DNA of 64,000 nucleotides from an uncultured Thermoplasmata archaeon (GTDB taxonomy: Archaea > Thermoplasmatota > Thermoplasmata > RBG-16-68-12). The position numbers and the translations under genes are program-made. The DNA is taken from assembly GCA_963768855.1 (NCBI GenBank), contig CAVYJM010000006.1, positions 896,001-960,000 on the forward strand. The letters run 5' to 3'. This document shows, piece after piece, positions 1 through 64,000 of the stretch. Numbering within the stretch: position 1 is the first letter of the stretch; every line of letters begins with the position of its first letter. The notes under the pieces are model-generated. The model ran no database searches and was not told the origin of the DNA. It saw nothing but the letters and a program-made list of their open reading frames with translations.

Positions 1-709
1 GGGCTCCGATCGTCGTCCCGAAGCGGGTCGTCGAACGCGCGAGGTATTCGTCGAGGAGGTCGTCCATCTCCAAGAACTCCTCCGAACCCGCCCGGTGGGT
101 CCCCGCGATCGTCTTCCGCCCCACCAGGTCGTAGACGTTGCCCACACAGTTCGTGACCACCACCGCGCCGAGGGTCCAGGAGCCGATTCTCGCGCTGCTG
201 CTGCCGAGCCCACCCTTCGTCCCCTTCAGTCCGCGCGCGTCGAAGAACGGGCCCACCGTCGCGCCGGTGCCCGCGCCCACGGTCCCCTGCCGCACCGGCC
301 TGGAGGTCGCCGCACGGCATGCGCGGTAGCCGAGGTCGACATAGTCCCGCCCCTCGAGCGGGCCGAAGTGGACGTCGTAGATGTTCGTGCCCATGATCGC
401 GGGCATCTTCCCGCCGCCCCGAGGCTTCGCGAGCCCCTTCTCCAGGAGGTATCGGCGGATCCCGATCGAAGCGTCGTACCCGTAGATGTCCCCTCCCGTG
501 AGGAAGAGGGCATGACGGTCGATGAACGTCTTCCCCAGGTCCGACGCCGCGGTGTCGAAGCTGCCGGGCCAGCCGCCGCGGGTGTCCGCGAAGGCCATCG
601 CCGGAGGATCGATCAGGACGACCGTGGTCCCGCTTCGGACGGCGAGGTCCTGCGCATGCCCGACGCGAACACCTCGAAGGGCCGTGAGGGTGCGGTTCGT
701 GGAAGGCAT
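1..709 (-). CDS. P1/DmpA family peptidase (S58), runs off the window edge
   Basis: Hand translation from ATG 709: MPSTNRTLTALRGVRVGHA...GTVGAGTGATVG...GAVVVTNCVGNV...GTTIGA; absent from the ORF track because there is no stop in the window. Confidence 0.85.
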   Translation of the reverse strand, partial: MPSTNRTLTALRGVRVGHAQDLAVRSGTTVVLIDPPAMAFADTRGGWPGSFDTAASDLGKTFIDRHALFLTGGDIYGYDASIGIRRYLLEKGLAKPRGGGKMPAIMGTNIYDVHFGPLEGRDYVDLGYRACRAATSRPVRQGTVGAGTGATVGPFFDARGLKGTKGGLGSSSARIGSWTLGAVVVTNCVGNVYDLVGRKTIAGTHRAGSEEFLEMDDLLDEYLARSTTRFGTTIGA

Positions 710-770
710 GAAGTTCAACCCCGGAGCGGCGCCGGAACGCCCTCGTCCCTTAAAGAACCGACGCGTGTCC

Positions 771-1955
771 CTAGGCGGGAGTCTCATCGATTTGGAAGGT
801 CACGCCGCGGGCCTCGAGCTCCGGCAGGACGACGTCGAGGGGAAGTTCCTCCGCCGCGAGGACGCCCGTGCGCGGGATCTTCTTCCCAATCACGATCGCC
901 GCCGCCGAGGCGACCGCGACGGCCGTGAGGAAGCGCTCCGCGGTCGTTCCGCGCCGCCGGTTCGCCTCGCGGTGGTCGATCACGATGGATGCCCGGATGC
1001 GCGCCCGGGAGCCGTCCGGCTTCACGCCGATCGCCTCGGCGACGATGGCCATGGATCCTGCGATGGGGTGGATCAGGGTCGAGGGCTCCGGGAACGTCGA
1101 GAGGAACGCGTCCCGGAAGGTGGTCTGGCCGCTCCCGATCTGGATGCGTTTCTCCTCGCGGAGCAGGCCGAGGGAGTCGAGCGAGACGATCGCCCGGATC
1201 AGCTCCGGGTTGATGTCGTGCTTGTAGACGACCTTCCCCACGGGCCGTCCGAGGCGGAACGGGAGGGTGAGGACCTCTTCATGATAGAACTGGTACAGAT
1301 GTCGCTTCCCGACCGGCGCGGGGAACTCGTAGTCCTCCTCGCCGCTGACGAAGGGTTGGGGCGTGATTTGGCCACCTTCCCACACCGAAGGCGGGGAGAG
1401 CGCATCGCGGAGGAACACGGCGCGGGAGTAGAGCGGATACCCTTCGACCTCGCCCGTCCCTGCGGCGGCCTTCAGGATTCGGATCTCCTCCACGGTCTGC
1501 AGGCGGTCCGCCGCGGCGCGCGCCATCACGTTGGAGAGGCCGGGGTCCGATCCCATCGAGACGACCGCGGTCCGCCCCTTCGCCCGCCAGGCGGCATCCT
1601 GGTCCAGCTGGGCGAGGACGCCGGGCCGTTCCCCCGGCGCCACGGGACTCAGCCCCCAGGAGTCGATGTAGGAGCATCCCGCCTCGAGGCACGCCGCCAT
1701 GACCGGGAGGTTGAAGTCCGGGAGGGTCGCGTTGACCGCGACATCGACGCCCGCCAGGGCGTCGCGGAGAGGGCCCGGTTGGGTCACATCGACCTGCAGG
1801 GGACGGACCGTCGTCGTGCGGCCGATGGACTTGAGCGCCTTCGAGCGGTCCCCGCGCTTGTCCGCAAGGACGAGCTCCGTGACGCGGGCGTCGGAGGCGA
1901 GCTCGAGCGCCAGAATCCGGCCCAGCCCCCCGATCCCGAGGACAGCGACCTTCAC
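771..1955 (-). CDS. Saccharopine dehydrogenase family NAD(P)-dependent oxidoreductase
   Basis: N-terminal GxGxxG (VLGIGGLG), DVAVNAT, YIDS, GSDPGLSN motifs. Confidence 0.85.
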   Translation of the reverse strand: MKVAVLGIGGLGRILALELASDARVTELVLADKRGDRSKALKSIGRTTTVRPLQVDVTQPGPLRDALAGVDVAVNATLPDFNLPVMAACLEAGCSYIDSWGLSPVAPGERPGVLAQLDQDAAWRAKGRTAVVSMGSDPGLSNVMARAAADRLQTVEEIRILKAAAGTGEVEGYPLYSRAVFLRDALSPPSVWEGGQITPQPFVSGEEDYEFPAPVGKRHLYQFYHEEVLTLPFRLGRPVGKVVYKHDINPELIRAIVSLDSLGLLREEKRIQIGSGQTTFRDAFLSTFPEPSTLIHPIAGSMAIVAEAIGVKPDGSRARIRASIVIDHREANRRRGTTAERFLTAVAVASAAAIVIGKKIPRTGVLAAEELPLDVVLPELEARGVTFQIDETPA

Positions 1956-2159
1956 GTCCGGTTCGAGGGGACGTGGCGCGGCTTCAATCTTTGCCCGCGA
2001 ATGTCCATTGGCGCGGGTCAGGGGAGCGGCCTGCCCCGCGCAGGAAGGCGGCTATGATTCTGCCGCATGCGAATGGCCTCGCAAGGACTTTATATCAACG
2101 AGACTCGATGAATCCCAAGGCCGGCATCCCCCCGCACCTCCGGCCGGAGTGAGGCTCGC

Positions 2160-4298
2160 ATGGTCGCGAAGGCGATCCCCGTCAATGGGAATGCGCATCC
2201 CCGCCTGGCCCGGGAGGTCCTCGTCATCGATGCGAACGAGGACCATCAGACCCTCAGCGCGCTCGCCCTGGGGCGTCGCGGGTTCAAGGTGACCGCGGTC
2301 GCGTCCGGGACGGAGGGGCTCCGGCTCGCGCTCTCCCAACCTTTCGATGCGATTGTCCTCGACCACAAGGTGCGCGATGTCGCGGCGTTCGAGGTCCTCC
2401 AGAGCCTCGTGCGGCGGCTGCCGCAGACGCCGAAGATCTTCGTGGTGGCCGCCGGGACCGAGGATCAGGCCGTCAAGGCGATGAGCGCGGGCGCGACCGG
2501 GTACCTCGTGAAGACCGCGCGGTACAACGAGGTCCTCGCGGTCGAGGTCGAGGACCAGATCGAGAAGGCGCGGACGAAGGCTCGCCTGGTCGAGCAGAGC
2601 CGGGCGCTCGAGCAGGGCGTGGCGGAACGCGAGAAGGCCGAGGAGGCGCTCCGGGCCTTCGAGGACCGCGTGGGCGTGATGAGCGAGCAGGCTCCCTTCA
2701 TCCTGTGGACTATGGACACGGACTTGCACTTCACCTCCTCGGTGGGCTCCGGACTCCAGAGCATCGGCCTGAGGCCGAACGAGGTCACGGGCCAGACCCT
2801 CCAGGAATTCGCGCGGAGCGACGATCCCGACCTCCCGCTCATCGCAGCGCACCGGCGCGCCTTGGCGGGAGAGACCGCGCGGTTCGAGCAGGAATGGGAG
2901 GGACGGGTCTTCGACGTTCATGTCGAACCGCTGCGGAAGAAGGGCGGCCCGATTCTCGGCGTATTCGGCGTCGCCCTGGATGTCACGGAGCGGGTGCGGG
3001 CGGAGCGGATCCAGTCCGCTCTCTTCCGGATCTCGCAGGCCGCGTCAAGCGCGGAGAGCCTGGAGGACGTCCTCCGTTCGATCCACGCGATCGTGGGCGA
3101 GCTCATGCCCGCAAGGAACTTCTACGTCGCCCTTCACAATCCTGATGCGAACACGCTCACCTTCCCATACTTCGTCGACGAGGCGGAGAACCCGCCGGGG
3201 CCCCAGCCGGTCGGGCGCGGCCTGACGGAGTATGTCCTGCGGACCGGGAAACCCCTCCTCGCGTCGCCCGATGTCTTCCAGAACCTCTTGGATACGGGCG
3301 AGGTGGAGCTGCTCGGTCCGCCCTCGATCGACTGGCTCGGCGTCCCGCTCATTGTGAAAGACCGCGTCTTCGGAGTCCTCGTCGTCCAGAGCTACACGGA
3401 AGGCGTCCGATACACGGAGGAAGAGCGGGACCTCCTGCGGTTCGTGTGCGCTCAGATCGCGATGGTGGTCGACCGCAAGCGCGCGGAGGACAGCGTCCGG
3501 CAGAGCGAACGCGCCCTGTCGACGATGCTGAGCCATCTCCCCGGCGTCGCGTACCGCACCCGGTACGACGAGGCCTGGACGAACGAGTTCGTGAGCGAGG
3601 GGTGCTTCGAGATCCTCGGATACCGTCCGGAGGACCTGCAGGGGAACCGGAAGGTCTCGGGGCGGGACCTGATCCACCCGGACGACCGTCGCTGGGTGCA
3701 ACAGGAGACGGAGGTCGCCGTCGAGGAGCATCGGCCCTACCGGATCCACTACCGCATCCGCACGGCGACCGGAGAGGAGAAGTGGGTCTGGGACCAGGGT
3801 CACGCGATCTACGGGCCGGACGGGAAGGTCGTGGCCCTCGAGGGCCTCGTGACCGACGTGACGGAGTGGAAGGCGGTCGTGGACGGCCTCCGGAACATGG
3901 GCATCTTCCGTGCACTCTTCGATTCCGCGAACGACCCGATTCTCCTCATCGATCGCAAAGGGTGCGTCTTCGACGCGAACCCCATGGCGGAGGCTCTCCT
4001 CGCGAAGGAACGGGGCCTCCTCCTCGGCAAGCCCGTCGAGGAGTTCGTGTGGTCCGAGCCCCTGGGGACGTTCCGCCGCCATCTCGAGGACCTGTTCGAG
4101 GATCGGATCCGGGAGGACTCGTGGGACGCGACGCTGCGCGGGCCGCCAAACACGCGCCGTCGGGTGCACCTCCACGCGCGCATGGTCCGCGAGGCCGGTG
4201 CGGACCCGCTCGCGGAGCTCAGCCTTCGGGACGCGGAGCCCGGAGCGGGTCCCGGGACCCGGGCCGCGGTGGGCCGGATCGGTCCGCCCAGGGCGTGA
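2160..4298 (+). CDS. REC-PAS-GAF-PAS-PAS signalling protein without a recognisable output domain
   Basis: Receiver motifs (IVLD, GATGYLVK), PAS/PAC motifs, GAF (WLGVPL...GVLVVQSY), PAS_3 (IHPDD...GEEKWVWD). Confidence 0.85.
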   Translation: MVAKAIPVNGNAHPRLAREVLVIDANEDHQTLSALALGRRGFKVTAVASGTEGLRLALSQPFDAIVLDHKVRDVAAFEVLQSLVRRLPQTPKIFVVAAGTEDQAVKAMSAGATGYLVKTARYNEVLAVEVEDQIEKARTKARLVEQSRALEQGVAEREKAEEALRAFEDRVGVMSEQAPFILWTMDTDLHFTSSVGSGLQSIGLRPNEVTGQTLQEFARSDDPDLPLIAAHRRALAGETARFEQEWEGRVFDVHVEPLRKKGGPILGVFGVALDVTERVRAERIQSALFRISQAASSAESLEDVLRSIHAIVGELMPARNFYVALHNPDANTLTFPYFVDEAENPPGPQPVGRGLTEYVLRTGKPLLASPDVFQNLLDTGEVELLGPPSIDWLGVPLIVKDRVFGVLVVQSYTEGVRYTEEERDLLRFVCAQIAMVVDRKRAEDSVRQSERALSTMLSHLPGVAYRTRYDEAWTNEFVSEGCFEILGYRPEDLQGNRKVSGRDLIHPDDRRWVQQETEVAVEEHRPYRIHYRIRTATGEEKWVWDQGHAIYGPDGKVVALEGLVTDVTEWKAVVDGLRNMGIFRALFDSANDPILLIDRKGCVFDANPMAEALLAKERGLLLGKPVEEFVWSEPLGTFRRHLEDLFEDRIREDSWDATLRGPPNTRRRVHLHARMVREAGADPLAELSLRDAEPGAGPGTRAAVGRIGPPRA

Positions 4299-4332
4299 GG
4301 TTTATCAACCGGGGGCCATTCCGGCGCATCGG

Positions 4333-4518
4333 ATGAAGCCCAACCACCCCGAGCTGTGCCCGAAGTGCGGGAAGCCCACCTTCAACTGGTACTACCTCGC
4401 GGTCCGCATCTACATCCATTGCGAGCACTGCGGATACGAGGAGCGCGGGATCAGCAACACCCCGCTGTCCGGCGTCCAGGTGAGCAGCGACAGCCGCACC
4501 CCCGCCGCGAGGAGCTGA
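4333..4518 (+). CDS. CPxCG-type zinc-finger microprotein (61 aa)
   Basis: MKPNHPELCPKCG...CEHCG; host-like codon usage. Confidence 0.7.
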   Translation: MKPNHPELCPKCGKPTFNWYYLAVRIYIHCEHCGYEERGISNTPLSGVQVSSDSRTPAARS

Positions 4519-4523
4519 GGTGG

Positions 4524-4964
4524 ATGCCCGAGGGGACTGTCGTCTTCGACGTGGCCGTGCCGGTCGACCGAGCCTGGACATTCTTGAGCGACATGAGGAA
4601 GGTCGGTACCTGCGTTCCCGGCGTCGAGGCCATCGAGGTCGTGGACGTGCGACACGCGAAGTGGACGCTGAAGGTCAAGATCGGGCCGCTCTCCCAGACG
4701 GTCCACGTCGACACGGAGACCCTCGAGCAGATCATCCCGTCGCGGGCCCGCTTCCGTGGGGTCGCGGACAACATGGAGATGCTCGGCACGATTGAGCTCG
4801 CCCCCGCGGGGGGTGCGACACACATCACCTACACGATGGTCGTGACCGCGAAGGGGCCGCTCGCGAGGATCATGGACAACTTCATGAAGTCGCGGCTCAA
4901 GCAGCAATCCGACGAGTTCGCGGCGAACGTGAAGAAAGCCCTGGAAGGCGGGGACGCGGCCTAA
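4524..4964 (+). CDS. CoxG/SRPBCC family protein
   Basis: AWTFLSD...CVPGVE...KVKIGP CoxG pattern; GAGGTG SD before the ATG. Confidence 0.8.
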   Translation: MPEGTVVFDVAVPVDRAWTFLSDMRKVGTCVPGVEAIEVVDVRHAKWTLKVKIGPLSQTVHVDTETLEQIIPSRARFRGVADNMEMLGTIELAPAGGATHITYTMVVTAKGPLARIMDNFMKSRLKQQSDEFAANVKKALEGGDAA

Positions 4965-5169
4965 CGGCATCCCTCCGCGCACAGCCCGACAGGACGAGCC
5001 GGTGGGGCGAAGGCCGTCGCGGGCTTGGTTCCTCGCCGCGCGCATGAGCGCGGGATGTCGGCCCGTTATCGACCTCGGCTCATTCTCTCGATTCCGTTCC
5101 ACAAGGCTTTTTGCCATCTCACGCCTACTTGTTGGAACCCCTGCACGGGTTGGGGAAGGAAGTCGGTTC

Positions 5170-6102
5170 ATGAAAGCCGTTCGAAGCCATTCGCGGGGAG
5201 GACCCGAGACGCTCGTGTACGAAGACGCCCCGGAGCCGCACGTCCAGACGGGCGATGCCCTCGTCCGGGTTCATGCGGCCGCCATCACGCCCACGGAGTT
5301 CACGTGGAACTCGACGTGGACGGGTGCAGACGGGAAGGACCGGCGTCCGATCGTGCCGAGCTTCGAGGTCTCCGGGACCGTGGAACGGGTGGCCGCTGGC
5401 GTGTCGGATGTGAAGAAAGGCGACGCGATCTACGGCTTGCTCAGTTTCTGGCGCGACGGTGCGGCGGCCGAGTACGTGGCGGTCCGCGCCGCCGACCTGG
5501 CTCCCAAGCCCGCGTCCCTCGATCATGTCCACGCGGCGGCCGTGCCGTTGTCGGGGCTCACCGCGTGGCAGGCCCTGTTCGACCATGCCCGGGTGGCGAA
5601 GGGAGACCGCGTCTTGGTTCACGGCGCGGCCGGCGGCGTCGGAACCTTCGCGATCCAGTTCGCGCACTGGCACGGGGCGCACGTGATCGGGACGGCTTCG
5701 AAGCGCAACGCGGAATTCCTCACGGACCTCGGAGCGGACGAGGTGCTCGACTATGCCTCGGTTCGCTTCGAGGATGCGGGCCGCGGCGTGGACGCGGTGA
5801 TCGACACGGTCGGTGGCGAGACCCTGGATCGCTCCTGGGGCGTGCCGCGCCCGGGCGGTGTCGTGGTCACGGTCGCGGGGGATGTTGCGGAAGCCGTTGC
5901 CGCGAAGCACGGTGTGCGCGGGGTGTCCATGCTCGTGCAACCGAACCGGTCCCAGCTCACTCAGATCGCCGGCCTGATTGACGCCGGGACGATTCGGCCG
6001 ATCGTCGAGGCGGTCCTTCCTCTGCCGCGGGCCCGCGAGGCGTACGAGCGCGGCCTCCGGGGGCACAACCGGGGAAAGCTTGTGTTGCAGGTCGTTCGTT
6101 GA
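5170..6102 (+). CDS. NADP-dependent quinone oxidoreductase (MDR family)
   Basis: LTAWQAL, VLVHGAAGGVG, GHNRGKLVL. Confidence 0.9.
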   Translation: MKAVRSHSRGGPETLVYEDAPEPHVQTGDALVRVHAAAITPTEFTWNSTWTGADGKDRRPIVPSFEVSGTVERVAAGVSDVKKGDAIYGLLSFWRDGAAAEYVAVRAADLAPKPASLDHVHAAAVPLSGLTAWQALFDHARVAKGDRVLVHGAAGGVGTFAIQFAHWHGAHVIGTASKRNAEFLTDLGADEVLDYASVRFEDAGRGVDAVIDTVGGETLDRSWGVPRPGGVVVTVAGDVAEAVAAKHGVRGVSMLVQPNRSQLTQIAGLIDAGTIRPIVEAVLPLPRAREAYERGLRGHNRGKLVLQVVR

Positions 6103-6241
6103 TCCAGGTCCGATGAGGGAGGCCGTCCCCAGGGAGATGGGTCCCGTGGCCAAGGGATTTGAGGGGGAACGAGTTGGGGTGGCCGCCGTCGCCCTGTGTC
6201 GATCGGACGGCCGGTGACCGGACGCGGTGAGGCGTGTCGCA

Positions 6242-7078
6242 ATGGCGAACCAGGCAGAGAAGGCCGAGGAATTCCGCAGGCTCCACCGGGGAAAGAAGCT
6301 GCTCATCCTTCCGAACGCATGGGACGTCCCGAGCGCCCGCGTGTTTGAGGAAGCGGGCTTCCCGGCCGTCGCGACCTCGAGCGCCGGGATGATGGTCTCG
6401 CTCGGCTACCCAGACGGGGAGGCCATCGACCGGAAGGAGTTCGCGTCGGCCATCAAGCGGATTGCCGGCGCCCTTTCCGTGCCGCTCAGCGCCGACGTCG
6501 TCTCCGGGTTCGGACCGACGCCTCGAGAGGTCGTCGCCACCGTGAAGGACGTGCTCCGGGCGGGCGCCATCGGGATCAACATCGAGGATTTCGACCACCG
6601 AACGGATCAGCTCGTTCCTGTCGAAACGCAGGTCGAGAAGCTCAAGGCTCTCCAGGCTCTGAGGGACTCGCAGGACGTCCATTTCGTGATCAACGCGCGC
6701 ACGGACGCGCTCCGGCAAGCGCCGGGAGACACGGCGGCGCGCCTGGAGGAAGCGATCCGCCGGGGAATCGCGTACCGGGATGTCGGAGTCGACTGCGTCT
6801 ATCCGATGGGCCTGACCGACGCGCCGTCCATCGCGACCTACGTGAGGGCATTGGACTTCCCGGTCAACGTGATGGTCCGGAGCGGACTGCCCCCCGTGCC
6901 GGAACTCGAGCGACTCGGGGTCGCGAGGCTCAGCCTCGGACCGACTCCCTCCTATGCGGCCCTGGGGCTGCTCCAGCGCGCATCTCGAGAGCTGCTTCAC
7001 CAGGGAACGTACGCGAGCTTGCTCGATGGGGCGATCACGTTCGAGGAGTTGAACCGGCTTGCGTCCCCGAGACGCTGA
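6242..7078 (+). CDS. Isocitrate lyase/PEP mutase family protein
   Basis: LPNAWDVPSA, VATSSAG, GINIED, INARTD. Confidence 0.9.
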   Translation: MANQAEKAEEFRRLHRGKKLLILPNAWDVPSARVFEEAGFPAVATSSAGMMVSLGYPDGEAIDRKEFASAIKRIAGALSVPLSADVVSGFGPTPREVVATVKDVLRAGAIGINIEDFDHRTDQLVPVETQVEKLKALQALRDSQDVHFVINARTDALRQAPGDTAARLEEAIRRGIAYRDVGVDCVYPMGLTDAPSIATYVRALDFPVNVMVRSGLPPVPELERLGVARLSLGPTPSYAALGLLQRASRELLHQGTYASLLDGAITFEELNRLASPRR

Positions 7079-7144
7079 CGATCTGCGGGAACCGTGCGTG
7101 CGTCGGGAGCGGGGAAACGCCCGAGGCCTCGGGGTCCCGCTGAC

Positions 7145-8113
7145 TCACGCGGCCGCGGGGAATTCGACCGGCTTGGCTTGGTCCGGATGCCGCATGGGGA
7201 ACTCCTTGATGTGGGCACCGTAGTAGGGAACGCGGTTCGCGACGACCCGGCGGAACGCGTCCCGCAGGCCGTCCAGGTCCAGACCGCGCGTCGGGATCAG
7301 GTCGTCGTTGCGGTTCAGGCAGCCCTTGAGCTCCCCCTTGTGCGTCACCCGGATGCGGTGGCAGTTCATGCAGAATTCCGCGTTGTACACGGGGTCGACC
7401 ACCTCGACCTCCGCGCCGTTGAAGAGGTAGATGTGACGGTGGTGCATCTCCCGCACGAGGACTTCGTCCGCGCGGGCCTCGAGCCACTTCTTCACGCCGT
7501 CGATGTCGACCATCCAGTCGTTGTGGTCCACGAGCTCGGGCATGAACTGGATGAGCTGGAGCTTGAGCCCCTCGCCGTGACCGATGTAGTCGATCATCGC
7601 GGGGATGTAGGGCAGGGTCTGGCGGAAGACGACCATGTTGAGCTTCACGGGCTTCAGGCCGACGCGGAGGGCCTCCTGGATTCCCAGCAGGACGGGGTGG
7701 AGGTCTCCTTTGCGGATCTCCTTGAATGCCTGTGGATCGAGCGAGTCCACCGAGACGTTCACCCGCTTGAGACCCGCGTCGCGCAACGCCTCCGCGCGCT
7801 TCGCCAGCATCGAGCCGTTCGTCGTCATTGAGACGTCGTCGATCTGCCGCACGGTGCGATCGACGATTTCCTCCATATCCAGGCGGACAAGCGGCTCACC
7901 GCCGGTGAACTTCACGGACCGGATGTCGGACTCGCGGGCCACGCGGACGATGCGCTCGACCTCGTCAGGGGTCATCTCCTCGTCGTGGGGGACGCGAGGC
8001 CGCAGGACCGGTCCGAGGCCCTCGTCATGGCAGTAGATGCAGCCGAAGTTGCAGCGCTTCGTGACGCTGATGCGTATGTCCGTGACCTCGCGTCCGAAAG
8101 CGTCGACGAGCAT
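7145..8113 (-). CDS. moaA: GTP 3',8-cyclase MoaA (radical SAM)
   Basis: MLVDAFGR...RISVTKRCNFGCIYC, FTGGEPL, C-terminal FCMNCHRIR...GCL; start chosen about 30 nt downstream of a CTATAAG TATA box. Confidence 0.9.
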   Translation of the reverse strand: MLVDAFGREVTDIRISVTKRCNFGCIYCHDEGLGPVLRPRVPHDEEMTPDEVERIVRVARESDIRSVKFTGGEPLVRLDMEEIVDRTVRQIDDVSMTTNGSMLAKRAEALRDAGLKRVNVSVDSLDPQAFKEIRKGDLHPVLLGIQEALRVGLKPVKLNMVVFRQTLPYIPAMIDYIGHGEGLKLQLIQFMPELVDHNDWMVDIDGVKKWLEARADEVLVREMHHRHIYLFNGAEVEVVDPVYNAEFCMNCHRIRVTHKGELKGCLNRNDDLIPTRGLDLDGLRDAFRRVVANRVPYYGAHIKEFPMRHPDQAKPVEFPAAA

Positions 8114-8345
8114 GTCGGTCGGAAGAGGCATTGTCCCGCCTTATAGTTGCGCGACCCTCGGAGCAGGCGTCTGGCGTCGTCATAGCTGCGCTGGCAGAAT
8201 TGGCTCGAGTCCTTCCCCCTGTCACGGTACACCACCCTTCGGCTGTCGTCGCACGGGTTCACAGGCAGGGACCCTGACCCCTCGCTTTGTGCTCCGGGTC
8301 GGACACGAATGTGGTAACCGTCGACCCTCGCGTCGGGCGAAGCAC

Positions 8346-8741
8346 TCAAGCTGTGAGCGGAGCTTCGACCCGGCGCTTCAGGTCATGCCGCGCGGCCCAC
8401 TCCGTGAGGCTCCGGAAGACGGGGGCGAGGGCGAGCGCCTTCTCCGTCGCGGCGTAGTCGACCCGGGGCGGGATCTCGTTGTACGCCGTACGGGTCACGA
8501 GTCCCGCATCGACAAGGTCGCGCAGGCGTTCGGAGAGTGTATTGGGGGAAATGCGGAGGCGCTCTTGGATGTCTACGAAGCGGTGGGGCGTCGGATCGGC
8601 GTGGAAGATGTGCAGGATGTCCAGCATATGCGCCTTTCCGAGGATCTGGAAAATCTCGGTGACTTGACATCCGCCCTGCCCGCCACTCGACGTCGTGCGG
8701 CGCTTGCGCGGCCGTCCCCCGTGCGGATGCTCGCTGGCCAC
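8346..8741 (-). CDS. HxlR/DUF24 (MarR-like) winged-helix regulator with N-terminal Cys
   Basis: CQVTEIFQILGK...RFVDIQ...ISPNTLSERLRDL...GLVTR...PPRVDY; start codon uncertain. Confidence 0.85.
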   Translation of the reverse strand: MASEHPHGGRPRKRRTTSSGGQGGCQVTEIFQILGKAHMLDILHIFHADPTPHRFVDIQERLRISPNTLSERLRDLVDAGLVTRTAYNEIPPRVDYAATEKALALAPVFRSLTEWAARHDLKRRVEAPLTA

Positions 8742-8746
8742 GCGCC

Positions 8747-8822
8747 TACTACGGAATCCGTAGTATAAATGCTTGCCACTCCGGAGTCCAGGAGTCGCTT
8801 CAATACTACGGAGTGGGAAGTA
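8747..8822. promoter_or_regulatory. Divergent hxlR/yceI promoter with two TACT-N11-AGTA boxes (candidate operator)
   Basis: Perfect palindrome TACTACGG-AAT-CCGTAGTA at 8747-8765; second box TACTACGGAGTGGGAAGTA at 8804-8822; both beside AT-rich TATA-like stretches. Confidence 0.6.
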
Positions 8823-8850
8823 TATCACTATCGAATGAATAGCGAGGCGC

Positions 8851-9438
8851 ATGGTGACTCAAACCTTCACCCCGAACGAACGCACTCCAGCCGAGACACC
8901 CACGACCACGGTGTGGCAGATCGACCCCGCCCATTCCTCCGCGGAGTTCGCGGTCCGCCACATGATGGTCTCCACCGTGAAGGGCTCCTTCAAAGTCCTC
9001 TCCGGCACTCTGACCGTTGACGAGTCGAACCCGGAGAACTCGAAGGTCGATGCGGAGATCGAGGCCTCGTCGATCGACACTGGCGTGCCGGACCGTGACG
9101 CCCACCTGCGCTCTCCGGACTTCTTCGATGTCGCTGCCCATCCGAGGCTCACGTTCCACAGCCAAGCGGTCCGAGCTCAGGGCAACGACAGCGGAACGCT
9201 CCACGGAGACCTCACGATCCATGGAGTGACGAGGCCCATCGCGTTCGACGTGAGCTACATCGGCGAGATCCGCGACCCGTGGGGCAAGCGCCGCCGCGGC
9301 TACTCCGCGGAGACGAGCTTGAACCGCAAGGACTTCGGGATGACCTGGAACCAAGTGCTCGACGCGGGCGGCGTCTTGGTCGGCGACAAGGTCAAGGTGA
9401 CCCTGAACATCGAGGCGGTCGAGAAGGCGAAGGCCTGA
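8851..9438 (+). CDS. YceI family protein
   Basis: WQIDPAHSSAEFAVRHMMVSTVKG, RDAHLRSPDFFD, DPWG...GYSA. Confidence 0.95.
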   Translation: MVTQTFTPNERTPAETPTTTVWQIDPAHSSAEFAVRHMMVSTVKGSFKVLSGTLTVDESNPENSKVDAEIEASSIDTGVPDRDAHLRSPDFFDVAAHPRLTFHSQAVRAQGNDSGTLHGDLTIHGVTRPIAFDVSYIGEIRDPWGKRRRGYSAETSLNRKDFGMTWNQVLDAGGVLVGDKVKVTLNIEAVEKAKA

Positions 9439-9475
9439 CCCGAACCGCCTCTCCTCTCTTTCTTCCGAACCCGTC

Positions 9476-10444
9476 TCAGAACGGCCTGGTGGCCAGGGCG
9501 ACCCGGATCTTCTTGGGCCCTTGGCGTTCGTAGCCGATCTCCACGGTGTCCCCGATCCGCTTCCCGCGCAGCGCCTCCACGAGGTCCGAGACGTCGGCCA
9601 AGGGGCGACCGTCGAGCGAAGTGAGAACGTCCCCGACCTGGAGTCCCGCGGCCCCCGCGGGTCCGCCCTCGGACAGTTCCACGAGGAAGACGCCCTGGGA
9701 GACGGGCAGCTGGTAGTAGTGGGCGATCCGCCGGTCGACGTCGTAGCCCACGACACCCAGCCAGGCCCTCTGCGCCTTCCCTTGGGCGATGATCTGCGCC
9801 GCAACATCCCGGGCCACGTTGATGGGCACCGCGAAGCCAATGCCCTCCGCGTAGGGGATCGTCGCCGCGTTGAGGGCAATGACCCGCCCCCGCAGGTCGA
9901 CGAGCGGGCCTCCGCTGTTCCCCGGGTTCACGGCGGCATCCGTCTGGATGACCTGGAGGCCGTCCCCCTCCCCGAGCTGGATGCTCCGGTGGAGGGAGCT
10001 CACGACCCCGGAGGTCACGGTCGGTCCGCCGGGCAGCCCGAGGGGGTTGCCGATCGCGAGGACGGGCTGGCCCACCTTGAGCCGGTCCGAGTCGCCGAAC
10101 TCCGCGGGCGTGAGGTGGTCTCCGTCCACCTTGACGACCGCGACATCCGTGTCCTCATCCGCACCGAGTACCCTCCCGCCGAGGACCCGACCGTCCCCGA
10201 GTCCGACGAGGATCCGCTCCGCCCCGTCGACCGTGTGGGCGTTCGTCAGGATGCGTCCCTCCGTGTCCATCACGACCCCGGAACCGATGCCCCGCCGCGG
10301 GTACGGCCGGAAGGGCGGGTTGTGAAAGGCACCCGCGACGCTGATGCTCACCGTGCTGGCCCCTGCGCGCTCCACGGCCTGCGTGTAGGCCGTCTCGAGG
10401 TCCGCGATCATGGTCTCGGGCTGGACAAGGCGGGCCCGGGTCAT
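9476..10444 (-). CDS. HtrA/DegP-like trypsin protease with PDZ domain
   Basis: GSG, TNAH, DVAVVK, TDAAVNPGNSGGPL triad motifs; C-terminal PDZ. Confidence 0.9.
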   Translation of the reverse strand: MTRARLVQPETMIADLETAYTQAVERAGASTVSISVAGAFHNPPFRPYPRRGIGSGVVMDTEGRILTNAHTVDGAERILVGLGDGRVLGGRVLGADEDTDVAVVKVDGDHLTPAEFGDSDRLKVGQPVLAIGNPLGLPGGPTVTSGVVSSLHRSIQLGEGDGLQVIQTDAAVNPGNSGGPLVDLRGRVIALNAATIPYAEGIGFAVPINVARDVAAQIIAQGKAQRAWLGVVGYDVDRRIAHYYQLPVSQGVFLVELSEGGPAGAAGLQVGDVLTSLDGRPLADVSDLVEALRGKRIGDTVEIGYERQGPKKIRVALATRPF

Positions 10445-10469
10445 GTTGACTAGACGCGGGGCGCCCCGG

Positions 10470-12524
10470 TCACGCGACGGCAATCGGGCAGTAGTACGCG
10501 CAGGATGGCGCAGCCGCGTACACCACGGAGGCGATCTCCGAGAGGTCTGCGGGGGAGCTCGCGAGGACCTCCGTCTCGGACACCGTGTACAGGACCTCCC
10601 CGATGTACAGGGACCGCCGGATCTGTTGCGCGGAGTTGTACCAGCCGTACGTCGCGTTCACCGTGCCATTCCCGTGCGCGATTCGCCCGACGTACTCGAA
10701 CCCGGTCGTCTCGTTGACGCGGTACACGTAGGCGCCCTGCCAGACGACGTTGCCCCAGGCGTACGGGGGGACGCCGTCCGGATACTGGGTCGGGTCGACG
10801 ATCGCGAGGTCGACCGGGAGGACGATGTACTGCCAGCCGGGCACGTAGAGGAAGGCGTGGGGGTCGCTCAGGACCTCGGACTGCGTGCCGCGGTCCCCGA
10901 TCGTCACGTTGGCCGTTTCGCTCGGGGCCGTCGCGTTCGTGACGTCGTACAGCCCGAGCTTGAGACCCTGGTACCACGAGAAGTTCCCCTGATCCGCAGG
11001 GAGAGCGTCCTTCCCGACTCCCACCAGGTGGCCCGCGTCGAGCGGGTAGAGGTATTCGGAGAAGCCGGGCATCTCCAGGAAGCCGCTGACCTTCGGGGTG
11101 GCCGGATCGGACAGGTCGATCACGAAGAGCGGGTCGATCTTGCGGAACGTGACCACGTACGCGCGGTCCTCGAGGAACCGCACCGCGAAGATGCTCTCGC
11201 CCGGCGCCAGCCCGGTCACCGAGCCCAACAGGTTCAGGGATGGGTCGAAGGCGTAGACGTTGTTCGTCACGGACGTCCCGTTCACGGTGAACGAGCGGTC
11301 GGTCGTCGCGACGCGCAATCCGCCGTGCCACTCGTCCATGGAGTACTGGCTGAGGAGGGAACCCGCGACGTTCGCCGAGGCCACGGCCTCGATGTCCAGC
11401 CCGTCCGCGGTCAGCTTGTAGATCGTGGTCCAGGTCGCGCCCGCCTGGAACGGCAGGATCATGGGCGCGAGGGCCACGGAGGGCACGGCCCACTTGTAGA
11501 ACGCGAGGTACAGCGCCGTCGGCGACATGTAGAGGACCGAGGACCCGCCCGTCACGACCGACATGGGCTTCGCTTCGCCCGTGCCGAGGTCGATGGCGAG
11601 GAGGTTCGTGTAGTCCCAGGCGTCCTGGGACTGGGGATCGCGGTAGATCTCCCCCGGCGCGAGATCGCGGCACGGTCCGTCCGCGCACACCTGCGGCGGA
11701 AGGTACGTCCCGTTGACCTGGGGGATCCACTCGTCCGCGACCAGGTAGACGGTGGACCCGACCATCCTGCCGGTCGAGGCCGATCCGCCGATCGCGATCG
11801 TGTGCTCCAGGACGGGCGAGCTCGGGTCAGAAACGTCGAAGAGGAAAGCGAACGTCTGTTGTGGGGAGACGAGCGGGGCCATCGGCAGGGGGGTCGGGGC
11901 CGCGAGCATGGGCCCGGGCGCCCCGCCCCCCACTGCACCCCCCCACGAGTAGGCGTAGGAATCGGCGACGACGAGGAGCTTCGCCCCGTCCAGGAAGAGT
12001 CCGACGGAGGAGGTCGCGTTACTTCCCGTCAGCGGGAAGGTCAGGTTCCCGAGAGCGACTCGACTGACGACATGCATGTCCGCCGCGGGGTGCGCGAGCA
12101 GGATGACGAGTTCGCTTTGGGACGCCAGGTACAGGTACGTCCCGTCCGTTTTGACCATGTCGAGTTCATCGACACCCGCCACCTGGACGTTCGTCCCCGA
12201 GTACGAAGGCCCGGAGGAGCCCGGCGGAACGCCCGCCGTGGGGGAGCCATTCGGCGACGCGGCGGGTCCTGAGATGAGGCCGGAGCCCCACCCGCTCGTC
12301 TCCTGGGCGGAGTGGGCGCCGCTCACGAAGCTCGTGAGCTCGGAGTAGCTCGCGAACGGGAGGAGCCCGGAGGCGGGCGGCGCGGCCGCGATGAGCAACG
12401 CCGCGGACGCGGATACGGTCAGGGTGACCAGCACGAGGAGCACGCCAATCTGTTTCCGGGCCCACATCAGGGTCCGAGAGGTCCGGGGGGATACTTCAAA
12501 CGCCGTTGTTTGTGAGGTGTCCAC
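10470..12524 (-). CDS. Secreted/anchored beta-propeller domain protein (Beta_propel-like)
   Basis: N-terminal hydrophobic segment; YSGTNVQVAGVDELDMVKTDG, GESIFAVRF, VTFRKIDPLFVIDLSDP, GFSEYLYP. Confidence 0.85.
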   Translation of the reverse strand: MDTSQTTAFEVSPRTSRTLMWARKQIGVLLVLVTLTVSASAALLIAAAPPASGLLPFASYSELTSFVSGAHSAQETSGWGSGLISGPAASPNGSPTAGVPPGSSGPSYSGTNVQVAGVDELDMVKTDGTYLYLASQSELVILLAHPAADMHVVSRVALGNLTFPLTGSNATSSVGLFLDGAKLLVVADSYAYSWGGAVGGGAPGPMLAAPTPLPMAPLVSPQQTFAFLFDVSDPSSPVLEHTIAIGGSASTGRMVGSTVYLVADEWIPQVNGTYLPPQVCADGPCRDLAPGEIYRDPQSQDAWDYTNLLAIDLGTGEAKPMSVVTGGSSVLYMSPTALYLAFYKWAVPSVALAPMILPFQAGATWTTIYKLTADGLDIEAVASANVAGSLLSQYSMDEWHGGLRVATTDRSFTVNGTSVTNNVYAFDPSLNLLGSVTGLAPGESIFAVRFLEDRAYVVTFRKIDPLFVIDLSDPATPKVSGFLEMPGFSEYLYPLDAGHLVGVGKDALPADQGNFSWYQGLKLGLYDVTNATAPSETANVTIGDRGTQSEVLSDPHAFLYVPGWQYIVLPVDLAIVDPTQYPDGVPPYAWGNVVWQGAYVYRVNETTGFEYVGRIAHGNGTVNATYGWYNSAQQIRRSLYIGEVLYTVSETEVLASSPADLSEIASVVYAAAPSCAYYCPIAVA

Positions 12525-12556
12525 CTAACGTTGCATGCGTGCAACCCAATCCAAGG

Positions 12557-13444
12557 TCAGGCGGCGTGCGCCTCATCGAGGTTCGGGTCATGCCGCGCGG
12601 GCTCGACATGGACCACGAGCTCCGACACGCTCGGCACGGCCTGCTGCACGGCCCGCTCCACGCCGTGGGCGAGCCCGTGCGCCGACTCGAGCGTCGACCC
12701 CCGGGTGACGTGGACCACCAGATCGATCAGGATGGTCCGGCCGGACATGCGTCCGCGGAGGCTGTGGACCTCGGAGACTCCCGGGACATGGGTCACGGCG
12801 TCCCGGACCTGCTCCAGGACTTCCGCGGGTGGCGCCGCGTCCACGAGGACTTCCAGGTTCCGACGTCCCATCCGAAACGCGGTGGCCAGGAACACGATCG
12901 CGATCGCGACCGCGCCCACGAGGTCCATCACAGGATAGCCCAGATAGGCCATGCCAACTCCGAAGAGGACGCCGACTTTGCCGATTGCGTCCGTCCCGAA
13001 ATGGTAGGCGTCCGCCTGGAGCGCGGAGCTGCCGAGCACGTCCCCGCGGCGCGAGATGTACCGGTACAGCCCGATGTCCAAGGCCATCGTGCCGAGGACC
13101 GCGGCGAGCGCGATCGCGCTGATGTGGATCGTGAAGCCGGTGAAGAGCCTCCGCACCGCTTCCTCGATGACCGTGACGCCGATGATTGCGATCAGCACCA
13201 TCTGGATGAGGGCTGCCGCGTTCTCGTACCGGGAGTACCCGTAACCGTGGCGCGAATCTGCATGCCGCAGAGCCATCACGATCCCGGAGACCGCGACGAG
13301 CGATCCAGCAAGGTCCACGCCGGAGTGGAACGCATCAGCGAGGATGGCAAGGCTGCCGGTGTACCACGCGATCGTGAGCTCGACCACGGTGAGCCCCGCG
13401 TTCGAGCCGATGGAAAGGCCCGCCACGCGCAGCTTCGGGTGCAC
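12557..13444 (-). CDS. Cation diffusion facilitator (CDF) transporter
   Basis: SLAILADAFHS, ALQADAYH, C-terminal dimerisation domain (VHVEP). Confidence 0.9.
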   Translation of the reverse strand: MHPKLRVAGLSIGSNAGLTVVELTIAWYTGSLAILADAFHSGVDLAGSLVAVSGIVMALRHADSRHGYGYSRYENAAALIQMVLIAIIGVTVIEEAVRRLFTGFTIHISAIALAAVLGTMALDIGLYRYISRRGDVLGSSALQADAYHFGTDAIGKVGVLFGVGMAYLGYPVMDLVGAVAIAIVFLATAFRMGRRNLEVLVDAAPPAEVLEQVRDAVTHVPGVSEVHSLRGRMSGRTILIDLVVHVTRGSTLESAHGLAHGVERAVQQAVPSVSELVVHVEPARHDPNLDEAHAA

Positions 13445-13542
13445 GCCGCGGCGAGTTAGGAGGGCCTATTTCCCCGTTTGGTCCATATCTCACGACACCG
13501 GTGGGGTCGGTGGTAGGGCGATGGGTTAAGAGGGGGAGGGAC

Positions 13543-14010
13543 ATGCAGCGGGCCATGAGCCAGGTCATCCTCCGAACGACCATGGGCGACATCCGCGTTG
13601 AGCTCTTCGAAGACTCGATGCCGATTACGGCGGGCAATTTCCGGAAGCTCGTCGAGAAGGGGTTCTTCAATGGGGTCATCTTCCACCGCGTGATTCCAGG
13701 ATTCATGATTCAAGGAGGAGACCCCACGGGCACGGGGATGGGCGGCCCCGGGTACACGATCAAGGACGAGTTCACGGGGAGCAACCGGAACGCCCGCGGG
13801 ACCCTGTCCATGGCGAACGCAGGACCCAATACGGGCGGGAGCCAGTTCTTCATCAACGTGGTCGACAACAACAGCCTCGATCGGAAGCATCCCGTCTTCG
13901 GTAAGGTCACCTTAGGCATGGAGGTCGTGGACGCGATCAGCAAGGTCCCGCGGAATCGCCAGGACCGCCCGACGACCAACGTGGTCATCAAGACCGCGAC
14001 CCTCGCCTAG
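13543..14010 (+). CDS. Cyclophilin-type peptidyl-prolyl isomerase
   Basis: FHRVIPGFMIQGGDP, LSMANAGPNTGGSQFFIN; GGAGG SD. Confidence 0.95.
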   Translation: MQRAMSQVILRTTMGDIRVELFEDSMPITAGNFRKLVEKGFFNGVIFHRVIPGFMIQGGDPTGTGMGGPGYTIKDEFTGSNRNARGTLSMANAGPNTGGSQFFINVVDNNSLDRKHPVFGKVTLGMEVVDAISKVPRNRQDRPTTNVVIKTATLA

Positions 14011-14153
14011 GCTCCCGACCGGTCCCACGGGCTACGGCGCCCCCGCAAGGCGCGGCCCGGACCGTTAGGCATGCCTAAACTCGAACAATACGTACCATGC
14101 CACCCGCCCGTTGATATTCCTCCTGGCTTTAGGTCGACCTAAGAGGCATCGGT

Positions 14154-14786
14154 ATGGCAGCGAACGAGAATGGAACAACGTCCCGGGCAGGCGTGCTTGA
14201 GCGGCGGATGAAGGGCCCGCGGCCGGCGAGGTCCGGCACGATTGTGATGATTGGGGCCGTGGTGCTGGTGGTCGGTCTTCTCGTCGGCGGGATCCTGGGG
14301 CACGTAGCGGCCCCGCCCGTCGTGACGAGCTCGGGGACGGATCACCTGTATCTTTCCGTCGCCTACGACCCCTACACCGGGCTCGACAAGTACTTCCCCG
14401 CGAACTTCACGGTACCCGCGAACGTGCCCGTCCTGATCACGATCACGAACTATGACAACGGGACAAACGTCGTTCCGGCCACCTTCTCGCAGGTCCTCGG
14501 GACCGTCGGCGGCACGGAGACGGTCACGAACGCGACGGCGAGCGGCGTGGCACTGACCTCGGTCCCCGCGGACCAGATCGCCCACACGTTCACGATGGAC
14601 GCCGCTTCCGTCAGCATTAACGTCCCGATCCCCGCGGCCCAGGACACGACGCCGACCGTGGTGACCTTCACGGTCGTCTTCACGACCACCGGACAGTTCA
14701 TCTGGCACTGCATGGCCCCGTGCGACATGGACGCAATGAAGACCCCCGGGTTCATGATGGGGACCGTCACAGTCGTGAGCGCCTAG
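14154..14786 (+). CDS. Membrane-anchored cupredoxin-fold protein (sulfocyanin/CoxB-like) with atypical ligand loop
   Basis: One TM helix, then FPANFTVP, AHTFT, WHCMAPCDMDAMKTPGFMMG. Confidence 0.7.
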   Translation: MAANENGTTSRAGVLERRMKGPRPARSGTIVMIGAVVLVVGLLVGGILGHVAAPPVVTSSGTDHLYLSVAYDPYTGLDKYFPANFTVPANVPVLITITNYDNGTNVVPATFSQVLGTVGGTETVTNATASGVALTSVPADQIAHTFTMDAASVSINVPIPAAQDTTPTVVTFTVVFTTTGQFIWHCMAPCDMDAMKTPGFMMGTVTVVSA

Positions 14787-14818
14787 AGGTGCGGGATTCG
14801 AGACGCAGTGATACTCAC

Positions 14819-14873
14819 GGGAGCGGGGCGACCGATGCCTCGAGGATGACCCCCGCTCCCCTCTCTTCTTTTT
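14819..14873 (+). terminator. Hairpin plus pyrimidine tract
   Basis: GGGAGCGGGG (14819-14828) / CCCCGCTCCC (14851-14860) followed by CTCTCTTCTTTTT. Confidence 0.6.
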
Positions 14874-14923
14874 GCAGGACCACTCAGACGGGAGTCCTTA
14901 TCCCCGTCGGCAGATGACGGTCC

Positions 14924-15739
14924 GTGGCGCGGATCCGCTACGACCTTCCGGGAGACCTGCGTCCCTCCTCGCTCGCGGAGCGGCGGACGTTCTACGCCCG
15001 CCTCATGGACTACGATGCCGCGGAGCGCTGGTTCTCCGGCTTCCCGGGCGAACACGTCTTCGCGCTGATCCTCGGCCGGCACTCGGGAATCTATCCGCGC
15101 CGGTTCCGGTCGCTGAAGAACATCTCCCTGCTCGTCGAGGACGCCCGAACCGTGCGGGACCTTCGGCCGTACCTCCTGAAGTACCTCCCGGAGGGCGTTT
15201 ACTATGACCGCAACGCCTACGCGTCCGTGCGCGAGGCCCAGGCTGCTCGACTAGATTACGCCCATTCGTGGCGGAGCCGGCTCTTCCTCGGGCAGGAGCT
15301 CGCCTTCGACCTGGATCCTGAGAACCTCTACTGCCCGATCCACGGGGACATCGTCGCGAAGATGCGCCGCCACCAGGGCCTCTCCTTCTGCGACTGGGAG
15401 TTCGAGGAGACGCGGCGCCAGGCCGGGGAGCTCCACGACCTGCTGGCCCGGGAATGGTCACGCCTGTCGGTCGTCTACTCCGGGCGCGGGTTCCACATCC
15501 ACGTCTTCGACGCGGACGCCTACTGCCTGACCAAGACGGAACGCACGCGGATCGCCCGGCGCTACGGCCAACGCTTCGCCCTCGACGAGTGGGTCACCTC
15601 GGGGGAGATGCGGCTCATCCGCCTGCCGCATTCCCTGCACGGCATGGTCTCGAGGGTCGTCGTTCCCGTACCGCGCAAGGCGCTGCCGGACTTCCGTTAC
15701 GACGATCCCCGCACGACCCCGAGGTTTGCGCGGCGCTGA
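14924..15739 (+). CDS. Archaeo-eukaryotic primase small-subunit (PriS-like) protein
   Basis: ELAFDLD, SGRGFH and RLIRLPHSLH motifs. Confidence 0.8.
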   Translation: MARIRYDLPGDLRPSSLAERRTFYARLMDYDAAERWFSGFPGEHVFALILGRHSGIYPRRFRSLKNISLLVEDARTVRDLRPYLLKYLPEGVYYDRNAYASVREAQAARLDYAHSWRSRLFLGQELAFDLDPENLYCPIHGDIVAKMRRHQGLSFCDWEFEETRRQAGELHDLLAREWSRLSVVYSGRGFHIHVFDADAYCLTKTERTRIARRYGQRFALDEWVTSGEMRLIRLPHSLHGMVSRVVVPVPRKALPDFRYDDPRTTPRFARR

Positions 15740-15829
15740 TCACTTCTTCGCGCGCTTTTCCTTGCGCCCGGAGTAGTACGCCTTCTTCTTGGCGGCCTTC
15801 TTGCCGCCCTTCTTGGCCTTCTTCGGCAT
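15740..15829 (-). CDS. Candidate 29-aa lysine-rich microprotein
   Basis: MPKKAKKGGKKAAKKKAYYSGRKEKRAKK; all 13 Lys codons are AAG; below the ORF-track length cutoff. Confidence 0.6.
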   Translation of the reverse strand: MPKKAKKGGKKAAKKKAYYSGRKEKRAKK

Positions 15830-15956
15830 CGCGGCGAGATAGGCCGGACGGGGGTTCAACCCTTCGGCGGAGGGCGGGAGGGCGTCCTCCGAGGAGATCC
15901 GGTCGGCAAAAGGAGATGGGGTGGGCGCCGACCTCGGCGCGGGTCGGTCGGTCCAC

Positions 15957-16355
15957 CTAGTGTTCGCACGTGCAGGCTTCGTCGGAGACGGGTTGGTTGG
16001 GCTGGACCGTCAGGATCAAGGCGGAAGTCGCCAGGACCTCGCAGGGATGATCCAGGTCCGCATGGGGGTGCTCCCTTGCCCGCCCGTTGAGGCCCTCTTC
16101 GTCGAAGTGGACGGCGGCAAGCCCCGGACGTAGCGAGGCGGACGGCGCACCCGAAGCGGCCGAGCGCGGAAGGCGTAGACGCGAGGCCAGCCACGCGCGG
16201 ACTCCGTTCCCCCACGGCGTGCGGGCTGGCATGGCGGAGAGGGCCCAGGCGAGGTTCGTTGAGGCGTGCTCCGTGCGGGCGTAGCGCAGGAGCTCCTCAG
16301 ACACCGACGGAGCGATGTAGGGCGGGACCCGATACAAATCCGACGGGGGGATCAT
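15957..16355 (-). CDS. Hypothetical protein
   Basis: GGAGGT SD upstream; no family recognised. Confidence 0.5.
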   Translation of the reverse strand: MIPPSDLYRVPPYIAPSVSEELLRYARTEHASTNLAWALSAMPARTPWGNGVRAWLASRLRLPRSAASGAPSASLRPGLAAVHFDEEGLNGRAREHPHADLDHPCEVLATSALILTVQPNQPVSDEACTCEH

Positions 16356-16525
16356 CGCATCGACCTCCGGAGAGCCGTGATCTCCAGGGAGATCCGCTTC
16401 GTTCCACTCAGCTCACGATTCACGCGGTCTTTTGCGCCGATGTTACGCATGTTTTTGCCACCCCAATGGCTGTTTGGCCAATACACACACCCACTATTAA
16501 AACTACCGATTGTCCGACCCAAACA

Positions 16526-16562
16526 CTTATATGTAGGCCTACAATATCTATTGATTCGGTAG
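16526..16562 (+). promoter_or_regulatory. TATA box and palindromes upstream of the ArsR gene
   Basis: CTTATAT, then TGTAGGCCTACA (16532-16543) and CAATA-TC-TATTG (16542-16553). Confidence 0.45.
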
Positions 16563-16569
16563 GTTCGGC

Positions 16570-17178
16570 ATGAAGTCTTTCAAGGTGATCAGCGACCCGG
16601 CGGCCTTCCAGCTTCTGGCGGACGAGACGCGGCGCCGGGTCATCTACCTCCTGCGGGCGAAGGAAATGACCGTGGCGCAGATCGCCGAGGAACTCAAGCT
16701 GACCCCCCAGGCCATCTACCACCACATCCGCAAGCTGAAGGACGCGGAGATGGTCGAGGTTGCGCGCGAGGAGCGCGTAGACCACTTCATCGAGACGTAC
16801 TACCGCGCGACGGCCGAGATGTTCAACCTCGCCCATGGCGAGGCGGGGAGCGCCAAGGTGATGGAGGAGGAGGTCCGCGAGGCGCTCGGAGCCCTGGTCA
16901 AGCTCGAGCTCTCCGCCAAGGTGGACGACGGCACGGTCACGAAGGTCGTCGAGCTCATCAAGCGCATGAAGGAGCCGGACGCAGGGTCGCCGTGGACAGA
17001 GAAGGTCAACGAGCTCGAGGACGTGAGCTACCTCGCCAAGCAGGAGCTGCTCGAGTTCACCTACCTCATGACAATCAGCGACCACGAGTTCGAGAGCTTC
17101 CTGAAATGCTACCGGGACCTCCGGAAGGCCCTCCGTTCGACGGTTAAACAGCCCGTGGCAGCTCCCTCCAAGCGGTGA
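16570..17178 (+). CDS. ArsR/HTH_20 family transcriptional regulator
   Basis: LADETRRRVIYLL...MTVAQIAEEL...QAIYHHIRKL...ETYYRAT. Confidence 0.9.
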   Translation: MKSFKVISDPAAFQLLADETRRRVIYLLRAKEMTVAQIAEELKLTPQAIYHHIRKLKDAEMVEVAREERVDHFIETYYRATAEMFNLAHGEAGSAKVMEEEVREALGALVKLELSAKVDDGTVTKVVELIKRMKEPDAGSPWTEKVNELEDVSYLAKQELLEFTYLMTISDHEFESFLKCYRDLRKALRSTVKQPVAAPSKR

Positions 17179-17239
17179 GGACGCCCTCCCGTCGTGTGGC
17201 GGGACCATCTCTATCGGGTCCCACGCTCCTCGCCCGTGC

Positions 17240-17617
17240 ATGCGAGCGCGGTTCCGATACACGGGCATCCGGGTGCGCGACTTGGACCGTTCCCTGACAT
17301 TCTACACGAACGTCCTGGGCATGCGGGTCATCGGCGGGGGAACGATGCCCCATGGTGGCCGCTACGTGCATCTCCGAACCCCCGGATCCCAGCAGCGACT
17401 CGAACTCAACTGGTACCCCAAGGGGAGCCGCTTCTATGCTCCGTACCGCGCTGGGGAGGAGATGGACCATCTCGCGTTCGTCGTGGACGACGTGCGCAAG
17501 GCCTACCGCGAGCTCGTGCGGAAAGGAGCTCAGCCGGCGGTGGATCCGGCCCACTCCAAAGGCACCGAGGTCTACGTAAAGGACCCCGATGGCGTCTGGA
17601 TCGAGCTCCTCCAGTAA
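17240..17617 (+). CDS. VOC/glyoxalase family protein
   Basis: IRVRDLDRSLTFY, DHLAFVVDD, DPDGVWIEL. Confidence 0.9.
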   Translation: MRARFRYTGIRVRDLDRSLTFYTNVLGMRVIGGGTMPHGGRYVHLRTPGSQQRLELNWYPKGSRFYAPYRAGEEMDHLAFVVDDVRKAYRELVRKGAQPAVDPAHSKGTEVYVKDPDGVWIELLQ

Positions 17618-17748
17618 CGGTCCGGGGAACCCGAGACCCTCGCCCCTTCGGCGGGAGATTTAGGTCCACCAAAAATCCGAACCCTGCGAGCCATTGCTCC
17701 GCGCTTTCGTAGAAGGCTCTTATATACGGCCGCGCCGTGAGAGGACCG

Positions 17749-18633
17749 ATGTCGGATTCCCAATCCCACCCAACGCGCGCGATCGAGGCCGTACTCCCCA
17801 GCCGCGAGACGATCGAGGGCGCGGGCGTGCACCTGCGGCGGGCCTTCGGCTACTACGAGGTCCCCAAGCTCGACCCGTTCCTCCTCCTGGACGACTTCCG
17901 CTCCCAGAATCCCGCCGACTTCGTCGCGGGGTTCCCGTGGCATCCCCACCGCGGGATCGAGACGGTCACCTACATGCTCGACGGCTTCGTCCAGCACGAG
18001 GACAGCCTCGGGAACAAGGGCGTCATCCGGTCGGGCGACGTGCAGTGGATGACCGCGGGGAACGGGATCATCCACCAGGAGATGCCGAAGCACCTCGACG
18101 ACGGGAAGATGGGCGGGTTCCAGCTGTGGGTCAACCTCCCTGCGAACCACAAGATGATGGACCCCCGCTACCAGGAGGTCCAGAGCGCGGGCATCCCGCA
18201 GTTCGAGGCCTCAAAGGGCGTGACCGTGCGGGTCATCGCGGGCCAGGTCGGTGACGTGCGCGGTCCGGTCCGGGACATCGTTGTCGAGCCCGAGTACCTG
18301 GACGTCCAGATCGCCCCGCACGCGGTCTTCGACCACCCGGTGAAGAAGGGTCACCGGGCCTTCGCCTACGTGCTCGGGGGCCGGGGCCGCTTCGACGACG
18401 ACAGCGGTGAGGTCGTCGACTCCGAGAACCTCGTCCTTTTCCGGGATGGGGAGCGCGTGCGAGTCGAGGCGATGGACCGCCCGCTGCGGTTCCTCCTGGT
18501 CTCCGGCAAGCCGCTCCACGAGCCCGTGGCGTGGTGGGGTCCGATCGTGATGAACAACCGGCGGGAACTGGAGACCGCGGTCCAGGAGTTCCAAGACGGC
18601 ACGTTCGTCAAGCACCGCGCCGCAACGGTCTGA
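17749..18633 (+). CDS. Pirin family protein
   Basis: DPFLLLD, GFPWHPHRGIETVTY, QWMTAGNGIIHQE, GPIVMN. Confidence 0.95.
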   Translation: MSDSQSHPTRAIEAVLPSRETIEGAGVHLRRAFGYYEVPKLDPFLLLDDFRSQNPADFVAGFPWHPHRGIETVTYMLDGFVQHEDSLGNKGVIRSGDVQWMTAGNGIIHQEMPKHLDDGKMGGFQLWVNLPANHKMMDPRYQEVQSAGIPQFEASKGVTVRVIAGQVGDVRGPVRDIVVEPEYLDVQIAPHAVFDHPVKKGHRAFAYVLGGRGRFDDDSGEVVDSENLVLFRDGERVRVEAMDRPLRFLLVSGKPLHEPVAWWGPIVMNNRRELETAVQEFQDGTFVKHRAATV

Positions 18634-18660
18634 TCGGCCCCTCTCCGGGGGCCCGGACGC

Positions 18661-19866
18661 TCACGCCGCGTCGCCCGTGCTCGGGCGCTCGTGGCCCCGG
18701 GCGATTCCATAGGCCCATGCGAACAGGATTCCCGCGACGAGCGTCACCCCGCCGGGAATGAGCGCGAGGGCCCATGGCAGGGCCCAGGTGGAGGCGAGGA
18801 ACCCGATGAGCGCCGCCCCGGTCGCGTCCCCCGCGAGGAACATGTTCTCCAGGAGTCCGAGCTCCGTGCGCTGAGCCCCGGCCCCGAGGCGCTGGCCGAG
18901 GAATGTCATCGGGATCTGGCCGCCCGCGGGCCACAGAAACGCGTACACGATCAGGAACGCGATCGTGGCCGGGAGTGAGTCCCAGAGGAGGAAGGTCATG
19001 TACGCCAGGCCCGTTCCGAGGCCGCCGAACACGATGAGCGGCCGGGCCCATCCTCGGTCCGCCATCCGCCCGAACCAGACCCCGCTGATGCCCCACGTCG
19101 CCGAGGCGGCCACGAAGATCAGGACGGCGGGCCGCAGCTCGAGGGACCGGTCCTCCACCAGGAAGAGGGGAAGCCAGGAGAACCCCGCCCCGCCGAGTCC
19201 GATCAGGTATTGGAGTCCCGCGACCCGGAGCACGTCGCGGTGCTTCAATGCGGCGCGGATGTCCTTCTGGATCAGGGGCCTTCCGATCTGACGGGGAAGG
19301 AGGATCCAGAGGGCCGCGGCCGGGACAAGCGCGAGGACCGCGGCGAAGAGGTAATAGTCCCGCCAGGAGGACACGAAGGGAAGGAAGAACGCCACGGCGA
19401 GCCCCGCGAGCACGCATCCCGCGACGATGCCCGTGACGTAGATGCCCAGGAACGCCCCCTTGCGCTCCCCGAGCACCTCGTTCACCCAGGCGTACGCCAT
19501 CACATTGTACATGCTGAACCCGGCCCCGAGCAGGAACTCCCCCAGCACGAGGACCCAGGGCGCGGGGCTGAGGCCCGCCAGGAGCGCGCCCGCGGCGGCG
19601 CACCCCAGCCCTGCGAGGCTGATCGGCCGGGGTCCGGCGCGGTCCGCGAAGATGCCCGCGATGAACGGGCTCGCGAAGCCTCCGATGCTCAGGCTCGCGA
19701 AGGCGATCCCGAGGCCCGCGTCGCCGAGGCCCAGGGTGTCCGTGACGAGCAGGGAGAGGATCGTGAGGAGGAATACGCCGAACCCTACGACCACGCAGCC
19801 GGCGTAGAGCCAGGTGAAGACGAGCCGCGGCGGCGGATTCCGGCTCGGCGCGGGACGGGCCACCAT
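18661..19866 (-). CDS. MFS transporter
   Basis: About 12 TM helices; motif A (GIFADRAGPR). Confidence 0.85.
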   Translation of the reverse strand: MVARPAPSRNPPPRLVFTWLYAGCVVVGFGVFLLTILSLLVTDTLGLGDAGLGIAFASLSIGGFASPFIAGIFADRAGPRPISLAGLGCAAAGALLAGLSPAPWVLVLGEFLLGAGFSMYNVMAYAWVNEVLGERKGAFLGIYVTGIVAGCVLAGLAVAFFLPFVSSWRDYYLFAAVLALVPAAALWILLPRQIGRPLIQKDIRAALKHRDVLRVAGLQYLIGLGGAGFSWLPLFLVEDRSLELRPAVLIFVAASATWGISGVWFGRMADRGWARPLIVFGGLGTGLAYMTFLLWDSLPATIAFLIVYAFLWPAGGQIPMTFLGQRLGAGAQRTELGLLENMFLAGDATGAALIGFLASTWALPWALALIPGGVTLVAGILFAWAYGIARGHERPSTGDAA

Positions 19867-19963
19867 GGACGGATACCTCCCACCCGGGGAGGCCGGGGAC
19901 GCCCAAAACCCTTCCGCCGGTCGCGACGAGGTTTTTATGGAGCGGACGGCTGGGCGTCCGCAC

Positions 19964-20320
19964 ATGCCGCAGCGTTCCGCAACCCCCGCACCCGATGGGT
20001 TCGATCCTCTGGCCCCGTTCGCGGACAAGGGCGTCCTGGATGAGGTCGTCGGCGCGCTCGCCTCGTTCCGCTGGAAGCTCTATGGTTCCATCCCGGTCCG
20101 CTTCCACCGAGGCGAGCCGACGCCGTACGAGTTCGACCTGAACCTTGGAGTCGTCCACGTCACGGAGCAGGACGCGAAGGGGCTCAGCGAGATCTTCCGT
20201 GCTGTGAACGAGCAATGGAGGACGCGTATGACCTACTGTATCTATCCCTCCAAAGAGACGCCCCGCGAGATGATTCTGAACATCCGCGGCTCGCCCCGCG
20301 CCCCGTCCGAACTTGACTGA
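19964..20320 (+). CDS. Hypothetical protein
   Basis: Host-like codon usage; no family recognised. Confidence 0.6.
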   Translation: MPQRSATPAPDGFDPLAPFADKGVLDEVVGALASFRWKLYGSIPVRFHRGEPTPYEFDLNLGVVHVTEQDAKGLSEIFRAVNEQWRTRMTYCIYPSKETPREMILNIRGSPRAPSELD

Positions 20321-20335
20321 TCCGGCGTTGTCCGC

Positions 20336-21307
20336 TCAGCCGGAGCTGGATTCTTCGACCCGCTTGAGGACCCGAAGGGCCGTCAGGGTGATCCACTTGC
20401 TCGGCTGACCCTCCGTCTCGAGCGCGAATCGCTTTGGCTTCTTGTGGAAGCGGTATCCCGCGCCGGCCCCCAGGTCCGGATGTATCTTGTCGAGCCGCCA
20501 CGTGCCATCGGCTCCTCGCTTCTTGCGCAGGATGTCGAGGGCGGCACGGAGGCGGCGGTCCCCGCCGTATCCGAGGGCCGTCAGCATATCCAGGCCCACA
20601 AGCACGTCGTAGTAATAGTGGACCGGGTAGTGGAAGCGGACCCAAGGGACATACCGGCGGCCCTGACGGAAGAGCTCGCGATCGAGGAAGAACTCTGCGC
20701 CCGCCTCCGCGGAACGCTTGATGCGGGGGGTCCAGTGTGCACGCGGGAGCGCGGAGTAGGCGTAGAGCCCCTCCCAGGCATCGAGCGTCCCGTGGCCGAA
20801 CGCCGTTTGGTAGAAGCAGTGCCAGCCGCCGTCCTCCATCTGATGCTCGACCAGCCAGTCGAACGCGGAGCGGACGCGCGGGTCGTCCGCGAACCCGCAC
20901 CGCGCGAGGGTCCTCGCGAGGTTCCCTGTGAGGCAGAGCTCGCTCCGCCTGCTCTCGACGTCGTCGAACCCTCCGTCCTTCCGGGCGTAGTCCGTCAGGA
21001 AGAGCTCGCAGGTCTTCCGGACCCGCGGGTCCTCCGCAGTCAGGCCCAGGTCCGCGAGGACGATGAACCGCCAGATCGTCGCGGTGTACTTGGGACGGTA
21101 CAGGTCCTTCCGGGATTCCCACTGACCCTCAGGCCGTTGCGTTTCCAGGATGGTCTTGGCCCAGCCCTGCTTCGGGATGGCTCTCCGAGCTTCGGCCACT
21201 TCGGCATCCTGGGGGCCCCGGTCAAGTAGACCTGTCAGGGTCCCGTAGCGAGCGGCGGGTTGGGACGGTTCGAGGAGCCAGTCGAGGACGGTCGGTCTCG
21301 GTCGCAT
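20336..21307 (-). CDS. Prenyltransferase/squalene-cyclase-like alpha/alpha-barrel protein
   Basis: QW-type repeats (QRPEGQW, QMEDGGWHC), YRPKYTATIW, FHYPVHYYYDVL. Confidence 0.75.
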   Translation of the reverse strand: MRPRPTVLDWLLEPSQPAARYGTLTGLLDRGPQDAEVAEARRAIPKQGWAKTILETQRPEGQWESRKDLYRPKYTATIWRFIVLADLGLTAEDPRVRKTCELFLTDYARKDGGFDDVESRRSELCLTGNLARTLARCGFADDPRVRSAFDWLVEHQMEDGGWHCFYQTAFGHGTLDAWEGLYAYSALPRAHWTPRIKRSAEAGAEFFLDRELFRQGRRYVPWVRFHYPVHYYYDVLVGLDMLTALGYGGDRRLRAALDILRKKRGADGTWRLDKIHPDLGAGAGYRFHKKPKRFALETEGQPSKWITLTALRVLKRVEESSSG

Positions 21308-21528
21308 CTGCGACAGGCGAGTCGTTGCGATTATATCCGCCTTGTGCCCTCGGTTGCGGGGGCCTCCAAGGCGGCGGCCGAAGACGATTGGGAGCAATCT
21401 CGATGTCCTGCCCCAGGCTTCCCGCACGACCTTCCGGATCCCGTCGCAGAACACCCTCATATCGGTTCTCCGGGAACGAAGCCGATACCGATATATAGTT
21501 CCGGCCATCTATCGGATGTCTGAGAAAC

Positions 21529-22458
21529 GTGCCCATACCGATATCCATATCTGACCTTCCCCCGCTGTTCTGGGGAAGGATTCAACGCAATTTCCGTATT
21601 CTCGACTCGCATCGTCCGTTGCCCAAGGACACGGTCCAGGCTCTCCAGAACCAGATTCGCATTCTGCACACCTACCACAGCAATGCCATTGAAGGGAACT
21701 CCCTCACTTTGAACGAGACCCGGCTCGTCGTCCAAGAGGGCGTCACTATTGGCGGCAAGAGCCTTCAGGACCATCTGGAAGCGACGAACAACGCGAAGGC
21801 TTTCGATTGGATCGTGAGTCTTGGGAAACCAGGTCTCCGAATCGATCATGCATTGACGCGGCGCCTGCACGAGGTGGTCACGCGTGGAATCCTTGACTCC
21901 GCGGGCAGGTATCGGACGGAACAGGTTTGGATCGGGGGGGCCAAGCTCACCCCGCCGCAGCCCGCCAAGATCATGCCCCTCCTGGATACACTCTTCGGCG
22001 AACTGCCCAGGATCCGGGAAGTCGTTCTCCGAAGCATCTACCTGCATCACCGGCTCGTCTACGTCCACCCCTTCCTCGATGGGAACGGACGGGTCGCCCG
22101 GCTCGCGGCCAACCTGGCCCTGATGAGCGGGGGCTATCCTCCGATCGTGTTGCGGGTCTCCGATCGGTTGCGCTATTACCGCCACCTTCAGGCGGCAGAC
22201 GCGGGGGATCTCCGACCGTTCGCCGGGTTCGTCCTTCGCGCGCTCGACGAGGCGATTGTCACCTATCTTGCGGCATTGGAACCGGAGCGGGCCCTCATCC
22301 CCCTGAAGATGCTCGCCCGCCGGTCCCCGTACTCCCAGGAATACTTGTCTCTGCGGGCGCGGCAGGGGGTTCTCGAAGCGGTGAAGATCGACGGGGCGTG
22401 GTACGCGAGCAGGAAGGGCCTTGCGGACTACGAGGAGAGCGTCGGCCGCAAGGGTTGA
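21529..22458 (+). CDS. Fic (Fido) family protein, class II, with C-terminal HTH-like domain
   Basis: HPFLDGNGRVAR catalytic motif; SNAIEGN inhibitory-helix motif; C-terminal EYLSLRARQGVLEAVKIDGAWY. Confidence 0.9.
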   Translation: MPIPISISDLPPLFWGRIQRNFRILDSHRPLPKDTVQALQNQIRILHTYHSNAIEGNSLTLNETRLVVQEGVTIGGKSLQDHLEATNNAKAFDWIVSLGKPGLRIDHALTRRLHEVVTRGILDSAGRYRTEQVWIGGAKLTPPQPAKIMPLLDTLFGELPRIREVVLRSIYLHHRLVYVHPFLDGNGRVARLAANLALMSGGYPPIVLRVSDRLRYYRHLQAADAGDLRPFAGFVLRALDEAIVTYLAALEPERALIPLKMLARRSPYSQEYLSLRARQGVLEAVKIDGAWYASRKGLADYEESVGRKG

Positions 22459-22462
22459 AAAG

Positions 22463-22535
22463 TGGACCGGGTGGGATTTGAACCCACGGCCTCTACCATG
22501 CCAAGATAGCGATCTTCCAGCTGATCTACCGGCCC
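22463..22535 (-). tRNA. tRNA-Ala(GGC), no intron
   Basis: GGGCCGG/CCGGTCC acceptor stem, CTATC-TTGGCAT-GGTAG anticodon arm, GTGGG-TTCAAAT-CCCAC T arm, 73 nt; CCTTAATA TATA box upstream. Confidence 0.95.
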
Positions 22536-22598
22536 GCGGAACCGCTGTAAGATAGGGTCCGGTATTAAGGTTTCTCGGACCGGGGCGCCTCGGATCCG

Positions 22599-23189
22599 TC
22601 ACCCAACGCGGCCCGCCACGGTCCAGATATGCAGGAGCGTGAACAGGAAGAACAGGCCCGTCTCGACGACGTGCATCGGCTTCCACACGCTGAAGGCGCG
22701 CTTCATCGCGGGGAGGTGCCGGTACAGGTAGCGGCCAAAGACGCCGCTGATCGTCGTGAGGATGAGCAGCCAGGTCGCGATCCCCGCGTATCCGAAGATT
22801 GTCAGGCTCCGATAGGGGAACTGGAACGGAAAGCCCGCGTGGATGAGGATCCCGATCAGCCCTCCGAGGCTGAGGCCGATGTGGGCCGTGAGCCATGCGC
22901 CGGAGCCGCCGAGCTTGCGGATGTACTGGGGCACCCCGACCCGCTTCACGAGCGTGTAGCCTTGGGCCGCCACGACGAGCGTGAGCCCGACGTACGCGAT
23001 CGTCGGATCCGTGTCTTCCCCGCCTCGGTAGGGGCGAAGCATGTTCGAGATGCTCCGCGCGGTTGTCGCGGGCACGTACATGTAGAACAGGAGGATCGCG
23101 ATTGTGAACAGCAATACGAGGATCGTGCCTCCGTACCGCTTCCAGAACCGCCGGACGTCGAAGGTCCGAACGGTGGCCGTCCCTTCCAT
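22599..23189 (-). CDS. Ferric-reductase-like / cytochrome b-type membrane protein
   Basis: Two TM His pairs: WLTAHIGLSLGGLIGILIHAG and WKPMHVVETGLFFLFTLLHIW. Confidence 0.6.
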   Translation of the reverse strand: MEGTATVRTFDVRRFWKRYGGTILVLLFTIAILLFYMYVPATTARSISNMLRPYRGGEDTDPTIAYVGLTLVVAAQGYTLVKRVGVPQYIRKLGGSGAWLTAHIGLSLGGLIGILIHAGFPFQFPYRSLTIFGYAGIATWLLILTTISGVFGRYLYRHLPAMKRAFSVWKPMHVVETGLFFLFTLLHIWTVAGRVG

Positions 23190-23476
23190 CAGGCCCTCGG
23201 CGGGGCGGGAGTGGGCTTCTTCGCGTTCTTCGCGCGCATCGAACGCCGGTGGATGAAGTCTCGGATCGCGAAGCCGAAGATGAACGCGAGGATGATGGAG
23301 ATGACCGAGACGTAGTTGTACGCGAAGCTCGCGCCCCCGGCTCCGAGCCCACCGTCCTCCGCGGCCGCGACGCTCGCGATCGGCGCGACGCGGGACAACG
23401 GCGATATGAGATAGGCTCCGAGGGCGGTCCAGAACGCTAGCACGAGGCGGTGGAGTCGGGTGGAGGCGGGCGCCAT
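23189..23476 (-). CDS. Small two-TM membrane protein
   Basis: Two hydrophobic segments; TGATG stop/start overlap with the downstream gene. Confidence 0.65.
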   Translation of the reverse strand: MAPASTRLHRLVLAFWTALGAYLISPLSRVAPIASVAAAEDGGLGAGGASFAYNYVSVISIILAFIFGFAIRDFIHRRSMRAKNAKKPTPAPPRA

Positions 23477-23607
23477 TGTTCGCTTCCCCTTCGCTCCCGC
23501 GCTTCGCGGGGAGCCGCGCCCGCACTCGATTTAGGACACTTGAAACTTATGGCACAAATACCGACCCGTGAAGGTCATGAACGAGATCCGTCGAGGTGCG
23601 TGGCAGC

Positions 23608-25090
23608 TCAGGCCGAGGACCGCGGCCGCTTCGCGGCCTTCTTTGAGGTCGTTTCGGCGTACATCTCGAGCGGCTTCTCCCGGCGCATCTTCTCGCCCGG
23701 GATCGCGATTGGGTACTCGCCGGTCAGGCACCCGAGGCACAGAGTCGTCGCGCGGGTGCTTGAGTGCCGTCATGAGACCGCGCATGGAGAGGTAGCCCAG
23801 GGAGTCGGCGGTGATGAACTCCGCGATTTCCGGGACGGTCTTCTGGTTTGCGATGAACTGCTCGCGCGTCTTCATGTCGATGCCCAGGAAGCAGGGGGAT
23901 CGGATGGGCGGGCAGCCGACTCGCACGTGGACCTCCTTGGCGCCCGCCTGGCGGACGATTTGGACGATCTTGCGAAGCGTTGTGCCGCGGATGATCGAGT
24001 CGTCGACCAGCACCACCCGCTTGTTCTTCACCGCGGAGCGGATGGGGTTCAGCTTGAGCATCACGCCCACCTCCCGTTCCGATTGCTCCGGCATGATGAA
24101 GGTCCGCTCGATGTAGCGGTTCTTGATCAGGCCCTCGACGACGGGCAGGCCCGTCTCACTCGCGTAGCCCTGAGCCTGCGCCCTCCCGGATTCCGGGACC
24201 GGGACCACGATGTCCGCCGTGACCGGATGCTCCCGCGCCAGTTCCTGGCCGATCTTCACGCGCGCGTCGTACACGAGGCGTCCGTCCAGGACGCTGTCGG
24301 GCCGGGCGAAGTACACCCACTCGAACATGCAGTGCGCGGTGTGCGTGGGATGAGGCAGCCGGAACGATTCGAACCCTCCGGGGCGCAGCTCGACGATCTC
24401 GCCCGCCTTGAGGTCGCGGATGAAGCGATAACCGAGCGCGTCGAACACGACACTCTCCGAGGAGATCATCATCGTGCCGTCCCGCTCGCCGAGGCAGAGG
24501 GGCCGGATCGCGAGCGGGTCCCGCACCGCGTACACCGTGCCGTTGATCAGGAGGGCGAGGCTGTAGGCGCCCTGGAGGCGGTTCGTGAACTCCTTCAGAG
24601 CGCGCTTCGGGTCTCCCGAGGTCACGAGCTCGTTCGCGAGGAGGCGGATGATCACCTCGCTGTCCGAGGTCGTCATGAAGGCCCACCCCTTCCGGCTCAG
24701 GTCCTCACGAATCTCGGGGGCGTTCACGATCTCCCCGTTGTGCGCGAGGGCGATGTCCCCGTAGGACGTCCGGACGACGATGGGCTGGGCGTTGTCGAGC
24801 ACGCTCGAGCCGGCCGTGGAGTAGCGGACATGGCCGATGCCCGACTGACCGCGGAAGCCCATGAGGTCGTCCTTCGTGAAGACCTCGTGGACGAGCCCCA
24901 TGCCGCGCTTCGACTTCACCTCGCCGTCGAAGACCGCGAGCCCCGCGGACTCCTGGCCGCGGTGCTGGAGGATCCGGAGCCCATAGTACAGCTCCGTGGC
25001 CACCGGCATCTCGCTCGCGCAACCAATGATGCCGCATTTTTCGCGCGGGCGGAGGTCGGAGTATTCCGACGCAGCGCCGTCGCCGGACAT
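23608..25090 (-). CDS. purF: Amidophosphoribosyltransferase with a one-base frameshift near the 3' end (extra base about 23743)
   Basis: EKCGIIG propeptide junction, QHRGQESAG, VLVDDSIIRGTT PRPP loop; LCLGCLTGEYPI appears only after removing one base. Confidence 0.9.
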
Positions 25091-25092
25091 CC

Positions 25093-25260
25093 TCAGTGCC
25101 TCTTCGCCCAGGAAAAATTCCTCAACTTCTTGGTGCTCCCGTACCCGCAGGAAGAACAGTATCCCTTGCGCTTGTGGTACGAATGGCGGCCGCAGCGCCG
25201 GCACCGGATGTGGACGGATTTGACGCCCATCTTCCCGAGCGATGCGGTTCCCTTTGTCAT
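25093..25260 (-). CDS. rpl37e: 50S ribosomal protein eL37 (L37e)
   Basis: MTKGTASLGK...HIRCRRCGRHSYHKRKGYCSSCGYG; missing from the ORF track. Confidence 0.95.
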   Translation of the reverse strand: MTKGTASLGKMGVKSVHIRCRRCGRHSYHKRKGYCSSCGYGSTKKLRNFSWAKRH

Positions 25261-25279
25261 CTACGCCACCTCGGCGCCG

Positions 25280-25495
25280 TCAGGGGGAGATGTAGATCAC
25301 GTTGTCCCCGCGAACGATCGCGAGGTCCATCTTCCGCTGCGACTGGTTGTCCTGGGTTTCCTCCGCGTTGCGGAGCACGAGGTTCATGTGCGGGTCGAAC
25401 CCGTCCAGGATGCCTCGATATCCCCGGCCTCCCTTGAGCTCGACCATCACGTTGGACGAGATCTTCTGGTTGAGGAGGGAGAGTGGCTTAATCAT
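25280..25495 (-). CDS. LSm/Sm-like RNA-binding protein
   Basis: GILDGFDPHMNLVL, IVRGDNVIYISP; conserved LSm-L37e order. Confidence 0.95.
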   Translation of the reverse strand: MIKPLSLLNQKISSNVMVELKGGRGYRGILDGFDPHMNLVLRNAEETQDNQSQRKMDLAIVRGDNVIYISP

Positions 25496-25576
25496 GGGAC
25501 CACGTCCGAAGGAGAGGAGGAGCAGTACTTAAAGGTCTCGGCGAAGCGGAAGCGACTTCCGCCTCCCTGGGCGCGC

Positions 25577-25740
25577 TCACGACTCCGACTTGACCACGGG
25601 CCGTCCCTCGCCCAGACCCGCGCCCTTTCTCGGACTGATGCGGAAGCTGGAGTGACGCAGCACGTCCATCCCGACGATCAGGTGGCACCGCATGTTCTTG
25701 CGGTCCGTGATGGCGACCTGCGCCTCGAAGGCGGTCAGCG
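25577..25740 (-). pseudogene. 3' fragment of a RimK-associated retropepsin-like protease
   Basis: FEAQVAITDRKNMRCHLIVGMDVL...FRISP resembles the family C-terminus; N-terminal catalytic part absent. Confidence 0.45.
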
Positions 25741-25910
25741 TCGAGATCAGCGGCGGGGCCATGATCTTCCGCGGGGAAGTGCCCGTGGTCCTCGAGGTGA
25801 ACGCGTCCCTCGGGTTTCGCGGCCTTCGGGAGGCGACCATGGCGAGCTCGGTGGACGCGATTGTCGACTACGCGATCGAGAAGGCCGACTCCGGAGCGAA
25901 ACCCACATGA
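25730..25910 (+). pseudogene. 3' fragment of a RimK/LysX ATP-grasp ligase
   Basis: VPVVLEVNASLGFRGLREAT...DAIVDYAIEKA resembles the RimK C-terminal LEVNxSPG motif. Confidence 0.55.
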
Positions 25911-25934
25911 TGGGTGGAACACCTGCCGGAAAGC

Positions 25935-26375
25935 ATGCCGGAGGAACCGATTCCGGGCTCCCGCGTCCGAGCGACCACGAAGCAGGGCACCCTGACGGTC
26001 GATGAGATCGCCGCGATGCAGCCCGGCGGCGCGCGGCTCATGGACGAGGTCGCGCACCGGGTCTGGGTGCTCTACTATGCCGCGAAGGCGGGGAACTGGG
26101 AGCTCGCGCACTACATGGAGAGAGAGTCGGAGAAGACCCTCGAGTTCCTCGCGAAGACCCGACCGAAGTACGCTGCGGACCTCGAGACGTTCGTGCGCGA
26201 GGAGCTCGGCCCGATCGTGCGGGCCGTCGACGCGAAGGACTGGGGCGCCTTCGAGGCAGCCTTCCGACACATGGTGGACGTGTCCGATGTCTATCATGCG
26301 AAGTACAACAAGGGCTTCCTGCGTTTCCGCCTCCCCGACCGTCCGCCCGAATGGTTTGACCTGAGCCCGCGATAG
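25935..26375 (+). CDS. Helical-bundle protein resembling cytochrome c'-like proteins but without CxxCH
   Basis: LYYAAKAGNWELAHY...AVDAKDWGAFEAAF...SDVYH. Confidence 0.6.
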   Translation: MPEEPIPGSRVRATTKQGTLTVDEIAAMQPGGARLMDEVAHRVWVLYYAAKAGNWELAHYMERESEKTLEFLAKTRPKYAADLETFVREELGPIVRAVDAKDWGAFEAAFRHMVDVSDVYHAKYNKGFLRFRLPDRPPEWFDLSPR

Positions 26376-26421
26376 CCTTTTGCGCCGGTCCCGCTTACGA
26401 GCCGCGAGCGAGGCAGAACCG

Positions 26422-27366
26422 ATGAAGCGCGTGTCACTCGGGAAGAAGGGGCCGAAGGTCTCCGAGATCGGGGTCGGGATGTGGCAGGCCGGCGGCAAGG
26501 CCTGGGGCAGCGACGTCCGGGACCTCGACTGCCAGAAGGCGATGGAGCGCGCAATCGAGCTCGGCATCGATCTCGTCGACACGGCGGAGGCCTACGGCGA
26601 CGGGCACTCCGAGGAAGTGGTCGGCAAGGCCGTCAAAGCGGTCGGCCGGGACAATGTGTTCATCGCCACGAAGGTCGGAGGCGAACACCTCCGCGGTCGG
26701 GACGTGGAGCGCGCCTGCCAAGAGAGTCTGAAGCGACTCGGGGTACGGGAGATCGACCTGTACCAGGTCCACTGGCCGAACCCCTGGAGCCTGACGCCCA
26801 TTCCCGAGACGATGAGCGCCCTGGAGCGCCTCGAACGCCAGGGCAAGATCCGCCACATCGGCGTCAGCAACTTCGCGGTCCGGGACCTCGAGGAGGCGCG
26901 CGCCTCGCTGTCGCGCACGGATATCGTCTCGGACCAGGTCCAGTACAGCCTGCTCCACCGCGAGCCCGAGGCGGGCCTCGTCTCCTACGCGAGGCGGGAG
27001 GGCATTGCTCTCCTGGCGTGGAGCCCGATCGCGAAGGGGATCCTAGCCGGGAAGTTCGATGCGAAGAAGCGACCCCGGGATCCGATTCGCTCGGACAGCG
27101 ACCTGTTCAAGCCGCAGAACCTGAAAGCGGCCGCCCCGCTCGTCTCCAGCCTTCGGAAGATCGGGAAGGCGCACCGCAAGACGTCCGCTCAGGTGGCCCT
27201 GCGCTGGGTCGCAGACCACCCCGGCGTGATCCCGATTCCCGGCATGAAGCGCCCCGCGCAGGCGGAGGAAAATGCGGGGGCCGCAGGCTGGTCCCTGTCC
27301 CATGCGGAGCGGGTCGTCCTCGATCGGGTGTCGTCGGCGGTCTTGGCCCGGCTCGACACGTTCTGA
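26422..27366 (+). CDS. Aldo/keto reductase
   Basis: VDTAEAYG, FIATKV, IDLYQVHWP, IGVSNF, QVALRWV. Confidence 0.95.
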   Translation: MKRVSLGKKGPKVSEIGVGMWQAGGKAWGSDVRDLDCQKAMERAIELGIDLVDTAEAYGDGHSEEVVGKAVKAVGRDNVFIATKVGGEHLRGRDVERACQESLKRLGVREIDLYQVHWPNPWSLTPIPETMSALERLERQGKIRHIGVSNFAVRDLEEARASLSRTDIVSDQVQYSLLHREPEAGLVSYARREGIALLAWSPIAKGILAGKFDAKKRPRDPIRSDSDLFKPQNLKAAAPLVSSLRKIGKAHRKTSAQVALRWVADHPGVIPIPGMKRPAQAEENAGAAGWSLSHAERVVLDRVSSAVLARLDTF

Positions 27367-27375
27367 GGCGGACGC

Positions 27376-28290
27376 CTACTGCGGCGGCTGGGTCGGCGGC
27401 ATCCTGGGCTTGCGCCGGATGACGACCATCGCCGCGACCGCGATGACCACGATGACGATGATGGCCGCCGCATACAGCGTGTAATCAGGGGTCGAGGGCG
27501 CCGCGCCTCCGCCCGTGCTCAGCACTTGGAACGGTCCTTCCATCGCGGAGCCGTGGAAGCCGCAGTAGTAGGTGTAGTTCCCCGGGGCCGCCGCGACCGT
27601 GTACGACCAGCCCGTGACCGGGAACGCGCTTCCACCGAACGAAGGGGACTGGGGGTCGCTGGCATCCGGGCTCGCGCCGCTGTGGTCCACGTCGATGAAG
27701 AACGAGTGCTCCGCGCCGTCCGCGGAGACGAGCTCGAAGGTCACCACGTCTCCCTGGTGGGCCGAGAGGAGCGGCCCGGGGTTCTGGATGGCCGAGCTTG
27801 ACGTCCCCCATCCCGCGGTGGCGGACCCGTAGAGGACGAAGGTCGGCGCCGCAACGATCGTGATCGGGCCGTGCATGGATCCGGGGTGGATGTTGCAGTA
27901 GTAGGTGTACGTCCCTGGGCTGTCCGGCACGGTGAACGTGAACGTGAGCGGAGCCGTCGGGGACGAGAAGCTCGCAGAGCTGATATCGCCCGTGTTGTTC
28001 GTGCCGTCCTTGGTCAGGTCGATGAACCACGTGTGGGTCGCGCTGTCGTTCGAGTAAAGATGGACCGTCACGCTGTCGCCGACAAACATCGTCAGGCTCG
28101 GCCCGGGTTCCGAGATAGATGTCGCCGTCAGACCCCATCCGCCGGTCACGGAGCCGTAGAGGTTGATCGAGTAAGCCGCGGCGACAGCGGGCGTCGGGCT
28201 CGATCCGCTCGCGGAGGGCAGGCTCAGCACGAAGGCGGAACTCACCAGGAGGAGCCCGAGCACCAGGATGCCAAAACCAGTCGTCTTCAT
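27376..28290 (-). CDS. Secreted, C-terminally anchored protein with two type-1 copper (plastocyanin-like) domains
   Basis: Signal peptide; THTW...YYCNIHPGSM and EHSF...YYCGFHGSAM; C-terminal TM followed by RRK. Confidence 0.9.
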   Translation of the reverse strand: MKTTGFGILVLGLLLVSSAFVLSLPSASGSSPTPAVAAAYSINLYGSVTGGWGLTATSISEPGPSLTMFVGDSVTVHLYSNDSATHTWFIDLTKDGTNNTGDISSASFSSPTAPLTFTFTVPDSPGTYTYYCNIHPGSMHGPITIVAAPTFVLYGSATAGWGTSSSAIQNPGPLLSAHQGDVVTFELVSADGAEHSFFIDVDHSGASPDASDPQSPSFGGSAFPVTGWSYTVAAAPGNYTYYCGFHGSAMEGPFQVLSTGGGAAPSTPDYTLYAAAIIVIVVIAVAAMVVIRRKPRMPPTQPPQ

Positions 28291-28363
28291 GTTCCTCTTC
28301 CTCGTTCGGACGGCCGAAGTGGCGCGGTTCCTTAAAGGTTGGCCGAAAAACCACCCAAGGGTA

Positions 28364-28479
28364 TGCGGGGGATGGGATTTTCCGCCCGGCGCCTCTGGAC
28401 GCGGGGCCTTTGAACCCATGAACTCCTTCGAGACGGGATTTTAAGTCCCGCGCCGTTGTTCTAGCTTGGCTACCCCCGC
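28364..28479 (-). tRNA. tRNA-Leu(TAA) with a 31-nt intron in the T-loop (59/60; intron 28378-28408)
   Basis: GCGGGGG/CCCCCGC-A acceptor stem, CGGGA-CTTAAAA-TCCCG anticodon arm, long variable arm, ATGGG-TTCAAA[intron]T-CCCAT; spliced length 85 nt. Confidence 0.9.
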
Positions 28480-28628
28480 GCGCCGCGCATCGGACCTGCC
28501 GTATAATGCCTTTGGGGTGACCGTGTCCGGGGACGGGCGGGAGCAGCAACTACCGTACGGGGGTGACTCCTGTCCGGAAGGCGGAGGCTCCGCGAGCCTT
28601 TATTACGCGCCGGAGGGGTGCCCCGCTC

Positions 28629-29393
28629 ATGGGGCGACTCGCCGGCAGGACAGCGATCGTGACCGGCGGGAGCGGAGGAATCGGCCGGGCCACGGCTCTC
28701 GCATTCGCGCAGGAAGGCGCCGACGTGGTGGTTCAGTATCGCGGCGGCCAGAAGAGCGCCGAGGAGACCGCCAGAGCCATCCAGGCACTCGGCCGGAAGG
28801 GCCTTCCGCTCTCTGCGGACGTCTCCGATCCTGCATCCTGTCGACGGCTGGTCGAGGAGGTCCTGAAGCAGCTCCCTGCGATCGACATCCTCGTGTGCAC
28901 CGCGGGCCACCCGTTCCGTCGCGAGGAATGGTTCAAGGAGTTCACATCCCTGAGCCCGGAGGAGATCCGCCGTCCGCTCGACGTGGACCTCCTCGGGTCC
29001 GTCTTCATGGCCCAGGCGGTCCTCCCCGGCATGACTCGACAACGCCGCGGCAGCCTCGTCCTCATCGGTTCGACACCCGCGCTCACCGGCGATGTCGTCG
29101 GCATTCCTTACCTCATCGCGAAGGCAGGCCTCCTGGCCTTGACGAGGGCACTCGCCCAGAAGTACGGCCCGGACGGCATCCGCGTGAATGCCCTCGCGCT
29201 CGGGAGCATCGACACGGAGGCGATGGCGGGCCTCTCCGACGCGGACCGGGCGGCGCTCGCCGAGGAGCCCGCCTTGAAGCGGCGGGGGACGCCTGAGGAG
29301 GTCGCGCACGCGATCGCCTTCCTGGCCTCGGACGACGCATCCTACGTCACGGGCCAGACGCTGGTCGTGGACGGCGGCTACGCACTCCGGTGA
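28629..29393 (+). CDS. Short-chain dehydrogenase/reductase
   Basis: TGGSGGIG, YLIAK (YxxxK), IRVNAL, YVTGQTLVVDGG. Confidence 0.95.
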   Translation: MGRLAGRTAIVTGGSGGIGRATALAFAQEGADVVVQYRGGQKSAEETARAIQALGRKGLPLSADVSDPASCRRLVEEVLKQLPAIDILVCTAGHPFRREEWFKEFTSLSPEEIRRPLDVDLLGSVFMAQAVLPGMTRQRRGSLVLIGSTPALTGDVVGIPYLIAKAGLLALTRALAQKYGPDGIRVNALALGSIDTEAMAGLSDADRAALAEEPALKRRGTPEEVAHAIAFLASDDASYVTGQTLVVDGGYALR

Positions 29394-29402
29394 CCGCGGA
29401 CG

Positions 29403-29663
29403 TCAACGGGCCGTGGTCTCGCCGCCCTCGAGGGCGTAGGTCATCTGCTCGTTACACGCATGGCAGGTGACGACGAGCTTCGGCCCGCCGCCCCGGAACT
29501 GCTCGTGAACGATCCAGTGACAGCGGCCGCAGCGGGAGACGAGGCGGATCTCCTCCTGATGGCCCCGAACCCGGAGGAACAATCCTTCGTCCGTGCTGCG
29601 CCAGCCTTTGACCACGAAGCCCAGGGACTCGTCAAACGGGACGTCGCGCACCACGGCCGTCAC
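29403..29663 (-). CDS. Small zinc-ribbon hypothetical protein
   Basis: CGRC...CHAC; start codon uncertain. Confidence 0.55.
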   Translation of the reverse strand: MTAVVRDVPFDESLGFVVKGWRSTDEGLFLRVRGHQEEIRLVSRCGRCHWIVHEQFRGGGPKLVVTCHACNEQMTYALEGGETTAR

Positions 29664-29691
29664 GACCGTGTCGCCATGGATGCCGCGCCAC

Positions 29692-30237
29692 TTACGCTTT
29701 GCCCCGCGCTGCTGGGTAAGTGATGCGTCCCCCGCGGACCTTCGCGAACGGCGCGAGCTCGTGTTCCTGCGTCTTCCCCGGCGATAAGATGTGGAGGACG
29801 CGCACGCGCCGGACGACGAGGGCATCGGAGAGGAGCCCGCGGTGGCATCGCCAGGGCACCGCCTCGGCGCACATGATCGCGGTCCTCCGCTCCTTCGCGA
29901 GGGCAACCAGGCGGTCCAGGGCCGTCCGGAAGGCATCCGTCTCCATGTAGTCCGCGTAGCCACGGAACCCCGTGTTCCTCCATCCTGTGTTCGGGGAATC
30001 AGGCCGGGGCTTGCGGTATCCTCCGAGGTCTACGAGGTGCTCGTAGGCGAGGCCCGCCTCTCGCAGGTTCGCGGCGAGGACGGGCTGGTTCGTCCACGGC
30101 ACACGGGCCGAGGCCGGGTAGTGGCGCACGTCGACGAGGAGGGCGATCTCGTGCTCCCGCAGGAGGGCGAGGAAGTCCTCCCATGTGCGAGTCGAGTGGC
30201 CCAGGGTCCAGAGAGTAGCTTCCGCAGGGACGAGCAT
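29692..30237 (-). CDS. DUF488 family protein
   Basis: TLGHSTR, LVDVRHYP, LGGYRK, AIMCAEAVPWRCHR. Confidence 0.9.
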   Translation of the reverse strand: MLVPAEATLWTLGHSTRTWEDFLALLREHEIALLVDVRHYPASARVPWTNQPVLAANLREAGLAYEHLVDLGGYRKPRPDSPNTGWRNTGFRGYADYMETDAFRTALDRLVALAKERRTAIMCAEAVPWRCHRGLLSDALVVRRVRVLHILSPGKTQEHELAPFAKVRGGRITYPAARGKA

Positions 30238-30283
30238 GGCGCGGGCGCACGGAACGCGCGTCGGCCGGATGAAGGTGCGCGCG

Positions 30284-30631
30284 TCAGCGGTACGTCTGGC
30301 ACCGCGAGCAATACCAGCGTCCGTACTGGGGCACCCAGGAGAGCGGCGAGCTGCAGACCGGGCAGAGGGGCTGGCTGTACTGGGCCTGGCCCGGCGGCGC
30401 GGGCATGCCCGCCGCGGGCGGCTCGGGCGGATACGCGTACGGCGGGCTCGAGGGATACCCGTAGCCCGGGGCCGCGTATTGGTGCGACCTCGACTGGGCC
30501 GTCGCCACGAAGACAATCCCGATGATGAGAAGGAGAATGCCGATGCCGCAGATCGGCCAGAAGAGGAAGCCGACGGCCATGAGGACCACCCCGAGCACGA
30601 CGAACACGATCCCGATTTCCTCGTCCGGCAT
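30284..30631 (-). CDS. Two-TM protein with Pro-rich linker and C-terminal zinc ribbon
   Basis: Hydrophobic hairpin, PYAYPP linker, CPVC...WYCSRC. Confidence 0.75.
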   Translation of the reverse strand: MPDEEIGIVFVVLGVVLMAVGFLFWPICGIGILLLIIGIVFVATAQSRSHQYAAPGYGYPSSPPYAYPPEPPAAGMPAPPGQAQYSQPLCPVCSSPLSWVPQYGRWYCSRCQTYR

Positions 30632-30703
30632 GAAACCCCTGCCGCGTCGGCATCGCCCGGGAGCCATAAATACGTGGGGAGGCGGAGCCTCGGAGTATCC
30701 GCC

Positions 30704-30949
30704 CTACGCGACGTTCACCGGCCGGACGGTCGAGCCCAACAGGGAACGGCGGCAGGTGCACTCCCGAGCGGCCCCGCATCCGATGCAGAAGAACTCATGC
30801 TTCTCGATGTCGAACGCGACCGAAGACCCGCAGCCGCAGGCCGTGGGCTTCAGGATGCGCCGTGCACGGACTTCGCGGTGGCGGACCGCGGGGACCGACA
30901 CCGCAGCGGAACCGGACGATCTCAGGCTCTCCTCGACCATGTGGATCAC
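30704..30949 (-). CDS. Small Cys-rich hypothetical protein
   Basis: CGCG...CIGCG...CTC. Confidence 0.55.
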   Translation of the reverse strand: MIHMVEESLRSSGSAAVSVPAVRHREVRARRILKPTACGCGSSVAFDIEKHEFFCIGCGAARECTCRRSLLGSTVRPVNVA

Positions 30950-31049
30950 CGGGCTGGTTGCCTGCTATTATTTTCCACGAGCTCCTATAAAAACCTGACG
31001 CGGGTTGCCCCCAGCCGACGGGTTCGCCCCCGCTCGGAAGCCAGGGATC

Positions 31050-32753
31050 CTATGTCTTCCGGACCTCTTCGTAGAAGTACTCGTCCGGTCCCTTCTCGAG
31101 ACCCGAGCGGGCCTCGACCTCCTTCGACCGCAACTCGATTCGGCGGATTTTGCCGCTGATCGTCTTCGGCAGCTCCGTCACGAACTCGATGATCTTCGGG
31201 GCCTTGTACGGCGCCAGGTTCGTCCGGGTGAACTGGAAGAGGTCGTCCGCCAGGGCGCGCGACCCCGCGTGTCCCGGACGCAGGACCACGAAGGCCTTCA
31301 CGACATTCCCGCGGATGGGGTGGGGGCTGCCCACGACGGCGGCTTCGGCCACCGCCGGATGCTCGAGCAGAGCGCTCTCGACCTCGAACGGCCCGATCCG
31401 GTAGTCGGACGCCTTGATCACATCGTCCGTCCGGCCGACGAACCAGAGGCGTCCCTCCGGGTCGCGGAAGGCCCGGTCCCCGGTCCGGTAGAGGTTGTTC
31501 GCGAACACCTGCGCATACCGGTCCGCGTCTGGGCCCACGTACCTTGCGAACAGGCCGATGGGGCGCGGGTCGAGGCGGACGGCGATGTCGCCCTCCTCGT
31601 CTGTGGGGACCTCGGTTCCGTGCTCGTCCACGAGCAGGACGTCGTACAGGAACGACGGGCGACCCATGGAGCCCAGCTTCACCTCGTCCCCCGGGAGGTT
31701 GCCGACCATGAGGGTGCTCTCCGTCTGCCCGTAGCCGTCGCGGATTGTGAGGCCGGTAGCCAGGCGCCACGCCACGATGACCTCCGGGTTGAGCGGCTCT
31801 CCCGCGCTCACGACCTCTCGCAGGCTGAACCGGTATTTCGGCAGGTCCTCGAGGACGAACATCCGCCACACCGTCGGCGCCGAGCAGAAGGTCGTGACCT
31901 TGTGGTCTTGGATCGCCGCGAGGTGCTTCGACGCAACGAAGCGGCCGGCGTAGCCGTACGCAAAGACGGTGGCCCCGACCGTGAGCGGGGCGAAGAAGGA
32001 GCTCCACGCGAACTTGGCCCAACCCGGCTGGCTGATGTTGTAGTGGACGTCCCCCGAACGGACGCCGATCCAGGCGGCGGTCGCGAGGTGGCCGATCGGG
32101 TAGCTGGCGTGGGTGTGGACGACCATCTTCGGAAGACCCGTCGTCCCGGACGTGAAGAAGATCAGGAGGGTGTCGCTCGATCGCGTCCGTTCCGCCTCCG
32201 CGCTCTCGGGATAGCGGGAGATTTCGGAGGCTCCCAGCCATCCGGGTCGTTGGTCTCCAGCCAGGATCTTGACCGTCGCGGTCTTCCCCCGGCTCTTCTC
32301 CGCCGCGTCGATCTTCTCCGCGCTCGCCGCATCGGCGAGGACGGCCGCGGGCTGGAGCTGGGAGAACCGGTACGCGATGTCCTTCTCGGTCAGGATCGTA
32401 GCGGCGGGGACGAGGACGAAGCCGCCCTTAATCGCCGCGTAATAGCTGAACCAGACCTCGGGGACCACGGGGAGCATCACGAAGACCGTGTCGCCCTTCC
32501 GCAGGCCGTGCTCGCGCAGAAGGTTCAGGAGCTGATTGCCCCGCGCGGCGAGCTCCGCAAAGCTGAAACGGTGCGCCCGTTCCGCCTCGTCCAGGTAGAG
32601 GAGGGCCGTCTCGGAACCCCGCTCGGTCGTGTAGAGCGGCTCGAAGAGGTTCGACGCCCAATTGAAGAACTCCGGGATTGCCGGTCGGGCCCGGCGCAAC
32701 GAGTCGTAGTCCTGGACCTGGATCAGCTGGAGGGCGTCGAGGACGTCAGTCAC
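31050..32753 (-). CDS. Acyl-CoA synthetase (AMP-forming, ACSM-like)
   Basis: FFTSGTTGLPK, DGYGQTE, YRTGD, GRTDDVIK, LPKTISGKIRR. Confidence 0.95.
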   Translation of the reverse strand: MTDVLDALQLIQVQDYDSLRRARPAIPEFFNWASNLFEPLYTTERGSETALLYLDEAERAHRFSFAELAARGNQLLNLLREHGLRKGDTVFVMLPVVPEVWFSYYAAIKGGFVLVPAATILTEKDIAYRFSQLQPAAVLADAASAEKIDAAEKSRGKTATVKILAGDQRPGWLGASEISRYPESAEAERTRSSDTLLIFFTSGTTGLPKMVVHTHASYPIGHLATAAWIGVRSGDVHYNISQPGWAKFAWSSFFAPLTVGATVFAYGYAGRFVASKHLAAIQDHKVTTFCSAPTVWRMFVLEDLPKYRFSLREVVSAGEPLNPEVIVAWRLATGLTIRDGYGQTESTLMVGNLPGDEVKLGSMGRPSFLYDVLLVDEHGTEVPTDEEGDIAVRLDPRPIGLFARYVGPDADRYAQVFANNLYRTGDRAFRDPEGRLWFVGRTDDVIKASDYRIGPFEVESALLEHPAVAEAAVVGSPHPIRGNVVKAFVVLRPGHAGSRALADDLFQFTRTNLAPYKAPKIIEFVTELPKTISGKIRRIELRSKEVEARSGLEKGPDEYFYEEVRKT

Positions 32754-33026
32754 GAAGGCTGGACGACGGCATCAGGGACTTGATGTTTTTGTCTTGTCGA
32801 GCACGGGTCCTCGGCGGGACGCGGCGGTCCGCGGCGCCGGTTCCGGTTGGGTTCTGGACGCACCGGTGGCGGTCGTGGTCATCCCATTCATCGTATGTCA
32901 AGTCGCGTACATGGAGGCCGTCTATCGTCGTCGGTTGATTGTCTGAAACGGGAGCCGCACCGGGAAGCATTCGCTTCGTTGTTCGAGATCGCGTGAGCTG
33001 TGCCCCGTCTCCCCCGAGCGGAGACG

Positions 33027-33320
33027 CTACGTCCCTCGAAGCCGACGATACGCGAAGACGCTTACGATGACAAGCACCATCGACACGAGGTACCAGAACA
33101 CCACGTCGATGAGGAGGGAAACCAGCACGAACTCCGCCGATCCCAAAGGACCTCCCGGCATGTAGGCGTAGCACTGGGCGTAGAAGTACCGCGGATAGCC
33201 GATGACGGTCCCGCCCTCGATGCACATCGTGGACTTTAGGTATGCCGTGGAGAGGCCGAAGAACAAGGCAAAGAGGACAAGGGTGGGGATTTGCCACGTA
33301 AGGTACTCACTGGGTCTCAT
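33027..33320 (-). CDS. Small two-TM hypothetical protein
   Basis: Two hydrophobic segments around a GYP-containing loop with two Cys. Confidence 0.6.
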   Translation of the reverse strand: MRPSEYLTWQIPTLVLFALFFGLSTAYLKSTMCIEGGTVIGYPRYFYAQCYAYMPGGPLGSAEFVLVSLLIDVVFWYLVSMVLVIVSVFAYRRLRGT

Positions 33321-33617
33321 CGTCCGTCCGGAGGCGAATCAGCTTCTCCGCGCATAATCCCTCGGAATCCGTTAGGTGACCACAGGACGAGTGCCCCCGC
33401 GCGTCGGCACGAGCGTCCGGAAGGGCCATGCCGACGCTGGCCGTGGGTGCGGCTGCCGGAAGGGTCCTGCGGGGAAGCATGTTCGCGAAAGGGGAGTTGC
33501 CCCTCCTCATTCCCTCGAGGGATACGCGAAACCATTCAAGCGCGTCCCAAGGCCATCCCCCTGGGGCGTTGGACCCCGGGCTCCAGGGGCTCGCCCTAGG
33601 AAATGAAAGCCCTGCCG

Positions 33618-34031
33618 CTAGCGCCGGTCCGTACCCTTCGTCCTAGGGTCGTCCTTCGGGTTCGCGTAGAAGATGTCGAATGGCTTCGACCCATAGGCCA
33701 GGAAGATGCACTCCCCCGGAGTGTGAGCCACGTACCGCATGTCTCCAGGCAGGAAGAAGAAGCCTCCCTCCCGGATGGCCACGTTAGGCCGGCCGTCGCG
33801 GCGGATTGTCATGGAGCCTTTCATGAGCACCACCGCCACGTCGTTCGTGTGCCAGTGGGTGGGCACGGTGAATCCCGCGGGGAACCGGGCGATGAACGCG
33901 TACTCGCCCTCCGTCGGGTCCCCGTGCACCGTGGCCGAAGATGCACCAGGGGGCAGCGCTTCCTTCGGCTCCCATTCGAATTCCGAAGGGTTCACGACTA
34001 CCATTGGATCGTCAGTTGACTTACCTTCCAT
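33618..34031 (-). CDS. Cupin domain protein (DUF4437-like)
   Basis: HGDPT...FPAGFTVPTHWHT...LPGDMRYVAH; GGGGAG SD. Confidence 0.85.
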   Translation of the reverse strand: MEGKSTDDPMVVVNPSEFEWEPKEALPPGASSATVHGDPTEGEYAFIARFPAGFTVPTHWHTNDVAVVLMKGSMTIRRDGRPNVAIREGGFFFLPGDMRYVAHTPGECIFLAYGSKPFDIFYANPKDDPRTKGTDRR

Positions 34032-34240
34032 GAACTCCCCTTGGGTCGCCACTAATGCGAGAGGCTCTCATTAATCCTGCGAAGACTCGGACGAAGCAGC
34101 CTTCCTCGCCAACTGAAAGAGTGCGGGAGGGACTCAAGAGCGAATAGCCCAGGGTTGGGTGCAAGGGGGCACCCTCAGAGCCTCGCCAGCCCGACGGACC
34201 GGCAAGCTGGGACCCAATTGGTATTACCCCGTGAGAAGAA

Positions 34241-34354
34241 TGGGTCCGTCCGGATTTGAACCGGAGTCGCCAGCACCCCAAGCTGGTAGGATTTCTTGTG
34301 GGTGGGCAGGCCGACGAGGGCCCCCGCACGCAAACCAAGCTACCCCACGGACCC
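34241..34354 (-). tRNA. tRNA-Pro(GGG) with a 41-nt intron in the D-loop (20/21; intron 34293-34333)
   Basis: GGGTCCG/CGGACCC-A acceptor stem, CCAGC-TTGGGGT-GCTGG anticodon arm, TCCGG-TTCAAAT-CCGGA T arm; spliced length 73 nt; lies after rpoN. Confidence 0.9.
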
Positions 34355-34417
34355 GCGGGCGTCCTCGAACGGTTGCCGAGCTAAATAGTTTCTAGTCCGT
34401 CCCGGCGGTTCGGGCTC

Positions 34418-34609
34418 TCAACCAAAGGGGGCGACCTCGTCGATCAGTTCGGCGTGGGAGAGGATCATCCGGCGGCAACAGTACCGCGTGAGGCCCAGCT
34501 CGTCGAGGACCTTCCGCGGTTCCTCGCCGTTCCGGGTGCGCTCGACGAAGGGCTGCCATGCACTGGAGACGACCTTCCCACAGGTGAAGCAACGGACGGG
34601 GATGATCAT
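34418..34609 (-). CDS. rpoN: RNA polymerase subunit N (Rpo10)
   Basis: [11 protein letters not shown]...RYCCRRM. Confidence 0.97.
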
Positions 34610-34613
34610 GGAC

Positions 34614-35015
34614 TCACCGGTACGACTTCTGGCGCTTCTTGCGCGCGCCCCGGCCGAGGGGCTTCTTCGGCAGCTTCCGCCGGGTGTCGGGCACGATCAG
34701 CGTGCGGTCGTATTCGCGGAAGAGGAGCTCGAGGTCCTGGTCGTTGAGGTACTGAACGAGGCCCCGCGCGATCGCAGTGCGGACCGCGTCCGCCTGCCCC
34801 ATCACGCCGCCTCCCTGGACATTGACGTTGATGTCGACCGTCTCGGCCTTCTTGCCCGCGAGCTTGAGCGGCTCGAGGATCTTCATCCGGGCGAGCTCGT
34901 GGGGGAAGATCTCGACGGGAACGCTGTTCACGCGGACAATGCCCCGCCCCTTCGTGAGGCTGGCCCGGGCCACCGCCGTCTTCCTCTTCCCGCTCGCCAC
35001 GACCGCCTTCGCCAT
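34614..35015 (-). CDS. rps9: 30S ribosomal protein uS9
   Basis: [30 protein letters not shown]. Confidence 0.97.
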
Positions 35016-35023
35016 GATGACAC

Positions 35024-35455
35024 CTAGAACTTGGAGCCGAGCATCCGGGAGATTTCTCCCAGGCTCATGACGGGTCCCTGCGGAGGCCGCTTCGCCGTCG
35101 CGATGGTCTCGAACGGTCCCGCCTTGTACTCCGCGGGGACGTCCATGTAGACGCGGAGGCGTTTCAACGCTTCCCTCCCGCGGGCCTGCTGGTGCGGCAC
35201 CATCCGACTAATCGTCCTCCGGAGGATCATGTCCGGACGCCGCGGGAACAGGGGCCCGACGCCGCGCATGCGGCTTGCCGTGCTCCCGAGCTCCCGCTTG
35301 TGCTTGTAGACATTGAAGACCCTGCTTCGCTTCCCGGTGATGATCGTCTTCTCCGCGTTGACGATGACGATCTCCTCGCCGCGCAGGATGCGCTTCGCGA
35401 CCTCGGAGGAGAGCCGACCGAGCACGTGACCGGTGCCGTCGATGATGACCGCCAT
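35024..35455 (-). CDS. rpl13: 50S ribosomal protein uL13
   Basis: IIDGTGHVLGRLSS, IVNAEK, PRRPDMILRRTI. Confidence 0.95.
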   Translation of the reverse strand: MAVIIDGTGHVLGRLSSEVAKRILRGEEIVIVNAEKTIITGKRSRVFNVYKHKRELGSTASRMRGVGPLFPRRPDMILRRTISRMVPHQQARGREALKRLRVYMDVPAEYKAGPFETIATAKRPPQGPVMSLGEISRMLGSKF

Positions 35456-35457
35456 GC

Positions 35458-35820
35458 TTACCCCAGGATCCGGACGCCGCTGCCCTTCGGGTTCTGGACC
35501 GCGAGCTCGAGGAGGCTCACGGATCGCCCGCCGGCCGCCTCGACCTTCTTCCGCGCGGCCGCGGAGGCGCGGAACGCCGCGACGGTCACCGGAACGCTCA
35601 GGTCTCCCGTTGCGAGCAGGACGCCCGGCACGACGAGCTGCTCGCCCTTCGCGGCGTAGCGGCTGACGCGCGAGAGGTTGACCTCGGACCAGTTCTTGCG
35701 CGAGCGCTCCAGCCGGTCCGCCACATCCCGCCAGATCGCGACCCCGTTCTCGCGGGAGAGCTCCCGCAGCTCGTGCACGACCCGGGTGAGTTGAGAGTTC
35801 GTCTTGGGGGTCCTGGCCAT
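35458..35820 (-). CDS. rpl18e: 50S ribosomal protein eL18
   Basis: KTNSQL, IWRDVA, EVNLSRV, VVPG, SAAARKK. Confidence 0.95.
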   Translation of the reverse strand: MARTPKTNSQLTRVVHELRELSRENGVAIWRDVADRLERSRKNWSEVNLSRVSRYAAKGEQLVVPGVLLATGDLSVPVTVAAFRASAAARKKVEAAGGRSVSLLELAVQNPKGSGVRILG

Positions 35821-36074
35821 GAGAAGGGGCCTCGCGAAGCGGCGTTAAACCCGTGCCCGATATAAAGGTTTGGGCGCGCTCCTCTGGAGGACGCATCGCG
35901 CCGCTCGCGCCGAAAGGTTCTCGTGCTCGCGCGCCTTGCGGGCCGGAGAGGCGTGGAGTGTTGCATCTTTTTCCGAGTCCGCGTTCCGCCCGGCCCGTTC
36001 GCGTCCGCAAAACTATTAGTATCATCCAGTGCAGAATAATAGTCCTTGGCTGAGGGCGCACCGGCGGTTCCGAC

Positions 36075-37166
36075 ATGATCCGATTTGGCCCCTCGGGGAT
36101 CCCCTTGTCCTGCAAAGGCCGCACCCTGCGGGACGGGATCGAGGACATTCACAATCTCGGACTGACCGCGATGGAGGTCCAGCTCGTCCGCGTGAACCTG
36201 AACGAGCGCTACGCGGGCGACGAGGACATCGGTCACACTCCGCGGGAGATTCCGGGCGAGCTCGTCGTGCAGATCGGGCGGAAGGAGGACCGCAAGGAGG
36301 TCCTCTTGTCGAACCTCCACGAGAAGATCCAGAAGGGCGACACGCTCTACAGCCTGGCCTCGGGCGTCGCGCGGGACTACCTCGAGCTCGAAGATCTGGG
36401 CATCCTGGCGCGGGAGCTCGACATCGAGCTCTCCCTGCATACGCCGTACTACATGGACCTCGCGGACGCGGACGGCCTCGCGGAGAAGAGCATGCAGAGC
36501 GTCATGTGGGCGGGCATGCTCGCGCAGGCGATGAACGCCTCGATGGTCATCACCCACCTGGGCATGTTCGGCGAGGTGGACCATAAGGTCGCCCTCGACG
36601 CGATCCAGAAGAATCTCCGCACGCTCCGCGACTCGTATCGGAAGGCGAAGATCCACGCGCGCCTCGGGATCGAGGCGAGCGGTCGCCAGGAGGTCGTGGG
36701 CAGCTTGGATGAGATCCTGAAGCTCACCAAGAACGTGAAGGGGATCGCCCCCGTCCTGAACTTCGCGCACGTACACGCGCGCGGCTTCGGGCTCTTCAAG
36801 CGGCCCGAGGACTTCGACGACGTTCTCGGCAGGGTGGAGAAGATCGCGGACGACGGGCATCTCCACACGCACTTCTCCGGCGTCGAGCACGCGGACGGCA
36901 ACGAGCTGCGGTACACGCCGATCAAGAAGGGGGACCTGCGGTTCGAGCCCCTCGCCGAGTGCCTCCTGGACGAGGACTACGACCTCACGATTGTCTCGTC
37001 CTCCCCGCTCCTCGAGCACGACGCGATGTACATGAAGGTCATCCTCGAGCGCGTCCTCGCCAAGCGCTTGATCCGACCCACGAAGCCGGAGACCGAGGAG
37101 AAGCCGGAGAGGCCCGAACGACCGGAGCGACCGGAGAAGCCGGAGCGGGAGACCCGGAGGCGATGA
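36075..37166 (+). CDS. Endonuclease IV-like TIM-barrel protein (AP endonuclease family 2)
   Basis: MIRFGPSG, LHTPYY, IEASG, NFAHVHAR, HTHFSG; low-complexity (ERP)n tail. Confidence 0.8.
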   Translation: MIRFGPSGIPLSCKGRTLRDGIEDIHNLGLTAMEVQLVRVNLNERYAGDEDIGHTPREIPGELVVQIGRKEDRKEVLLSNLHEKIQKGDTLYSLASGVARDYLELEDLGILARELDIELSLHTPYYMDLADADGLAEKSMQSVMWAGMLAQAMNASMVITHLGMFGEVDHKVALDAIQKNLRTLRDSYRKAKIHARLGIEASGRQEVVGSLDEILKLTKNVKGIAPVLNFAHVHARGFGLFKRPEDFDDVLGRVEKIADDGHLHTHFSGVEHADGNELRYTPIKKGDLRFEPLAECLLDEDYDLTIVSSSPLLEHDAMYMKVILERVLAKRLIRPTKPETEEKPERPERPERPEKPERETRRR

Positions 37167-37732
37167 GCGCCGTCGTGCCGACGAAGGGCGCCGCTGCGGA
37201 GGCGTACGCGTTCCTCGTCGAGCATCTCGCCAGAGTGCTCGGCGCGGACCGCACGCAGGAGATCGGCGAGACCGTGGACATCGTCGTCTCCGCGAAGCAC
37301 GTCTTCGTGTACGGGGTCGGGCGCAGCGGGCTCGCCGCGCGCGCGTTCGCGATGCGGCTCGTCCAGCTCGGGATCGACTGCTACTTCATCGGGGAGACGA
37401 TCACCCCTGTGGTGCGAGACGGGGACGCCGTCCTGATCGTCTCGAACACGGGCGCCACGATGAGCGCGAACCAGGTCGCAAACATCGCGCGCCGCGTCGG
37501 GGCGAAGGTCATCTCCGTGACGGGAGTTCGCGGGTCGAAGCTGTCCCACGCGAGCAACATCGTCCTCCTGCTCCAGGCGAACGGCGGCGCGGAGCAATCG
37601 CGGCTCGCGCCCCTGGGCACCCTGTTCGAGGACGCGTGCCTCATCCTCCTCGACGGGATCGTGGCCCAGGTCATGGAACGCCTCCGACAAACGGAGGCCG
37701 ACATGCGGGCCCGCCACGCCATCATGGTCTGA
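37163..37732 (+). CDS. hxlB: 6-phospho-3-hexuloisomerase (SIS domain)
   Basis: YGVGRSGL...FAMRL, GETITP, LAPLGTLFE, MRARHA. Confidence 0.85.
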   Translation: MSAVVPTKGAAAEAYAFLVEHLARVLGADRTQEIGETVDIVVSAKHVFVYGVGRSGLAARAFAMRLVQLGIDCYFIGETITPVVRDGDAVLIVSNTGATMSANQVANIARRVGAKVISVTGVRGSKLSHASNIVLLLQANGGAEQSRLAPLGTLFEDACLILLDGIVAQVMERLRQTEADMRARHAIMV

Positions 37733-37789
37733 GCGCGGACCGCGAAGACGGCGAACGCTTAAGCTTCCGAAAGGGGTGGAGGGAGTGCG

Positions 37790-38224
37790 ATGGCCAGTTC
37801 CGTGAGCGGTTTCCTCAAGACGTACGTCCTCATCGTGGTCATCTTCCTCGTGATCGCGGTGGTCCTCACGCTCCTCCTCCACTGGCCCTTCCTCGAGGTG
37901 GCCGCGCAGGTGTACCTCTGGATCGGCGTCGGCTACGTGTTCGCCTCCGTGCTGGCATGGACAGGGTTCGCCAACCTGTACCGGTACTCTCCCACCCTGT
38001 TCCTAGGGTCTCCGAGCTACCGGCAGCAGATTATCCGGGGCCAGCTCTGGAAGGAGGGCCGGGACAGCGGGTCGCTCCTCGTCGGCTCCGCCTTCGGCCT
38101 CGCGTTGATGGGGCTCGGTGCGGCCCTCTGGGATCCCCTCTTCATCGTGTTGGATTCCGCGGTGATTGCGCTCGTCGTCCTCCTGTTCCGGTACCGCCGT
38201 TCGCGCGCCACCGCGAGGGCGTGA
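37790..38224 (+). CDS. Hypothetical multi-pass membrane protein
   Basis: About 4 TM helices; GGGAG SD. Confidence 0.7.
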   Translation: MASSVSGFLKTYVLIVVIFLVIAVVLTLLLHWPFLEVAAQVYLWIGVGYVFASVLAWTGFANLYRYSPTLFLGSPSYRQQIIRGQLWKEGRDSGSLLVGSAFGLALMGLGAALWDPLFIVLDSAVIALVVLLFRYRRSRATARA

Positions 38225-38276
38225 GCCGCGCTGAGATGGAATGCATTTATCTACGCGCCCCGGATACTCCGCGCAA

Positions 38277-39398
38277 ATGCCCGAGGATTTCGTGGTCACC
38301 CCCTGGGAGGTCAAGGGCTCGATTGACTACGAACGCCTGATCACCCAGTTCGGCACGGAGCGCGTCACCCCGGAAATCCTGGAGCGGATCCGGCGCAAGG
38401 CCGGCGACCTGCACTTCATGCTCCGCCGCGGGATCTTCTACAGCCACCGCGACCTGAACTGGATCCTCGATGAGTCGGAGAAGGGCCACCCCTTCGCGCT
38501 GTACACGGGCCGCGGGCCGTCCAGCGGAATCCACATCGGACACATGCTCCCCTGGTTCTTCACCCGCTGGCTCCAGGAGAAGTTCAAGGCGACGCTCTAC
38601 TTCCAGATCACGGACGACGAGAAGTTCCTGTTCAAGGACTTCGACGACCTCGGTCAGGCCACGAAGGTCGGGTACGACAACATCCTCGACATCATCGCGA
38701 TGGGCTTCGACCCGAAGCTGACCCGGATCATCATCGACACGGAATACATCCACCATCTCTACCCGATTGCGGTGGAGGTCGCGAAGCGGATCACGTTCTC
38801 GACGACCCAGGCCGTCTTCGGGTTCACGAACTCGAACAACATCGGGGAGATCTTCTACACGAGCGTCCAGGCGGCGCCCGCGTTCCTTCCCAGCGTCCTC
38901 GCCAAGAAGAGTGTGCCCGTCCTGATCCCCTGCGGCATCGACCAGGACCCGCACTTCCGCGTCGCGCGGGACGTGGCTCCGAGGCTGGGCTTCCCGAAGC
39001 CCGCGCTGATCCACAACAAGCTCCTGATGAGTCTGCAGGGCCCGGACGCAAAGATGTCTGCATCGATTCCGGAGTCCAGCATCTTCACCACGGACTCCGA
39101 GAAGGCGGCCCAGAAGAAGATCCAGAACGCCTTCACCGGCGGCCGTGCGACCGTGGAGGAGCAACGTCGCCTCGGGGCGAACCCGACCATCTGCCCGATC
39201 TTCAACTTCTACGAGTACATCTTCGACCTGGACGACGCCCACCTCGCCGAGGTCGAGCGCACGTGCAAGTCGGGCGAACGGCTCTGCGGGGAATGCAAGC
39301 TGGAGTTGTGGGGCCTCGTGAAGCCCTTCCTGAAGAAGCACCACGAGGCGCGGGAGAAGGCGAAGGACCGCATCGAGGAGTTCGTTGTCCGCGACTGA
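38277..39398 (+). CDS. trpS: Tryptophanyl-tRNA synthetase
   Basis: YTGRGPS...HIGH, GIDQDPHFR, KMSAS. Confidence 0.97.
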   Translation: MPEDFVVTPWEVKGSIDYERLITQFGTERVTPEILERIRRKAGDLHFMLRRGIFYSHRDLNWILDESEKGHPFALYTGRGPSSGIHIGHMLPWFFTRWLQEKFKATLYFQITDDEKFLFKDFDDLGQATKVGYDNILDIIAMGFDPKLTRIIIDTEYIHHLYPIAVEVAKRITFSTTQAVFGFTNSNNIGEIFYTSVQAAPAFLPSVLAKKSVPVLIPCGIDQDPHFRVARDVAPRLGFPKPALIHNKLLMSLQGPDAKMSASIPESSIFTTDSEKAAQKKIQNAFTGGRATVEEQRRLGANPTICPIFNFYEYIFDLDDAHLAEVERTCKSGERLCGECKLELWGLVKPFLKKHHEAREKAKDRIEEFVVRD

Positions 39399-39404
39399 GC
39401 CGCT

Positions 39405-40112
39405 TCACGCCATGATCCGCGTGACCTTGAACCCGTTGTCGAAGACGAGAGCGTGGTAGTCCGTGTCGTGACGCGTGCCGCGCATCTTGACGATCCGGAG
39501 CTGGCGCTGCATCCCGAACTCGCCCTGCCTCGCGAGCCGCAGGTGCACGACGCCGTCCGCGAGATACTCCTCCTTGTGCTTCGCGAAGACCTGGCTCGCG
39601 GTTGCGCCGTCGTCGCTCGGCAGCTCTCCGAGGAGGAACACGGTGCACTCCAGCCCCCGGAGCCACCGGATCAGGGCGAACAGCTCCCGCCTCACATCCT
39701 GGAACTTGGCGAGGATCTCGAGCGCGTCGAGCGAGTCGATGACGAGGAGGCGGTAGTCGAGGGATTTCCTCAGGCCCTTGGCGTACAGCTTGAAGAGGTC
39801 CATCCAAGGCTGGTCGACCGGGCCCGTGATTTTCTTCCGGAGCGCGGCGAGATCGAGCACGCTCAGGTTCCCTTCGACATCCGCGAGGCGGTAGCCCAGG
39901 CCTTCCGTGTGATCGAGGAGACTGGCGCGGCTCTGCTCGAGGGAGACGTACAGCCCCTTCACCCCGGTCCGTGCGTTCGCATGGAGCACGTGGTACGTCA
40001 GGGAGGTTTTCATCGTCCCGGGCGCGCCAGAGACGAGCACGACGCTCCCTTCCGGGATTCCCTTCCCGAGGATCTCGTCCAGGCCGTCGACGTACGTCTT
40101 GATGAAGTTCAT
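39405..40112 (-). CDS. KaiC/RAD55-like ATPase (operon gene 10)
   Basis: GAPGTMKT P-loop, YVSLEQ, LVIDS, EYLADG, RQLRIVKMRG. Confidence 0.9.
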   Translation of the reverse strand: MNFIKTYVDGLDEILGKGIPEGSVVLVSGAPGTMKTSLTYHVLHANARTGVKGLYVSLEQSRASLLDHTEGLGYRLADVEGNLSVLDLAALRKKITGPVDQPWMDLFKLYAKGLRKSLDYRLLVIDSLDALEILAKFQDVRRELFALIRWLRGLECTVFLLGELPSDDGATASQVFAKHKEEYLADGVVHLRLARQGEFGMQRQLRIVKMRGTRHDTDYHALVFDNGFKVTRIMA

Positions 40113-41866
40113 GGTTGCTCCCCCGCGATCGCTTCGAGACGACGACGGATGGATTCGACCTGACCCTGGATCCGCTGTTTCTCTTGGGGCACGTCCACGA
40201 TTTCCGCCATGGCCACGAGATCGACCGCCGCGCGGTCCGCGAGTCGGGCAACGTCCCCGGGCCGCAGATCCTCCGGTCTCTTCCCCAGCTTTGACAGTTC
40301 GGACCGGAGGACGCCTTCGCCCGCCTCGCCGAGCTGTTCGACGAAGATGGAGCGGGCGCGCTCGAAGAGGGATTCCCGTTCGCTCAGGTCGCTCGCCACG
40401 GCGAAGAGCTCGTCCATCTCCTTGCCCTTCCAGTAGTCCGCCGCGGTCACCAGGATGCCCCGGTCCGCCTCGGATGCGCGGCGGGAGGGCCAGTCGCCCT
40501 CCGCGAGGTCTTGCGGGCTGCGCTCGGCGAACGCCTGCAGCGCGGCGCTGGCCGCGGTCGCCTGGACGCGGAGGCCCGAGCGGGCCGCATCGTCCGCGGC
40601 GGGGTCCCCGAGTTCGCGGACAGCTCGATCCAGAAAGCGCAGGAACGGGTCCGTGTCGCTGAGGGTGAGGTCCTCCCGGCGGAGGGAACGGGAACGGCAG
40701 AACGCCTCGAGGAGCTGACGGGCGCCCGGACCAAAGGACTGCGCGAGGACGGCCTCCATCTCCTCGGACGGGTCGGGCAGGGTCCACCAGGCCAATCGGT
40801 GCCCCTTCAGGTCCTCTTTCTCCCGGGTCGTCAGGCGGGATGCGGACACCGCGAGGCTGCACCGGGTGTCCCGGCACACGCTCCGGAGCCGCAGGAGGAT
40901 TGCCTGGGTCCGCGGCCACCCCGACATCATCGCGATGTCGGCCGTGTCGACGAGGACCGCGAGGCCGCCCGACGATCGGGTCCCGAATTCCGCGACCGTG
41001 CCGAGGGTGCGGGGAGCAGCGTGGGGGGTCGAAGAGATCGTGGCGAGCCCCGGGGGCGGATCCAGTGCCGTGATGGCAGGGCTTCCCCGGCCCACGACGA
41101 GCGTGGCCTGGCCGCGCCGGGCGGCCAGTCCCGCCAGGTGGAGCGCGTACTTGGGACGCGCCTCGTCCAGAACGACGGTGAGGCCCGGTTCGATTTCTCC
41201 CTGAACGGTCGGCCCCCGGCTCCGCCGCGGCCGCATTCCCGGGAACGGTTCGGAGTGGAACAGGACGTAGGCGAACAGGGCCACCGCTACCGGCGCCGCG
41301 ACGTTCGACCCCGCGGACTGGAGGATGCCGAGATCCTGGAACTCGAGGGCGTAGATCGGACCTCCGATGATGAGGGCGGCGACAGCGAACGCGAGCCAGA
41401 ACGAGTCGGCCGCGAACAGGGGGCTCACCATCCTCTCGTAGACGGGCTCCGCGAGGGCGACGCCCAGGCAGACGATCAGGAACGCGCCCAGGAGGTTCGG
41501 CTCATAGGCGTGCGCGACGGCCCAGTCCGCGCTCGGGGTGAGCACGACGACGATCGGGACGAGGGCCAGGAGTGCGAACACGGCGGGCCGGCGGCGCGGC
41601 ACGGTCTCTCCGTGGATTAGGGTGAGGACCAAGATCGCCGTGAGGGGATGGGCGAGGACCAGGGTCCACAGGACCGCCCCCTCCCACGCCGGCGCGAGGA
41701 AGCCTTCCGAGGTCCCGATGAAGGCCGCGCCGTTCACGATGAGCGTGAGGACGAGGGCCGCGAACGTGGCCTGCAGCCACGGGCGTCTCCCCCGGACGAC
41801 GACGAGCGCTAAGAGCCAGGCCTCCACCGCGAGGCCCGCGCCGACGGCGAGGCTGTATGCGATCAC
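40109..41866 (-). CDS. 7TM membrane protein with a DUF835-like degenerate ATPase domain and repeated helical modules (gene 9)
   Basis: Seven hydrophobic segments, then VVLDEARPK...AVLVDTADIAMMSGW; GGAGG SD and GTGA overlap. Confidence 0.7.
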   Translation of the reverse strand: MIAYSLAVGAGLAVEAWLLALVVVRGRRPWLQATFAALVLTLIVNGAAFIGTSEGFLAPAWEGAVLWTLVLAHPLTAILVLTLIHGETVPRRRPAVFALLALVPIVVVLTPSADWAVAHAYEPNLLGAFLIVCLGVALAEPVYERMVSPLFAADSFWLAFAVAALIIGGPIYALEFQDLGILQSAGSNVAAPVAVALFAYVLFHSEPFPGMRPRRSRGPTVQGEIEPGLTVVLDEARPKYALHLAGLAARRGQATLVVGRGSPAITALDPPPGLATISSTPHAAPRTLGTVAEFGTRSSGGLAVLVDTADIAMMSGWPRTQAILLRLRSVCRDTRCSLAVSASRLTTREKEDLKGHRLAWWTLPDPSEEMEAVLAQSFGPGARQLLEAFCRSRSLRREDLTLSDTDPFLRFLDRAVRELGDPAADDAARSGLRVQATAASAALQAFAERSPQDLAEGDWPSRRASEADRGILVTAADYWKGKEMDELFAVASDLSERESLFERARSIFVEQLGEAGEGVLRSELSKLGKRPEDLRPGDVARLADRAAVDLVAMAEIVDVPQEKQRIQGQVESIRRRLEAIAGEQP

Positions 41867-42393
41867 GCCGCGCCTCCTAGCGGGCGGACCTTGAGCACCG
41901 CAACGAGGTCCCGGGGCCGCCACTTCCAGCGGGCGCTCCCCGACTCCCGCATCTCCGGAGCCGAGTGGAACCCGGCCTTGCGGGCCTCCTCGTCCGTCAC
42001 GTCCGCGAGGAGCTTGCGCGTGCCGTCGACCACGAGCAGTCGGCCGAACGGCCGGCCCGTGTCGTACTTCGCCCAGACCACCTGGCCCACGAGGGGCAGC
42101 GAGACGTCGCCAATCGGGCGGATCATGAGCTCCGCGCCGCCCCGGAGGAGCCGGTCCCCTTCATCGAGGGTGAACGCCAGCTCCCCGTGAGGCCGCCGGC
42201 GGGGCAGCTCCCCGGACAGCGCGGCGCGGAACCCGAGGATCACGAGGAACGTGACGAGCCCGCCGAGCAGGAGGAGGTTCGTGAAGCCGATCTGGTAGAA
42301 GTTGCGGTGCTCCCAGAACCCGAAGACGAGGACGACGGAGAGGAGGAAGAGCAGGCCGGCGCGGGCGAGCAGGGTCACGAACCGTCGGGGCAT
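41863..42393 (-). CDS. Two-TM protein with ASCH/PUA-like domain (gene 8)
   Basis: Two TM helices, then LMIRP...VGQVV...LADVTDEEARKAGF. Confidence 0.65.
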   Translation of the reverse strand: MPRRFVTLLARAGLLFLLSVVLVFGFWEHRNFYQIGFTNLLLLGGLVTFLVILGFRAALSGELPRRRPHGELAFTLDEGDRLLRGGAELMIRPIGDVSLPLVGQVVWAKYDTGRPFGRLLVVDGTRKLLADVTDEEARKAGFHSAPEMRESGSARWKWRPRDLVAVLKVRPLGGAA

Positions 42394-42396
42394 GGC

Positions 42397-43140
42397 TCAC
42401 CCGATCGCTCGAGCGACCTCGAACCGGCCGTTCTCGAAGAGGAGCGTGTGGTCCTCGCTGTCCTGGTTCACGCTCCGCATCTTCGTGCACTGGATCCGGC
42501 GCTGGAACGACGTCTCCGTGACCGGGGCCATGCGCAGCCGCAAGATGCCGTCCGCGAGGAACTCCTCCTCGAGGACGTTCCCGCCCGCGCCGAGCCCCGG
42601 CTCCTCGGAGACGAGGAGGCTCGTGACCCCGAGGTCCCGGAGCCACTCGAAGAAGGCGAACGTCTCCGTCCGGCGGTCCTTGAACTCGAGGACGAGTTCG
42701 AGCGCGTCCCAGGAGTCGATCGCGAGGAGGCGGAAATCCTGGCGGCGCCGCAGATCGAGGATCTTCCCCTGGAGGACCGTGAGGAGGGCCTCGCCCTGCC
42801 GCAGGTCCGGACCCGCCATCTCGCCGACCTTCGCCGCCATTTCCTCGAGGTACTCGCGGCCGCGGCTCAGGTCGAGGATCGGCAGAGAATCGGAAACCTG
42901 CGTCGCGCGCAGTCCGAGCCCCGCGACGTGCTCGAGGAGGCTCGCGGCGCTCTGCTCCAGGGTCACGTAGAGCCCGGGCGTCCCCTGGAGGGCGTTGTGG
43001 TACAGGATGTAGTAGGCGAGGGAGGACTTCATCGTCCCGCTCGCGCCCCGCAGGAGGAGCACGTGCCCCTCGGGCACGCCGCCCCGGAGGACCTCCTCGT
43101 CGAAGCCTCGGATGAACGTCTTCACGGGGGTGCGGGCCAT
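42397..43140 (-). CDS. KaiC/RAD55-like ATPase (gene 7)
   Basis: GASGTMKS, YVTLEQ, LAIDS, EFLADG, RRIQCTKMRS. Confidence 0.9.
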   Translation of the reverse strand: MARTPVKTFIRGFDEEVLRGGVPEGHVLLLRGASGTMKSSLAYYILYHNALQGTPGLYVTLEQSAASLLEHVAGLGLRATQVSDSLPILDLSRGREYLEEMAAKVGEMAGPDLRQGEALLTVLQGKILDLRRRQDFRLLAIDSWDALELVLEFKDRRTETFAFFEWLRDLGVTSLLVSEEPGLGAGGNVLEEEFLADGILRLRMAPVTETSFQRRIQCTKMRSVNQDSEDHTLLFENGRFEVARAIG

Positions 43141-43148
43141 CGGACACC

Positions 43149-44858
43149 TCACGGGCTCATCGCGCGGGTCACCTTGAACCGCCCCTCGTCCAGGACCAGG
43201 GCCATGTAGCCCGTCTCATGCTTCGTGCCGCGCATCTTGACGACGCGCAGCCGGCGCTGTAGCTCCACATCGGAGACGAGGTGCTGCCGCAGATGGAGGA
43301 CGCCGTCCGCGAGGAAGTCCTCGTCCCAGCGGCCTTGCATCACGTGGCCCCCGATGACCCAGTCGGGCCGCTCCGTGACCACGAAGCTCGTGACGTCCAG
43401 GTCCCGGAGCCACTCGAACAGACGGAAGATCTCGCGGCGGCGGTCCTTGAACTTCGCCAAGACCTCGAGCGCCTCGAGGGAATCGATCACGACGAGGTCG
43501 AGCCCGCGCTGGGCCTTGACCGCCTGGAGGGCGTGCTGGAACGTCTCGACCCAGTCCTTCCGTTCCTCGAGCAGCCCCTTCGCCGCGCGGGGATCCATGA
43601 CGACGAGGGATCCGCTGGTGACGTGGAGGGGCAGGCCGATGGAGCCCATCTGCTTCAGCAGGCTCGACGTCCGCTCCTCGAAGCTCAGGTAGAGGCAGTG
43701 CAGGCCCGCGTGCGCGGCGTTCTGCGCGAGCACGGAGAAGCTCAACGAGGACTTCATCGTCCCCGGCGCCCCGGAGACGAGCACGATGTGGCCCCAGGGG
43801 ATGCCGCCGCCGAGGGTCTCGTCGAGCCCGTCGACAAACGTGCGGACCCGGGCCGGGTGGGCCTTCGTCTCCTCCGCCGGTTTCGGTGGAGGCGGAGCGG
43901 GCGGGGCGGACAGGTCGGCGAAGTCGGGGAAGTCCTCGTCCTCGGGAGGGGCCACGGTCGCGGGAGGAGTCACCGGCGCCACGGGCTCCGGCTCGGGTTC
44001 CGCCTCGGCGGGTTCCGGGGCCGCTTCCGGGGCGCGCGTGGCGAGCTTCTCGTACCGCACGCGGGCCGTCCGGTGGTCGGGCCGGAGCTCCAGGGCTTTC
44101 TGGAAGCTCTTCGTGGCGTCGACCGGACGGTCGAGGGCCTCGAGGACGATGCCTCGTTCGGACCAGGCCTCCGTCAGCGCGGGGTTCGCCTGGACCGTGC
44201 GGTCGAGCACCTCGAGCGCGCCCGGCAGGTCCTCCATGGACCGGAGCGTGCGGGCGAGCCCGAGCCATGCGCTGTCGTTCGGCGGATCGAGCTCGATGGC
44301 GCGGAGATAACCGACAGCGGCCTTGTAGGGCCTCTCGAGGCGCAGGTACGCCTCCCCCAGGAGGGTCCACGAGCGGGGATCGCCGTCCTCCTTCGCGATG
44401 GCCTTGAGGAGATGCTCGATGGCAGCGTCGAAGTGACGCTCGCGGAACGCTTGGGTCGCCGCCTCGAGCTGCCGCGTCACGGCCTGCTTGGCCTCGTTGC
44501 TCGGGGCCTTCCGGGGGCGATCGCTCGTGTAGGGTTTGAATCGCTGGCCCGAGGCGGATGCGCGCTGGGCAATCCGATCCTTGAGTGCAGCGACGGGATC
44601 GCTTCGAGCCGGGGTACCGGGGGCAGGGAGAGCCGCGGCCTCCTCGGGCCGCGGCTCCGGCGGTACCGTCTGTGCGCGGCGGGGCCTCTTGACAACCGCG
44701 CTGTAGACCTCGCTGCCCATGACACGCTGCAGGTGGACGGGCTGTTCCGGAGGAGGTGAAGCCGTCTCGGCCGGGAGCTCGTGGCCGCAGATCCGGCAGC
44801 GGGCCTGGCCCGGTTCGTTCGTCGAGTAGCAGGCAGGGCACCGCACGGTTGGCGTCAT
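43149..44858 (-). CDS. Double Zn-ribbon - TPR - KaiC/RAD55-like ATPase fusion (gene 6)
   Basis: CPAC...CRICG, about four TPR repeats, Pro/Glu linker, GAPGTMKS, VVIDS, RRLRVVKMRG. Confidence 0.9.
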   Translation of the reverse strand: MTPTVRCPACYSTNEPGQARCRICGHELPAETASPPPEQPVHLQRVMGSEVYSAVVKRPRRAQTVPPEPRPEEAAALPAPGTPARSDPVAALKDRIAQRASASGQRFKPYTSDRPRKAPSNEAKQAVTRQLEAATQAFRERHFDAAIEHLLKAIAKEDGDPRSWTLLGEAYLRLERPYKAAVGYLRAIELDPPNDSAWLGLARTLRSMEDLPGALEVLDRTVQANPALTEAWSERGIVLEALDRPVDATKSFQKALELRPDHRTARVRYEKLATRAPEAAPEPAEAEPEPEPVAPVTPPATVAPPEDEDFPDFADLSAPPAPPPPKPAEETKAHPARVRTFVDGLDETLGGGIPWGHIVLVSGAPGTMKSSLSFSVLAQNAAHAGLHCLYLSFEERTSSLLKQMGSIGLPLHVTSGSLVVMDPRAAKGLLEERKDWVETFQHALQAVKAQRGLDLVVIDSLEALEVLAKFKDRRREIFRLFEWLRDLDVTSFVVTERPDWVIGGHVMQGRWDEDFLADGVLHLRQHLVSDVELQRRLRVVKMRGTKHETGYMALVLDEGRFKVTRAMSP

Positions 44859-45580
44859 GGGCTGATCACCGAGGTGACCTGGAACCGTCCGTCCTCGAAC
44901 ACGAGGGCGTGGAACCCAGTCTTGTGGTTCGAGCCGCGCATCTTCACGACCTGCATGCGCCGCTGGATTTCGACGTCCGTAATGGGATGCATCTTGAGCT
45001 CGATGATGCCGTCCGCGAGGAACGTCTCGTCCTTCCGGGGCGGGGCGGACTCGAGCCCGAAGAAGCTGGCCTCGGGGGACGCCTCCGTCAGGACGAGCGT
45101 CGTGGCGCCGAAGTCCCGTAGCCACTCGAAGAAGTGGAACAGCTCGGTCCGGCGGTCCTCGAACTTCGCGAGAACCTCGAGCGCCTCTAGGGAGTCGAGG
45201 ACGACGAGGTCGACGCCATCGATCTCCTTCGTCGTCGTCAGGCTCCGCCGCAGGAACTCAATCCAGGGCTTCGTCGCGCTCTTGCCGATCTCCTTCTGGA
45301 TCGTGCCCACGTCGAGGAGATGCAAGTCCCCACGCACGGCCTCCGTGTTGAAGCCCATCGAGTCCATCTGTGCGAGGAGGCTGCGACGCGTCTGCTCTAG
45401 GGTGACGTACAGCCCCTTCGCACCTCGCTTCTCCACGTTGTTCTGGAGGATCGCATAGCTCAGCGTCGATTTCATCGTGCCCGGAAGCCCGGAGACGAGG
45501 ATGACGTGGCCTGCGGGCAGGCCGCCGCCGAGCGCCTCGTCCAAGCCATCCACGAACGTCGGGATCTTCTTGATTTCCAT
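44855..45580 (-). CDS. KaiC/RAD55-like ATPase (gene 5)
   Basis: GLPGTMKS, YVTLEQ, VVLDS, TFLADG, RRMQVVKMRG. Confidence 0.9.
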   Translation of the reverse strand: MEIKKIPTFVDGLDEALGGGLPAGHVILVSGLPGTMKSTLSYAILQNNVEKRGAKGLYVTLEQTRRSLLAQMDSMGFNTEAVRGDLHLLDVGTIQKEIGKSATKPWIEFLRRSLTTTKEIDGVDLVVLDSLEALEVLAKFEDRRTELFHFFEWLRDFGATTLVLTEASPEASFFGLESAPPRKDETFLADGIIELKMHPITDVEIQRRMQVVKMRGSNHKTGFHALVFEDGRFQVTSVISP

Positions 45581-45611
45581 GTTCACACGTCTCCTGGGGT
45601 CCAACCTTGTG

Positions 45612-45995
45612 TCATGCCATAGCCTCCTGGTGGAGGATCACGTCCACCAGCCGGGCGGTTTTTTCCATGGCCATCAGCACGAGCCCGAGGTTTGCGTCTT
45701 TGTAGACTAAGGCGACGAGGAGGGCCTCCTCCCCCGCGCCGAGGCTCAGGAGCTTGCCCTCATCCGACTCGATGATGGCGCGCTCGAAGTGGCCCTGGGA
45801 GAGTTGGATCGTGGCCATCTCCGAAGTGCCGACGATCGCGGCCGTCATCGCGGCTACGATCCTCGGGTCCACGCCGTCCGGGAGCGTGTGGGTGATCACG
45901 AGCCCGTCCCTCCGCACGACCGCGGCGGCCTTGATGTCCGTGACGTGCGCGAGGTCGTCCATCGCGGCCTCGAGACGCTGCCACACGTCGGTCAC
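45612..45995 (-). CDS. Roadblock/LC7 (MglB-like) protein (gene 4)
   Basis: AAAVVRRDGLVI...AAMTAAI...ANLGLV. Confidence 0.9.
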   Translation of the reverse strand: MTDVWQRLEAAMDDLAHVTDIKAAAVVRRDGLVITHTLPDGVDPRIVAAMTAAIVGTSEMATIQLSQGHFERAIIESDEGKLLSLGAGEEALLVALVYKDANLGLVLMAMEKTARLVDVILHQEAMA

Positions 45996-46387
45996 GTCCC
46001 GACCTCCTGCGCGGCCGTTTCCATGAGGTCGGCGATCGACTGGACGGCCTTGCCCACGCTGAGGAGGACGAGGCCCATGTTGGCGTCCGTCCGGACCATC
46101 GTGATGAGGATGCCTTCCTCGCCTGCGCCCGTGGCGAGCATCTTGACCTTCTCGCTGTCCACAATCGACTGGAAGAACGGGCCGAACCCCATCTCCCCGG
46201 CAGCCATCTCCGAGGTGCCGACGATTGCGGCGGCCATGGCGGCGATCCGCTTCGGGTCCATGCTCTTCGGGAGGAGGTGGGCGATCAGCAAGCCGTCGCG
46301 CCGCGCCAAGGCGACGGCGACGACGTCCGGGATGCGGCGGAGCTCCTGGAGGACGCCGATGAGGCGGGCGTGGAGCGAGTCGACCAT
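45992..46387 (-). CDS. Roadblock/LC7 (MglB-like) protein (gene 3)
   Basis: ALARRDGLLI...AAMAAAI...ANMGLV. Confidence 0.9.
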   Translation of the reverse strand: MVDSLHARLIGVLQELRRIPDVVAVALARRDGLLIAHLLPKSMDPKRIAAMAAAIVGTSEMAAGEMGFGPFFQSIVDSEKVKMLATGAGEEGILITMVRTDANMGLVLLSVGKAVQSIADLMETAAQEVGT

Positions 46388-46388
46388 C

Positions 46389-47564
46389 TCACCTCACCCC
46401 GATGATCATCTCGGCGAGGATCAGGAGCGCGTCGCGCACGCCCGAGTTCGCCGTCGCCACGGTGGCCAAGATGGGCGTCTCGTCGGGCAGCTCCATCTTC
46501 CGTGCAATCACGTCCGGCTTCAGGGCGCCCGGGAGGTCCGACTTGTTGGCCAAGACAACGTAAGGGATCCGTGGCCCGATCAGCTCGAGCATGTACTTCG
46601 CGCGCTCGAAGTCCTCCGGCCGAGTCGCATCGACCACGAGCAGGACGCCGCTGACCTCCCGCGCGAAGATCCGGAAGATGAACTCAAAGCGTTCCTGGCC
46701 GGGCGTACCGAAGACCTCGGCCTCGATGCCCGTGATGTTCACGCTGCCGTAGTCGAAGGCGACGGTTGTCCCCATGCGGTCGATGCTGATCGACTTCTCG
46801 CAGAGGACCCTGACCACCGTCGACTTGCCCGCATTGAAAGGACCCGTGACGAGGATCCGCGGGAAGTACACCGTCACACCGACGAGATCCTTGAAGGTGT
46901 ATGGAATCCAATTCGTGCGGATCCCGTCTTCCTGCATCTGCGAGATGCGCATCGAGTTGCGGAGGATTCCTCCGCGCATGGAGGACTGGAACTCGATGAT
47001 GAAGTCCGACATCGCGCGGATCGTGCCGAGGTCGCGCTCGTGGTAGGTCCAGTTGATGAAGAGGAAGCAGGTGACGCTGTGGGCGGCTTCCGAGGCCTCG
47101 ATGATCCGTCGCCACTCCGAGAGCACCGCTTCCTTGGGGAATCGGTCCGAGAGGAACTCCATGGAGTCGATGACGATCCGGGCGGGCCGCTCCGCCTCGA
47201 TGGCGTCGACGATGACATCCGTGATGCCGATTAGGCTGCCGATGTCCTTGACGCTGTACTTCTCCATGCTCGGGACGAGGAGCTGGCTTGAGATCGCGTC
47301 GACGATGACGAGGTTCTCCTGCGAGAACTTGCCGAAGCGGCCGAGCTCCGCGCGAGCGAGGCTCGGCGCCCGGAAGAAGTCCACATACAGGGTCGTCTCG
47401 CCCGTCTTGGCGCCCTCGACCGCGAAGTTCTCCGCGAAGAGCCGCTTCTCCGTCGGCTTGTCACTGAACAGGAGGAGCGTGGATGGCCGAGGGAATCCGC
47501 CATTGAGTCGCTCGTCGAGGATCTGGATCCCGGTCTTGACCCGAGTCGTGTCGGGATCGCCCAT
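46389..47564 (-). CDS. Degenerate KaiC/RAD55 domain fused to an MglA/CvnD-like small GTPase (gene 2)
   Basis: N-terminal KTGIQILD...IVIDS with the P-loop lost; C-terminal GPFNAGKS, TTVAFDYG, FGTPGQERF, NKSD. Confidence 0.9.
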   Translation of the reverse strand: MGDPDTTRVKTGIQILDERLNGGFPRPSTLLLFSDKPTEKRLFAENFAVEGAKTGETTLYVDFFRAPSLARAELGRFGKFSQENLVIVDAISSQLLVPSMEKYSVKDIGSLIGITDVIVDAIEAERPARIVIDSMEFLSDRFPKEAVLSEWRRIIEASEAAHSVTCFLFINWTYHERDLGTIRAMSDFIIEFQSSMRGGILRNSMRISQMQEDGIRTNWIPYTFKDLVGVTVYFPRILVTGPFNAGKSTVVRVLCEKSISIDRMGTTVAFDYGSVNITGIEAEVFGTPGQERFEFIFRIFAREVSGVLLVVDATRPEDFERAKYMLELIGPRIPYVVLANKSDLPGALKPDVIARKMELPDETPILATVATANSGVRDALLILAEMIIGVR

Positions 47565-48229
47565 CAGAGGCCTCCCGTGACCACCGGCATCTGGACGAAC
47601 GGGTGCCAGGTGCTGTCGACCTGGAATCCCCTCATGTGGTGCACGCGCACCTCGTGGTCCATTGTGTCGGTGAAGCGCATCTCCACGACGCCGTCGACGA
47701 GGGACCGCAGGAGGTTCATCGTCATCTGCTCGTGGACGCCTTCGTGGACGGCGTACATGATGAAGCCCATGTTCATCTTCGCGCGGCTCGTGACGATCTG
47801 GAAGAACTTGGCAATCGCTTGCGTGGAGTTGTGAAGGAACAGGGTCGAGATCGTGTAGAAGTAGATCCGGACGGGCGTCCCGAGCTCCTGGGCCGCCTTG
47901 CTCATCGCCATCCCGATGCCCTCGAGGTTGCTGAAGCTCGACACGAGGAACGTCTTCTTGCCGGCGGGAACCTCGGGCCGCTCCGAGGCGGTCGCGCTGT
48001 AGCAGTCGACGAAGGCGAAGCTCCGGCCCTCGTACTGGTCCAGGTCGAGCTTGAGGGCCTTGGCCCGCGCGCGGATCTCGGACGGGTGGAGGTCGAGCGT
48101 CACGAAGACGACGCGCTCGCCCGCCCGCAGCGCCTCCCGCACCTGGGCGATCATGTACTCGAACTTGCCCACGCCGGGCGGGCCGCCGAGTAGGATCGCG
48201 TAGTTCGTCGGGAACCGCGGGTCACCCAT
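47564..48229 (-). CDS. KaiC/RAD55-like ATPase domain protein (gene 1)
   Basis: GPPGVGK, FVTLD, FVDCYS, LVDGVVEM, VHHMRG. Confidence 0.85.
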   Translation of the reverse strand: MGDPRFPTNYAILLGGPPGVGKFEYMIAQVREALRAGERVVFVTLDLHPSEIRARAKALKLDLDQYEGRSFAFVDCYSATASERPEVPAGKKTFLVSSFSNLEGIGMAMSKAAQELGTPVRIYFYTISTLFLHNSTQAIAKFFQIVTSRAKMNMGFIMYAVHEGVHEQMTMNLLRSLVDGVVEMRFTDTMDHEVRVHHMRGFQVDSTWHPFVQMPVVTGGL

Positions 48230-48309
48230 GGCCGAGCCCCCTGCGGGCTCGCGCTCGTAGCCGACGGCGAGAGACCTGGTTCACTGTCCGTCTCGATGCC
48301 CCGATTTCG

Positions 48310-48317
48310 CTTATAAG
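48310..48317 (-). promoter_or_regulatory. TATA box, candidate promoter of the KaiC/Roadblock operon
   Basis: CTTATAAG about 80 nt upstream of the first ATG. Confidence 0.5.
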
Positions 48318-48429
48318 GGCCGTGCCGTAGTTCTCACCCTTGAGAGTGGCACGGGCCCCGACCCCGCCGACTCGGGGGGATGCAGGGAGGATTGAAGAGC
48401 GGGAAAGGGATTAGGCACCTGGAGGAGAG

Positions 48430-48982
48430 ATGCTGTCCAATCGTCCCCCTGGGAAGGGCCTGCTTTCGGAGCCGTTCTCGTGGATCATCTTGGGTGCGGC
48501 CCTTGTATTCGCGTCGAGCATTTTGTCCGGCGCCCTCGGCATTGTCTATGTGTTCGCGGAATTCAATCCAGCCGCGACCTTTCCCGGGGACCTCTTTCTG
48601 GCCGTCTCCGTAGGGCTCGTTCCTTCTCTTGGTGGGTCTCGCCCGAGCAGTCCATCGCCCCTTCTTCCCCGCCACGGAGCCCCTAGCCCATGAGGGCCAA
48701 GGCGCGGGGGTCGCCGGCCTCGCCCAACCCGCTAACCCGTACCGCATCGCGCTCCTGGGCGCCGTGCTCGCCCTGATCGGAGGGCTTGCGGGCATCTCGG
48801 CGTGCCTCGCGCGGTATCTCTTCCCGCCCGCATGGGCCTACACCGGTATCCAGGGGTACCTCCAGACATGGGCCCTGGTTGCGCTCCTGACCGGCGCGGT
48901 CGCTGCGGTTGGCTCCCTGCTCGCCTTCGTCGGCGTGGGACTCATGATTCGGTATGCCTCGCGCCGAGCAGAGCGTGTCTAA
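48430..48982 (+). pseudogene. Multi-pass membrane protein split by a one-base frameshift near 48620
   Basis: Hydrophobic ORF 48430-48693 continues in the adjacent frame (LLVGLARAVHR...IALLGAVLALIGG); span 553 nt = 3n+1; GGAGG SD. Confidence 0.55.
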
Positions 48983-49040
48983 GGCGGTCCGAGGGCGCGG
49001 CGGGAAAAGCATATACGAAGTGCGCCCATCCGCCGACCTG

Positions 49041-50567
49041 ATGCCCCGGGATGTGGCGGCGGAGCTGAGCTACCTCGAGAAGCGGGTCCTGCTCACCCTG
49101 AAGGAGCTGAAGCGGGCCTCCCCCGAGGAGATCCGCTCGAAGGGGAAGTTCAAAGAGCTCGTCGAGGTGATGAACGCCGCTTCCTGGCTCCAGGCGAAAG
49201 GCCTCGTGACGATGAAGGAGCGGGTCGTGCGCACGTACAGGCTCACCCGAGCGGAGCTGGCGCGGAAGCCGCTGCCCGAGCGCAGGGCGCTCAAAGCCCT
49301 CCTGAAGGCGGGAGGCCGGATGCCCGTCTCGAAGGTCCAGGTCGCGTGCAAGTTCGACGAGTCGGAACTCGCGATCGCCCTCGGATGGGTGCGGCGGAAG
49401 GGCTGGGCCCAGGTCGAGAAGGGGCCCGGGGGCAGCTTCCTCGTCGCGACGGATGCGGGCCGCGCGGCCTCCGAGGGCCGGGCGCCCGACGAGGAGCTCC
49501 TTACGAAGATGGCCAAGGAGGAGATCGCGGAGGACGCCGCGGACCCGAGGCTCCTGAAGGACCTGAAGTCCCGCCAGGATCTCGTGCGGGAGCGGGAGTC
49601 CGTGCGGCGGGAGATTTCCCTCACGCCCGCGGGGGAGAAGGTGCTGGCGGCCGGGATCGAGCTGAAGCCCGAGGCCACGGTTGTGACGACGGACCTCCTC
49701 CGTGACGGGAAGTGGAAGTCGGTCGACTTCCGTCGCTACGACACGCGGGCCTTCGCCCCCACTGTGTGGCCGGGGAAGCGCCACGTGCTCGGCGCGTACC
49801 TGGAGAAGATTCGACGCATCTTCCTCGAGATGGGCTTCACGGAGATTGACGGGGATTACGTCCAGAGCGCGTTCTGGAACTACGACGCGCTCTTCCAGCC
49901 CCAGGACCATCCGGCGCGGGACCAGCTCGACAGCTTCTATCTCTCCAAGCCGCGGACGGTCCCGCTCCCCGAGGACCGCGTCGTGCGGCGCGTCGCGGAC
50001 GCGCATGAGACGGGCGGCGGCACGGGCAGCAAGGGGTGGCGGTACGCCTGGGACCGAGGCGAGGCCGAGCGAGCGCTCCTCCGGTCGCATACGACCGCGA
50101 TCACGATTCAGTGGCTTTCCGAGCACCCGAAGCCGCCGCAGAAGGCGTTCATCATCGGCCGCAACTTCCGGCGGGACGCGATCGACTGGAAACACCTGCC
50201 GGAGTTCCACCAGGTCGAGGGCGTCGTGATGGAAGAAGGCGCGAACCTCGCGCAGCTCATCGGCACGATCGAGGAGTTCTATCGGAGGCTCGGCTTCCTC
50301 GGCTCGAAGTTCCGCCCGGGGTACTTCCCGTACACGGAGCCGAGCATGGAGCCCGAGGTCCAGCTGCCCGATGGCCGGTGGATGGAGCTCGGCGGGAGCG
50401 GGATCTTCCGGCCCGAGGTGACGAAGCCGCTGGGCATCGAGACGCCCGTGCTTGCCTGGGGCCTCGGGCTGGAGCGGGTCATCATGGCGCTCGAGGGGAT
50501 CTCGGACATCCGGGAGCTGTACCTGAGCGACTTGGATTGGCTCCGGAACCACCGCGCCCTCGTCTGA
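49041..50567 (+). CDS. pheS: Phenylalanyl-tRNA synthetase alpha subunit
   Basis: WNYDALFQPQDHPARD, motif 2 FRRDAIDWKHLPEFHQVEG, motif 3 AWGLGLER. Confidence 0.97.
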   Translation: MPRDVAAELSYLEKRVLLTLKELKRASPEEIRSKGKFKELVEVMNAASWLQAKGLVTMKERVVRTYRLTRAELARKPLPERRALKALLKAGGRMPVSKVQVACKFDESELAIALGWVRRKGWAQVEKGPGGSFLVATDAGRAASEGRAPDEELLTKMAKEEIAEDAADPRLLKDLKSRQDLVRERESVRREISLTPAGEKVLAAGIELKPEATVVTTDLLRDGKWKSVDFRRYDTRAFAPTVWPGKRHVLGAYLEKIRRIFLEMGFTEIDGDYVQSAFWNYDALFQPQDHPARDQLDSFYLSKPRTVPLPEDRVVRRVADAHETGGGTGSKGWRYAWDRGEAERALLRSHTTAITIQWLSEHPKPPQKAFIIGRNFRRDAIDWKHLPEFHQVEGVVMEEGANLAQLIGTIEEFYRRLGFLGSKFRPGYFPYTEPSMEPEVQLPDGRWMELGGSGIFRPEVTKPLGIETPVLAWGLGLERVIMALEGISDIRELYLSDLDWLRNHRALV

Positions 50568-50630
50568 CCGCGCTGGTCAAGCCCTCGCGACCATCCGCTA
50601 CAAATAGGTCCGGCGCCAGACGTGTCCTCC

Positions 50631-51185
50631 ATGCCTTCGCCTCCCCCCGGAACCTCGCAGGGCGACTCGACCCCCCTCCCTATCACCTACGATTCGGAGA
50701 CGGGACGGATCTCCCTCCTGGGCGAGCCCGCCTGGTTCATGTCCCCGGAGTTCTACCTGGACCTCCAGATCCAACTCGAGACGCTGTCCGGGAAGGCCGC
50801 GCGGGGCATCCTCTACCGCGTGTCCTTCAGCGCGGGCTCCCGCACGGCGAAGCGGCTCGCGGGACCCCTGACCCCGCGGGACGACGTCCACGAACGGATG
50901 CAACAGATCTCCGATTACTCGTCCCTCACGGGGTACGGACGGTACGCCTACAAGGCCACGAACCCCGCGAACGCGGAGACCGAGTGGACGATCGCGGAGA
51001 GCCTGATCGCCTCGCTTCACCCGCCGGGTCGGGATTCCGTGTGCCACATGTACGCGGGCTTCCTCGCGGGGTGGCTCACGGTCCTCTTCGACCGTCCGGT
51101 CGAGTGCGTGGAGGCCGAGTGCCGCGCGAAGGGTGACTCCCGCTGCCTGTTTCGGACGAAGCCGACGCGCGTGGCGCCGGTCTAG
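50631..51185 (+). CDS. V4R (4-vinyl reductase) domain protein
   Basis: GYGRY, CHMYAGFLAG, CVEAECRAKGDSRCLF. Confidence 0.85.
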   Translation: MPSPPPGTSQGDSTPLPITYDSETGRISLLGEPAWFMSPEFYLDLQIQLETLSGKAARGILYRVSFSAGSRTAKRLAGPLTPRDDVHERMQQISDYSSLTGYGRYAYKATNPANAETEWTIAESLIASLHPPGRDSVCHMYAGFLAGWLTVLFDRPVECVEAECRAKGDSRCLFRTKPTRVAPV

Positions 51186-51256
51186 CTCGCTCCGGGCGTT
51201 TGAGAATCCTGAGGTAACCTTTATCAGGCCTCTCCTGTGTTCCGCGGACGATTCCG

Positions 51257-51745
51257 ATGCCCTCCGCCGAAGAGGAAATCGCCGCAGGCGAGCAGGCCCT
51301 GAGCACCCTCGACTACGACGCCGCCTACAAGCACTTTGACAAGGCGTGCAAGGCGGACCCGAAGAACTCCGTCGCGTTCTTCGGTAAGGCGGAGTCCGCG
51401 CTCGGCGTGCCCAAGGCGGAAGCGGAGGAGATCCTCGGCCTGTACAAGAAGGCGATCGAGCTGGATCCGGAGAACCCCGGATACCACGACGCCCTCGCGT
51501 CGTTCTGCGTCGACCTCGGTCGGTTCAACGAGGCGGAGGAGCACTACAACAAGGCCGCCGCCCTCGACGAGGACAACGCCCCGTTCTACTGGTCCGAGTT
51601 CGCGATCAACTACGCCCGCAAGGCGCCCGTGGCGATGCAGCAGTTCCTTGATGACAAGACGCGGGACATGATCCGCGCGAAGGCCCTCACGTACGCGCTC
51701 AAGGCGCTCGACATCGGGAAGGACGACGCGAAGCGCGTCCTGTGA
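51257..51745 (+). CDS. TPR repeat protein
   Basis: Repeated helical TPR pattern (YKKAIELDPEN, YNKAAALDEDN). Confidence 0.85.
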   Translation: MPSAEEEIAAGEQALSTLDYDAAYKHFDKACKADPKNSVAFFGKAESALGVPKAEAEEILGLYKKAIELDPENPGYHDALASFCVDLGRFNEAEEHYNKAAALDEDNAPFYWSEFAINYARKAPVAMQQFLDDKTRDMIRAKALTYALKALDIGKDDAKRVL

Positions 51746-51746
51746 C

Positions 51747-51902
51747 TCAGCTGCGCACTCCGGTCCGCGCCCGGCGCCCCACGCGACAGGCGACACACAC
51801 GCCATCTGGGCCCAGATGCTCCTCGCACGTGGGACGTCCGCATGCCACGCACGTTCTCAGGGTGGGACGGCTGCAGACCTGGCACAGCCCGGGCACGACC
51901 AT
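51747..51902 (-). CDS. Cys-rich zinc-finger microprotein
   Basis: CQVC...CVACGRPTCEEH...CVAC. Confidence 0.7.
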   Translation of the reverse strand: MVVPGLCQVCSRPTLRTCVACGRPTCEEHLGPDGVCVACRVGRRARTGVRS

Positions 51903-51976
51903 CGGAGCGGTATGTTCCTGCAAGGCGAAGAGGTTTCGCCCCTCGCGGCGCAACGAGGCGTGCGTGGGCGGGGTCG

Positions 51977-52864
51977 TCACGGCGCGCGCAGCTCGCCGAA
52001 CGTGGCGGCGCGCTCCGCGAACGCGTTGTGCTTGTGGATCGATTCTTCGGCCTCGGACTTCACCCGCACCCAGGTGGCGTCCGGCAGCTTCGGATACTTG
52101 GCGAGGAGCCGGTCCAGGACCTCCCGCACGACGTCCTCGACGAAGCGGGGGTTCGCGTGCGCGAGTTCCACGAGTCGCCCTTCATCGGGCCGCTTCAGGA
52201 GACCGTACGTGGGCGCGGACATGGACGCCTCGACGATGTCGATCAGGTCGTCCGCTTCGATGTCGAACCCGTCCGGCTCCTGGAGGATCAGGGTCGTGCG
52301 GTTCCTCTGGTTGTGCGTCACGAAGGGGATGTCCTCGGGCCACGCCTTGATCTCCGGATGTTCCTTGACGAGGCGATCCCGCACCATCTCCATGGCGCAC
52401 GGGCAGGCGGTCATCCCGATCGCCTCGACGCCGATCGACCGCTCCACCGACGCGGATCCGCGGTGCGCGTTCGCGCGCGCCACGAGGTGGTACGGCTCCA
52501 TCGAGGTGTGGCCCCAGGGCGACTTCCGTTCCAGGAAGTAGTCCGCCCGCGCCCAGACCTCCGACGTGGTCGCGTACTCGTGCTTCTTCAGGAGCTGCCG
52601 CGCGATCGTCTCGGTGAGCTCCTCGAGGCTCCCGACGGGTTCTCGGACGGAGCGGTCCACCAGCTCGTTGATGACCTCCATGTTCCGCGAGAGGTGGGAG
52701 CCTTTCTGCTCCGGAGGCAGGTCCACGAAGACGTCCAAGGACGTGGTCAAGGTGAGATTCCGGCCCTTCCGGCGGATCTCCACGGGCTTCTGCACGCCCG
52801 TCACGCCGACCTTGTTCAGCCGGTACGAGTGATTCGCATTCTCGTTCTGGATGTCGCGGGGGAT
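51977..52864 (-). CDS. mptA: GTP cyclohydrolase MptA (FolE2 family), apparent ATC start
   Basis: DIQ...LNKVGV, QKGSHLSR, TACPCA, HNQR, ESIHKH. Confidence 0.92.
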   Translation of the reverse strand: MPRDIQNENANHSYRLNKVGVTGVQKPVEIRRKGRNLTLTTSLDVFVDLPPEQKGSHLSRNMEVINELVDRSVREPVGSLEELTETIARQLLKKHEYATTSEVWARADYFLERKSPWGHTSMEPYHLVARANAHRGSASVERSIGVEAIGMTACPCAMEMVRDRLVKEHPEIKAWPEDIPFVTHNQRNRTTLILQEPDGFDIEADDLIDIVEASMSAPTYGLLKRPDEGRLVELAHANPRFVEDVVREVLDRLLAKYPKLPDATWVRVKSEAEESIHKHNAFAERAATFGELRAP

Positions 52865-52901
52865 GCGGCTGCCTCCCGGGGTGGCCAGTTCTGCGGTGGA
52901 C

Positions 52902-53336
52902 TTAAAGATTGTCGGCGTCCCCCACGACTTGGACGAGGACCTCGCGCCGCCTCGGCTTGTTGTCCAGCTCGAGGAACACGACCTGTTGCCAGGTGCCGAG
53001 GGCGAGCTTCCCGTCCACGACGGGAACGGTCAGGCTCGGGCCGAGGAAGGCCGCGCGCACATGGCTGTGACCGTTGCCATCGCCCCAACGCTTCTCGTGG
53101 CCGTACGCCAGGTCCTCCGGGAACAGCCGTCCCAGCGCCGCCGGGAGGTCTTCCTCCATGAGGCCCGCCTCGAACTCGTTCGTCAGGATCGCGGAGGTGC
53201 TGCTTGGGGCGAAGACACACGCCAGTCCGGCCCGAATCTTCGACCGGCCGACTGCATCGGTCACCTCGCGGGTGATATCGAGCGCTTGCGGTCCGGTTCG
53301 CGTGGAGAGATGCAGGGTCTCCGTGTGGACGGCCAT
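52902..53336 (-). CDS. YjbQ/UPF0047 family protein
   Basis: NGHSHVRAAFLG, LGTWQQVVFLELD. Confidence 0.92.
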   Translation of the reverse strand: MAVHTETLHLSTRTGPQALDITREVTDAVGRSKIRAGLACVFAPSSTSAILTNEFEAGLMEEDLPAALGRLFPEDLAYGHEKRWGDGNGHSHVRAAFLGPSLTVPVVDGKLALGTWQQVVFLELDNKPRRREVLVQVVGDADNL

Positions 53337-53383
53337 GCCCCGCGGTACGGGCCTGGCTCGCAAGAAGCTTCCCCCCGTCGGCG

Positions 53384-53444
53384 GAAAGAAAGGGTCGCGA
53401 GGGCCGCCCGGCGCCTTGCGGCGCCGGTCGCCCGATGCCCTCGC
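53384..53444 (-). terminator. Hairpin with GCAA tetraloop and pyrimidine tract after the ftsZ-like gene
   Basis: CCGGCGCC-GCAA-GGCGCCGG inside an 8-bp outer stem, followed by CTTTCTTTCC on the minus strand. Confidence 0.55.
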
Positions 53445-53490
53445 GGGTGGGCGTGTTGGGGGGAGGAGTTACGTAAGATGGAAAGGGGGC

Positions 53491-54267
53491 TCAGCGGAGC
53501 CCGATGAATCCGTTGTCGTCGAACGCCACGGGTGCGACCTCCCAGGCCGCCTGGACCGTCTCCGGAGGCTGGACCTCCATGTGGACCGCGTGGCTGTTCT
53601 GTTCCTCGATCTCCCTCGCCACGGTCTCGACCTCCTCGGCGACCGTGGACAGGAAGGACTTCTCGAGATGGTCGACGACGCCCTCGACGATGGCCGCGAC
53701 CATGTAGTTCACGACCTGGAGCGCCTCGTTGAAAGAGAGGTGGTCCGCGAACTTGTTGAGGGAGTTGTTGTCGACGACGATCAGGCTGTCCGCCTCACGA
53801 CGGAGGTCCTCGAGTCCCGCCTTCGCGGTCTCGGAGCGGCCTTCCATGTCGAAGGGGACGATGCCGATTGCGATCGTCACGGCGCCGTTCGCGCGCGCGG
53901 CCCGGGCCACGACGGGCGCAGCGCCCGTTCCGGCGGCACCGCCCATGCCCGCGACCACGAACACGATGTCCGAGGACAGGGTGTCCTTGAAGTTCCCTTC
54001 GGAGCCTTCCGCGGACGTTCGCGCGGCGAGCACCCGGTCCTCACCGTCGACGTGGCTCAGCAGGATCTTGAAGTCCGCGGCGGACTTGGAGAGTCCGGCC
54101 GGATCCGTGTTGACCGCCACGGTCTCGACGCCCTTCAGGTCGCGATCGTAGAGCGCGCTCACCACGTTGCCGCCGGCACCGCCGATGCCGACCACGCTGA
54201 TCTTCGGATCGACGGCGTCCTCGAACAGTCCGTTGATGACTTCGTCGACATAGTCTCGGGGTATCAT
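53491..54267 (-). CDS. Short FtsZ/tubulin-family protein (N-terminal GTP-binding domain only)
   Basis: VVGIGGAGGNVV, AVNTD, AGMGGAAGTG, IVVDNNSL; no NxDxxD T7 loop and no C-terminal domain. Confidence 0.85.
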   Translation of the reverse strand: MIPRDYVDEVINGLFEDAVDPKISVVGIGGAGGNVVSALYDRDLKGVETVAVNTDPAGLSKSAADFKILLSHVDGEDRVLAARTSAEGSEGNFKDTLSSDIVFVVAGMGGAAGTGAAPVVARAARANGAVTIAIGIVPFDMEGRSETAKAGLEDLRREADSLIVVDNNSLNKFADHLSFNEALQVVNYMVAAIVEGVVDHLEKSFLSTVAEEVETVAREIEEQNSHAVHMEVQPPETVQAAWEVAPVAFDDNGFIGLR

Positions 54268-54438
54268 TCACCTAGCCTCCGCCTCGCGTACGCCCCTCGA
54301 TCGACGATCGAGGGAGGCCAGAGGGGAACTCCTCGTCTGAAGGCGTGCATCCCATCCCTTCATGACTGATCCCATCCCATTCCCTTTTTCCTGGATTGAG
54401 GCTTTCCCTTCTGGCATCCGACACGCCCCGCAGCTCAT
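54268..54438 (-). CDS. Candidate 56-aa microprotein (MSCGAC...)
   Basis: ATGA overlap with the RHH gene stop; its TGA directly abuts the ftsZ-like ATG. Confidence 0.5.
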   Translation of the reverse strand: MSCGACRMPEGKASIQEKGNGMGSVMKGWDARLQTRSSPLASLDRRSRGVREAEAR

Positions 54439-54830
54439 GGCGGGATGACACCGTCCTTCTCGCCCGTGGATACGGAGACCACCCGGCCCGTTGTCTTGTC
54501 GATCTCCTGCCGGTGGTCTTGGATCTCCTTCACCCGCGCCCGCGTGAACCACTCCTCGATGCTGCGGACGATCGCGTGCTCCCGGCTGAGGAAGTACCCG
54601 TCCGTCACGAGGCGGTCGATCAGCTCCAGGTAGTACCTCGGGACGTGAATCGACACCGTGTTGCCCTCGCCCCGAAGGCTCTGGATGAACGACTGGACGG
54701 CATCGCGAACGAGCTGCGAGCGGCTGTCGTACGACTTGTTCTCTTTCAAGAACGCATCGACCAGCTCGAGGTTCTCCTTCTCGAGCCGCAGTGTGATCCG
54801 CTCGTTCTCGTCCATCCCGGTCCCGTCCAT
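54435..54830 (-). CDS. Tandem ribbon-helix-helix (CopG/CdrS-like) regulator
   Basis: RITLRL...SRSQLVRDAV and VSIHVP...LIDRLV..GYFLSREHAIVRSI. Confidence 0.85.
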   Translation of the reverse strand: MDGTGMDENERITLRLEKENLELVDAFLKENKSYDSRSQLVRDAVQSFIQSLRGEGNTVSIHVPRYYLELIDRLVTDGYFLSREHAIVRSIEEWFTRARVKEIQDHRQEIDKTTGRVVSVSTGEKDGVIPP

Positions 54831-54842
54831 TTCACGCGGTCG

Positions 54843-54951
54843 GTATGACGAGGGTCACACCGTCCTTCCCCGCATGATTTTGGCGTGTTGTCTGACGGTA
54901 TCCGGGGGGTCTTTATAAATACGTTTTGTCAAGCGTCATACGACGTATGAC
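54843..54951. promoter_or_regulatory. Promoter of the RHH-ftsZ operon with GTCATAC/GTATGAC half-sites
   Basis: TTTATAAAT (54912-54920); perfect GTCATAC-GAC-GTATGAC (54935-54951); GTATGAC-N4-GTCACAC (54843-54860). Confidence 0.55.
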
Positions 54952-55110
54952 AAGTTCTCCATCCGTTCCGGAACGGGGGCGGAATCGGGGACGCGGATTT
55001 TTATCGGACATACCCGATGCAAAACGGTCCCGACGCGCGAGTCCCGCCGTGCGCTCCGGACACCGCGGCGGCTACGAAAAGCTTTACGACGGGCGTCCGT
55101 TCAGGCGCGC

Positions 55111-58100
55111 GTGGCGAAGCGGTCGAGGGGCACGCCATCGCGTCGGCGGCCTCGCCCGGCGAGGCGAAAGGGGGCCCGTCCGCGGAAGGACCGGACCCGG
55201 GCGCGCGTCCCCGTGACGAAGCGATCGAAGAAGGCGCCCAAGCCGCGTCGCACGACGCTTCCTCGTCGTCCGTCGAAACGAACGCGGGTGCGCGCTCGCG
55301 CACGCCCTGTCACACGAAAGGTGCGTCGGAGGAGTCCGCGGCGCACATCCGGGAAGATCGCGCCCCCTGCCCGCCCCCGTCGCCGGGTCGCGCCTGTGGC
55401 GCATCCGAGGGACCTCGATTTCCGCTCAATTGAGCAGAAATGGCAGGACGCATGGTCCCAGGCGGGGCTCTTCGAGGCGACCGCCGCACCCGGGAAGCCG
55501 AAGTGGTACTCCAACGTCCCGTACCCCTACATGTCGGGGTACCAGCACATGGGGTTCGGGGTCTCCTTCCTTCGGGCCGAGTTCCAGTCGCGCTTCCGGC
55601 GGATGCGGGGGTACAACGTCCTCCATCCGCAGGCGTTCCACTGCACGGGCCTGCCCATCCTCGGCGCCGCAAAGCGGGTGGCGGAGGGAGAGCCCGGGCA
55701 ATTGAAGATCCTCGAGCAGATGGGCGTGCCCGCTTCTGAGGTCCCCGCGTTCGCGGACCCCCTGCACTGGATCGAGGTCTTCCCGCAGGCCACGATCGAG
55801 GACCTGAAGGGCCTCGGCGCCGCCGTGGACTGGCGGCGGTCGTTCATCACGACCGAGCTGAACCCGCCGTACGACGCGTTCGTTCGCTGGCAGTTCCGCC
55901 GCCTCCGGGACGGGGGCTACGTGAAGATCGACAAGCACCCCGTGATCTGGTGCCCCAAGGACCAGGCCCCCATCGGGGACCACGACCGACTCGAGGGCGA
56001 GGGCGTCACGCCCCAGGCGTTCACCCTCCTCAAATTCCCCCTCGCCGATGGACGCATCCTCGTCGCGGCGACCATCCGCCCCGAGACGGTCTTCGGCCAG
56101 ACGAACATCTGGGTGGACCCCGCAGCCGAGTACCTGGTCGCCGCGGTGGACGGGGAGCGCTGGATTCTGAACGAGTCGGCCGCGGCGAAGCTGGGGGAGC
56201 AGGGAAAGAAGGTCACCCGCGAGGCAACCTTGCGCGGCGCCGACCTGGTGGGCCAGGAGGGCATCGCACCCATGATCAACCGCGCGGTCCCCGTGCTCCC
56301 CGGCGCATTCATCGACCAGGGCCGGGGGACGGGCATCGTGACGAGCGTCCCCTCCGATGCGCCCGACGACTATGTCGCGCTGCGGGAGGTGCAGGGGGAC
56401 GACGCGCTCCTCGAGCGATACGGGCTCGACAAGGACCGCATCCGGTCGATCGAGCCCTTCCCGATCATCAAGACTCCGGGCTGGGGCCCCCTCCCCGCGA
56501 AGGAGATCGTCGAGCGCATGGGGATCACGAGCCAGCGGGACAAGGACCGCCTCGCCGCGGCGAAGGCGGAGGTCTACAAGTCCGGGTTCTACCAAGGGGT
56601 CATGAACGAGCAGTGCGGCTCCTACGCCGGCATGCGCGTCGAGATCGCGAAGGAGGAGATCCGCAAGGAGCTCCTGGCGAACCGCCTCGCGGACACGATG
56701 TACGAGCCGAGCGCCGAGGTCGTATGCCGTTGTACGACGCGCGCGATCGTGAAGGTCGTCGAGGACCAGTGGTTCCTTGCCTACGGCGACGCGGCCTGGA
56801 AGACGAGGGCCCACGAGGGCCTCGCGAAGATGACCCTCTACCCGGACTCGATCCGGAAGCAGTTCGACTACGTGATCGACTGGCTCCAGGACTGGGCTTG
56901 CTCGCACCACAAAGGCCTCGGGACGAAGCTCCCCTGGGACGACCACTGGGTCATCGAATCCCTGTCCGACTCCACGATCTACATGGCGTACTACACGATC
57001 GCCCACGTGCTCCAGGGCGGCAAGCTGCGGAGCGAGGTGCCCTGGGCGGCCCGCCTCGACGACGCGTTCTTCGACTACGTGTTCCTGGGCCTCGGAGACG
57101 CGGCGTCCGTCGCCTCGCGTCTCGGCCTCGCCGCAGAGGACGTCGACCGCCTGCGGGGGGAATTCACGTACTGGTACCCCTTCGAGCTTCGCAACACCGG
57201 CAAGGACCTTCTCCAGAATCACATGACCTTCTGCCTGTTCAACCACGTCGCGGTCTTCCCGCCCGAACTCTGGCCCCGCGGCTTCGGCGTCAACGGGTGG
57301 GTCCTCATGGCGGGCATGAAGATGTCCAAGTCCAAGGGGAATACGGTCTACATCCGGGACGCCCTGAAGGACTGGGGGGCGGACACGGTCCGCGCGACCG
57401 TCGCGAACGCCGGGGACGGCGTGGACGACCCGAACCTGGAGAAGGAGTTCGCCGCGTCGATCCGCGCCCGCCTGCGGGACTGGCATGCCTACGCGACCGG
57501 ACCGCATGAGACGAGGTCGGAGCGCCGGACGATCGACGCTTGGTTCCTGTCCGTCCTCAACCGGACGATCGCGTCGACGACCGCGGCCATGGAATCCATG
57601 AGCTACAAGGCCGCTCTCCGGATCGGATACTTCGACCTCCAGGCCGCCTGGTCCTGGTATCTGCGGCGGTGCGGCGGGCGGCCCCACGCGGAGGTCCTGA
57701 CGCGGTTCCTCGAGGTCCAGACCAAGATCCTGGCGCCGTTCACGCCCCACGTCTGCGAGGAGATCTGGCAGCGGATGGGTCGGGAGGGGTTCGTTTCCAG
57801 CGCGGTCTACCCGACGCCCGACGCTCCCGAGATCGATCCCGCGGCCGAGGCCGCGGAGGCCCTCCTTCAATCCACCCTCGGGGATGTGCGCGAGATCCTC
57901 AAGGTCACGGGGCTCAAGCCGCGGCGGATCGCCCTGTACGTCGCGCCCGCGTGGAAGGCGCGCGTGCGCGCCCTCGCGATCGAGCTCGCGCGCGCGGGGC
58001 CCGTTCCCATGAACGTGCTGATGGAGACCGTCCTCGCGGAACCCGGCATGCGGGAACGGGCTCGCGACGTCGCCGCCTATGCGAAGCGGGTCGCGGACGA

Positions 58101-58302
58101 CCTGCGGCGGACGAAACCGGACGACGCGGCCCGCCTGGCCGTGGCGGACGAGCTGTCCATGTTCTCGGAGAACGCGGACTTCGCGCGGGCCGAGCTCCGT
58201 TGCCGAGTCGATGTCTTCCGCGCCGACGACGCGGCGCGCTGGGATCCCGCGAAGAAGGCGGAGCACGCCGTGCCGGGACGACCCGCCATCTACGTGGAGT
58301 GA
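55111..58302 (+). CDS. leuS: Leucyl-tRNA synthetase with a 95-aa polybasic N-terminal extension (alternative start 55396)
   Basis: IEQKWQ, HMGF at the HIGH position, CP1 TIRPET and GTGIVTSVPSDAPDD, GKDL, KMSKS. Confidence 0.93.
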   Translation: MAKRSRGTPSRRRPRPARRKGARPRKDRTRARVPVTKRSKKAPKPRRTTLPRRPSKRTRVRARARPVTRKVRRRSPRRTSGKIAPPARPRRRVAPVAHPRDLDFRSIEQKWQDAWSQAGLFEATAAPGKPKWYSNVPYPYMSGYQHMGFGVSFLRAEFQSRFRRMRGYNVLHPQAFHCTGLPILGAAKRVAEGEPGQLKILEQMGVPASEVPAFADPLHWIEVFPQATIEDLKGLGAAVDWRRSFITTELNPPYDAFVRWQFRRLRDGGYVKIDKHPVIWCPKDQAPIGDHDRLEGEGVTPQAFTLLKFPLADGRILVAATIRPETVFGQTNIWVDPAAEYLVAAVDGERWILNESAAAKLGEQGKKVTREATLRGADLVGQEGIAPMINRAVPVLPGAFIDQGRGTGIVTSVPSDAPDDYVALREVQGDDALLERYGLDKDRIRSIEPFPIIKTPGWGPLPAKEIVERMGITSQRDKDRLAAAKAEVYKSGFYQGVMNEQCGSYAGMRVEIAKEEIRKELLANRLADTMYEPSAEVVCRCTTRAIVKVVEDQWFLAYGDAAWKTRAHEGLAKMTLYPDSIRKQFDYVIDWLQDWACSHHKGLGTKLPWDDHWVIESLSDSTIYMAYYTIAHVLQGGKLRSEVPWAARLDDAFFDYVFLGLGDAASVASRLGLAAEDVDRLRGEFTYWYPFELRNTGKDLLQNHMTFCLFNHVAVFPPELWPRGFGVNGWVLMAGMKMSKSKGNTVYIRDALKDWGADTVRATVANAGDGVDDPNLEKEFAASIRARLRDWHAYATGPHETRSERRTIDAWFLSVLNRTIASTTAAMESMSYKAALRIGYFDLQAAWSWYLRRCGGRPHAEVLTRFLEVQTKILAPFTPHVCEEIWQRMGREGFVSSAVYPTPDAPEIDPAAEAAEALLQSTLGDVREILKVTGLKPRRIALYVAPAWKARVRALAIELARAGPVPMNVLMETVLAEPGMRERARDVAAYAKRVADDLRRTKPDDAARLAVADELSMFSENADFARAELRCRVDVFRADDAARWDPAKKAEHAVPGRPAIYVE

Positions 58303-58307
58303 GCCCC

Positions 58308-58802
58308 GTGAAGATCCCCAAGGCGACGGAACCGGAGGCTCCCCCGTTCAAGCGCAAGCGCGGACCGCCGCCGCAGGCCACGAAGCTCCTCATCGCCTCG
58401 CTGGGCGCGGGGCTCGTGTTCATGGCCCTCCTGGCCATCGTCTTCGTCCCGCGCTACCTGGAGAACCTGAACCCGGCGCCGTCCACGCTCCTCACGCTCC
58501 AGCTGAACACGACCGCGGGAGCGCCCCGGATCGACGTGACGTTTGCCCTGTATGACCTCGACCTGTCCAAGTTCAACGCATCCCTGACGCGCGACAACGG
58601 GACGATCGCCTCCCTTCCTGCCGGCCTCGGCGGGACAGATGCCGGCTTGAACTTCACGGACACGAACCGGGACGGCAAGCTGGACGCGGGCGACTTCTTC
58701 ACGCTTCCCGCGGGACCCCAGGCCAACTACCGCTTCGAGGTCTGGCAGGTCGACGTGGACCATCGCGTCGGGCTCCTCGCGTGGACGGGCGCTCCCGGGT
58801 GA
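58308..58802 (+). CDS. Membrane-anchored surface protein with a DxNxDG Ca-binding-like loop
   Basis: Basic N-terminus, one TM helix, FTDTNRDGKLDAGD. Confidence 0.7.
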   Translation: MKIPKATEPEAPPFKRKRGPPPQATKLLIASLGAGLVFMALLAIVFVPRYLENLNPAPSTLLTLQLNTTAGAPRIDVTFALYDLDLSKFNASLTRDNGTIASLPAGLGGTDAGLNFTDTNRDGKLDAGDFFTLPAGPQANYRFEVWQVDVDHRVGLLAWTGAPG

Positions 58803-58851
58803 GGTCGCCCGTCGGAATCCTTATCTAACGGCGCACATTAGGCCGCGCCGC

Positions 58852-58987
58852 GGGCCTGTAGCTTAGCTAGGTAGAGCGATCGGCTCTTATCGCCGCGCCT
58901 GTCGGACCGTCGAGAGACACCGATAGGTCAAGGGTTCGAACCGGCTGCGGGCATCTCCCCGCCGCCCCGGAAATCCCTTCAGGCCCG
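58852..58987 (+). tRNA. tRNA-Lys(CTT) with two introns: 37/38 (58890-58918, 29 nt) and T-loop 59/60 (58941-58973, 33 nt)
   Basis: GGGCCTG/CAGGCCC-G acceptor stem, ATCGG/CCGAT anticodon stem, AAGGG/CCCTT T stem; spliced length 74 nt; CCTTATCTAA TATA-like element upstream and T-tract downstream. Confidence 0.92.
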
Positions 58988-59082
58988 CTCTCCTTTTGTC
59001 GCCGGGAACTGCCCGCCCTCGCCATGAGGCAACTCTCAAGAACGCAGAAGGCCATGAGACGGGCGGTCGTGGAGGGTTGGAC

Positions 59083-59288
59083 TTGAGCGCATCCGTTTCG
59101 GAGAACGCCTGCCTTCGCTGCGGTGGGCGGCTGCAATCGATGGGGTCGAACAGTTCCGGGTGGGGGGCACGAGCGGCGGCTGGAAGCTCTTGTTCGGGGA
59201 GTGGGCCGAGCTGGGCGAGCAGATGCTGCCTCTCGAGCTCCTCGCCTGCGGAAGCTGCCGGCGGGTCGAGGTCCGCGCGCCGCGGTGA
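59083..59288 (+). pseudogene. Zn-ribbon microprotein with a one-base deletion in a G run (59142-59145)
   Basis: Adding one G gives CLRCGGRLQSMGVEQFRVGGTSGGWKLLFGEWAELGEQMLPLELLACGSCRRVEVR; span 206 nt = 3n-1. Confidence 0.7.
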
Positions 59289-59298
59289 CGGCGTCGGG

Positions 59299-59649
59299 TC
59301 AGGAAAGCCGCCGGCCACAGTACGGGCACAGAAGGGAATCGGACAGGATGCCCCGGCCGCAAGCGGGACAGGTGCCGAAACCGCCGGGCGCAGCCCGGGC
59401 GCGAACGGTTGCAGAATGGGCAGCGATGAAGATGATCGCCGCGACCACTACGCCGGAGAGGATCGTAATCCCGGCGTCCGGGCGGAATCCGCCGGTCGTC
59501 CAGTCGAACGAGAGGATCACGCTGAGCCCGACGATGAAGGACACGATCGTCATCACCATGCTCGCCCTCTGCTCGGCGCCGCGGATCGATCGCGGCCGGG
59601 TCGTCATCCCCGTCTGCCGCGACGGCAAGGGCGCGCTCGGTCCCGACAT
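59299..59649 (-). CDS. Two-TM protein with C-terminal double zinc ribbon
   Basis: Two TM helices, CPACG...CPYCG. Confidence 0.75.
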   Translation of the reverse strand: MSGPSAPLPSRQTGMTTRPRSIRGAEQRASMVMTIVSFIVGLSVILSFDWTTGGFRPDAGITILSGVVVAAIIFIAAHSATVRARAAPGGFGTCPACGRGILSDSLLCPYCGRRLS

Positions 59650-59745
59650 CCCCCTCACCCAGGCGTGCATCACCGGGAGTCCACTTAGCGCTTCGCATTC
59701 CCCGCGAAGCTTCATCTGGGCCGGGGCCATGGCCGGCGCACCACC

Positions 59746-60513
59746 ATGGCGAGGAACTTGTATTTCATCGGCACCGCGGGCAGCGGCAAGTCGACGATGG
59801 TCTACGCGTTCCAGCTCTGGATGAACTCCCAAGGCCTCGACTGCGTGACCGTGAACCTGGACCCCGGGGCGGAGACGCTCGGCTACACAGCGGACATCGA
59901 CGTCCGCGATTGGGTCGACCTCGGGAAGCTGATGGAGGAGCAGGACCTCGGCCCGAACGGCGCGCAGGTCGCGGCGGCGGACATGCTCGCCCTGAACGCG
60001 AAGGAGATCGCGGATGTCCTGGAGACCTTCGAGACGAACTACTTCCTGATCGACACGCCTGGGCAGATCGAGCTCTTCACCTTCCGCTCCTCCGGTCCCG
60101 CCATCATCGACGCCTTCGGCCGCGAGGATTCCGCGTTCATCTACCTGAACGACCCGAACCTCGTGCGCACCGCCTCGGGATTCGTGTCCGCCGTCCTCCT
60201 GAGCGCGATCGTCCAGTTCCGCCACTCGCTGCCGTTCATCAATGTGCTGAGCAAGGCGGACCTCCTTCCCGAGGGCGAGCTCGAGCAGGTCGTGAAGTGG
60301 TCCCTGGACCCGTTCGCCCTCTACGAGGCTCTGTTCGCGGACGCGGCCACGCCGAAGACCCTCCTCGACGTCGAGTTCCTCAAGAGCATGGAGACGATCG
60401 GCGTGTACCGTCGGCTGCACCCCGTCTCCTCGGAGCTGACCTTCGGATTCGAGGAGATCTACAATCAGGTGCAGCAGGTGTTCGAGGGCGGCGAGGACCT
60501 GAGCAAGGACTGA
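59746..60513 (+). CDS. GPN-loop GTPase
   Basis: GTAGSGKST, VNLDPG, LGPNG, DTPGQIE, SKAD. Confidence 0.95.
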   Translation: MARNLYFIGTAGSGKSTMVYAFQLWMNSQGLDCVTVNLDPGAETLGYTADIDVRDWVDLGKLMEEQDLGPNGAQVAAADMLALNAKEIADVLETFETNYFLIDTPGQIELFTFRSSGPAIIDAFGREDSAFIYLNDPNLVRTASGFVSAVLLSAIVQFRHSLPFINVLSKADLLPEGELEQVVKWSLDPFALYEALFADAATPKTLLDVEFLKSMETIGVYRRLHPVSSELTFGFEEIYNQVQQVFEGGEDLSKD

Positions 60514-60551
60514 GATCCACTTCATCGATCGCCGCGGGCCTTCCGGCCGTA

Positions 60552-61739
60552 TCACACGAGGAGGCCTTTGAACCCCTGGAGGGCGTCGGGGCACCGTTCG
60601 AGGACGACCTGCACGATCGCCTTCGCGCTGATGTCCTTGATTCCGGACTCCGCGACCGCGCGGACGATCCGGTTCATCGAGGCGTCGTCCGTCCTCTGGA
60701 GGCCCTCTTTGATCAGGTAGTGCCGGGCCAGCTCCTCCTCCATCCGCGCCCGCCATCGTCGCTCGTACCCGAGGAGGCCCGCCTCGCTCGGGTCCTTGGA
60801 CTGGACCGCCGCCGCGGCGGCCTCCCCGGCCCAGCGCCCGGAGAGGAGGCCGTTCAGGATTCCCGCACCCGAGATCGGATCGATGAGCCGGGCCGCATCT
60901 CCGGCGAGCATGAGTCCCGACGCCACGCTCTTGGCAACCGGAAGGGAGGCGCTCACGCCCCCGGCGACCTCCTCGATTACTTCGCCCCGCGCGAGCTCCG
61001 GATGGCGGGCGATGAAAGCGTCGAGGTAGTCCTTGACCTCCGCACGATCATGGAGCTTCGCGAGGCACGCACCGATCCCCACGTTCGCGAGGTCGTTCCC
61101 CTTCGAGAAGACCCAGGCGTAGCCTCCTGGGGCCTGCGTCCCAAGGTGGAAGTCGAACGTGTCCTTGTCGATGTCGACCCCCGCCAGGGTGTACTGGAGG
61201 CACGAGACGACGTCCCGCATCCGGAGGCGCGTCGTGAGGCCGGCCCAGCGGCCGATCTGGCTCTCGAACCCGTCCGCGCCGATGACCACCGTGGCTCGCA
61301 CGTCGAACGACTCGGCCATGTGCTGGCACCGCGCCCCGACAATGCGGCCGTCCTCCTGCAGTAGCTCTGTGGCGCTCGTCTTGATCCGAATCTCCGCGCC
61401 GGCCTTGGCCGCGTCCTTGGCCAGGAAGCGGTCGAAGAGGTCCCGTTCGACGACGTACCCGCTCTTCCCCGCCCCGAGGGAGTCGAACGAGATGCACGTG
61501 CCATCTGGGGAGAAGACGCGGGACCGGTTGACCTCGTGCGCGATGAAGCCGGGGCTTGCCTCGACCCCCGCCTCCGCGAGCCAGTGCTTCCCCACGCCTT
61601 CACCGCACCGGACGGGCGTGCCGATCTCCTGGCGCTTCTCGATCATCAGGGTGCGTGCGCCGCCGACTGCCGCGTATTTCGCGGCCATGCTGCCCGCCGG
61701 CCCGGCGCCCACGACGAGCACGTCCACATCGAGATCCAT
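60552..61739 (-). CDS. Digeranylgeranylglycerophospholipid reductase (GGR family)
   Basis: VVGAGPAGS, PVRCGEG, PGGYAWVF, LAGDAA...DPISGAG. Confidence 0.88.
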   Translation of the reverse strand: MDLDVDVLVVGAGPAGSMAAKYAAVGGARTLMIEKRQEIGTPVRCGEGVGKHWLAEAGVEASPGFIAHEVNRSRVFSPDGTCISFDSLGAGKSGYVVERDLFDRFLAKDAAKAGAEIRIKTSATELLQEDGRIVGARCQHMAESFDVRATVVIGADGFESQIGRWAGLTTRLRMRDVVSCLQYTLAGVDIDKDTFDFHLGTQAPGGYAWVFSKGNDLANVGIGACLAKLHDRAEVKDYLDAFIARHPELARGEVIEEVAGGVSASLPVAKSVASGLMLAGDAARLIDPISGAGILNGLLSGRWAGEAAAAAVQSKDPSEAGLLGYERRWRARMEEELARHYLIKEGLQRTDDASMNRIVRAVAESGIKDISAKAIVQVVLERCPDALQGFKGLLV

Positions 61740-61790
61740 GTCTGCCGCACAGAACGCGGGGCGGGGCATGAGGCTTTGGGGCGCGGACGG

Positions 61791-61828
61791 AAAAAAAGAG
61801 TGAGGGAGCGGGAGGGCGGACTCCCGCC
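61791..61828 (-). terminator. Hairpin plus T7 tract
   Basis: GCGGGAG/CTCCCGC stem followed by seven T on the minus strand. Confidence 0.65.
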
Positions 61829-61837
61829 CATGAGCGT

Positions 61838-62926
61838 TTAGTCGTCGAGGAGAACGAGCAGCGTCCCGGTCATCGTCTGGTGTCCGTCGCCGCAGGGGTT
61901 CGTGCAGTACCAAATGAAGGCGCCGGCCGTGGGAACCGTGAAGGTAATCAGGGTCGCCGTCGGCGTGATGTCCCCCGTGACGTTGTCCTGGCTTGCCGCC
62001 GGGAGGACTTGGTTCACTCCGATCGCGTCGATCGCGAACCCGTGGTCCATCGTATCCTCGTTGTACACCGTGATCTTGACCGTGTCTCCCGCATGCGCGA
62101 CGAGCTCATCCGGCACGAAGGAGTCCCAGCCCGCGCCGCGGAAGTCCGGGACGACGGTGACCTGGAGGCTGACCGTCGCCGGCACGTACCCGCTCGACTT
62201 GCCGACGCCTCCGGTGACGAGCAAGGCTACCGCGGCCCCCGAGAGGATCAGGGCCGAGATCGCCAGGTAGGCGACCGCTTTGTTCGCGTTCGCGGCTCCG
62301 GGGACACGTTTCTTGGACACGTTCTTGTCGGATTCTTGTTCTTCCATGCTCTCCGTCTCCTCTGACTCGAATGCGTCGTCCTCAGGTCGGGATCCCGCGC
62401 CCCGGATGCCGAGGATCAGATAGCCGATGAAGCCGTACGTCGCCCAGACTCCGCCGATCACGGCGACGATTACGAGCACGATGAGGCGGTCCGCGGGGAC
62501 TGCCGGGGGCGGCGGGGTGTACGCGGCGAGGACCGTGAGGGACAACGTCGTGTTGCTGGGGGCGTAACTCCCATCCCCGGCGTACGACACGACGATCGAA
62601 TACGTCCCGTTCGCTACGGGCGCGAATCGCACGCCGCCTTCGCCGAGGGCGTTCGTCGTGACGTTCCCGAGGAGGAGCCATCCGAAGGTCGTCTTCTCCG
62701 TGAAGCTGAGGTTGGCCCCGCCAACGGGCTGGCTCGTGGCCGTGTCCCGAATCGATGCGACGAGCGTGGTTTCGATTCCGGCGACGAGCGCAGACGGGGT
62801 CACGGCCTGGATGCTCGTCGGGTCCACCGCGGCAGGGGCGCTGGGCGCAGGCCCTGAGGCCGCGACGGCGGGTGCCGTCGCGAGGATGACGAGCAGGACG
62901 GCGGCCGCCACGAGGAGCGCCTTCAT
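61838..62926 (-). CDS. Signal peptide - Ig-like - 2TM - CuA-type cupredoxin protein
   Basis: DHGF...CTNPCGDGHQTM (CuA C-x3-C-x3-H-x2-M); ATGA overlap with the upstream nrfD-family gene. Confidence 0.8.
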   Translation of the reverse strand: MKALLVAAAVLLVILATAPAVAASGPAPSAPAAVDPTSIQAVTPSALVAGIETTLVASIRDTATSQPVGGANLSFTEKTTFGWLLLGNVTTNALGEGGVRFAPVANGTYSIVVSYAGDGSYAPSNTTLSLTVLAAYTPPPPAVPADRLIVLVIVAVIGGVWATYGFIGYLILGIRGAGSRPEDDAFESEETESMEEQESDKNVSKKRVPGAANANKAVAYLAISALILSGAAVALLVTGGVGKSSGYVPATVSLQVTVVPDFRGAGWDSFVPDELVAHAGDTVKITVYNEDTMDHGFAIDAIGVNQVLPAASQDNVTGDITPTATLITFTVPTAGAFIWYCTNPCGDGHQTMTGTLLVLLDD

Positions 62927-64000
62927 TGGGCCACCTCCTCTCCGGCGGGCTCCGGGGTCGGCTGCTTCGCGGGAACCTCCTCGGACACCTCCCAGATGCT
63001 GACCAGGGGGAACACCTTCGAGAACAGCGCGTACAGGAGGACGAACCCGGCGATTGCGCCAGCGGTGATGGACCACTCGACCCACGTCGGGCTGTACGTG
63101 CCCCAGGCGACAGGCATCTGCGGCGTCGCCATGGCAGGCACGACGATCAGGAGGCGCTCGAACCACATCCCGACGTTGACGCAGACCGCCGCGACGACGA
63201 GCCAGGCGATGCTCTTCACGCGGGTGAAGGCGAGGATGAAGACGGGCACGAGGAACCCGCCGACGACCATGCCCCAGAACATGTAGGCATAGGGGCCGAA
63301 GGCGAGGGACGCGAGCCAGGCGTTGTCCGAGCTCTCGGACCCGTACGCCGCGGTCAGGTACTCACTCAGGGTGAAGTAGATCAGGATCAGCTCGAGGGCG
63401 AGCATCATCAGGCCCAGGTTCCGGAAGTGCAGCGGCTTGATCCAGCGCTCGAGGTGGTACGCCTTCCGGAACACGGCCATCGCGAGGATGATCGTCGCGA
63501 TTCCGGACAGGATCGCACCCACGACGAAGTATGGGCCGAAGATCGTGCTGTGCCAGCCCACGCGGAGGGTCATCCCGAAGATCCACGAGACGACCGTGTG
63601 GACGCTGACCGCAATCGGGATGATGAGGATCGCCATGATCGCGATCCCGCGCTTTAGCCGCCGGCGCTGGCCCGGGCTGCTGCGCCACTTCATCGCCAGG
63701 AAGCCGTACAGGCGGCGCTGAAGGCGGTTGCCGACCTGCTTCTCCTTCAGGGCGGCGAGGTCCGGGATCAGCGGGAGGTAGAGGTAGAGGAGGCTGCCCG
63801 TGAGATACGTGGCGATCGACATCAGGTCCCAGAGGATCGGGGACTGGATCCTCCCGTAGAGGAGCAGGTTCGCGATCCGGTCGGGACCGCCGAGGTCGAT
63901 GAGCGGGAACAGGGCGCCGATCGAGATCGCGATGACCGTGATGGACTCCGCCATCCGGGTGATCGGCTTGCGCCATTCCGCCCCGCTGACCCGCAGGATG
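62923..64000 (-). CDS. NrfD/PsrC family quinol-site membrane subunit (ActC/QrcD-like), 5' end outside the window
   Basis: SPILWDL...LIPDLA, VSVHTVVSW, GWHSTIFGPYFVVGAILSG, GMWFER. Confidence 0.92.
   Translation of the reverse strand, partial: ILRVSGAEWRKPITRMAESITVIAISIGALFPLIDLGGPDRIANLLLYGRIQSPILWDLMSIATYLTGSLLYLYLPLIPDLAALKEKQVGNRLQRRLYGFLAMKWRSSPGQRRRLKRGIAIMAILIIPIAVSVHTVVSWIFGMTLRVGWHSTIFGPYFVVGAILSGIATIILAMAVFRKAYHLERWIKPLHFRNLGLMMLALELILIYFTLSEYLTAAYGSESSDNAWLASLAFGPYAYMFWGMVVGGFLVPVFILAFTRVKSIAWLVVAAVCVNVGMWFERLLIVVPAMATPQMPVAWGTYSPTWVEWSITAGAIAGFVLLYALFSKVFPLVSIWEVSEEVPAKQPTPEPAGEEVAQ

Follow-up and report, generated by a model that had tools for sequence, protein, structure and literature searches.

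The accepted picture of archaeal tRNA splicing is that non-canonical or multiple tRNA introns go together with heterotetrameric or loop-bearing endonucleases. The published rule states that the alpha′2 and alpha4 forms of the endonuclease EndA need the strict hBHBh′ motif, in which two 3-nt bulges on opposite strands are separated by a 4-bp helix, while broad specificity is conferred by a CSL, ASL or L3 loop (PMC3239211, PMC5829648). By convention, each 3-nt bulge of the motif is cut after its second nucleotide. The tRNAscan-SE 2.0 census lists position 59/60 and the D-loop among the known insertion sites (PMC8450103). In the Thermoproteales and Thaumarchaeota (PMC8450103 Table S7), whose (alpha-beta)2 EndA carries CSL/L1, a gene may have as many as three short BHB introns, and sites other than 37/38 are used. 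All 16 of the three-intron genes in the census belong to Thermoproteales and none to Euryarchaeota (PMC8450103).

ARMAN-2 (Ca. Micrarchaeum acidiphilum) has 59/60 T-loop introns with both strict and relaxed motifs, together with an epsilon2 EndA (4FZ2) of three units and an ASL (Fujishima et al. 2011, PMC3239211). Korarchaeum cryptofilum combines a single-polypeptide, two-unit alpha2 EndA with non-canonical and multiple introns; the catalytic unit of this enzyme is related to those of the (alpha-beta)2 enzymes (PMC3239211). Methanopyrus kandleri has a loop-less euryarchaeal EndA (5X89), with alpha and beta encoded by separate genes, alongside canonical introns and relaxed HBh′ D-arm introns in tRNA-Glu (Kaneta et al. 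2018, PMC5829648). This enzyme must remove the HBh′ introns in vivo, but is poor at doing so in vitro (PMC5829648). For the Methanomassiliicoccales, which are related Thermoplasmata, the census tabulates six non-canonical introns and one two-intron gene in three genomes, approximately two such introns per genome, with positions and enzyme left without comment (PMC8450103 Table S7). This kind of phenomenon is therefore already known. No paper treating tRNA introns in Methanomassiliicoccales, Thermoplasmata or Thermoplasmatota was found, and the genome papers of Borrel 2014 and Sheridan 2022 do not mention them.

In the genome described here, that of an uncultured Thermoplasmata archaeon, T-loop and D-loop introns present throughout an order coexist with a plain loop-less EndA of two units. 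Relatives in which no T-loop intron is detected share the same enzyme. This creates a natural and easily tested case of whether motif geometry alone sets the persistence of an intron, or whether other determinants of specificity are involved. The density of seven non-canonical introns in approximately 47 genes falls inside the crenarchaeal range (PMC8450103 Table S7), and one gene, tRNA-Lys(UUU), carries three introns; the enzyme, however, is the product of one two-unit gene without CSL/L1. As in Korarchaeum, it is a single polypeptide, which also sets it apart from the two genes of M. kandleri, and it has gaps where the three-unit ARMAN-2 enzyme has its inserts. M. kandleri has only two non-canonical introns in 35 genes, whereas those found here are mostly in the T-loop and are a trait of the order. 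Compared with the census entries for Methanomassiliicoccales, their number is higher and their distribution has been mapped. E29_bin30, submitted as a Methanomassiliicoccales archaeon, belongs to the same order as this genome and has the three-intron tRNA-Lys(UUU).

Interrupted tRNA genes in the window

The stretch of DNA that was analysed, referred to as the window, is 64,000 nt in length (GCA_963768855.1, CAVYJM010000006.1:896001-960000) and contains four tRNA genes. With ARAGORN at default settings and Rfam, the intron-free tRNA-Ala(GGC) is the sole tRNA called (22462-22535, minus strand; 62.5 bits). The three remaining genes are interrupted and were found by reading the sequence directly; each has an intron in the T-loop or D-loop. 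Unspliced, the tRNA-Pro(GGG) gene gives a weak Rfam tRNA match of 18.3 bits and the tRNA-Lys(CUU) gene one of 17.7 bits. With the introns taken out, default ARAGORN calls Leu(taa), Pro(ggg) and Lys(ctt), with the anticodons as expected. Allowing introns at a lowered threshold resulted in 402 ARAGORN calls in the 64 kb, which is uninformative. All four genes have an A/T-rich box 25–35 nt upstream and a T-rich tract downstream.

The introns were delimited through their motif geometry and scored with two covariance models constructed for this analysis, R1 for the T-arm with its intron and R3 for D-loop introns. The tRNA-Leu(UAA) gene (28364-28479, minus strand) is 85 nt once spliced and has an intron of 31 nt at 59/60 (28378-28408; R1, 45.8 bits). 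The T-stem serves as the outer helix. In the central helix, TTCA/GGAA, A57.G is a mismatch and the other three positions pair; AA↓G and AA↓T form the bulges, the arrow marking the cut. The tRNA-Pro(GGG) gene (34241-34354, minus strand; 73 nt once spliced) is interrupted by 41 nt at 20/21 in the D-loop (34293-34333; R3, 70 bits). Its central helix, C16-G18/CAAG, has no mismatch, and GT↓T forms the 5′ bulge. A14 and G15 intervene between the central helix and the outer one, the D-stem, and the 3′ cut, AA↓A21, thus faces them across an internal loop instead of lying in a clean 3-nt bulge. The motif is thus a relaxed one.

The tRNA-Lys(CUU) gene (58852-58987, plus strand; 74 nt once spliced) has two introns. 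The first, of 29 nt, is at the canonical 37/38 site (58890-58918) and forms a strict BHB, with CTCT/AGAG as the central helix and bulges TA↓T and AC↓A. The second, of 33 nt, is at 59/60 (58941-58973; R1, 63.8 bits) and is a strict hBHBh′ in the minimum-energy fold, with the T-stem as outer helix, TTCG/CGGA as central helix and bulges AA↓C and AA↓T; the inner helix opens with a C.C mismatch. From sequence alone, runs of A leave the exact cut positions at 59/60 uncertain by one to three nucleotides, and these were placed by assuming the BHB rule. These gene structures agree with the initial annotation, which had described introns outside 37/38 in three of the four tRNAs (two at 59/60, one at 20/21) and one tRNA with two introns. 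The imperfections it had attributed to the motifs are likewise present, namely the A57.G mismatch of Leu, the C.C mismatch of Lys and the offset outer helix of Pro.

tRNA complement of the genome

The genome encodes approximately 47 tRNA genes, 11 of which are interrupted by a total of 15 introns. Non-canonical sites account for seven of the 15, with five introns at 59/60 and two at 20/21, spread over six genes. In addition to the three introns of tRNA-Lys(UUU), there are two in the initiator tRNA. After splicing, each of the 11 products is recognised by default ARAGORN with its expected anticodon, and the 46-anticodon archaeal set is complete when the 37 genes without introns are added. As default ARAGORN and Rfam miss three of the four tRNAs in the window and six of the ~47 in the genome, the complement of such genomes appears incomplete though it is complete. 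A remaining tRNA set that is intron-free or canonical, with intact duplicates of the interrupted genes, was looked for genome-wide. Instead, the search found the further introns described above and no intact copy of Leu(UAA), Lys(CUU), Lys(UUU), Pro(GGG) or the initiator, the interrupted genes being the sole representatives of their anticodons, in keeping with the earlier view that such introns are pervasive.

This search combined BHB motifs with ARAGORN, and every candidate was vetted by eye. Ten candidates were dropped as they resemble coding sequence: C3:25484, C6:231726, C6:790189, C6:679616, C6:398423, C6:710095, C6:827173, C18:165067, C9:30663 and C11:321421. A “CTTTTA” loop on contig C7 was rejected as a tRNA, sitting within an acetyltransferase-like ORF.

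With R1, the five 59/60 introns score 45.8–63.8 bits and the next best match in the genome 17.7 bits; with R3, the two D-loop introns score 70 and 44.7 bits and the next best match 15.8 bits. Such a distance from the next best matches, about 28 bits or more, shows that the introns are not chance occurrences. Most of the 37/38 introns conform to hBHBh′, and the canonical Tyr intron has one central-helix mismatch under the boundaries set by ARAGORN. Among the T-loop introns, those of Lys(CUU), Lys(UUU) and the initiator, three of the five, are strict hBHBh′ in the minimum-energy fold and need no broad specificity. This runs against the earlier proposal that the introns imply a broad-specificity splicing system. 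The other four of the seven non-canonical introns are relaxed. Two of these are T-loop introns with the A57.G mismatch and a 3-bp central helix, in Leu(UAA) and in the tRNA(CAU) of contig C6, one of two non-initiator tRNA(CAU) genes (elongator Met or Ile2). The other two are the D-loop introns, of Pro(GGG) and Lys(UUU), in which the 3′ site lies within a 2x3 or 3x4 internal loop.

Conservation and distribution among relatives

Across the genus, the exons of the interrupted genes are 97–100% identical while the introns differ, and the structure of the introns is conserved as their sequence drifts. In a MAFFT alignment of the D-loop introns, 96.3% of cells are paired and double changes occur at six of the six inner-helix pairs. 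For the T-loop introns, in an alignment fitted to the model, 90.2% of cells are paired and 71 cells have double changes. In both cases, the latter again with the model-fitted alignment, none of 500 shuffles matches the observed covariation score, and the signal collapses when the register is slid.

These observations bear on the suggestion that the interrupted genes are decaying pseudogenes whose working counterparts are unassembled, or that they were mis-binned from another organism. The assembly is 93.6% complete with 7.7% contamination, and one interrupted tRNA gene is duplicated on the small contig C16, which would suit such an origin. However, the 1.13-Mb contig of the window holds all but one of the six genes that have non-canonical introns, and the remaining one is on a contig of 427 kb. 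All have promoter-like boxes and T-tracts, and five essential anticodons, that of the initiator among them, would otherwise be missing. Dozens of independent assemblies contain the same interrupted genes, in which exons are near-identical and intron helices have undergone compensatory changes. It is very improbable that all of these are relics or contaminants.

The introns were proposed to be a trait of the lineage, and this is upheld by most genomes of the order. T-loop introns were detected with R1 in 74 of the 79 genomes of the order, in 45 of 151 in a class sample and in 13 of 151 in a phylum sample. D-loop introns were detected with R3 in 64 of the 79 and in 23 of the 151 of the class sample, counts that are lower bounds since R3 misses the GTAG/CTAC variant of the Lutacidiplasmatales. 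An earlier D-loop model built on Pro alone (R2) gave just ~10 bits on the Lys introns, and the D-loop alignment was redone through the model (A8). Elsewhere in the class Thermoplasmata, including the Lutacidiplasmatales, both intron types are patchy.

Individual introns have different ranges. The Leu(UAA) 59/60 intron has orthologues in the relatives G013, G005, G074 and G061. The Lys(CUU) 37/38 intron occurs throughout the genus, in families f4 and f7 and in one genome of f6, and is absent from f3 and from another f6 genome. The claim of a recent spread of introns is partly supported. All of the 30 loci retrieved for the genus carry the Pro(GGG) 20/21 intron, one of these loci belonging to a neighbouring genome labelled g10 that is near-identical to the genus; in 19 genomes from other genera and families it is missing. 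Presence varies within the genus for the Lys(CUU) 59/60 intron, which 7 of 21 genomes have; families f4 and f7 have it as well, and the others lack it. Some introns thus appear to be gains at genus level or are polymorphic. The introns of Lys(UUU) and the initiator, on the other hand, are common to the whole genus, and those of Lys(UUU) are also found across orders, so that this part of the complement does not fit a recent spread.

Such patchiness has a further possible source, whereby the inserts at 59/60 and 20/21 are mobile hairpins that target palindromic loops (TTCGAA and CTAG), with a recent and ongoing spread and splicing competence as a by-product. Both target loops are self-complementary, and a copy of the 3′ half at the end of an intron therefore pairs with the loop by construction. 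A mobile origin is also in line with the confinement of the Pro(GGG) intron, the polymorphism of the Lys(CUU) intron and the number of T-loop introns per genome, which varies from 2 to 6 among genomes of the genus that are at least 90% complete and reaches 9 in Lutacidiplasmatales-like genomes. In addition, the Ser(GGA) gene of G005 has a T-loop intron where that of the present genome has a 37/38 intron. Against this, the introns of different tRNAs in this genome are only weakly alike (z-scores of 2–5 against shuffles, with a best score of 11 for a 31-nt intron) and no near-identical copies were found among them. The retention of the Lys(UUU) and initiator introns also speaks against it, and the patterns of presence and absence would be compatible with gains or with losses. 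Taken with these points, ongoing mobility is an unlikely explanation.

The splicing endonuclease and the proposed route of excision

The genome has a single endA locus (P0001), which codes for a protein of 374 amino acids with two matches each to PF02778 and PF01974, equivalent to two tandem N+C units. No other match to PF01974 or PF02778 was found in the genome, the assembly of which is 93.6% complete; it is possible that a second endonuclease subunit is encoded in the unassembled part. The structural unit comes first and the catalytic unit second. The catalytic residues Y314, H322 and K353 are found in the C-terminal unit alone, the N-terminal unit being without the Tyr and His; they correspond in alignment to the triads of M. 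kandleri and M. jannaschii, and 20 relatives have them without variation. The structural unit is full-length (PF01974 matched over 1–85 of 85) and is not shortened as in the Thermoplasmatales, Archaeoglobales and Halobacteriales, where a deletion has been described (PMC5829648). EndAs of 290–330 amino acids in families f20 and f24 show a strong match to residues 289–374 only.

None of the loops associated with broad specificity is present, including L1/CSL and L2/ASL, which bear a conserved Lys close to the active site. There is an 11-residue gap opposite the CSL/L1 loop of A. pernix (3P1Z_B) and a gap opposite the ASL/L2 insert of ARMAN-2 (4FZ2). Relative to 4FZ2, the stretch from the catalytic Tyr to the His lacks 7 residues, at an insert that is probably L3 to judge by its description in PMC5829648; relative to the loop-less M. 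jannaschii EndA (1A79), with which the catalytic unit is colinear, it has no insertion. The AlphaFold model has a pLDDT of 87.3. The fold closest to it is that of the M. kandleri beta-alpha fusion (5X89; TM 0.82/0.90), M. kandleri also being the best match in sequence, and the next closest is that of the A. fulgidus alpha′2 enzyme (2GJW); both are matched over the full length. A homodimer is predicted with a score of 0.68, the best control reaching 0.00, with a pLDDT of 86 and at least 92% of contacts shared between runs. Of proteins with structures solved as pairs, 20 of 30 attain the mark that it passed, compared with 1 of 23 solved as single chains; resemblance to EndA dimers of known structure may be behind this outcome. 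The acidic loop 179–183 lies in the interface of the predicted homodimer. As modelled, the enzyme is alpha′2-type-like, a two-unit predicted homodimer that has a full-length structural unit. The atypical EndA that had been anticipated for this lineage, of (alpha-beta)2 or epsilon2 kind, is therefore not supported.

The most plausible reading of these data, and one that is probably correct, is that the introns are ordinary protein-spliced BHB introns at two recurrent sites, 59/60 and 20/21, which are likely cut by the single loop-less EndA and which occur in a large uncultured branch of the class Thermoplasmata. Each intron forms its own splice motif from the arm that it interrupts. At 59/60, the T-stem acts as the outer helix, and nucleotides 54–57 of the T-loop pair with the last six to three nucleotides of the intron to give a 4-bp central helix. 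A58-A59 and the last two nucleotides of the intron form two 3-nt bulges, each of which would be cut past its second nucleotide. At 20/21, nucleotides 16–18 of the D-loop take the equivalent role. The cutting enzyme is most likely the lone EndA, acting as a homodimer that would be a natural counterpart of the beta-alpha fusion, of alpha′2 type, without CSL, ASL and L3. The exons would be joined by RtcB, which is encoded on the same contig as the window. Since it is the motif and not the position that would be recognized, a broadened specificity is not needed for most of these introns. From the relaxed ones, in the D-loop and in the T-loops with A57.G, it would follow that this loop-less EndA accepts a certain deviation from the strict motif in vivo, for which the M. 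kandleri enzyme is a precedent.

It has to be considered whether this tolerance amounts to more. The EndA could have gained broad specificity through substitutions or through its full-length beta-like unit, with no inserted loop, and so have let the introns spread. A narrow enzyme of the ordinary kind may be insufficient, given that the motif is not strict in four of the seven non-canonical introns. A relaxed D-loop intron that is kept in 64 of 79 genomes must also be processed adequately, and both the unshortened structural unit and its resemblance to the M. kandleri beta-alpha fusion would fit a gain of this kind. Against this, the CSL, ASL and L3 insertions are all absent, and M. kandleri EndA, the closest solved relative, has a constrained specificity (PMC5829648). 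A colinear enzyme with the same invariant residues is found in Thermoplasmata families where no T-loop intron was detected. One of these, f12, includes a closed genome of 1,666,795 bp, and has introns by neither model (0 of 16). The architecture of EndA therefore does not track the intron load, and a gain of broad specificity can be given some weight while appearing doubtful.

A related proposal, to be held tentatively, is that the loop-less two-unit EndA is truly relaxed through an unrecognised determinant and that the self-complementary loops make 59/60 and 20/21 hot spots. If this is true, the rule that equates a specific loop with disrupted tRNA genes would fail for a whole branch of the Thermoplasmata. 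A hairpin that repeats the 3′ half of TTCGAA or CTAG would also make a cleavable motif at once, which would be a concrete route of intron gain. It could be speculated that T-loop introns mask the target sites of integrases, as the initial annotation had raised.

Interrupted tRNA genes in the window and the genome

Default ARAGORN and Rfam report a single tRNA gene in the 64-kb window, tRNA-Ala(GGC) (22462-22535, minus strand), and Rfam returns no further tRNA on it up to an E-value of 10. Three additional genes were revealed by reading the ends of the reported interval and through a weak whole-genome Rfam match: tRNA-Leu(UAA) (28364-28479, minus strand), with a 31-nt insert between A59 and T60; tRNA-Pro(GGG) (34241-34354, minus strand), with a 41-nt insert between T20 and A21; and tRNA-Lys(CUU) (58852-58987, plus strand), with inserts of 29 nt at 37/38 and 33 nt at 59/60. 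Once the inserts are removed, each gene is called by ARAGORN at default settings with the expected anticodon. In this genome of 66% G+C, each of the four tRNA genes is preceded at 25-35 nt by an A/T-rich box and followed by a T-rich tract. Rfam also gives a match to SAM-Chlorobi below threshold (33859-33946, minus strand; 25.4 bits, gathering score 35, E 1.4), approximately 300 nt from tRNA-Pro, which is probably due to chance.

The genome (G000) comprises 2.87 Mb in 24 contigs and is 93.6% complete with 7.7% contamination; the window occupies 896001-960000 of contig C6. ARAGORN and Infernal identify 37 intron-free tRNAs; the missing anticodons were recovered with a pipeline of bulge-helix-bulge (BHB) scan and ARAGORN, pattern searches and BLAST of exons. 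Interrupted genes number 11 of about 47 and carry 15 introns. A canonical intron is the only one in tRNA-Trp (contig C6, 589458-589635, plus strand; 104 nt), tRNA-Tyr (39 nt), a tRNA(CAU) on contig C18 (37 nt), tRNA-Gln(CUG) (27 nt) and tRNA-Ser(GGA) (26 nt at 37/38, with no T-loop intron). Seven of the 15 introns are non-canonical, five at the T-loop site 59/60 and two at the D-loop site 20/21. They reside in the Leu, Pro and Lys genes of the window, a tRNA(CAU) on C6 (1074410-1074516; 59/60), the initiator tRNA (contig C11, 139916-140051; 37/38 and 59/60) and tRNA-Lys(UUU) (C6, 475061), which is interrupted at 20/21, 37/38 and 59/60.

Covariance models of the T-arm plus intron (R1) and D-arm plus intron (R3) recover the same set. 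R1 scores the five 59/60 introns and a duplicate on contig C16 at 45.8-63.8 bits, the next best match reaching 17.7, while R3 scores the two 20/21 introns at 70 and 44.7 bits, followed by 15.8. The two models confirm the intron list as complete for both sites. The duplicate concerns the tRNA(CAU) with the 59/60 intron, which occurs with identical scores at C6 1074410-1074516 and at 1434-1540 of C16, a contig of 3,993 bp; in a bin with 7.7% contamination, the second copy is probably assembly redundancy.

The initial annotation had extended the observation from the window's four genes to the whole lineage, and the census indeed finds non-canonical introns genome-wide. The same census finds no intact copy of any interrupted anticodon in G000, so that the contrary case it had named, intact duplicates of these anticodons, is answered in the negative. 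The non-canonical introns are real and general.

The Trp intron holds GTGATGA and CTGA elements. Box C/D guide RNAs are known in the Trp introns of other Euryarchaeota, and these elements suggest that the intron may encode one here.

It had also been suggested that T-loop introns could mask integrase target sites. Four of the seven tyrosine-recombinase (PF00589) matches in G000 are found no more than about 250 nt from intron-free tRNA genes (C6 1041571-1042038 and 128330-128656, C12 105892-106377, C18 112748-113209), namely Asn(GUU), two Ser(CGA) copies and Asp(GUC); none adjoins an interrupted gene. This placement fits an escape of disrupted tRNA genes from integration, although it is not significant, with four events for 37 intron-free genes and 11 interrupted ones.

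Geometry and conservation of the splice motif

The motif is taken as a 4-bp central helix between two 3-nt bulges on opposite strands, each cut after the second bulge nucleotide (a slash marks the cut below). The 37/38 intron of Lys(CUU) has a strict motif with the central helix CTCT-AGAG. Its 59/60 intron forms a strict BHB (hBHBh') in the minimum-energy structure, in which the T-stem serves as the outer helix, T54-G57 pair with CGGA and the bulges are AA/C and AA/T, with a C.C mismatch as the first inner pair. The Leu(UAA) intron has the same layout, but A57 stands opposite a G, leaving three central pairs. In Pro(GGG), the central helix of C16-G18 with CAAG is perfect and the 5' bulge is GT/T; the 3' site, AA/A21, lies in an internal loop because A14 and G15 part the D-stem from the central helix. 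The imperfections originally described for each intron all proved correct on this check.

Across the genus, exons are 97-100% identical while the introns drift with their pairing kept. For the D-loop introns, 96.3% of cells are paired over 25 distinct sequences, and the inner pairs have changed on both sides in six out of six; no shuffle in 500 matches the observed score, and slid registers collapse. The T-loop introns, in an alignment fitted to the model, have 90.2% paired cells and 71 double-change cells over 32 distinct sequences, again with 0/500 shuffles matching the observed score. T-loop position 57 and its intron partner (alignment A3, columns 9 and 46) form a G-C pair in all 25 distinct sequences with G at this position. 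Where it is A (TTCAAAT loops), the partner is mismatched in six of seven, A57.G recurring. The intron ends seem tailored to TTCG loops, also in tRNAs whose loop has TTCA.

Distribution and turnover among relatives

DNA of this archaeon occurs in metagenomes of wetland and freshwater sediment. The relatives of its splicing endonuclease, EndA, at 74-92% identity are MAGs from soil, wetland and sediment, labelled Thermoplasmata archaeon, Methanobacteriota archaeon EA_* or uncultured Methanomassiliicoccales.

With R1 at E <= 1e-4, 74 of 79 genomes from the order carry T-loop introns, with every family represented; genus g2 (0/4) is the only one without any. Genomes of the archaeon's own genus that are at least 90% complete hold 2-6 each. 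An even sample of the class gives 45 of 151 genomes. The richest family there is f17 (15/15, up to nine per genome), which includes the Lutacidiplasmatales MAG SubAcS10-22. None is detected in f12 (0/16, a closed genome of 1,666,795 bp among them), which we take to be Methanomethylophilus-like, nor in f14, f21 or the Thermoplasmatales-like f20 and f24. In the phylum sample the count is 13 of 151, some in families outside the class. D-loop introns (R3, E <= 1e-3) occur in at least 64 of 79 genomes of the order and at least 23 of 151 of the class, lower bounds since R3 misses a GTAG/CTAC variant.

Intron presence in each gene was read by spliced alignment of fetched loci. Lys(UUU) has its three introns in each of the roughly 20 genus genomes examined and in MAG E29_bin30, labelled Methanomassiliicoccales; two Lutacidiplasmatales-like genomes have those at 20/21 and 59/60. 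Both initiator introns are kept throughout the genus. All 30 full-length loci fetched hold the Pro(GGG) 20/21 intron, which 19 genomes from the sister genus and six further families lack; under parsimony, it was gained at the level of the genus. Of 21 genus genomes, seven have the Lys(CUU) 59/60 intron, as do families f4 and f7, whereas f3 and f6 lack it. Lutacidiplasmatales carry T-loop introns in Ser, Arg, Glu, Asp, Ala, Gln and Lys genes. Introns of different tRNAs within G000 are only weakly alike. Turnover is present, with no sign of very recent copying within G000. Ser(GGA) shows the reverse of G000 at locus L194 of the relative G005, where a 33-nt T-loop intron is present and the 37/38 intron missing.

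The splicing endonuclease and the published rule

EndA of G000 (P0001) is a single 374-aa ORF on contig C17 that PF01974 and PF02778 each match twice; neither profile matches elsewhere in the genome. The triad Y314, H322 and K353 is found in the C-terminal unit only and is invariant in 20 relatives. Against the A. pernix alpha subunit (3P1Z_B), an 11-residue gap falls exactly at the Crenarchaea-specific loop; against ARMAN-2 (4FZ2) both inserts are missing, whereas the loop-less M. jannaschii enzyme (1A79) is colinear. The N-terminal unit keeps its full length; that of Thermoplasmatales, Archaeoglobales and Halobacteriales is shortened. In sequence and fold (model pLDDT 87.3), the best match is the M. 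kandleri beta-alpha fusion 5X89 (TM 0.82/0.90), with A. fulgidus alpha'2 second. A homodimer model scores 0.68 against 0.00 for the best control (pLDDT 86; runs agree in at least 92% of contacts). Of proteins with solved structures, 20 of 30 determined as pairs attain that mark, as does 1 of 23 determined as single chains; as EndA dimers are already solved, this indicates likeness, not proof. The conserved acidic loop 179-183 would lie within the modelled interface. The same two-unit form of about 350 aa, with no lineage-specific insertions, is present across the class, also in families where no T-loop intron was detected. Neither sequence nor fold nor comparative data bear out the atypical EndA that had been expected. 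RtcB is encoded on C6.

Studies have reported that alpha4 and alpha'2 enzymes need strict hBHBh', that broad specificity accompanies the inserted loops L1, L2 and L3, and that disrupted tRNA genes are commoner in organisms with such inserts (Fujishima et al. 2011, PMC3239211; Kaneta et al. 2018, PMC5829648). The exception is M. kandleri, where a loop-less EndA cleaves an HBh' D-arm intron inefficiently in vitro, yet the mature tRNA is present in vivo (PMC5829648). The present lineage is a second, much larger case of this kind, combining a loop-less EndA with relaxed introns. In the tRNAscan-SE 2.0 census, 144 euryarchaeal genomes have 25 non-canonical introns between them, six of which come from three Methanomassiliicoccales genomes, and no euryarchaeal gene with three introns is tabulated (PMC8450103 Table S7). 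The phenomenon is thus already on record in that table, at a low level; our literature search turned up no paper discussing it. The introns belong to a known kind; from the textbook correlation, they would not be expected in this lineage or with this enzyme. Mimicry of the motif by the T-arm accounts for most of them. What still calls for an explanation at the level of the enzyme is the relaxed D-loop introns, which are maintained across the order.

In family f10, the EndA match is reported with one in-frame TGA, either upstream of the true start or within the gene, in four genomes (G182, G163, G188 and G115; loci L165, L167, L170 and L186), one of which is closed at 1,975,906 bp.

Follow-up and report, generated by a model that had tools for sequence, protein, structure and literature searches.

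A conserved ten-gene operon of KaiC-like, Roadblock and small GTPase proteins in an uncultivated Thermoplasmata archaeon, a candidate for kinase-less archaeal signalling

The genome of an uncultivated wetland Thermoplasmata archaeon contains ten minus-strand genes (G1–G10, positions 39405–48229) whose ends overlap or almost abut. Analysis of the 64,000-nucleotide stretch of DNA in which these genes lie (the window) supports the view that they are a conserved unit of signalling-type parts whose translation is coupled. The whole is probably best explained as a kinase-free switch comprising a receptor, a KaiC hub and a G-protein, encoded by a real, vertically inherited operon that arose from two older modules in this uncultivated Thermoplasmata lineage. 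In it, an old archaeal G-protein switch is combined with a membrane receptor and four KaiC-like ATPases, and the operon is thus a promising object for studying how archaea may signal in the absence of kinases.

The features of the operon are listed in Table 1. All ten open reading frames are free of internal stop codons and have GC3 values of 0.88–0.95. A preliminary description of this DNA reported ten co-oriented genes joined by TGATG, GTGA or ATGA overlaps or by gaps of 1–31 nt, and the junctions are as claimed: TGATG, a 1-nt overlap, at G1/G2; GTGA at G3/G4, G6/G7 and G8/G9; ATGA at G5/G6 and G9/G10; and gaps of 1 nt at G2/G3, 3 nt at G7/G8 and 31 nt at G4/G5, the border between the two modules (A and B) described below. 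The start positions of G6 (44858, giving the ATGA overlap), G9 (41866) and G10 (40112) were revised. The operon is flanked by a pheS-type gene on one side and trpS/tyrS-type genes on the other, all of them housekeeping genes on the opposite strand. The TATA-box-like element upstream of G1 is a candidate archaeal promoter of the operon.

Table 1. Features of the ten-gene operon (positions are those of the window)
Feature	Position	Strand	Details
TATA-box-like TTATAA	48311..48316	(-)	82 nt upstream of G1 ATG; read from sequence
G1, KaiC-like/DUF7504 protein	47564..48229	(-)	221 aa; PF06745 E 4.5e-14, DUF7504 E 4.5e-12
G2, inactivated KaiC domain and small GTPase	46389..47564	(-)	PF06745 E 1.4e-17; Arf 4.1e-13, Ras, Roc
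G2 KaiC domain	about 46869-47564	(-)	aa 1-232
G2 GTPase domain, MglA group 2-5-type	about 46389-46868	(-)	aa 233-391
G3, Roadblock/LC7 (MglB-like)	45992..46387	(-)	131 aa; PF03259 E 9.5e-12
G4, second Roadblock/LC7 paralogue	45612..45995	(-)	127 aa; PF03259 E 1.8e-14
G5, single-domain KaiC-like ATPase	44855..45580	(-)	PF06745 E 9.3e-38; Walker A GLPGTMKS, Walker B LVVLDS, 'LEQ'
G6, Zn-ribbon (CxxC...CxxC), ~4 TPRs, Pro/Glu-rich linker and KaiC-like ATPase	43149..44858	(-)	
G7, KaiC-like ATPase	42397..43152	(-)	PF06745 E 1.4e-31; GASGTMKS
G8, two TM helices and ASCH-fold domain	41863..42393	(-)	structure model, pLDDT 78
G9, 7TM receptor-like, DUF835-type inactive KaiC/RecA fold and helical C-terminal domain	40109..41866	(-)	structure model; 7TM aa 1-207, DUF835-type aa about 225-364, helical C-terminal aa 366-581
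G10, KaiC-like ATPase	39405..40112	(-)	PF06745 E 2.7e-39; GAPGTMKT; ATGA-coupled to G9

The Pfam content of the ten genes consists of six KaiC domains, two Roadblocks and one small GTPase, together with TPRs and a weakly matched zinc ribbon in G6. PF06745 (KaiC) is matched above its gathering score in G1, the N-terminal half of G2, G5, the C-terminal half of G6, G7 and G10 (52.8–135.4 bits, cut-off 26.6), and the KaiC-fold domains number seven when the DUF835-type domain of G9 is counted. Across the ten genes, Pfam found no domain of KaiA or KaiB, nor of a histidine kinase, a pilin or an archaellin. These results agree with the preliminary description as regards the six KaiC-like domains, the two Roadblocks, the TPR/Zn-ribbon protein and the listed absences; the seventh KaiC fold is an addition to it. 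The small GTPase that it named is also present, with Arf, Ras and Roc matches, but as a domain of G2 and not as a separate gene. The 7TM and TM-ASCH proteins have no Pfam match in the window copies; structure models confirm seven TM helices in the former and two TM helices with an ASCH fold in the latter.

Conservation of gene order, which the preliminary description had proposed to map, is extensive. The order Phe< 1 2 R R 5 6 7 8 9 10 Trp< is found in every long-enough contig of three families (f1, f4 and f6), with a head-to-tail arrangement and an A/B gap of 31 nt (or 7 nt). Dozens of contigs, drawn from several families, share this order, which puts the arrangement far beyond chance. The operon is nevertheless modular: G1–G2 and the Roadblocks make up module A, and G5–G10 make up module B. 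Separately conserved sub-blocks are G1–G2 with or without Roadblocks, G5–G6, and G7–G10, which occur elsewhere alone, inverted, or beside other partners, for example type IV pilus assembly genes or genes for a PAS histidine kinase, a V4R protein or a Ras-like GTPase that stands alone. The block of KaiC, G8-like, 7TM-DUF835 and KaiC genes persists at 20–24% G9 identity, and G10 follows the 7TM-DUF835 gene even in 22%-identity homologues. The same three proteins that begin the operon also form a core of DUF7504-type KaiC, KaiC::GTPase and Roadblock in Methanoperedens, in Archaeoglobus, in the Asgard groups Jordarchaeia/Lokiarchaeia and in other Thermoplasmatota, with E values of 1e-92 to 1e-53 for full-length homologues of the KaiC::GTPase fusion. 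In Methanoperedens, the core has the same order and encodes proteins of 234, 390 and 122 aa. In contrast to the operon, these core loci do not contain genes 5–10; they adjoin genes for YhbY, for a thioredoxin-like protein and a KaiC, or for type IV pilus assembly. The earlier characterization of the operon as a self-contained switch is not upheld, as it consists of juxtaposed, separate modules that are found apart or with other partners.

The first two genes encode KaiC-like proteins with altered active sites. The P-loop of G1 (GPPGVGKF) contains a Lys that is not followed by Ser/Thr, and the Walker B Asp is missing. In an alignment of 21 orthologues, G16, G19, G21 and K22 are invariant and the residue after the Lys is always F, L or M; S100, N101, E103, H133 and N134 are also invariant. 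In P-loop NTPases, the Walker A Ser/Thr has been described as a strictly conserved Mg ligand (bioRxiv 10.1101/2022.06.23.497301). G1 is probably a nucleotide-binding pseudo-ATPase and a partner of G2. The P-loop site of the G2 KaiC domain reads SDKPTEKR where the equivalent in PH0186 is GGTGTGKT, and this dead P-loop has been replaced by a motif, SxxPxEKRxFAE, that is kept throughout the order. G2 was detected in 53 of 301 Thermoplasmatota genomes and is single-copy in all but one of these.

The GTPase domain of G2 (Arf/Ras/Roc matches span residues 236–384) contains the motifs G1 (GPFNAGKST), switch I GTT (MGTTVAFDYG), G3 (GTPGQE) and G4 (NKSD). This combination of GTPGQ, a Thr that replaces the intrinsic Arg finger next to the Thr of the G2 motif, and canonical G1 and G4 motifs is the one published for MglA groups 2–5 (Wuichet and Sogaard-Andersen 2014, PMC4316618). 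By these motifs the GTPase is MglA/CvnD-like, in line with the comparison that the preliminary description drew with MglA-type GTPase modules and conservons. When the PDB is searched with sequence alone, Arl8, Arl3 and Rab rank first, not MglA.

The complex modelling that had been suggested as a check was run for G1 and G2 and predicts that the two proteins bind, with an ipSAE of 0.77 (runs 0.79, 0.77 and 0.68) compared with 0.00 for the best control. Of 80 solved complexes, 58 attain this ipSAE mark, as do two of 110 mismatched pairs. Contact agreement between the runs is at least 86% and the partner pLDDT is at least 84. The predicted interface places the former active site of G2 (residues 34–41, 63–69 and 134–141) against S100, N101, E103 and residues 134–154 of G1. 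This result may stem from resemblance to solved KaiC/RecA rings and not from specific pairing.

The two Roadblocks score 44.9 and 53.6 bits against PF03259 (cut-off 23). The PDB matches of G3 are the Asgard RB 7f8m (E 1.4e-13), CvnB5 (3leq, 4.7e-6) and MglB (3t1s, 5e-4), and those of G4 are 9jue (E 3.6e-17) and CvnB5 (7.3e-6). Both proteins, encoded directly after G2, carry the 'DG' pair (RRDGL). Most loci of f1, f4 and f7g7 have a pair of Roadblock genes after G2, and a single one is seen in f6 (L014, L053) and in L049–L051. Within the order, the GTPase motifs are intact at every locus with an adjacent Roadblock, and GTPGQE is present in the window G2 and in every orthologue of this kind; at every locus with decayed GTPase motifs (f2, f3, f5 and f7g8), the Roadblock is missing. 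This contrast is also found inside a single family, between f7g7 and f7g8. G3 and G4 would most likely form a dimeric platform that sets the GTP/GDP state of the GTPase as a GAP and/or GEF. At f48 loci, GTPase motifs can stay intact without an adjacent Roadblock.

Module A resembles MglA/MglB of Myxococcus xanthus and Thermus thermophilus in its GTPGQ G3 motif, the Thr that replaces the intrinsic Arg finger and the adjacent 'DG' Roadblocks. Unlike bacterial MglA, G2 does not contain the insertion between GTPase motifs G1 and G2, as reported for archaeal members (PMC4316618). The systems also differ in that the GTPase here is fused to a dead KaiC and accompanied by a second KaiC-like partner and two Roadblock paralogues, with no RomR or RomX. 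Archaeal MglA group 4 has been reported to have no conserved neighbours (PMC4316618). The operon can also be compared with the actinobacterial conservon (CvnA–D) or mfp operon, in which a membrane sensor, a Roadblock and an MglA-type GTPase are likewise encoded together, and CvnB5 (3leq) matches both Roadblocks with E values of about 5e-6. As neither the conservon nor G1–G10 contains a response regulator, the GTPase is the presumed output. In contrast to the conservon, the operon encodes neither a CvnA histidine kinase nor CvnC/DUF742, and has in their stead seven domains of KaiC fold along with the 7TM-DUF835 receptor-like protein and the TM-ASCH protein; HisKA, HATPase and DUF742 were matched by Pfam in none of the ten proteins. 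The term archaeal conservon analogue, used in the preliminary description, is apt, but the operon is not a conservon, as CvnA and CvnC are absent.

Four of the proteins encoded by module B (G5, G6, G7 and G10) share three motifs. The first, GxxGTMK[ST], differs from the canonical Walker A GxxxxGK[ST] by a Met at the second Gly; the others are hhhhDS, compared with hhhhD for Walker B, and LEQ or FEE at the catalytic Glu. In G6, the KaiC motifs are GAPGTMKS and 'FEE', and the domain matches are PF06745 (E 2.2e-36), TPR_2 (1.5e-16) and a weak zinc ribbon (3.8e-3). The N-terminal part of G6 is variable, with TPRs in f1 and f7 that were not detected in f4, f5 and f6. These four paralogous KaiC-like proteins are probably active ATPases, although the Met in their Walker A motif could impair them.

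The remaining two proteins are predicted membrane proteins. No Pfam family, ASCH (PF04266) included, matches G8 at E 0.01, and its atlas similarity is only 0.81. Structurally, the C-terminal 100 aa have the fold of ASCH proteins such as the E. coli ac4C amidohydrolase YqfB (Foldseek 9kyf_A, E 4e-7, TMt 0.87, rmsd 2.3) and an ASCH protein (3s9x, 1.9e-6); the 17 best Foldseek matches also include Zymomonas ZmASCH (5y6c, 5y6b, 5gus, 5guq) and the DUF984 protein EF3133. G8 differs from these proteins in being membrane-tethered by two highly conserved TM helices and in its lack of a sequence-level Pfam match. The family is seen only in Thermoplasmata, with the TM part being best conserved and the outer loop invariant (GFWEHRxFYQxGF). 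The charge distribution, read by the positive-inside rule, points to a cytoplasmic ASCH domain.

The G9 model (pLDDT 85, pTM 0.71) has seven helices in residues 3–204, which superpose on the 7TM of a class C GPCR (mGlu2) with a Z of 15.6 (rmsd 3.2, 196 aa), where chance helical bundles reach ~14. Residues 154–364 superpose on KaiC 8dba_C (Z 13.0, rmsd 2.9, 140 aa), and the DUF835-type alpha/beta domain contains no GxxxxGK motif. PF05763 (DUF835) is matched by six of the 26 aligned family members (best E 2.5e-17), but not by the window copy, and is also annotated in the precomputed Pfam entries of two distant homologues. One family member matches HisKA_7TM (E 1.4e-3). When profiles of the G9 family and the KaiC paralogues were compared, no significant match emerged. 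DUF835 has been classed as an inactivated KaiC (PMC5847659), and the same article describes, after Makarova, Galperin and Koonin 2017, archaeal signalling hubs of KaiC-like ATPases that include inactivated KaiC (iKaiC), DUF835 and MEDS. The operon resembles such hubs in that single-domain KaiC-like ATPases, which are expanded in the genome (about 24 KaiC-superfamily ORFs), occur together with inactivated KaiC domains, with Zn-ribbon/TPR fusions and with a DUF835-type output domain in a membrane protein, as well as in a weak Death-like (NitrOD2) match in G9 (E 0.05 at 476–540). Neither a link of a small GTPase and Roadblock to the KaiC hub nor the ten-gene array was found in the articles consulted; Makarova 2017 may mention them. 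New here are the fusion of an MglA group 2–5-type GTPase to a P-loop-destroyed KaiC, the loss of motifs in G1, and the DUF835-type fold in a 7TM protein.

Beyond the observed gene structure, domains, motifs, conservation and modularity, we infer the following flow of signal. A membrane or extracellular cue would change the 7TM/DUF835 receptor, whose cytoplasmic output would be the DUF835-type inactive KaiC fold and the helical domain. This change may affect how the KaiC-like ATPases of module B assemble or turn over ATP. The module would act as a membrane-anchored KaiC hub made up of four such ATPases, the 7TM receptor and the 2TM-ASCH protein. Contacts between KaiC folds could then pass the change to the G1–G2 pair, a putative RecA-type heteromeric scaffold in module A, the G-protein switch. 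The output would be the tethered GTPase with its Roadblocks, the Roadblock dimer setting the GTP/GDP state of G2. The earlier statement that KaiC rings replace the sensor kinase goes further than the sequences do, as three of the seven KaiC-fold domains (G1, G2 N-terminal and G9 middle) are without catalytic motifs, making scaffolding as likely as ring ATPase action.

Because the modules occur apart in other lineages, functional coupling of A and B is argued from their adjacency and translational coupling. A rival reading, which has a modest chance of being correct, is that the two modules are independent and lie side by side, each with its own inputs and with no signal between them. Each is found alone: f2 and f3 have G1–G2 only, f7 has only genes 5–6 of module B, and Methanoperedens and Lokiarchaeia have the G1-like, KaiC::GTPase and Roadblock core of module A without module B. 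Furthermore, module B is inverted relative to A in f5, and in L097 a complete block of genes 5–10 occurs with a V4R protein replacing G2 and the Roadblocks. Against this, the order and the short A/B gap are kept in three families, the divergent modules of f5 are still neighbours, and both modules are made of KaiC-fold proteins, which typically hetero-oligomerise. Somewhat better placed, while still doubtful, is the proposal that the ten genes chiefly serve a type IV pilus-like or archaellum-like machine as accessory or regulatory components, comparable to ArlH plus MglA/MglB, and not a general sensory pathway. They would control how a surface filament is assembled or retracted, or its polarity. 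In four loci of f17 and f48, the two Thermoplasmatota families of other classes in which the pilus link is seen, genes for T2SSE, T2SSF, T2SSF, [Roadblock], G2-like and G1-like proteins lie on one strand; the G2-like gene, nearly always single-copy, directly follows the T2SSE and two T2SSF genes. Roadblock genes are reported to be frequent in archaeal type IV pilus loci, which KaiC-like genes are also known to neighbour (PMC4858521), and MglA/MglB direct the type IV pili of Myxococcus (PMC4316618). The window genome has one T2SSE/T2SSF locus, but it is about 210 kb from the operon, and pilin, T2SSE and T2SSF are absent from the operon and the adjoining genes. No protein reaches the cut-off of the ArlH model (NF052589; best 58.7 bits versus 215), with RadB and KaiC cut-offs likewise not reached, and the core has other neighbours in Methanoperedens and Lokiarchaeia. 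This proposal also overlaps with the kinase-free switch, as it names an output and not another mechanism. From the synteny of module A, a type IV pilus-like assembly machine is the best lead for the output target. A fuller scheme, in which a kinase-free 7TM receptor acts through the KaiC hub and heteromers on a Roadblock-regulated MglA-type GTPase with pilus-like machine control as its ancestral output, is tentative and less likely than not. If true, it would add a third logic to prokaryotic signalling, next to those of two-component and Ser/Thr kinase systems, and offer a tractable entry to the regulation of archaeal small GTPases.

Two further readings are very improbable. An anti-virus defence island of KaiC/RecA-like ATPases and TPR proteins is suggested by a weak match of G6 to PADLOC mad8 (E 6.5e-4), of which no stretch passes alone; PADLOC matches none of the other nine proteins, Pfam finds no nuclease or other effector domain in G1–G10, and the site between aminoacyl-tRNA synthetase genes is fixed across families with host-like GC3. 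As for a KaiC-based timing oscillator akin to the cyanobacterial clock, the KaiC-family domains do give weak matches to circadian KaiC models, but the single-domain KaiCs fall far under the equivalog cut-offs (TIGR02655/NF006799; best 115.7 bits versus 408), and the lack of KaiA and KaiB among the ten genes also argues against it.

The ten-gene operon at 39405-48229 is real, as the preliminary description had proposed: all ten minus-strand open reading frames (ORFs) are open throughout, with no internal stops and a GC3 of 0.88-0.95, and their junctions overlap or nearly abut (from G1 to G10: TGATG, a gap of 1 nt, GTGA, a gap of 31 nt, ATGA, GTGA, a gap of 3 nt, GTGA, and ATGA). The flanking genes, both housekeeping genes, are listed in the table below along with a TTATAA element that is plausibly an archaeal TATA box. 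The scan for bacterial-type promoters and terminators is uninformative for an archaeal host.

Features adjoining the operon (window coordinates)
Feature	Coordinates	Strand	Setting	Basis
Class I Trp/Tyr-type tRNA synthetase	38241-39398	plus	convergent with G10	
PheRS alpha subunit (pheS)	48954-50567	plus	divergent from G1	
Candidate archaeal TATA box TTATAA	48311-48316		82 nt 5' of the G1 ATG	sequence reading

The spacer between G1 and pheS (48230-48953) is approximately 720 nt long, as compared to 43-188 nt in relatives (loci L013 and L022). Its plus strand carries short, hydrophobic-looking ORFs such as 48629-48982 (117 aa), and the minus-strand ORF at 48334-48795 (153 aa) matches no Pfam family and lacks a counterpart in relatives. 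This spacer may represent an insertion or contain a small membrane gene specific to the lineage. The sole RNA gene detected in the window, tRNA-Ala (GGC), lies on the minus strand at 22462-22535. The genome containing the window (as C6:896001-960000) is 2.87 Mb and 93.6% complete; its named relatives are metagenome-assembled genomes from soil, aquifer, and sediment that are labelled Thermoplasmata, 'Methanobacteriota' or 'Methanomassiliicoccales', and the sequencing runs with part of the operon region are all DNA runs, from wetland and freshwater sediment.

The domain list drawn up earlier was confirmed by Pfam and by structure models of G8 and G9, with one further KaiC-fold domain, in G9. Pfam places KaiC (PF06745) in G1, G5, G7, G10, the N-terminal half of G2, and the C-terminal half of G6, which also contains TPRs and a weak zinc ribbon. 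Residues 236-384 of G2 match Arf/Ras/Roc, and both G3 and G4 match Robl_LC7, while G8 and G9 have no Pfam match. The model of G8 (pLDDT 78) contains a pair of TM helices followed by a C-terminal domain; the best 17 Foldseek matches of this domain are ASCH and related proteins, the top one being E. coli YqfB (E 4e-7, TMt 0.87). The G8 family is found only in Thermoplasmata, and conservation within it is strongest in the TM hairpin, which contains the invariant loop GFWEHRxFYQxGF. The model of G9 (pLDDT 85, pTM 0.71) has three parts: seven TM helices, a five-stranded alpha/beta domain, and a C-terminal helical domain. The alpha/beta domain superimposes on KaiC 8dba_C (Z 13.0, rmsd 2.9, 140 aa), and DUF835, classified as an inactivated KaiC by Galperin et al. 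(PMC5847659), is matched by 6 of 26 G9 family members and by two distant homologues. The whole G9 model has no Foldseek match at E <= 1e-3, the G9 family profile does not match the KaiC paralogues significantly (probability 0.9%, E 0.061), and G9 matches the Death-like NitrOD2 weakly (E 0.05). Together, the modelled fold and the DUF835 matches indicate that the alpha/beta part of G9 is the seventh KaiC-fold domain in the operon.

The KaiC-like proteins of the operon differ in their catalytic motifs. G5, G6, G7, and G10 are paralogues (42-49% identity), each with GxxGTMK[ST] at Walker A, hhhhDS at Walker B, and an acidic LEQ or FEE. The Met-containing P-loop occurs in 11 of approximately 24 KaiC-superfamily ORFs in the genome, the remainder being canonical (GxGK[ST]), and is therefore a subfamily trait rather than decay. 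Genomic ORFs with the variant GxxG[TSA]MK[ST], in which Met replaces the second Gly, include C6:534773-535666, C6:286029-286763, C6:734648-735406, and a second cluster, of three ORFs, at C10:12584-17956. The P-loop of G1 is GPPGVGKF, and among 21 orthologues the Gly and Lys are invariant, the Lys is followed in every case by F, L or M, and the Walker B Asp is absent. In the KaiC domain of G2, SDKPTEKR occupies the position of GGTGTGKT in Pyrococcus PH0186, and both this dead P-loop (SxxPxEKRxFAE) and a DS are conserved in all loci of the order. The GTPase domain of G2 carries GPFNAGKST, GTT, GTPGQE, and NKSD, and the Roadblocks G3 and G4 both carry RRDGL. MglA groups 2-5 are marked by GTPGQ and a Thr in place of the Arg finger, with MglB partners that have an Asp-Gly pair (PMC4316618). 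The closest solved relatives of G3 and G4 are Asgard Roadblocks, followed by the conservon protein CvnB5 and then MglB.

Comparison of 61 loci from the same taxonomic order demonstrates that the gene order is conserved in three families, the point on which the preliminary description could have been refuted. Every long enough contig of families f1, f4, and f6 has the full order, Phe< 1 2 R R 5 6 7 8 9 10 Trp< (R, Roadblock; flanks, the two synthetase genes). In family f7, genus g7 has 1 2 R R, an additional stand-alone GTPase, and then 5 6, while genus g8 has 1 2 5 6. In f5, genes 10 to 5 are inverted beside 1 2 and the Roadblock is absent, and f2 and f3 retain 1 2 only, next to a PAS-HisKA kinase (L068), a Ras-like stand-alone GTPase (L065), or a response regulator and HATPase protein (L061). 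The block of KaiC, G8-like, 7TM-DUF835, and KaiC genes is retained in metagenome contigs at G9 identities of 20-24%, and locus L097 (147-8510) contains the entire block of genes 5-10. Upstream of that block are a DUF7504-type KaiC and then a 256-aa V4R protein, the latter in the place of G2 and the Roadblocks; in L094, the gene before the G2-like one encodes a V4R protein of 172 aa (8915-9433). Both loci belong to other lineages, and V4R domains bind small molecules. This variation divides the operon into module A (G1-G4, a probable G-protein switch) and, joined to it, module B (G5-G10, a probable membrane KaiC hub).

The loci also inform on the fused GTPase. At every locus of the order with an adjacent Roadblock, GTT, GTPGQE, and NKxD are kept, and at every locus with decayed motifs (e.g., GVPGKE with NRQQ, or GPSGSGVST) the Roadblock is absent. 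Family f7 provides a contrast within one family, the loci otherwise not being independent owing to kinship. The stricter proposal that Roadblock adjacency always tracks GTPase integrity is ruled out by f48, where GIPGQE is kept without an adjacent Roadblock, leaving a one-way rule: decayed GTPase motifs never occur with a neighbouring Roadblock. At L068, the 1358-aa PAS/GAF-HisKA-HATPase kinase (5193-9269) overlaps the start of the G1 orthologue (9266-9985) in a family whose GTPase is decayed, suggesting that G1 and G2 can be coupled to a histidine kinase of the classical type. At L065, where the fused GTPase is decayed, the stand-alone small GTPase (11154-11699; Ras family, E 2.4e-32) lies just after the G2 orthologue, and in f7 a stand-alone Arf-like GTPase (L015:5883-6449, E 4.3e-11) follows the Roadblocks. 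These stand-alone GTPases may act as substitutes for the fused G domain or as duplicates of it.

The G1-G2 pair was also probed by complex prediction, with both proteins supplied as alignments, in three runs with three controls. The ipSAE was 0.77 (runs 0.79, 0.77, and 0.68) versus 0.00 for the best control; the predicted interface is the usual RecA/KaiC neighbour interface, so this pass may partly reflect likeness to solved rings. Solved complexes attain the ipSAE mark used in 58 of 80 cases, and mismatched pairs in 2 of 110. Contact agreement between runs was at least 86%, and partner pLDDT at least 84. On the G2 side the predicted interface is the former nucleotide site (34-41, 63-69, 134-141, 170-173, and 194-201), and on the G1 side it comprises 80-84, 97-118, and 134-154, including the invariant S100, N101, and E103. 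The prediction supports, but does not show, binding of G1 to G2.

Module A extends well beyond the order. The KaiC::GTPase fusion is present in 53 of 301 sampled Thermoplasmatota genomes, including other classes, and is single-copy in all but one. Full-length fusion homologues (E 1e-92 to 1e-53) carry the labels Methanoperedens, Archaeoglobus veneficus, Jordarchaeia, Freyarchaeum, and Lokiarchaeia; the Atlas search for G2 separates no phyla, as 'Methanobacteriota' is also the NCBI label of the present genomes. The Methanoperedens contig has the order DUF7504-type KaiC, fusion, Roadblock, YhbY, and the Lokiarchaeia contig thioredoxin-like protein, KaiC, fusion, Roadblock, DUF7504-type KaiC. In four loci from two families of other Thermoplasmatota classes (f17 and f48; L084, L085, L086, and L093), genes for T2SSE (PilB3_C), T2SSF, T2SSF, a Roadblock (in f17), a G2-like, and a G1-like protein lie on one strand. 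The GTPase motifs of the G2-like protein are intact there, but with PPFIGKE in the distant G1-like protein neither KaiC fold is active. The one T2SSE/T2SSF locus of the present genome (C6:724047-728693) is approximately 210 kb from the operon.

The operon fits a kinase-free switch. G1 and G2 would form a pseudo-ATPase scaffold bearing an MglA-type GTPase, for which the Roadblock dimer would be the likely GAP/GEF platform. Module B would supply a membrane receptor with a KaiC-fold output and an ASCH-domain protein acting as co-sensor or effector, and its four probable ATPases could translate the state of the receptor into one of assembly or phosphorylation. How module B would act on module A, which way the signal runs, and what the output is are all inferred. 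For the output, the most promising pointer is the position of the orthologous module beside pilus-assembly genes in other classes, which agrees with MglA/MglB biology and with archaeal type IV pilus loci reported to contain KaiC-like and Roadblock genes (PMC4858521).

An accessory role for the operon in pilus function, which overlaps with the switch, is somewhat improbable, and it is a little less probable still that modules A and B are independent of each other. Roles in anti-virus defence or in a clock are both very improbable, as PADLOC returned one marginal match only and the model cut-off for KaiC, like those for ArlH, RadA, and RadB, is reached by no operon protein.

As a kinase-free switch the operon would resemble MglA/MglB and conservons in its working, yet with neither CvnA nor CvnC it is not itself a conservon; it would be an analogue, as the preliminary description inferred. 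The operon belongs among the proposed archaeal KaiC hubs. KaiC-like ATPases are the proposed, though barely tested, main signalling hubs of archaea. The parts of the operon are of known kinds in an apparently new combination: the literature consulted on archaeal KaiC with Roadblock, GTPase or MglA, in which Makarova et al. (2017, mBio) is represented through citing papers, yielded no published description of the KaiC::GTPase-Roadblock core or the ten-gene form. Archaeal group 4 MglA had no conserved gene neighbours according to Wuichet and Sogaard-Andersen (PMC4316618). Archaea, including Asgard, have many small GTPases and Roadblocks whose partners usually cannot be read from the genome, and Asgard GTPases are rarely in operons with Roadblocks (Tran et al., PMC10933270). 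The operon ties one GTPase to named partners, namely two Roadblocks, a putative membrane receptor, four probable ATPases, and a KaiC-like pseudo-ATPase with which it is predicted to form a complex, making the pairings testable with recombinant proteins. Furthermore, recurrence of the core across archaeal phyla, in some adjoining pilus assembly genes, provides a concrete hypothesis for the output and for the relationship between archaeal systems and polarity switches of the MglA/MglB type. Outside the operon, the genome contains three tandem small-GTPase-like ORFs (C7:106360-108254) and six more Roadblock-like ORFs, so GTPase and Roadblock parts are generally expanded in this organism.

Follow-up and report, generated by a model that had tools for sequence, protein, structure and literature searches.

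A small GTPase fused to an inactivated KaiC-like domain and encoded beside Roadblock proteins: one copy of a multi-phylum archaeal module

Genes of the locus

The 64,000-nucleotide stretch of archaeal DNA analysed here (the window) contains on its minus strand three tightly coupled genes, which encode a fusion of a KaiC-like domain with a small GTPase followed by two Roadblock/LC7 proteins. They stand between a gene for a short KaiC-like protein, here called g1, and six further genes of the same operon. The features are listed below.

47564-48229, minus strand: g1, short KaiC-like protein P0004, 221 aa; first gene of the operon and conserved partner of the fusion
46389-47564, minus strand: fusion protein P0001, 391 aa; inactivated KaiC-like domain plus small GTPase
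46860-47564, minus strand: pseudo-KaiC (RecA-fold) domain, residues 1-235, from Pfam and fold comparison
47445-47465, minus strand: former P-loop SDKPTEK, residues 34-40, from alignment to the operon's KaiC-like paralogues
46929-46940, minus strand: QMQE, residues 209-212, standing where the paralogues have the KMRG arginine finger, from alignment to them
46389-46859, minus strand: small GTPase domain, residues 236-391 and stop codon, from Pfam, TIGR, motifs and fold
46818-46844, minus strand: G1, GPFNAGKST, residues 241-249
46764-46769, minus strand: G2, TT, residues 266-267
46695-46712, minus strand: G3, FGTPGQ, residues 285-290
46536-46547, minus strand: G4, NKSD
45992-46387, minus strand: Roadblock/LC7 protein 1, P0002, 131 aa (PF03259, E 9.5e-12, 44.9 bits, cut-off 23)
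45612-45995, minus strand: Roadblock/LC7 protein 2, P0003, 127 aa (PF03259, E 1.8e-14, 53.6 bits, cut-off 23)
39405-45580, minus strand: remainder of the operon, six genes given as context, from Pfam
44855-45580, minus strand: KaiC-like protein
43149-44858, minus strand: Zn-ribbon-TPR-KaiC protein
42397-43152, minus strand: KaiC-like protein
41863-42393, minus strand: unknown 176-aa protein
40109-41866, minus strand: 585-aa protein with no Pfam match
39405-40112, minus strand: KaiC-like protein

The stop codon of g1 overlaps the start of the fusion gene (TGATG), Roadblock 1 starts 1 nt past the fusion stop (TGAgATG), and the GTG start of Roadblock 2 overlaps the stop of Roadblock 1 (GTGA). The ten-gene set occurs in the same order in relatives of families f1 and f6, and likewise in family f5 with only one Roadblock gene; in family f7 the six downstream genes run divergently to the pair of g1 and fusion, with no Roadblock gene present. 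The four further KaiC-like domains of the operon bear the Walker A Lys, Walker B and KMR[GS], and these paralogues are probably active. The genome as a whole has many KaiC-like paralogues, with 27 Pfam matches to KaiC. A Pfam scan of the operon proteins found no CvnA histidine kinase, no CvnC (DUF742) and no pilus gene. Scanning for bacterial-type promoters and terminators, with models that are inapplicable to archaea, yielded nothing above shuffled sequences. A TTATAA box lies about 85 nt upstream of g1, as seen by eye only.

The two domains of the fusion protein

The N-terminal part of the fusion matches Pfam KaiC (PF06745) over residues 9-233 (E 1.4e-17, 64.3 bits, cut-off 26.6). In the AF2 model of the protein (pLDDT 88.3, pTM 0.76) the nearest fold to this domain is that of PH0284 (2dr3_A, Z 25.2, rmsd 2.6, 221 residues aligned), with Z 23.2 against KaiC 8dba and 21.3 against FlaH 4yds. 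SDKPTEKR aligns with the Walker A sequence GLPGTMKS of the operon's paralogues; S, P and E stand in place of the three glycines and R in place of the Ser/Thr, so that the GxxxxGK[ST] pattern is gone. VDFFR aligns with TLEQ or ..EE, placing FF where the paralogues have the catalytic Glu pair, and QMQE aligns with KMRG at a position that is variable across the family. The domain thus has neither the catalytic Glu nor the KMRG finger of an active KaiC-like ATPase, and the loss of P-loop and finger, which the original prediction had read from the letters alone, is borne out by the alignment to the paralogues.

Some of the old site persists. Walker B of the form hhhhD is present as RIVIDS, with D133 and S134 invariant in close relatives. 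In the taxonomic order to which the genome belongs the former P-loop is conserved as S[DE]xPxEKR; E39, K40 and R41 are invariant among close relatives and K40 aligns with the Walker A Lys. With K40 and D133 both kept, residual nucleotide binding is conceivable within the order. Other phyla have no Lys in this place and show xPG[IV]E.. instead, and Walker A is absent from the N-terminal domain in every lineage and phylum sampled. By its motifs, this is an inactivated KaiC-like domain in all lineages sampled.

The C-terminal domain was predicted to be an intact GTPase with an FGTPGQ variant of G3, and G1, G2, G3 and G4 are indeed all present. Residues 236-384 match the Arf family (PF00025, E 4e-13, 49.6 bits, cut-off 22.3), and the fusion also matches TIGR00231 small_GTP (E 2.7e-15). 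Fold comparison gives Arf6 (3lvr_E, Z 20.6, rmsd 1.9, 147 aligned) and MglA (5ymx_A, Z 19.3, rmsd 2.8, 165 aligned) among the closest structures, but with Z from 20.6 to 18.7, that is, within about 2 units, it cannot separate Arf, MglA and Rab. By sequence the best scores are with Arl, Arf and Rab (E about 1e-10), and the 60 best PDB matches include no MglA. While the Arf profile is matched, the Asp of the Arf-type G3 (DxxGQ) is Gly here, and the N-terminus, where Arf proteins have a free amphipathic helix, is taken up by the fused domain. Close relatives all have FGTPGQ and GTTV, which are also near-universal in the fusion family.

Groups 2-5 of the MglA family, which include CvnD, are marked by GTPGQ and by Thr replacing the G2 Arg (Wuichet & Sogaard-Andersen 2014, PMC4316618), which agrees with the earlier remark that FGTPGQ is typical of CvnD-like GTPases. 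The fusion has both marks, GTPGQ in G3 and Thr for the Arg beside the G2 Thr, and it has two PF03259 genes directly downstream, matching the Roadblock adjacency of these groups. The set analysed in PMC4316618 consists of single-domain proteins of at most 240 aa, whereas the fusion has 391 aa including its 235-aa N-terminal KaiC-like domain. The group 1 features TVPGQ, an intrinsic arginine finger and an insertion between G1 and G2 are all missing: the fusion has GTPGQ and TT for RT, and its G1 and G2 threonines, 16 residues apart, leave no space for the insertion. The archaeal group 4 also lacks the insertion (PMC4316618); that study reported no conserved neighbours for group 4, whereas the GTPase described here has them.

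The two domains are joined without a linker through a conserved YFPRILVTG, in which P235 occurs in at least 90% of 47 sequences, and in the AF2 model a single strand (residues 229-240) spans the junction.

Partners and distribution

The fusion family comprises at least 278 clusters at 60-97% identity and is therefore no chance open reading frame. For the class, 41 of 301 genomes contain full-length matches, and for the phylum 71 of 401; such matches also come from records named ANME-2, Hydrothermarchaeota, Methanocellales, Ca. Alkanophaga, Altiarchaeota and Nanohaloarchaea. Among 1.84 billion representative sequences, 91 matched with E ≤ 1e-30, and the top matches were mostly full-length fusions of about 370-415 aa. 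KaiC plus Arf clusters of the ESM Atlas labelled Methanobacteriota were rejected as evidence of taxonomic range because the label is the NCBI name for unclassified Euryarchaeota records. A search for the same fusion in other archaea, proposed with the original prediction, thus finds it across Thermoplasmatota and in other archaeal groups, always with a dead N-terminal domain, and the fusion is old in that state. In most loci of every group sampled, the genes for g1, fusion and Roadblock lie side by side; outside the order the fusion is accompanied by g1 and a Roadblock, without the four further KaiC-like genes of the operon. The three genes and g1 upstream are one copy of a multi-phylum archaeal module.

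The gene for g1 adjoins that of the fusion in nearly every locus. The protein matches Pfam KaiC (E 4.5e-14) and DUF7504 (E 4.5e-12), and its AF2 model (pLDDT 91.7) is nearest to PH0284 (2dr3_A, Z 25.3, rmsd 2.1, 204 aligned). Its Walker A reads GPPGVGKF, without Ser/Thr, and in the order its Walker B reads IYFYT, with Tyr for the Asp; HHMRG is kept. As far as motifs tell, the partner that travels with the fusion is a degenerate short KaiC-like protein and no active KaiC ring.

A model of g1 in complex with the N-terminal domain of the fusion reached ipSAE 0.84 compared to 0.01 for the best control, where the mark used is one that 58 of 80 solved complexes attain, as do 2 of 110 mismatched pairs; the controls were drawn from unrelated proteins and not from the operon's other five KaiC-like domains, so the pass shows no specificity relative to these and may stem from similarity to solved KaiC-like homo-oligomers. 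Between runs at least 97% of contacts are the same, with partner pLDDT of at least 86. The predicted contacts on the fusion involve residues 34-41, the former P-loop (residues 34, 36-39 and 41 within it), residues 63-66 at the former Glu pair, and residues 134-141, which follow Walker B; E39, K40, R41, F63, R65, D133 and S134 in this interface vary little or not at all within the close family. In the model, g1 is predicted to sit against the former P-loop of the fusion.

The two Roadblock proteins are paralogues (46% identical), as the original prediction had claimed of the pair that follows the fusion. Its description of them as a dedicated pair fared less well. The pair goes back to a duplication within the order, a single Roadblock being the rule in most lineages, and with 7 Roadblock genes and many small GTPases in the genome, "dedicated" can here refer to adjacency only. 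The nearest PDB relatives of Roadblock 2 are the Roadblock/LC7 proteins 9jue_D (3.6e-17) and 7f8m (6.5e-15), followed by CvnB5 3leq (7e-6), whereas matches of the Roadblocks to MglB are at E 0.045 or weaker and their scores with the MglB equivalog NF052242 (22.2 and 28.1 bits) stay far below its cut-off of 200 bits. Roadblock 1 bears an RDG motif, and R-D-G is common to 69 Roadblocks of the module; for group 2-5 systems, the prediction is that the Asp of the corresponding DG pair comes within 5 Å of MglA (PMC4316618).

Within the order, the presence of a Roadblock gene varies with the state of the GTPase. All 11 loci sampled from the order with decayed G2/G3/G4 motifs lack a Roadblock within at least 6 kb or up to the contig end. 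G1, G2 and G4 are kept in 35 of 35 loci counted as having an adjacent Roadblock, as is the G3 Gln in all but one of them (L056), which has Leu there and retains its Roadblock. Three loci (families f55 and f37) have an intact GTPase and no adjacent Roadblock. On a tree of the N-terminal domain alone, two of three changes of GTPase state coincide with Roadblock loss. The sign test for co-loss of the Roadblock and the GTPase motifs, which could draw on 3 independent contrasts of which 2 were concordant, gave no significance (median p 0.5), the co-loss amounting to two independent events, too few for a test. The G domain is 12-18 points more conserved than the N-terminal domain in active lineages and evolves faster than it in decayed ones. 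Roadblock genes number 2-3 per genome in five genomes with a decayed GTPase and 4-9 in five with an active one.

Interpretation of the module

These results lead us to suggest, with a probability of roughly 0.6, that the module is a Roadblock-controlled GTPase held on a pseudo-KaiC scaffold together with g1. It has three parts: a small GTPase of the kind seen in MglA groups 2-5, joined without a linker to a KaiC-like RecA-fold domain that has lost its ATPase ability; the second short KaiC-like protein g1, also degenerate; and a Roadblock/LC7 protein, here two paralogues. The former nucleotide site of the fusion would have become a fixed protein-protein surface that grips g1, seating the GTPase on a KaiC-like hetero-oligomer. 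The Roadblock dimer, here probably a heterodimer, would bind the G domain as MglB binds MglA and, by the same analogy, could act as GAP or GEF, setting the rate of GTP hydrolysis, nucleotide exchange, or both; a Roadblock-regulated GTPase is plausible. The GTP or GDP state would be relayed between G domain and scaffold via the fixed junction. Within the order the module heads a ten-gene operon, in which four more KaiC-like proteins, a TPR scaffold and the 585-aa protein probably provide input or output.

The inference made in the original prediction was somewhat different, namely that the dead KaiC domain serves to dock the GTPase on rings formed by the operon's active KaiC paralogues while the Roadblock heterodimer serves as GAP or GEF. 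KaiC-like proteins do form rings, the nearest folds are those of PH0284 and KaiC, and four KaiC-like domains with their motifs in place are encoded in the same operon, the ten-gene set being conserved in families f1 and f6 and, with a single Roadblock, in f5. But beyond the order the genes that accompany the fusion are g1 and a Roadblock and not these four, and the conserved pair, which is also the sole pair modelled, is the fusion with the degenerate g1; we therefore consider docking on active rings possible but doubtful, noting that it is compatible with the preferred reading as an extra layer. An improbable alternative is that the N-terminal domain has kept the ability to bind some small ligand, whether a nucleotide or not, at its altered site and is an allosteric sensor for the GTPase and not a docking surface. 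The Lys-aligned K40, its invariant neighbours E39 and R41 and the retained Walker B (VIDS) within the order speak for a sensor of this kind; the replacement of all Walker A glycines and of the Ser/Thr, the absence of the Lys in other phyla and the FF in place of the Glu pair speak against it, and the complex model would fill the altered site with g1. Finally, Roadblock genes occur in archaeal pilus loci, the genome has seven of them and some intact fusions have no Roadblock neighbour, so the Roadblocks might be adaptors for KaiC-like proteins or another machine such as the type IV pilus and not act on the GTPase. This we judge very improbable, because Roadblock adjacency tracks GTPase integrity within the order, the RDG motif matches the DG pair of the MglB partners of group 2-5 GTPases, and the operon has no pilus gene.

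The Roadblock-controlled scaffold proposed here resembles several known systems. MglA and MglB of Myxococcus xanthus and Thermus thermophilus are likewise a small Ras-superfamily GTPase encoded beside a Roadblock-fold partner, with a closely similar G domain fold; the module shares GTPGQ, the G2 Thr and the DG pair with MglA groups 2-5 (PMC4316618). In contrast to MglA, its GTPase is fused to a pseudo-KaiC domain, has a second KaiC-like protein as obligatory neighbour, scores best with Arl/Arf/Rab, and has neither the TVPGQ nor the intrinsic Arg finger of true MglA, and the Roadblocks are nearer to archaeal Roadblock/LC7 structures and CvnB5 than to MglB. The actinobacterial conservons (CvnA-D) also combine a GTPGQ-type GTPase with a Roadblock partner in a multi-gene signalling operon, and CvnB5 is a detectable relative of Roadblock 2; the scanned operon proteins include KaiC-like proteins instead of a CvnA-type histidine kinase or CvnC. 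Archaeal KaiC-like signalling "hubs" with inactivated KaiC (iKaiC) domains have been described (Makarova, Galperin & Koonin 2017, as cited in PMC5847659). Like these, and like the solved relatives PH0284 (2dr3), SSO2452 and FlaH/ArlH, the fusion has a KaiC-type RecA fold, and it shares with the hubs an inactivated domain joined to a signalling domain and a genome rich in KaiC-like paralogues; it differs in that the joined domain is a small GTPase and the former ATP site is a predicted hetero-interface with a second degenerate KaiC-like protein. By analogy with Rag-Ragulator and the Asgard Roadblock/longin platforms (PMC10933270), the Roadblock dimer would act as the platform of a small GTPase; it is probably heterodimeric, pairing paralogues in the manner of LAMTOR2/3, and its nearest solved relatives are archaeal Roadblock/LC7 proteins; unlike Rag-Ragulator, the module has no Rag-type C-terminal Roadblock domain on its GTPase and no membrane anchor. 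Our search of the literature on archaeal KaiC combined with Roadblock, GTPase or MglA turned up no description of this architecture, which the 2017 mBio paper on KaiC hubs might contain. New here are the degenerate state of the conserved partner g1, its predicted contact with the former P-loop, the sister families with a decayed GTPase and no adjacent Roadblock, and the Roadblock pair as a duplication within the order.

One can go further and speculate, unlikely as we hold it to be, that g1 and the pseudo-KaiC domain alternate in a RecA-type hetero-ring in which a GTPase cycle set by the Roadblocks replaces the ATPase or phosphorylation cycle. If so, the alternation would be comparable to that of the catalytic and non-catalytic sites of F1 alpha3beta3 or to the Elp456 ring. 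The former ATP sites would be permanent subunit interfaces, three GTPase domains would be displayed, and the GTPase cycle would be the timer or switch of a KaiC-type hub. Sister lineages with both a dead ATPase and a dead GTPase would then be pure scaffolds.

Small GTPases that come with Roadblock partners are regarded as ancient and as relatives of the eukaryotic Rag/Ragulator and Arf-like systems, and KaiC-like proteins have been proposed as the main signalling hubs of archaea. The module physically unites these GTPases with KaiC-like proteins across many archaeal phyla. The copy in the window offers as handles the predicted interface between the former P-loop and g1, two Roadblock paralogues, and natural relatives with a decayed GTPase and no Roadblock, and biochemistry on any single copy would open a whole class of archaeal signalling.

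Operon layout and genomic setting

The three genes of the original prediction, a KaiC–GTPase fusion and two Roadblock genes, are numbers 2–4 of a ten-gene operon on the minus strand. Pfam assignments of the genes are as follows.

39405–48229, minus strand: ten-gene operon
47564–48229, minus strand: gene 1, g1, KaiC-like protein of 221 aa
46389–47564, minus strand: gene 2, the fusion, 391 aa, KaiC plus Arf/small-GTPase profiles
45992–46387, minus strand: gene 3, Roadblock/LC7 protein 1
45612–45995, minus strand: gene 4, Roadblock/LC7 protein 2
Minus strand: genes 5, 6, 7 and 10, KaiC-like, gene 6 also with a Zn-ribbon and TPRs

The Pfam scan returned no match for gene 8 (176 aa) or gene 9 (585 aa). 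On either side of the operon, on the opposite strand, lies a tRNA-synthetase gene: one with a class II core domain (F; PF01409), the other of class I (W and Y; PF00579). The TGA of g1 overlaps the ATG of the fusion (TGATG), one nucleotide separates the fusion stop from the ATG of Roadblock 1, and the GTG start of Roadblock 2 overlaps the Roadblock 1 stop; g1, the fusion and both Roadblock genes are thus translationally coupled. A TTATAA box noticed by eye at 48300–48320 (minus strand), which lies upstream of g1 at about 85 nt from its start, is a candidate archaeal operon promoter. The Walker A motif of four operon KaiC-like domains (44855–45580, 43149–44858, 42397–43152 and 39405–40112, all minus strand) is G-x-P/S-G-T-M-K-[ST], where Met takes the usual place of the final Gly in GxxxxGK[ST]; their alignment shows Walker B and KMR[GS] to be intact.

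The GC content of the window is 64–71%. The assembly that holds it is archaeal, 2.87 Mb in size and 94% complete, and deposited close relatives are named "Thermoplasmata archaeon", "Methanobacteriota archaeon EA_x", "Euryarchaeota archaeon RBG_19FT_COMBO_69_17" and "uncultured Methanomassiliicoccales archaeon". The KaiC Pfam profile has 27 matches in this genome and the Arf profile 17; the genome also carries 7 Roadblock genes and, at C7:106432–108227, three small-GTPase genes in tandem.

The fusion protein and its distribution

Residues 9–233 of the fusion match Pfam KaiC (E = 1.4e-17) and residues 236–384 match Arf/small-GTPase profiles (E = 4e-13; TIGR00231, E = 2.7e-15). The motifs SDKPTEK, QMQE and FGTPGQ occur where the original prediction had placed them. 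In alignment with the KaiC-like paralogues of the operon, SDKPTEKR corresponds to the Walker A GLPGTMKS, FF to the catalytic Glu position and QMQE to KMRG, which bears out the claim that the N-domain lacks the P-loop and the KMRG finger; Walker B is intact (VIDS). The C-terminal GTPase is likewise intact, as had been proposed, with G1–G4 all present (GPFNAGKST, TT, GTPGQ, NKSD). The AF2 model, based on a 47-sequence alignment (pLDDT 88.3, pTM 0.76), draws residues 229–240 as one strand, so that the last strand of the KaiC-like domain would continue as beta-1 of the GTPase. The domain junction YFPRILVTG is conserved, and at least 90% of the sequences aligned across the phylum have P235.

The solved fold nearest to the N-domain is PH0284 (2dr3; Z 25.2), followed by SSO2452, KaiC and FlaH. 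By fold, the G domain is about equally close to Arf6 (Z 20.6, rmsd 1.9, 147 aligned), MglA (Z 19.3, rmsd 2.8, 165 aligned), Rab and Sar1, and its best sequence scores are to Arl/Arf/Rab. Its class is decided by motifs: groups 2–5 of the MglA family, which include CvnD and archaeal group 4, are defined by GTPGQ and by Thr replacing the G2 Arg (PMC4316618). The G domain has both and is therefore assigned to these groups, in agreement with the CvnD-type GTPase originally proposed.

The fusion family comprises at least 278 clusters at 60–97% identity, nearly all of 392–395 aa. Of the genomes sampled, 41 of 301 in the class and 71 of 401 in the phylum have full-length matches; outside the window's taxonomic order, identity is 27–36%. 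Scanning one genome per species recovered full-length copies in records named ANME-2, Methanocellales, Halobacteriota, Ca. Alkanophaga, Ca. Hydrothermarchaeota, Ca. Altiarchaeota and Nanohaloarchaea, and the complete genome CP012986.1 is among the full-length carriers. At E ≤ 1e-30, 91 of 1.84 billion 50%-identity representatives matched, the top ones mostly full-length (about 370–415 aa). The search for the same fusion in other archaea, proposed with the original prediction, thus located it in several archaeal phyla, and a Walker A motif is absent from the N-domain in every lineage sampled. Its former position reads S[DE]xPxEKR in the window's order and the Hydrothermarchaeota copy, and xPG[IV]E.. 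elsewhere. Given the wide range and the consistently missing Walker A, the fusion is old and its dead ATPase domain a matter of design, not a decay peculiar to this genome.

Four forms of 609–643 aa from one source, "src" (P0052, P0060, P0092 and P0101), could be longer fusions, or could result from read-through or gene mis-calling. In L123, a record titled Colwellia polaris MAG, a Nanohaloarchaea-type module lies on a contig assigned to a gammaproteobacterial bin, probably through a binning error.

Roadblock genes and GTPase integrity

In most loci of all the groups named above the fusion adjoins one Roadblock gene and one short g1-type KaiC-like gene. The two paralogous Roadblocks predicted downstream of the fusion are present in the window, as Pfam matches 46% identical to each other. 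In the tree a single clade of the order, well supported, contains both, which makes the pair a local duplication, single copies being the rule elsewhere; the proposed link of Roadblock to fusion holds, while the pair is not general. An R-D-G motif is common to the 69 module Roadblocks, and the Asp of the DG pair has been predicted to lie within 5 Å of MglA in group 2–5 systems (PMC4316618).

In one genus (f4/g5), an extra stand-alone GTPase gene, 34–38% identical to the fusion G domain, comes after the two Roadblocks (L019:11356–11946, L029:1208–1933, L030:6023–6577, L031:6013–6564); here the duplication takes in GTPase and Roadblock together. Two Halobacteriota MAGs (L105, L109) have four Roadblock paralogues around the fusion, three upstream and one downstream, an independent amplification.

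Eleven loci of the window's order (families f2, f3 and f7 and one f4 genus) have no Roadblock over at least 6 kb or up to the contig end, and the GTPase motifs are decayed in all 11. The G2 TT is gone, G4 often too, and G3 reads GVPGK, GVRGD, GEPTD, GTPGK, G[ED]PAD, GAPGD or GDPDD. Where a Roadblock was counted as adjacent, G1, G2 and G4 are retained in 35 of 35 loci and the G3 Gln in 34 of 35, the exception (L056) having Leu with the Roadblock still present. Three further exceptions (f55, f37) combine an intact GTPase with no adjacent Roadblock. The N-domain-only tree contains three changes of GTPase state and three of Roadblock adjacency, of which two coincide, too few for significance. In decayed copies the G domain has lost its lead in conservation over the other half of the fusion. 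Five genomes with a decayed copy have 2–3 Roadblock genes each, compared with 4–9 in five with an active copy.

Sister families of the window's order contain fusions in which both halves are dead, still preceded by g1 (L016:9551–10708, L018:9887–11071, L020:9199–10407, L024:9517–10677, L033:7351–8514, L038:7500–8693). These remain conserved, with for example 53–59% identity of the G domain between genera, and look like pure scaffolds.

The partner g1 and the proposed switch

Within the window's order, every locus with sufficient flank has g1 directly ahead of the fusion, whether Roadblocks are present or absent. The Walker A of g1 there is GPPGVGK[FLM], without Ser/Thr, and its Walker B Asp is replaced by Tyr; outside the order it has mostly GK[ED], and the Asp is frequently Asn or His. 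By these motifs g1, too, is degenerate. Its nearest solved fold is again PH0284 (Z 25.3), then SSO2452, KaiC and FlaH. The proposed docking of the fusion on an active KaiC ring consequently overreaches, as the conserved partner is g1, degenerate in Walker A and also in Walker B.

One Ca. Hydrothermarchaeota MAG (L103) has a g1 with canonical GKT. Its fusion (44% identity) is of the SDGPAEKT type, a subtype of the window's order, and its Roadblock groups with that order and not with other phyla, which suggests that the fusion–Roadblock pair was transferred, or a binning error.

The complex of the N-domain (1–235) with g1, each entered as an alignment, was predicted at ipSAE 0.84, compared with 0.01 for the best control; among solved complexes 58 of 80 attain the mark applied, and among mismatched pairs 2 of 110. 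At least 97% of contacts recur between runs, and the pLDDT of the partner is at least 86. Unrelated proteins rather than paralogues served as controls, and the pass may reflect likeness because KaiC-like oligomers have already been solved. Predicted contacts on the fusion side are residues 34, 36–39 and 41 (former P-loop), 63–66 (former Glu pair), 134–141 (after Walker B), 170–173 and 194–201; on the g1 side they are 79–85, 97–118 and 134–154, the helices flanking its Walker B strand. E39, K40 and R41 of the former P-loop are invariant among relatives, and a g1 contact at this site would account for such constraint on a "dead" P-loop.

Inactivated KaiC domains are known in archaeal signalling proteins, according to a passage in PMC5847659 that cites a 2017 paper. 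Our literature search, which did not reach that 2017 study, found no description of this fusion architecture. We propose that a Roadblock-regulated GTPase switch sits on a scaffold made up of two KaiC-like units, both degenerate, which would bind each other, with Roadblock acting as putative GAP or GEF. In the window's order this module would be wired into a larger KaiC-like/TPR operon.
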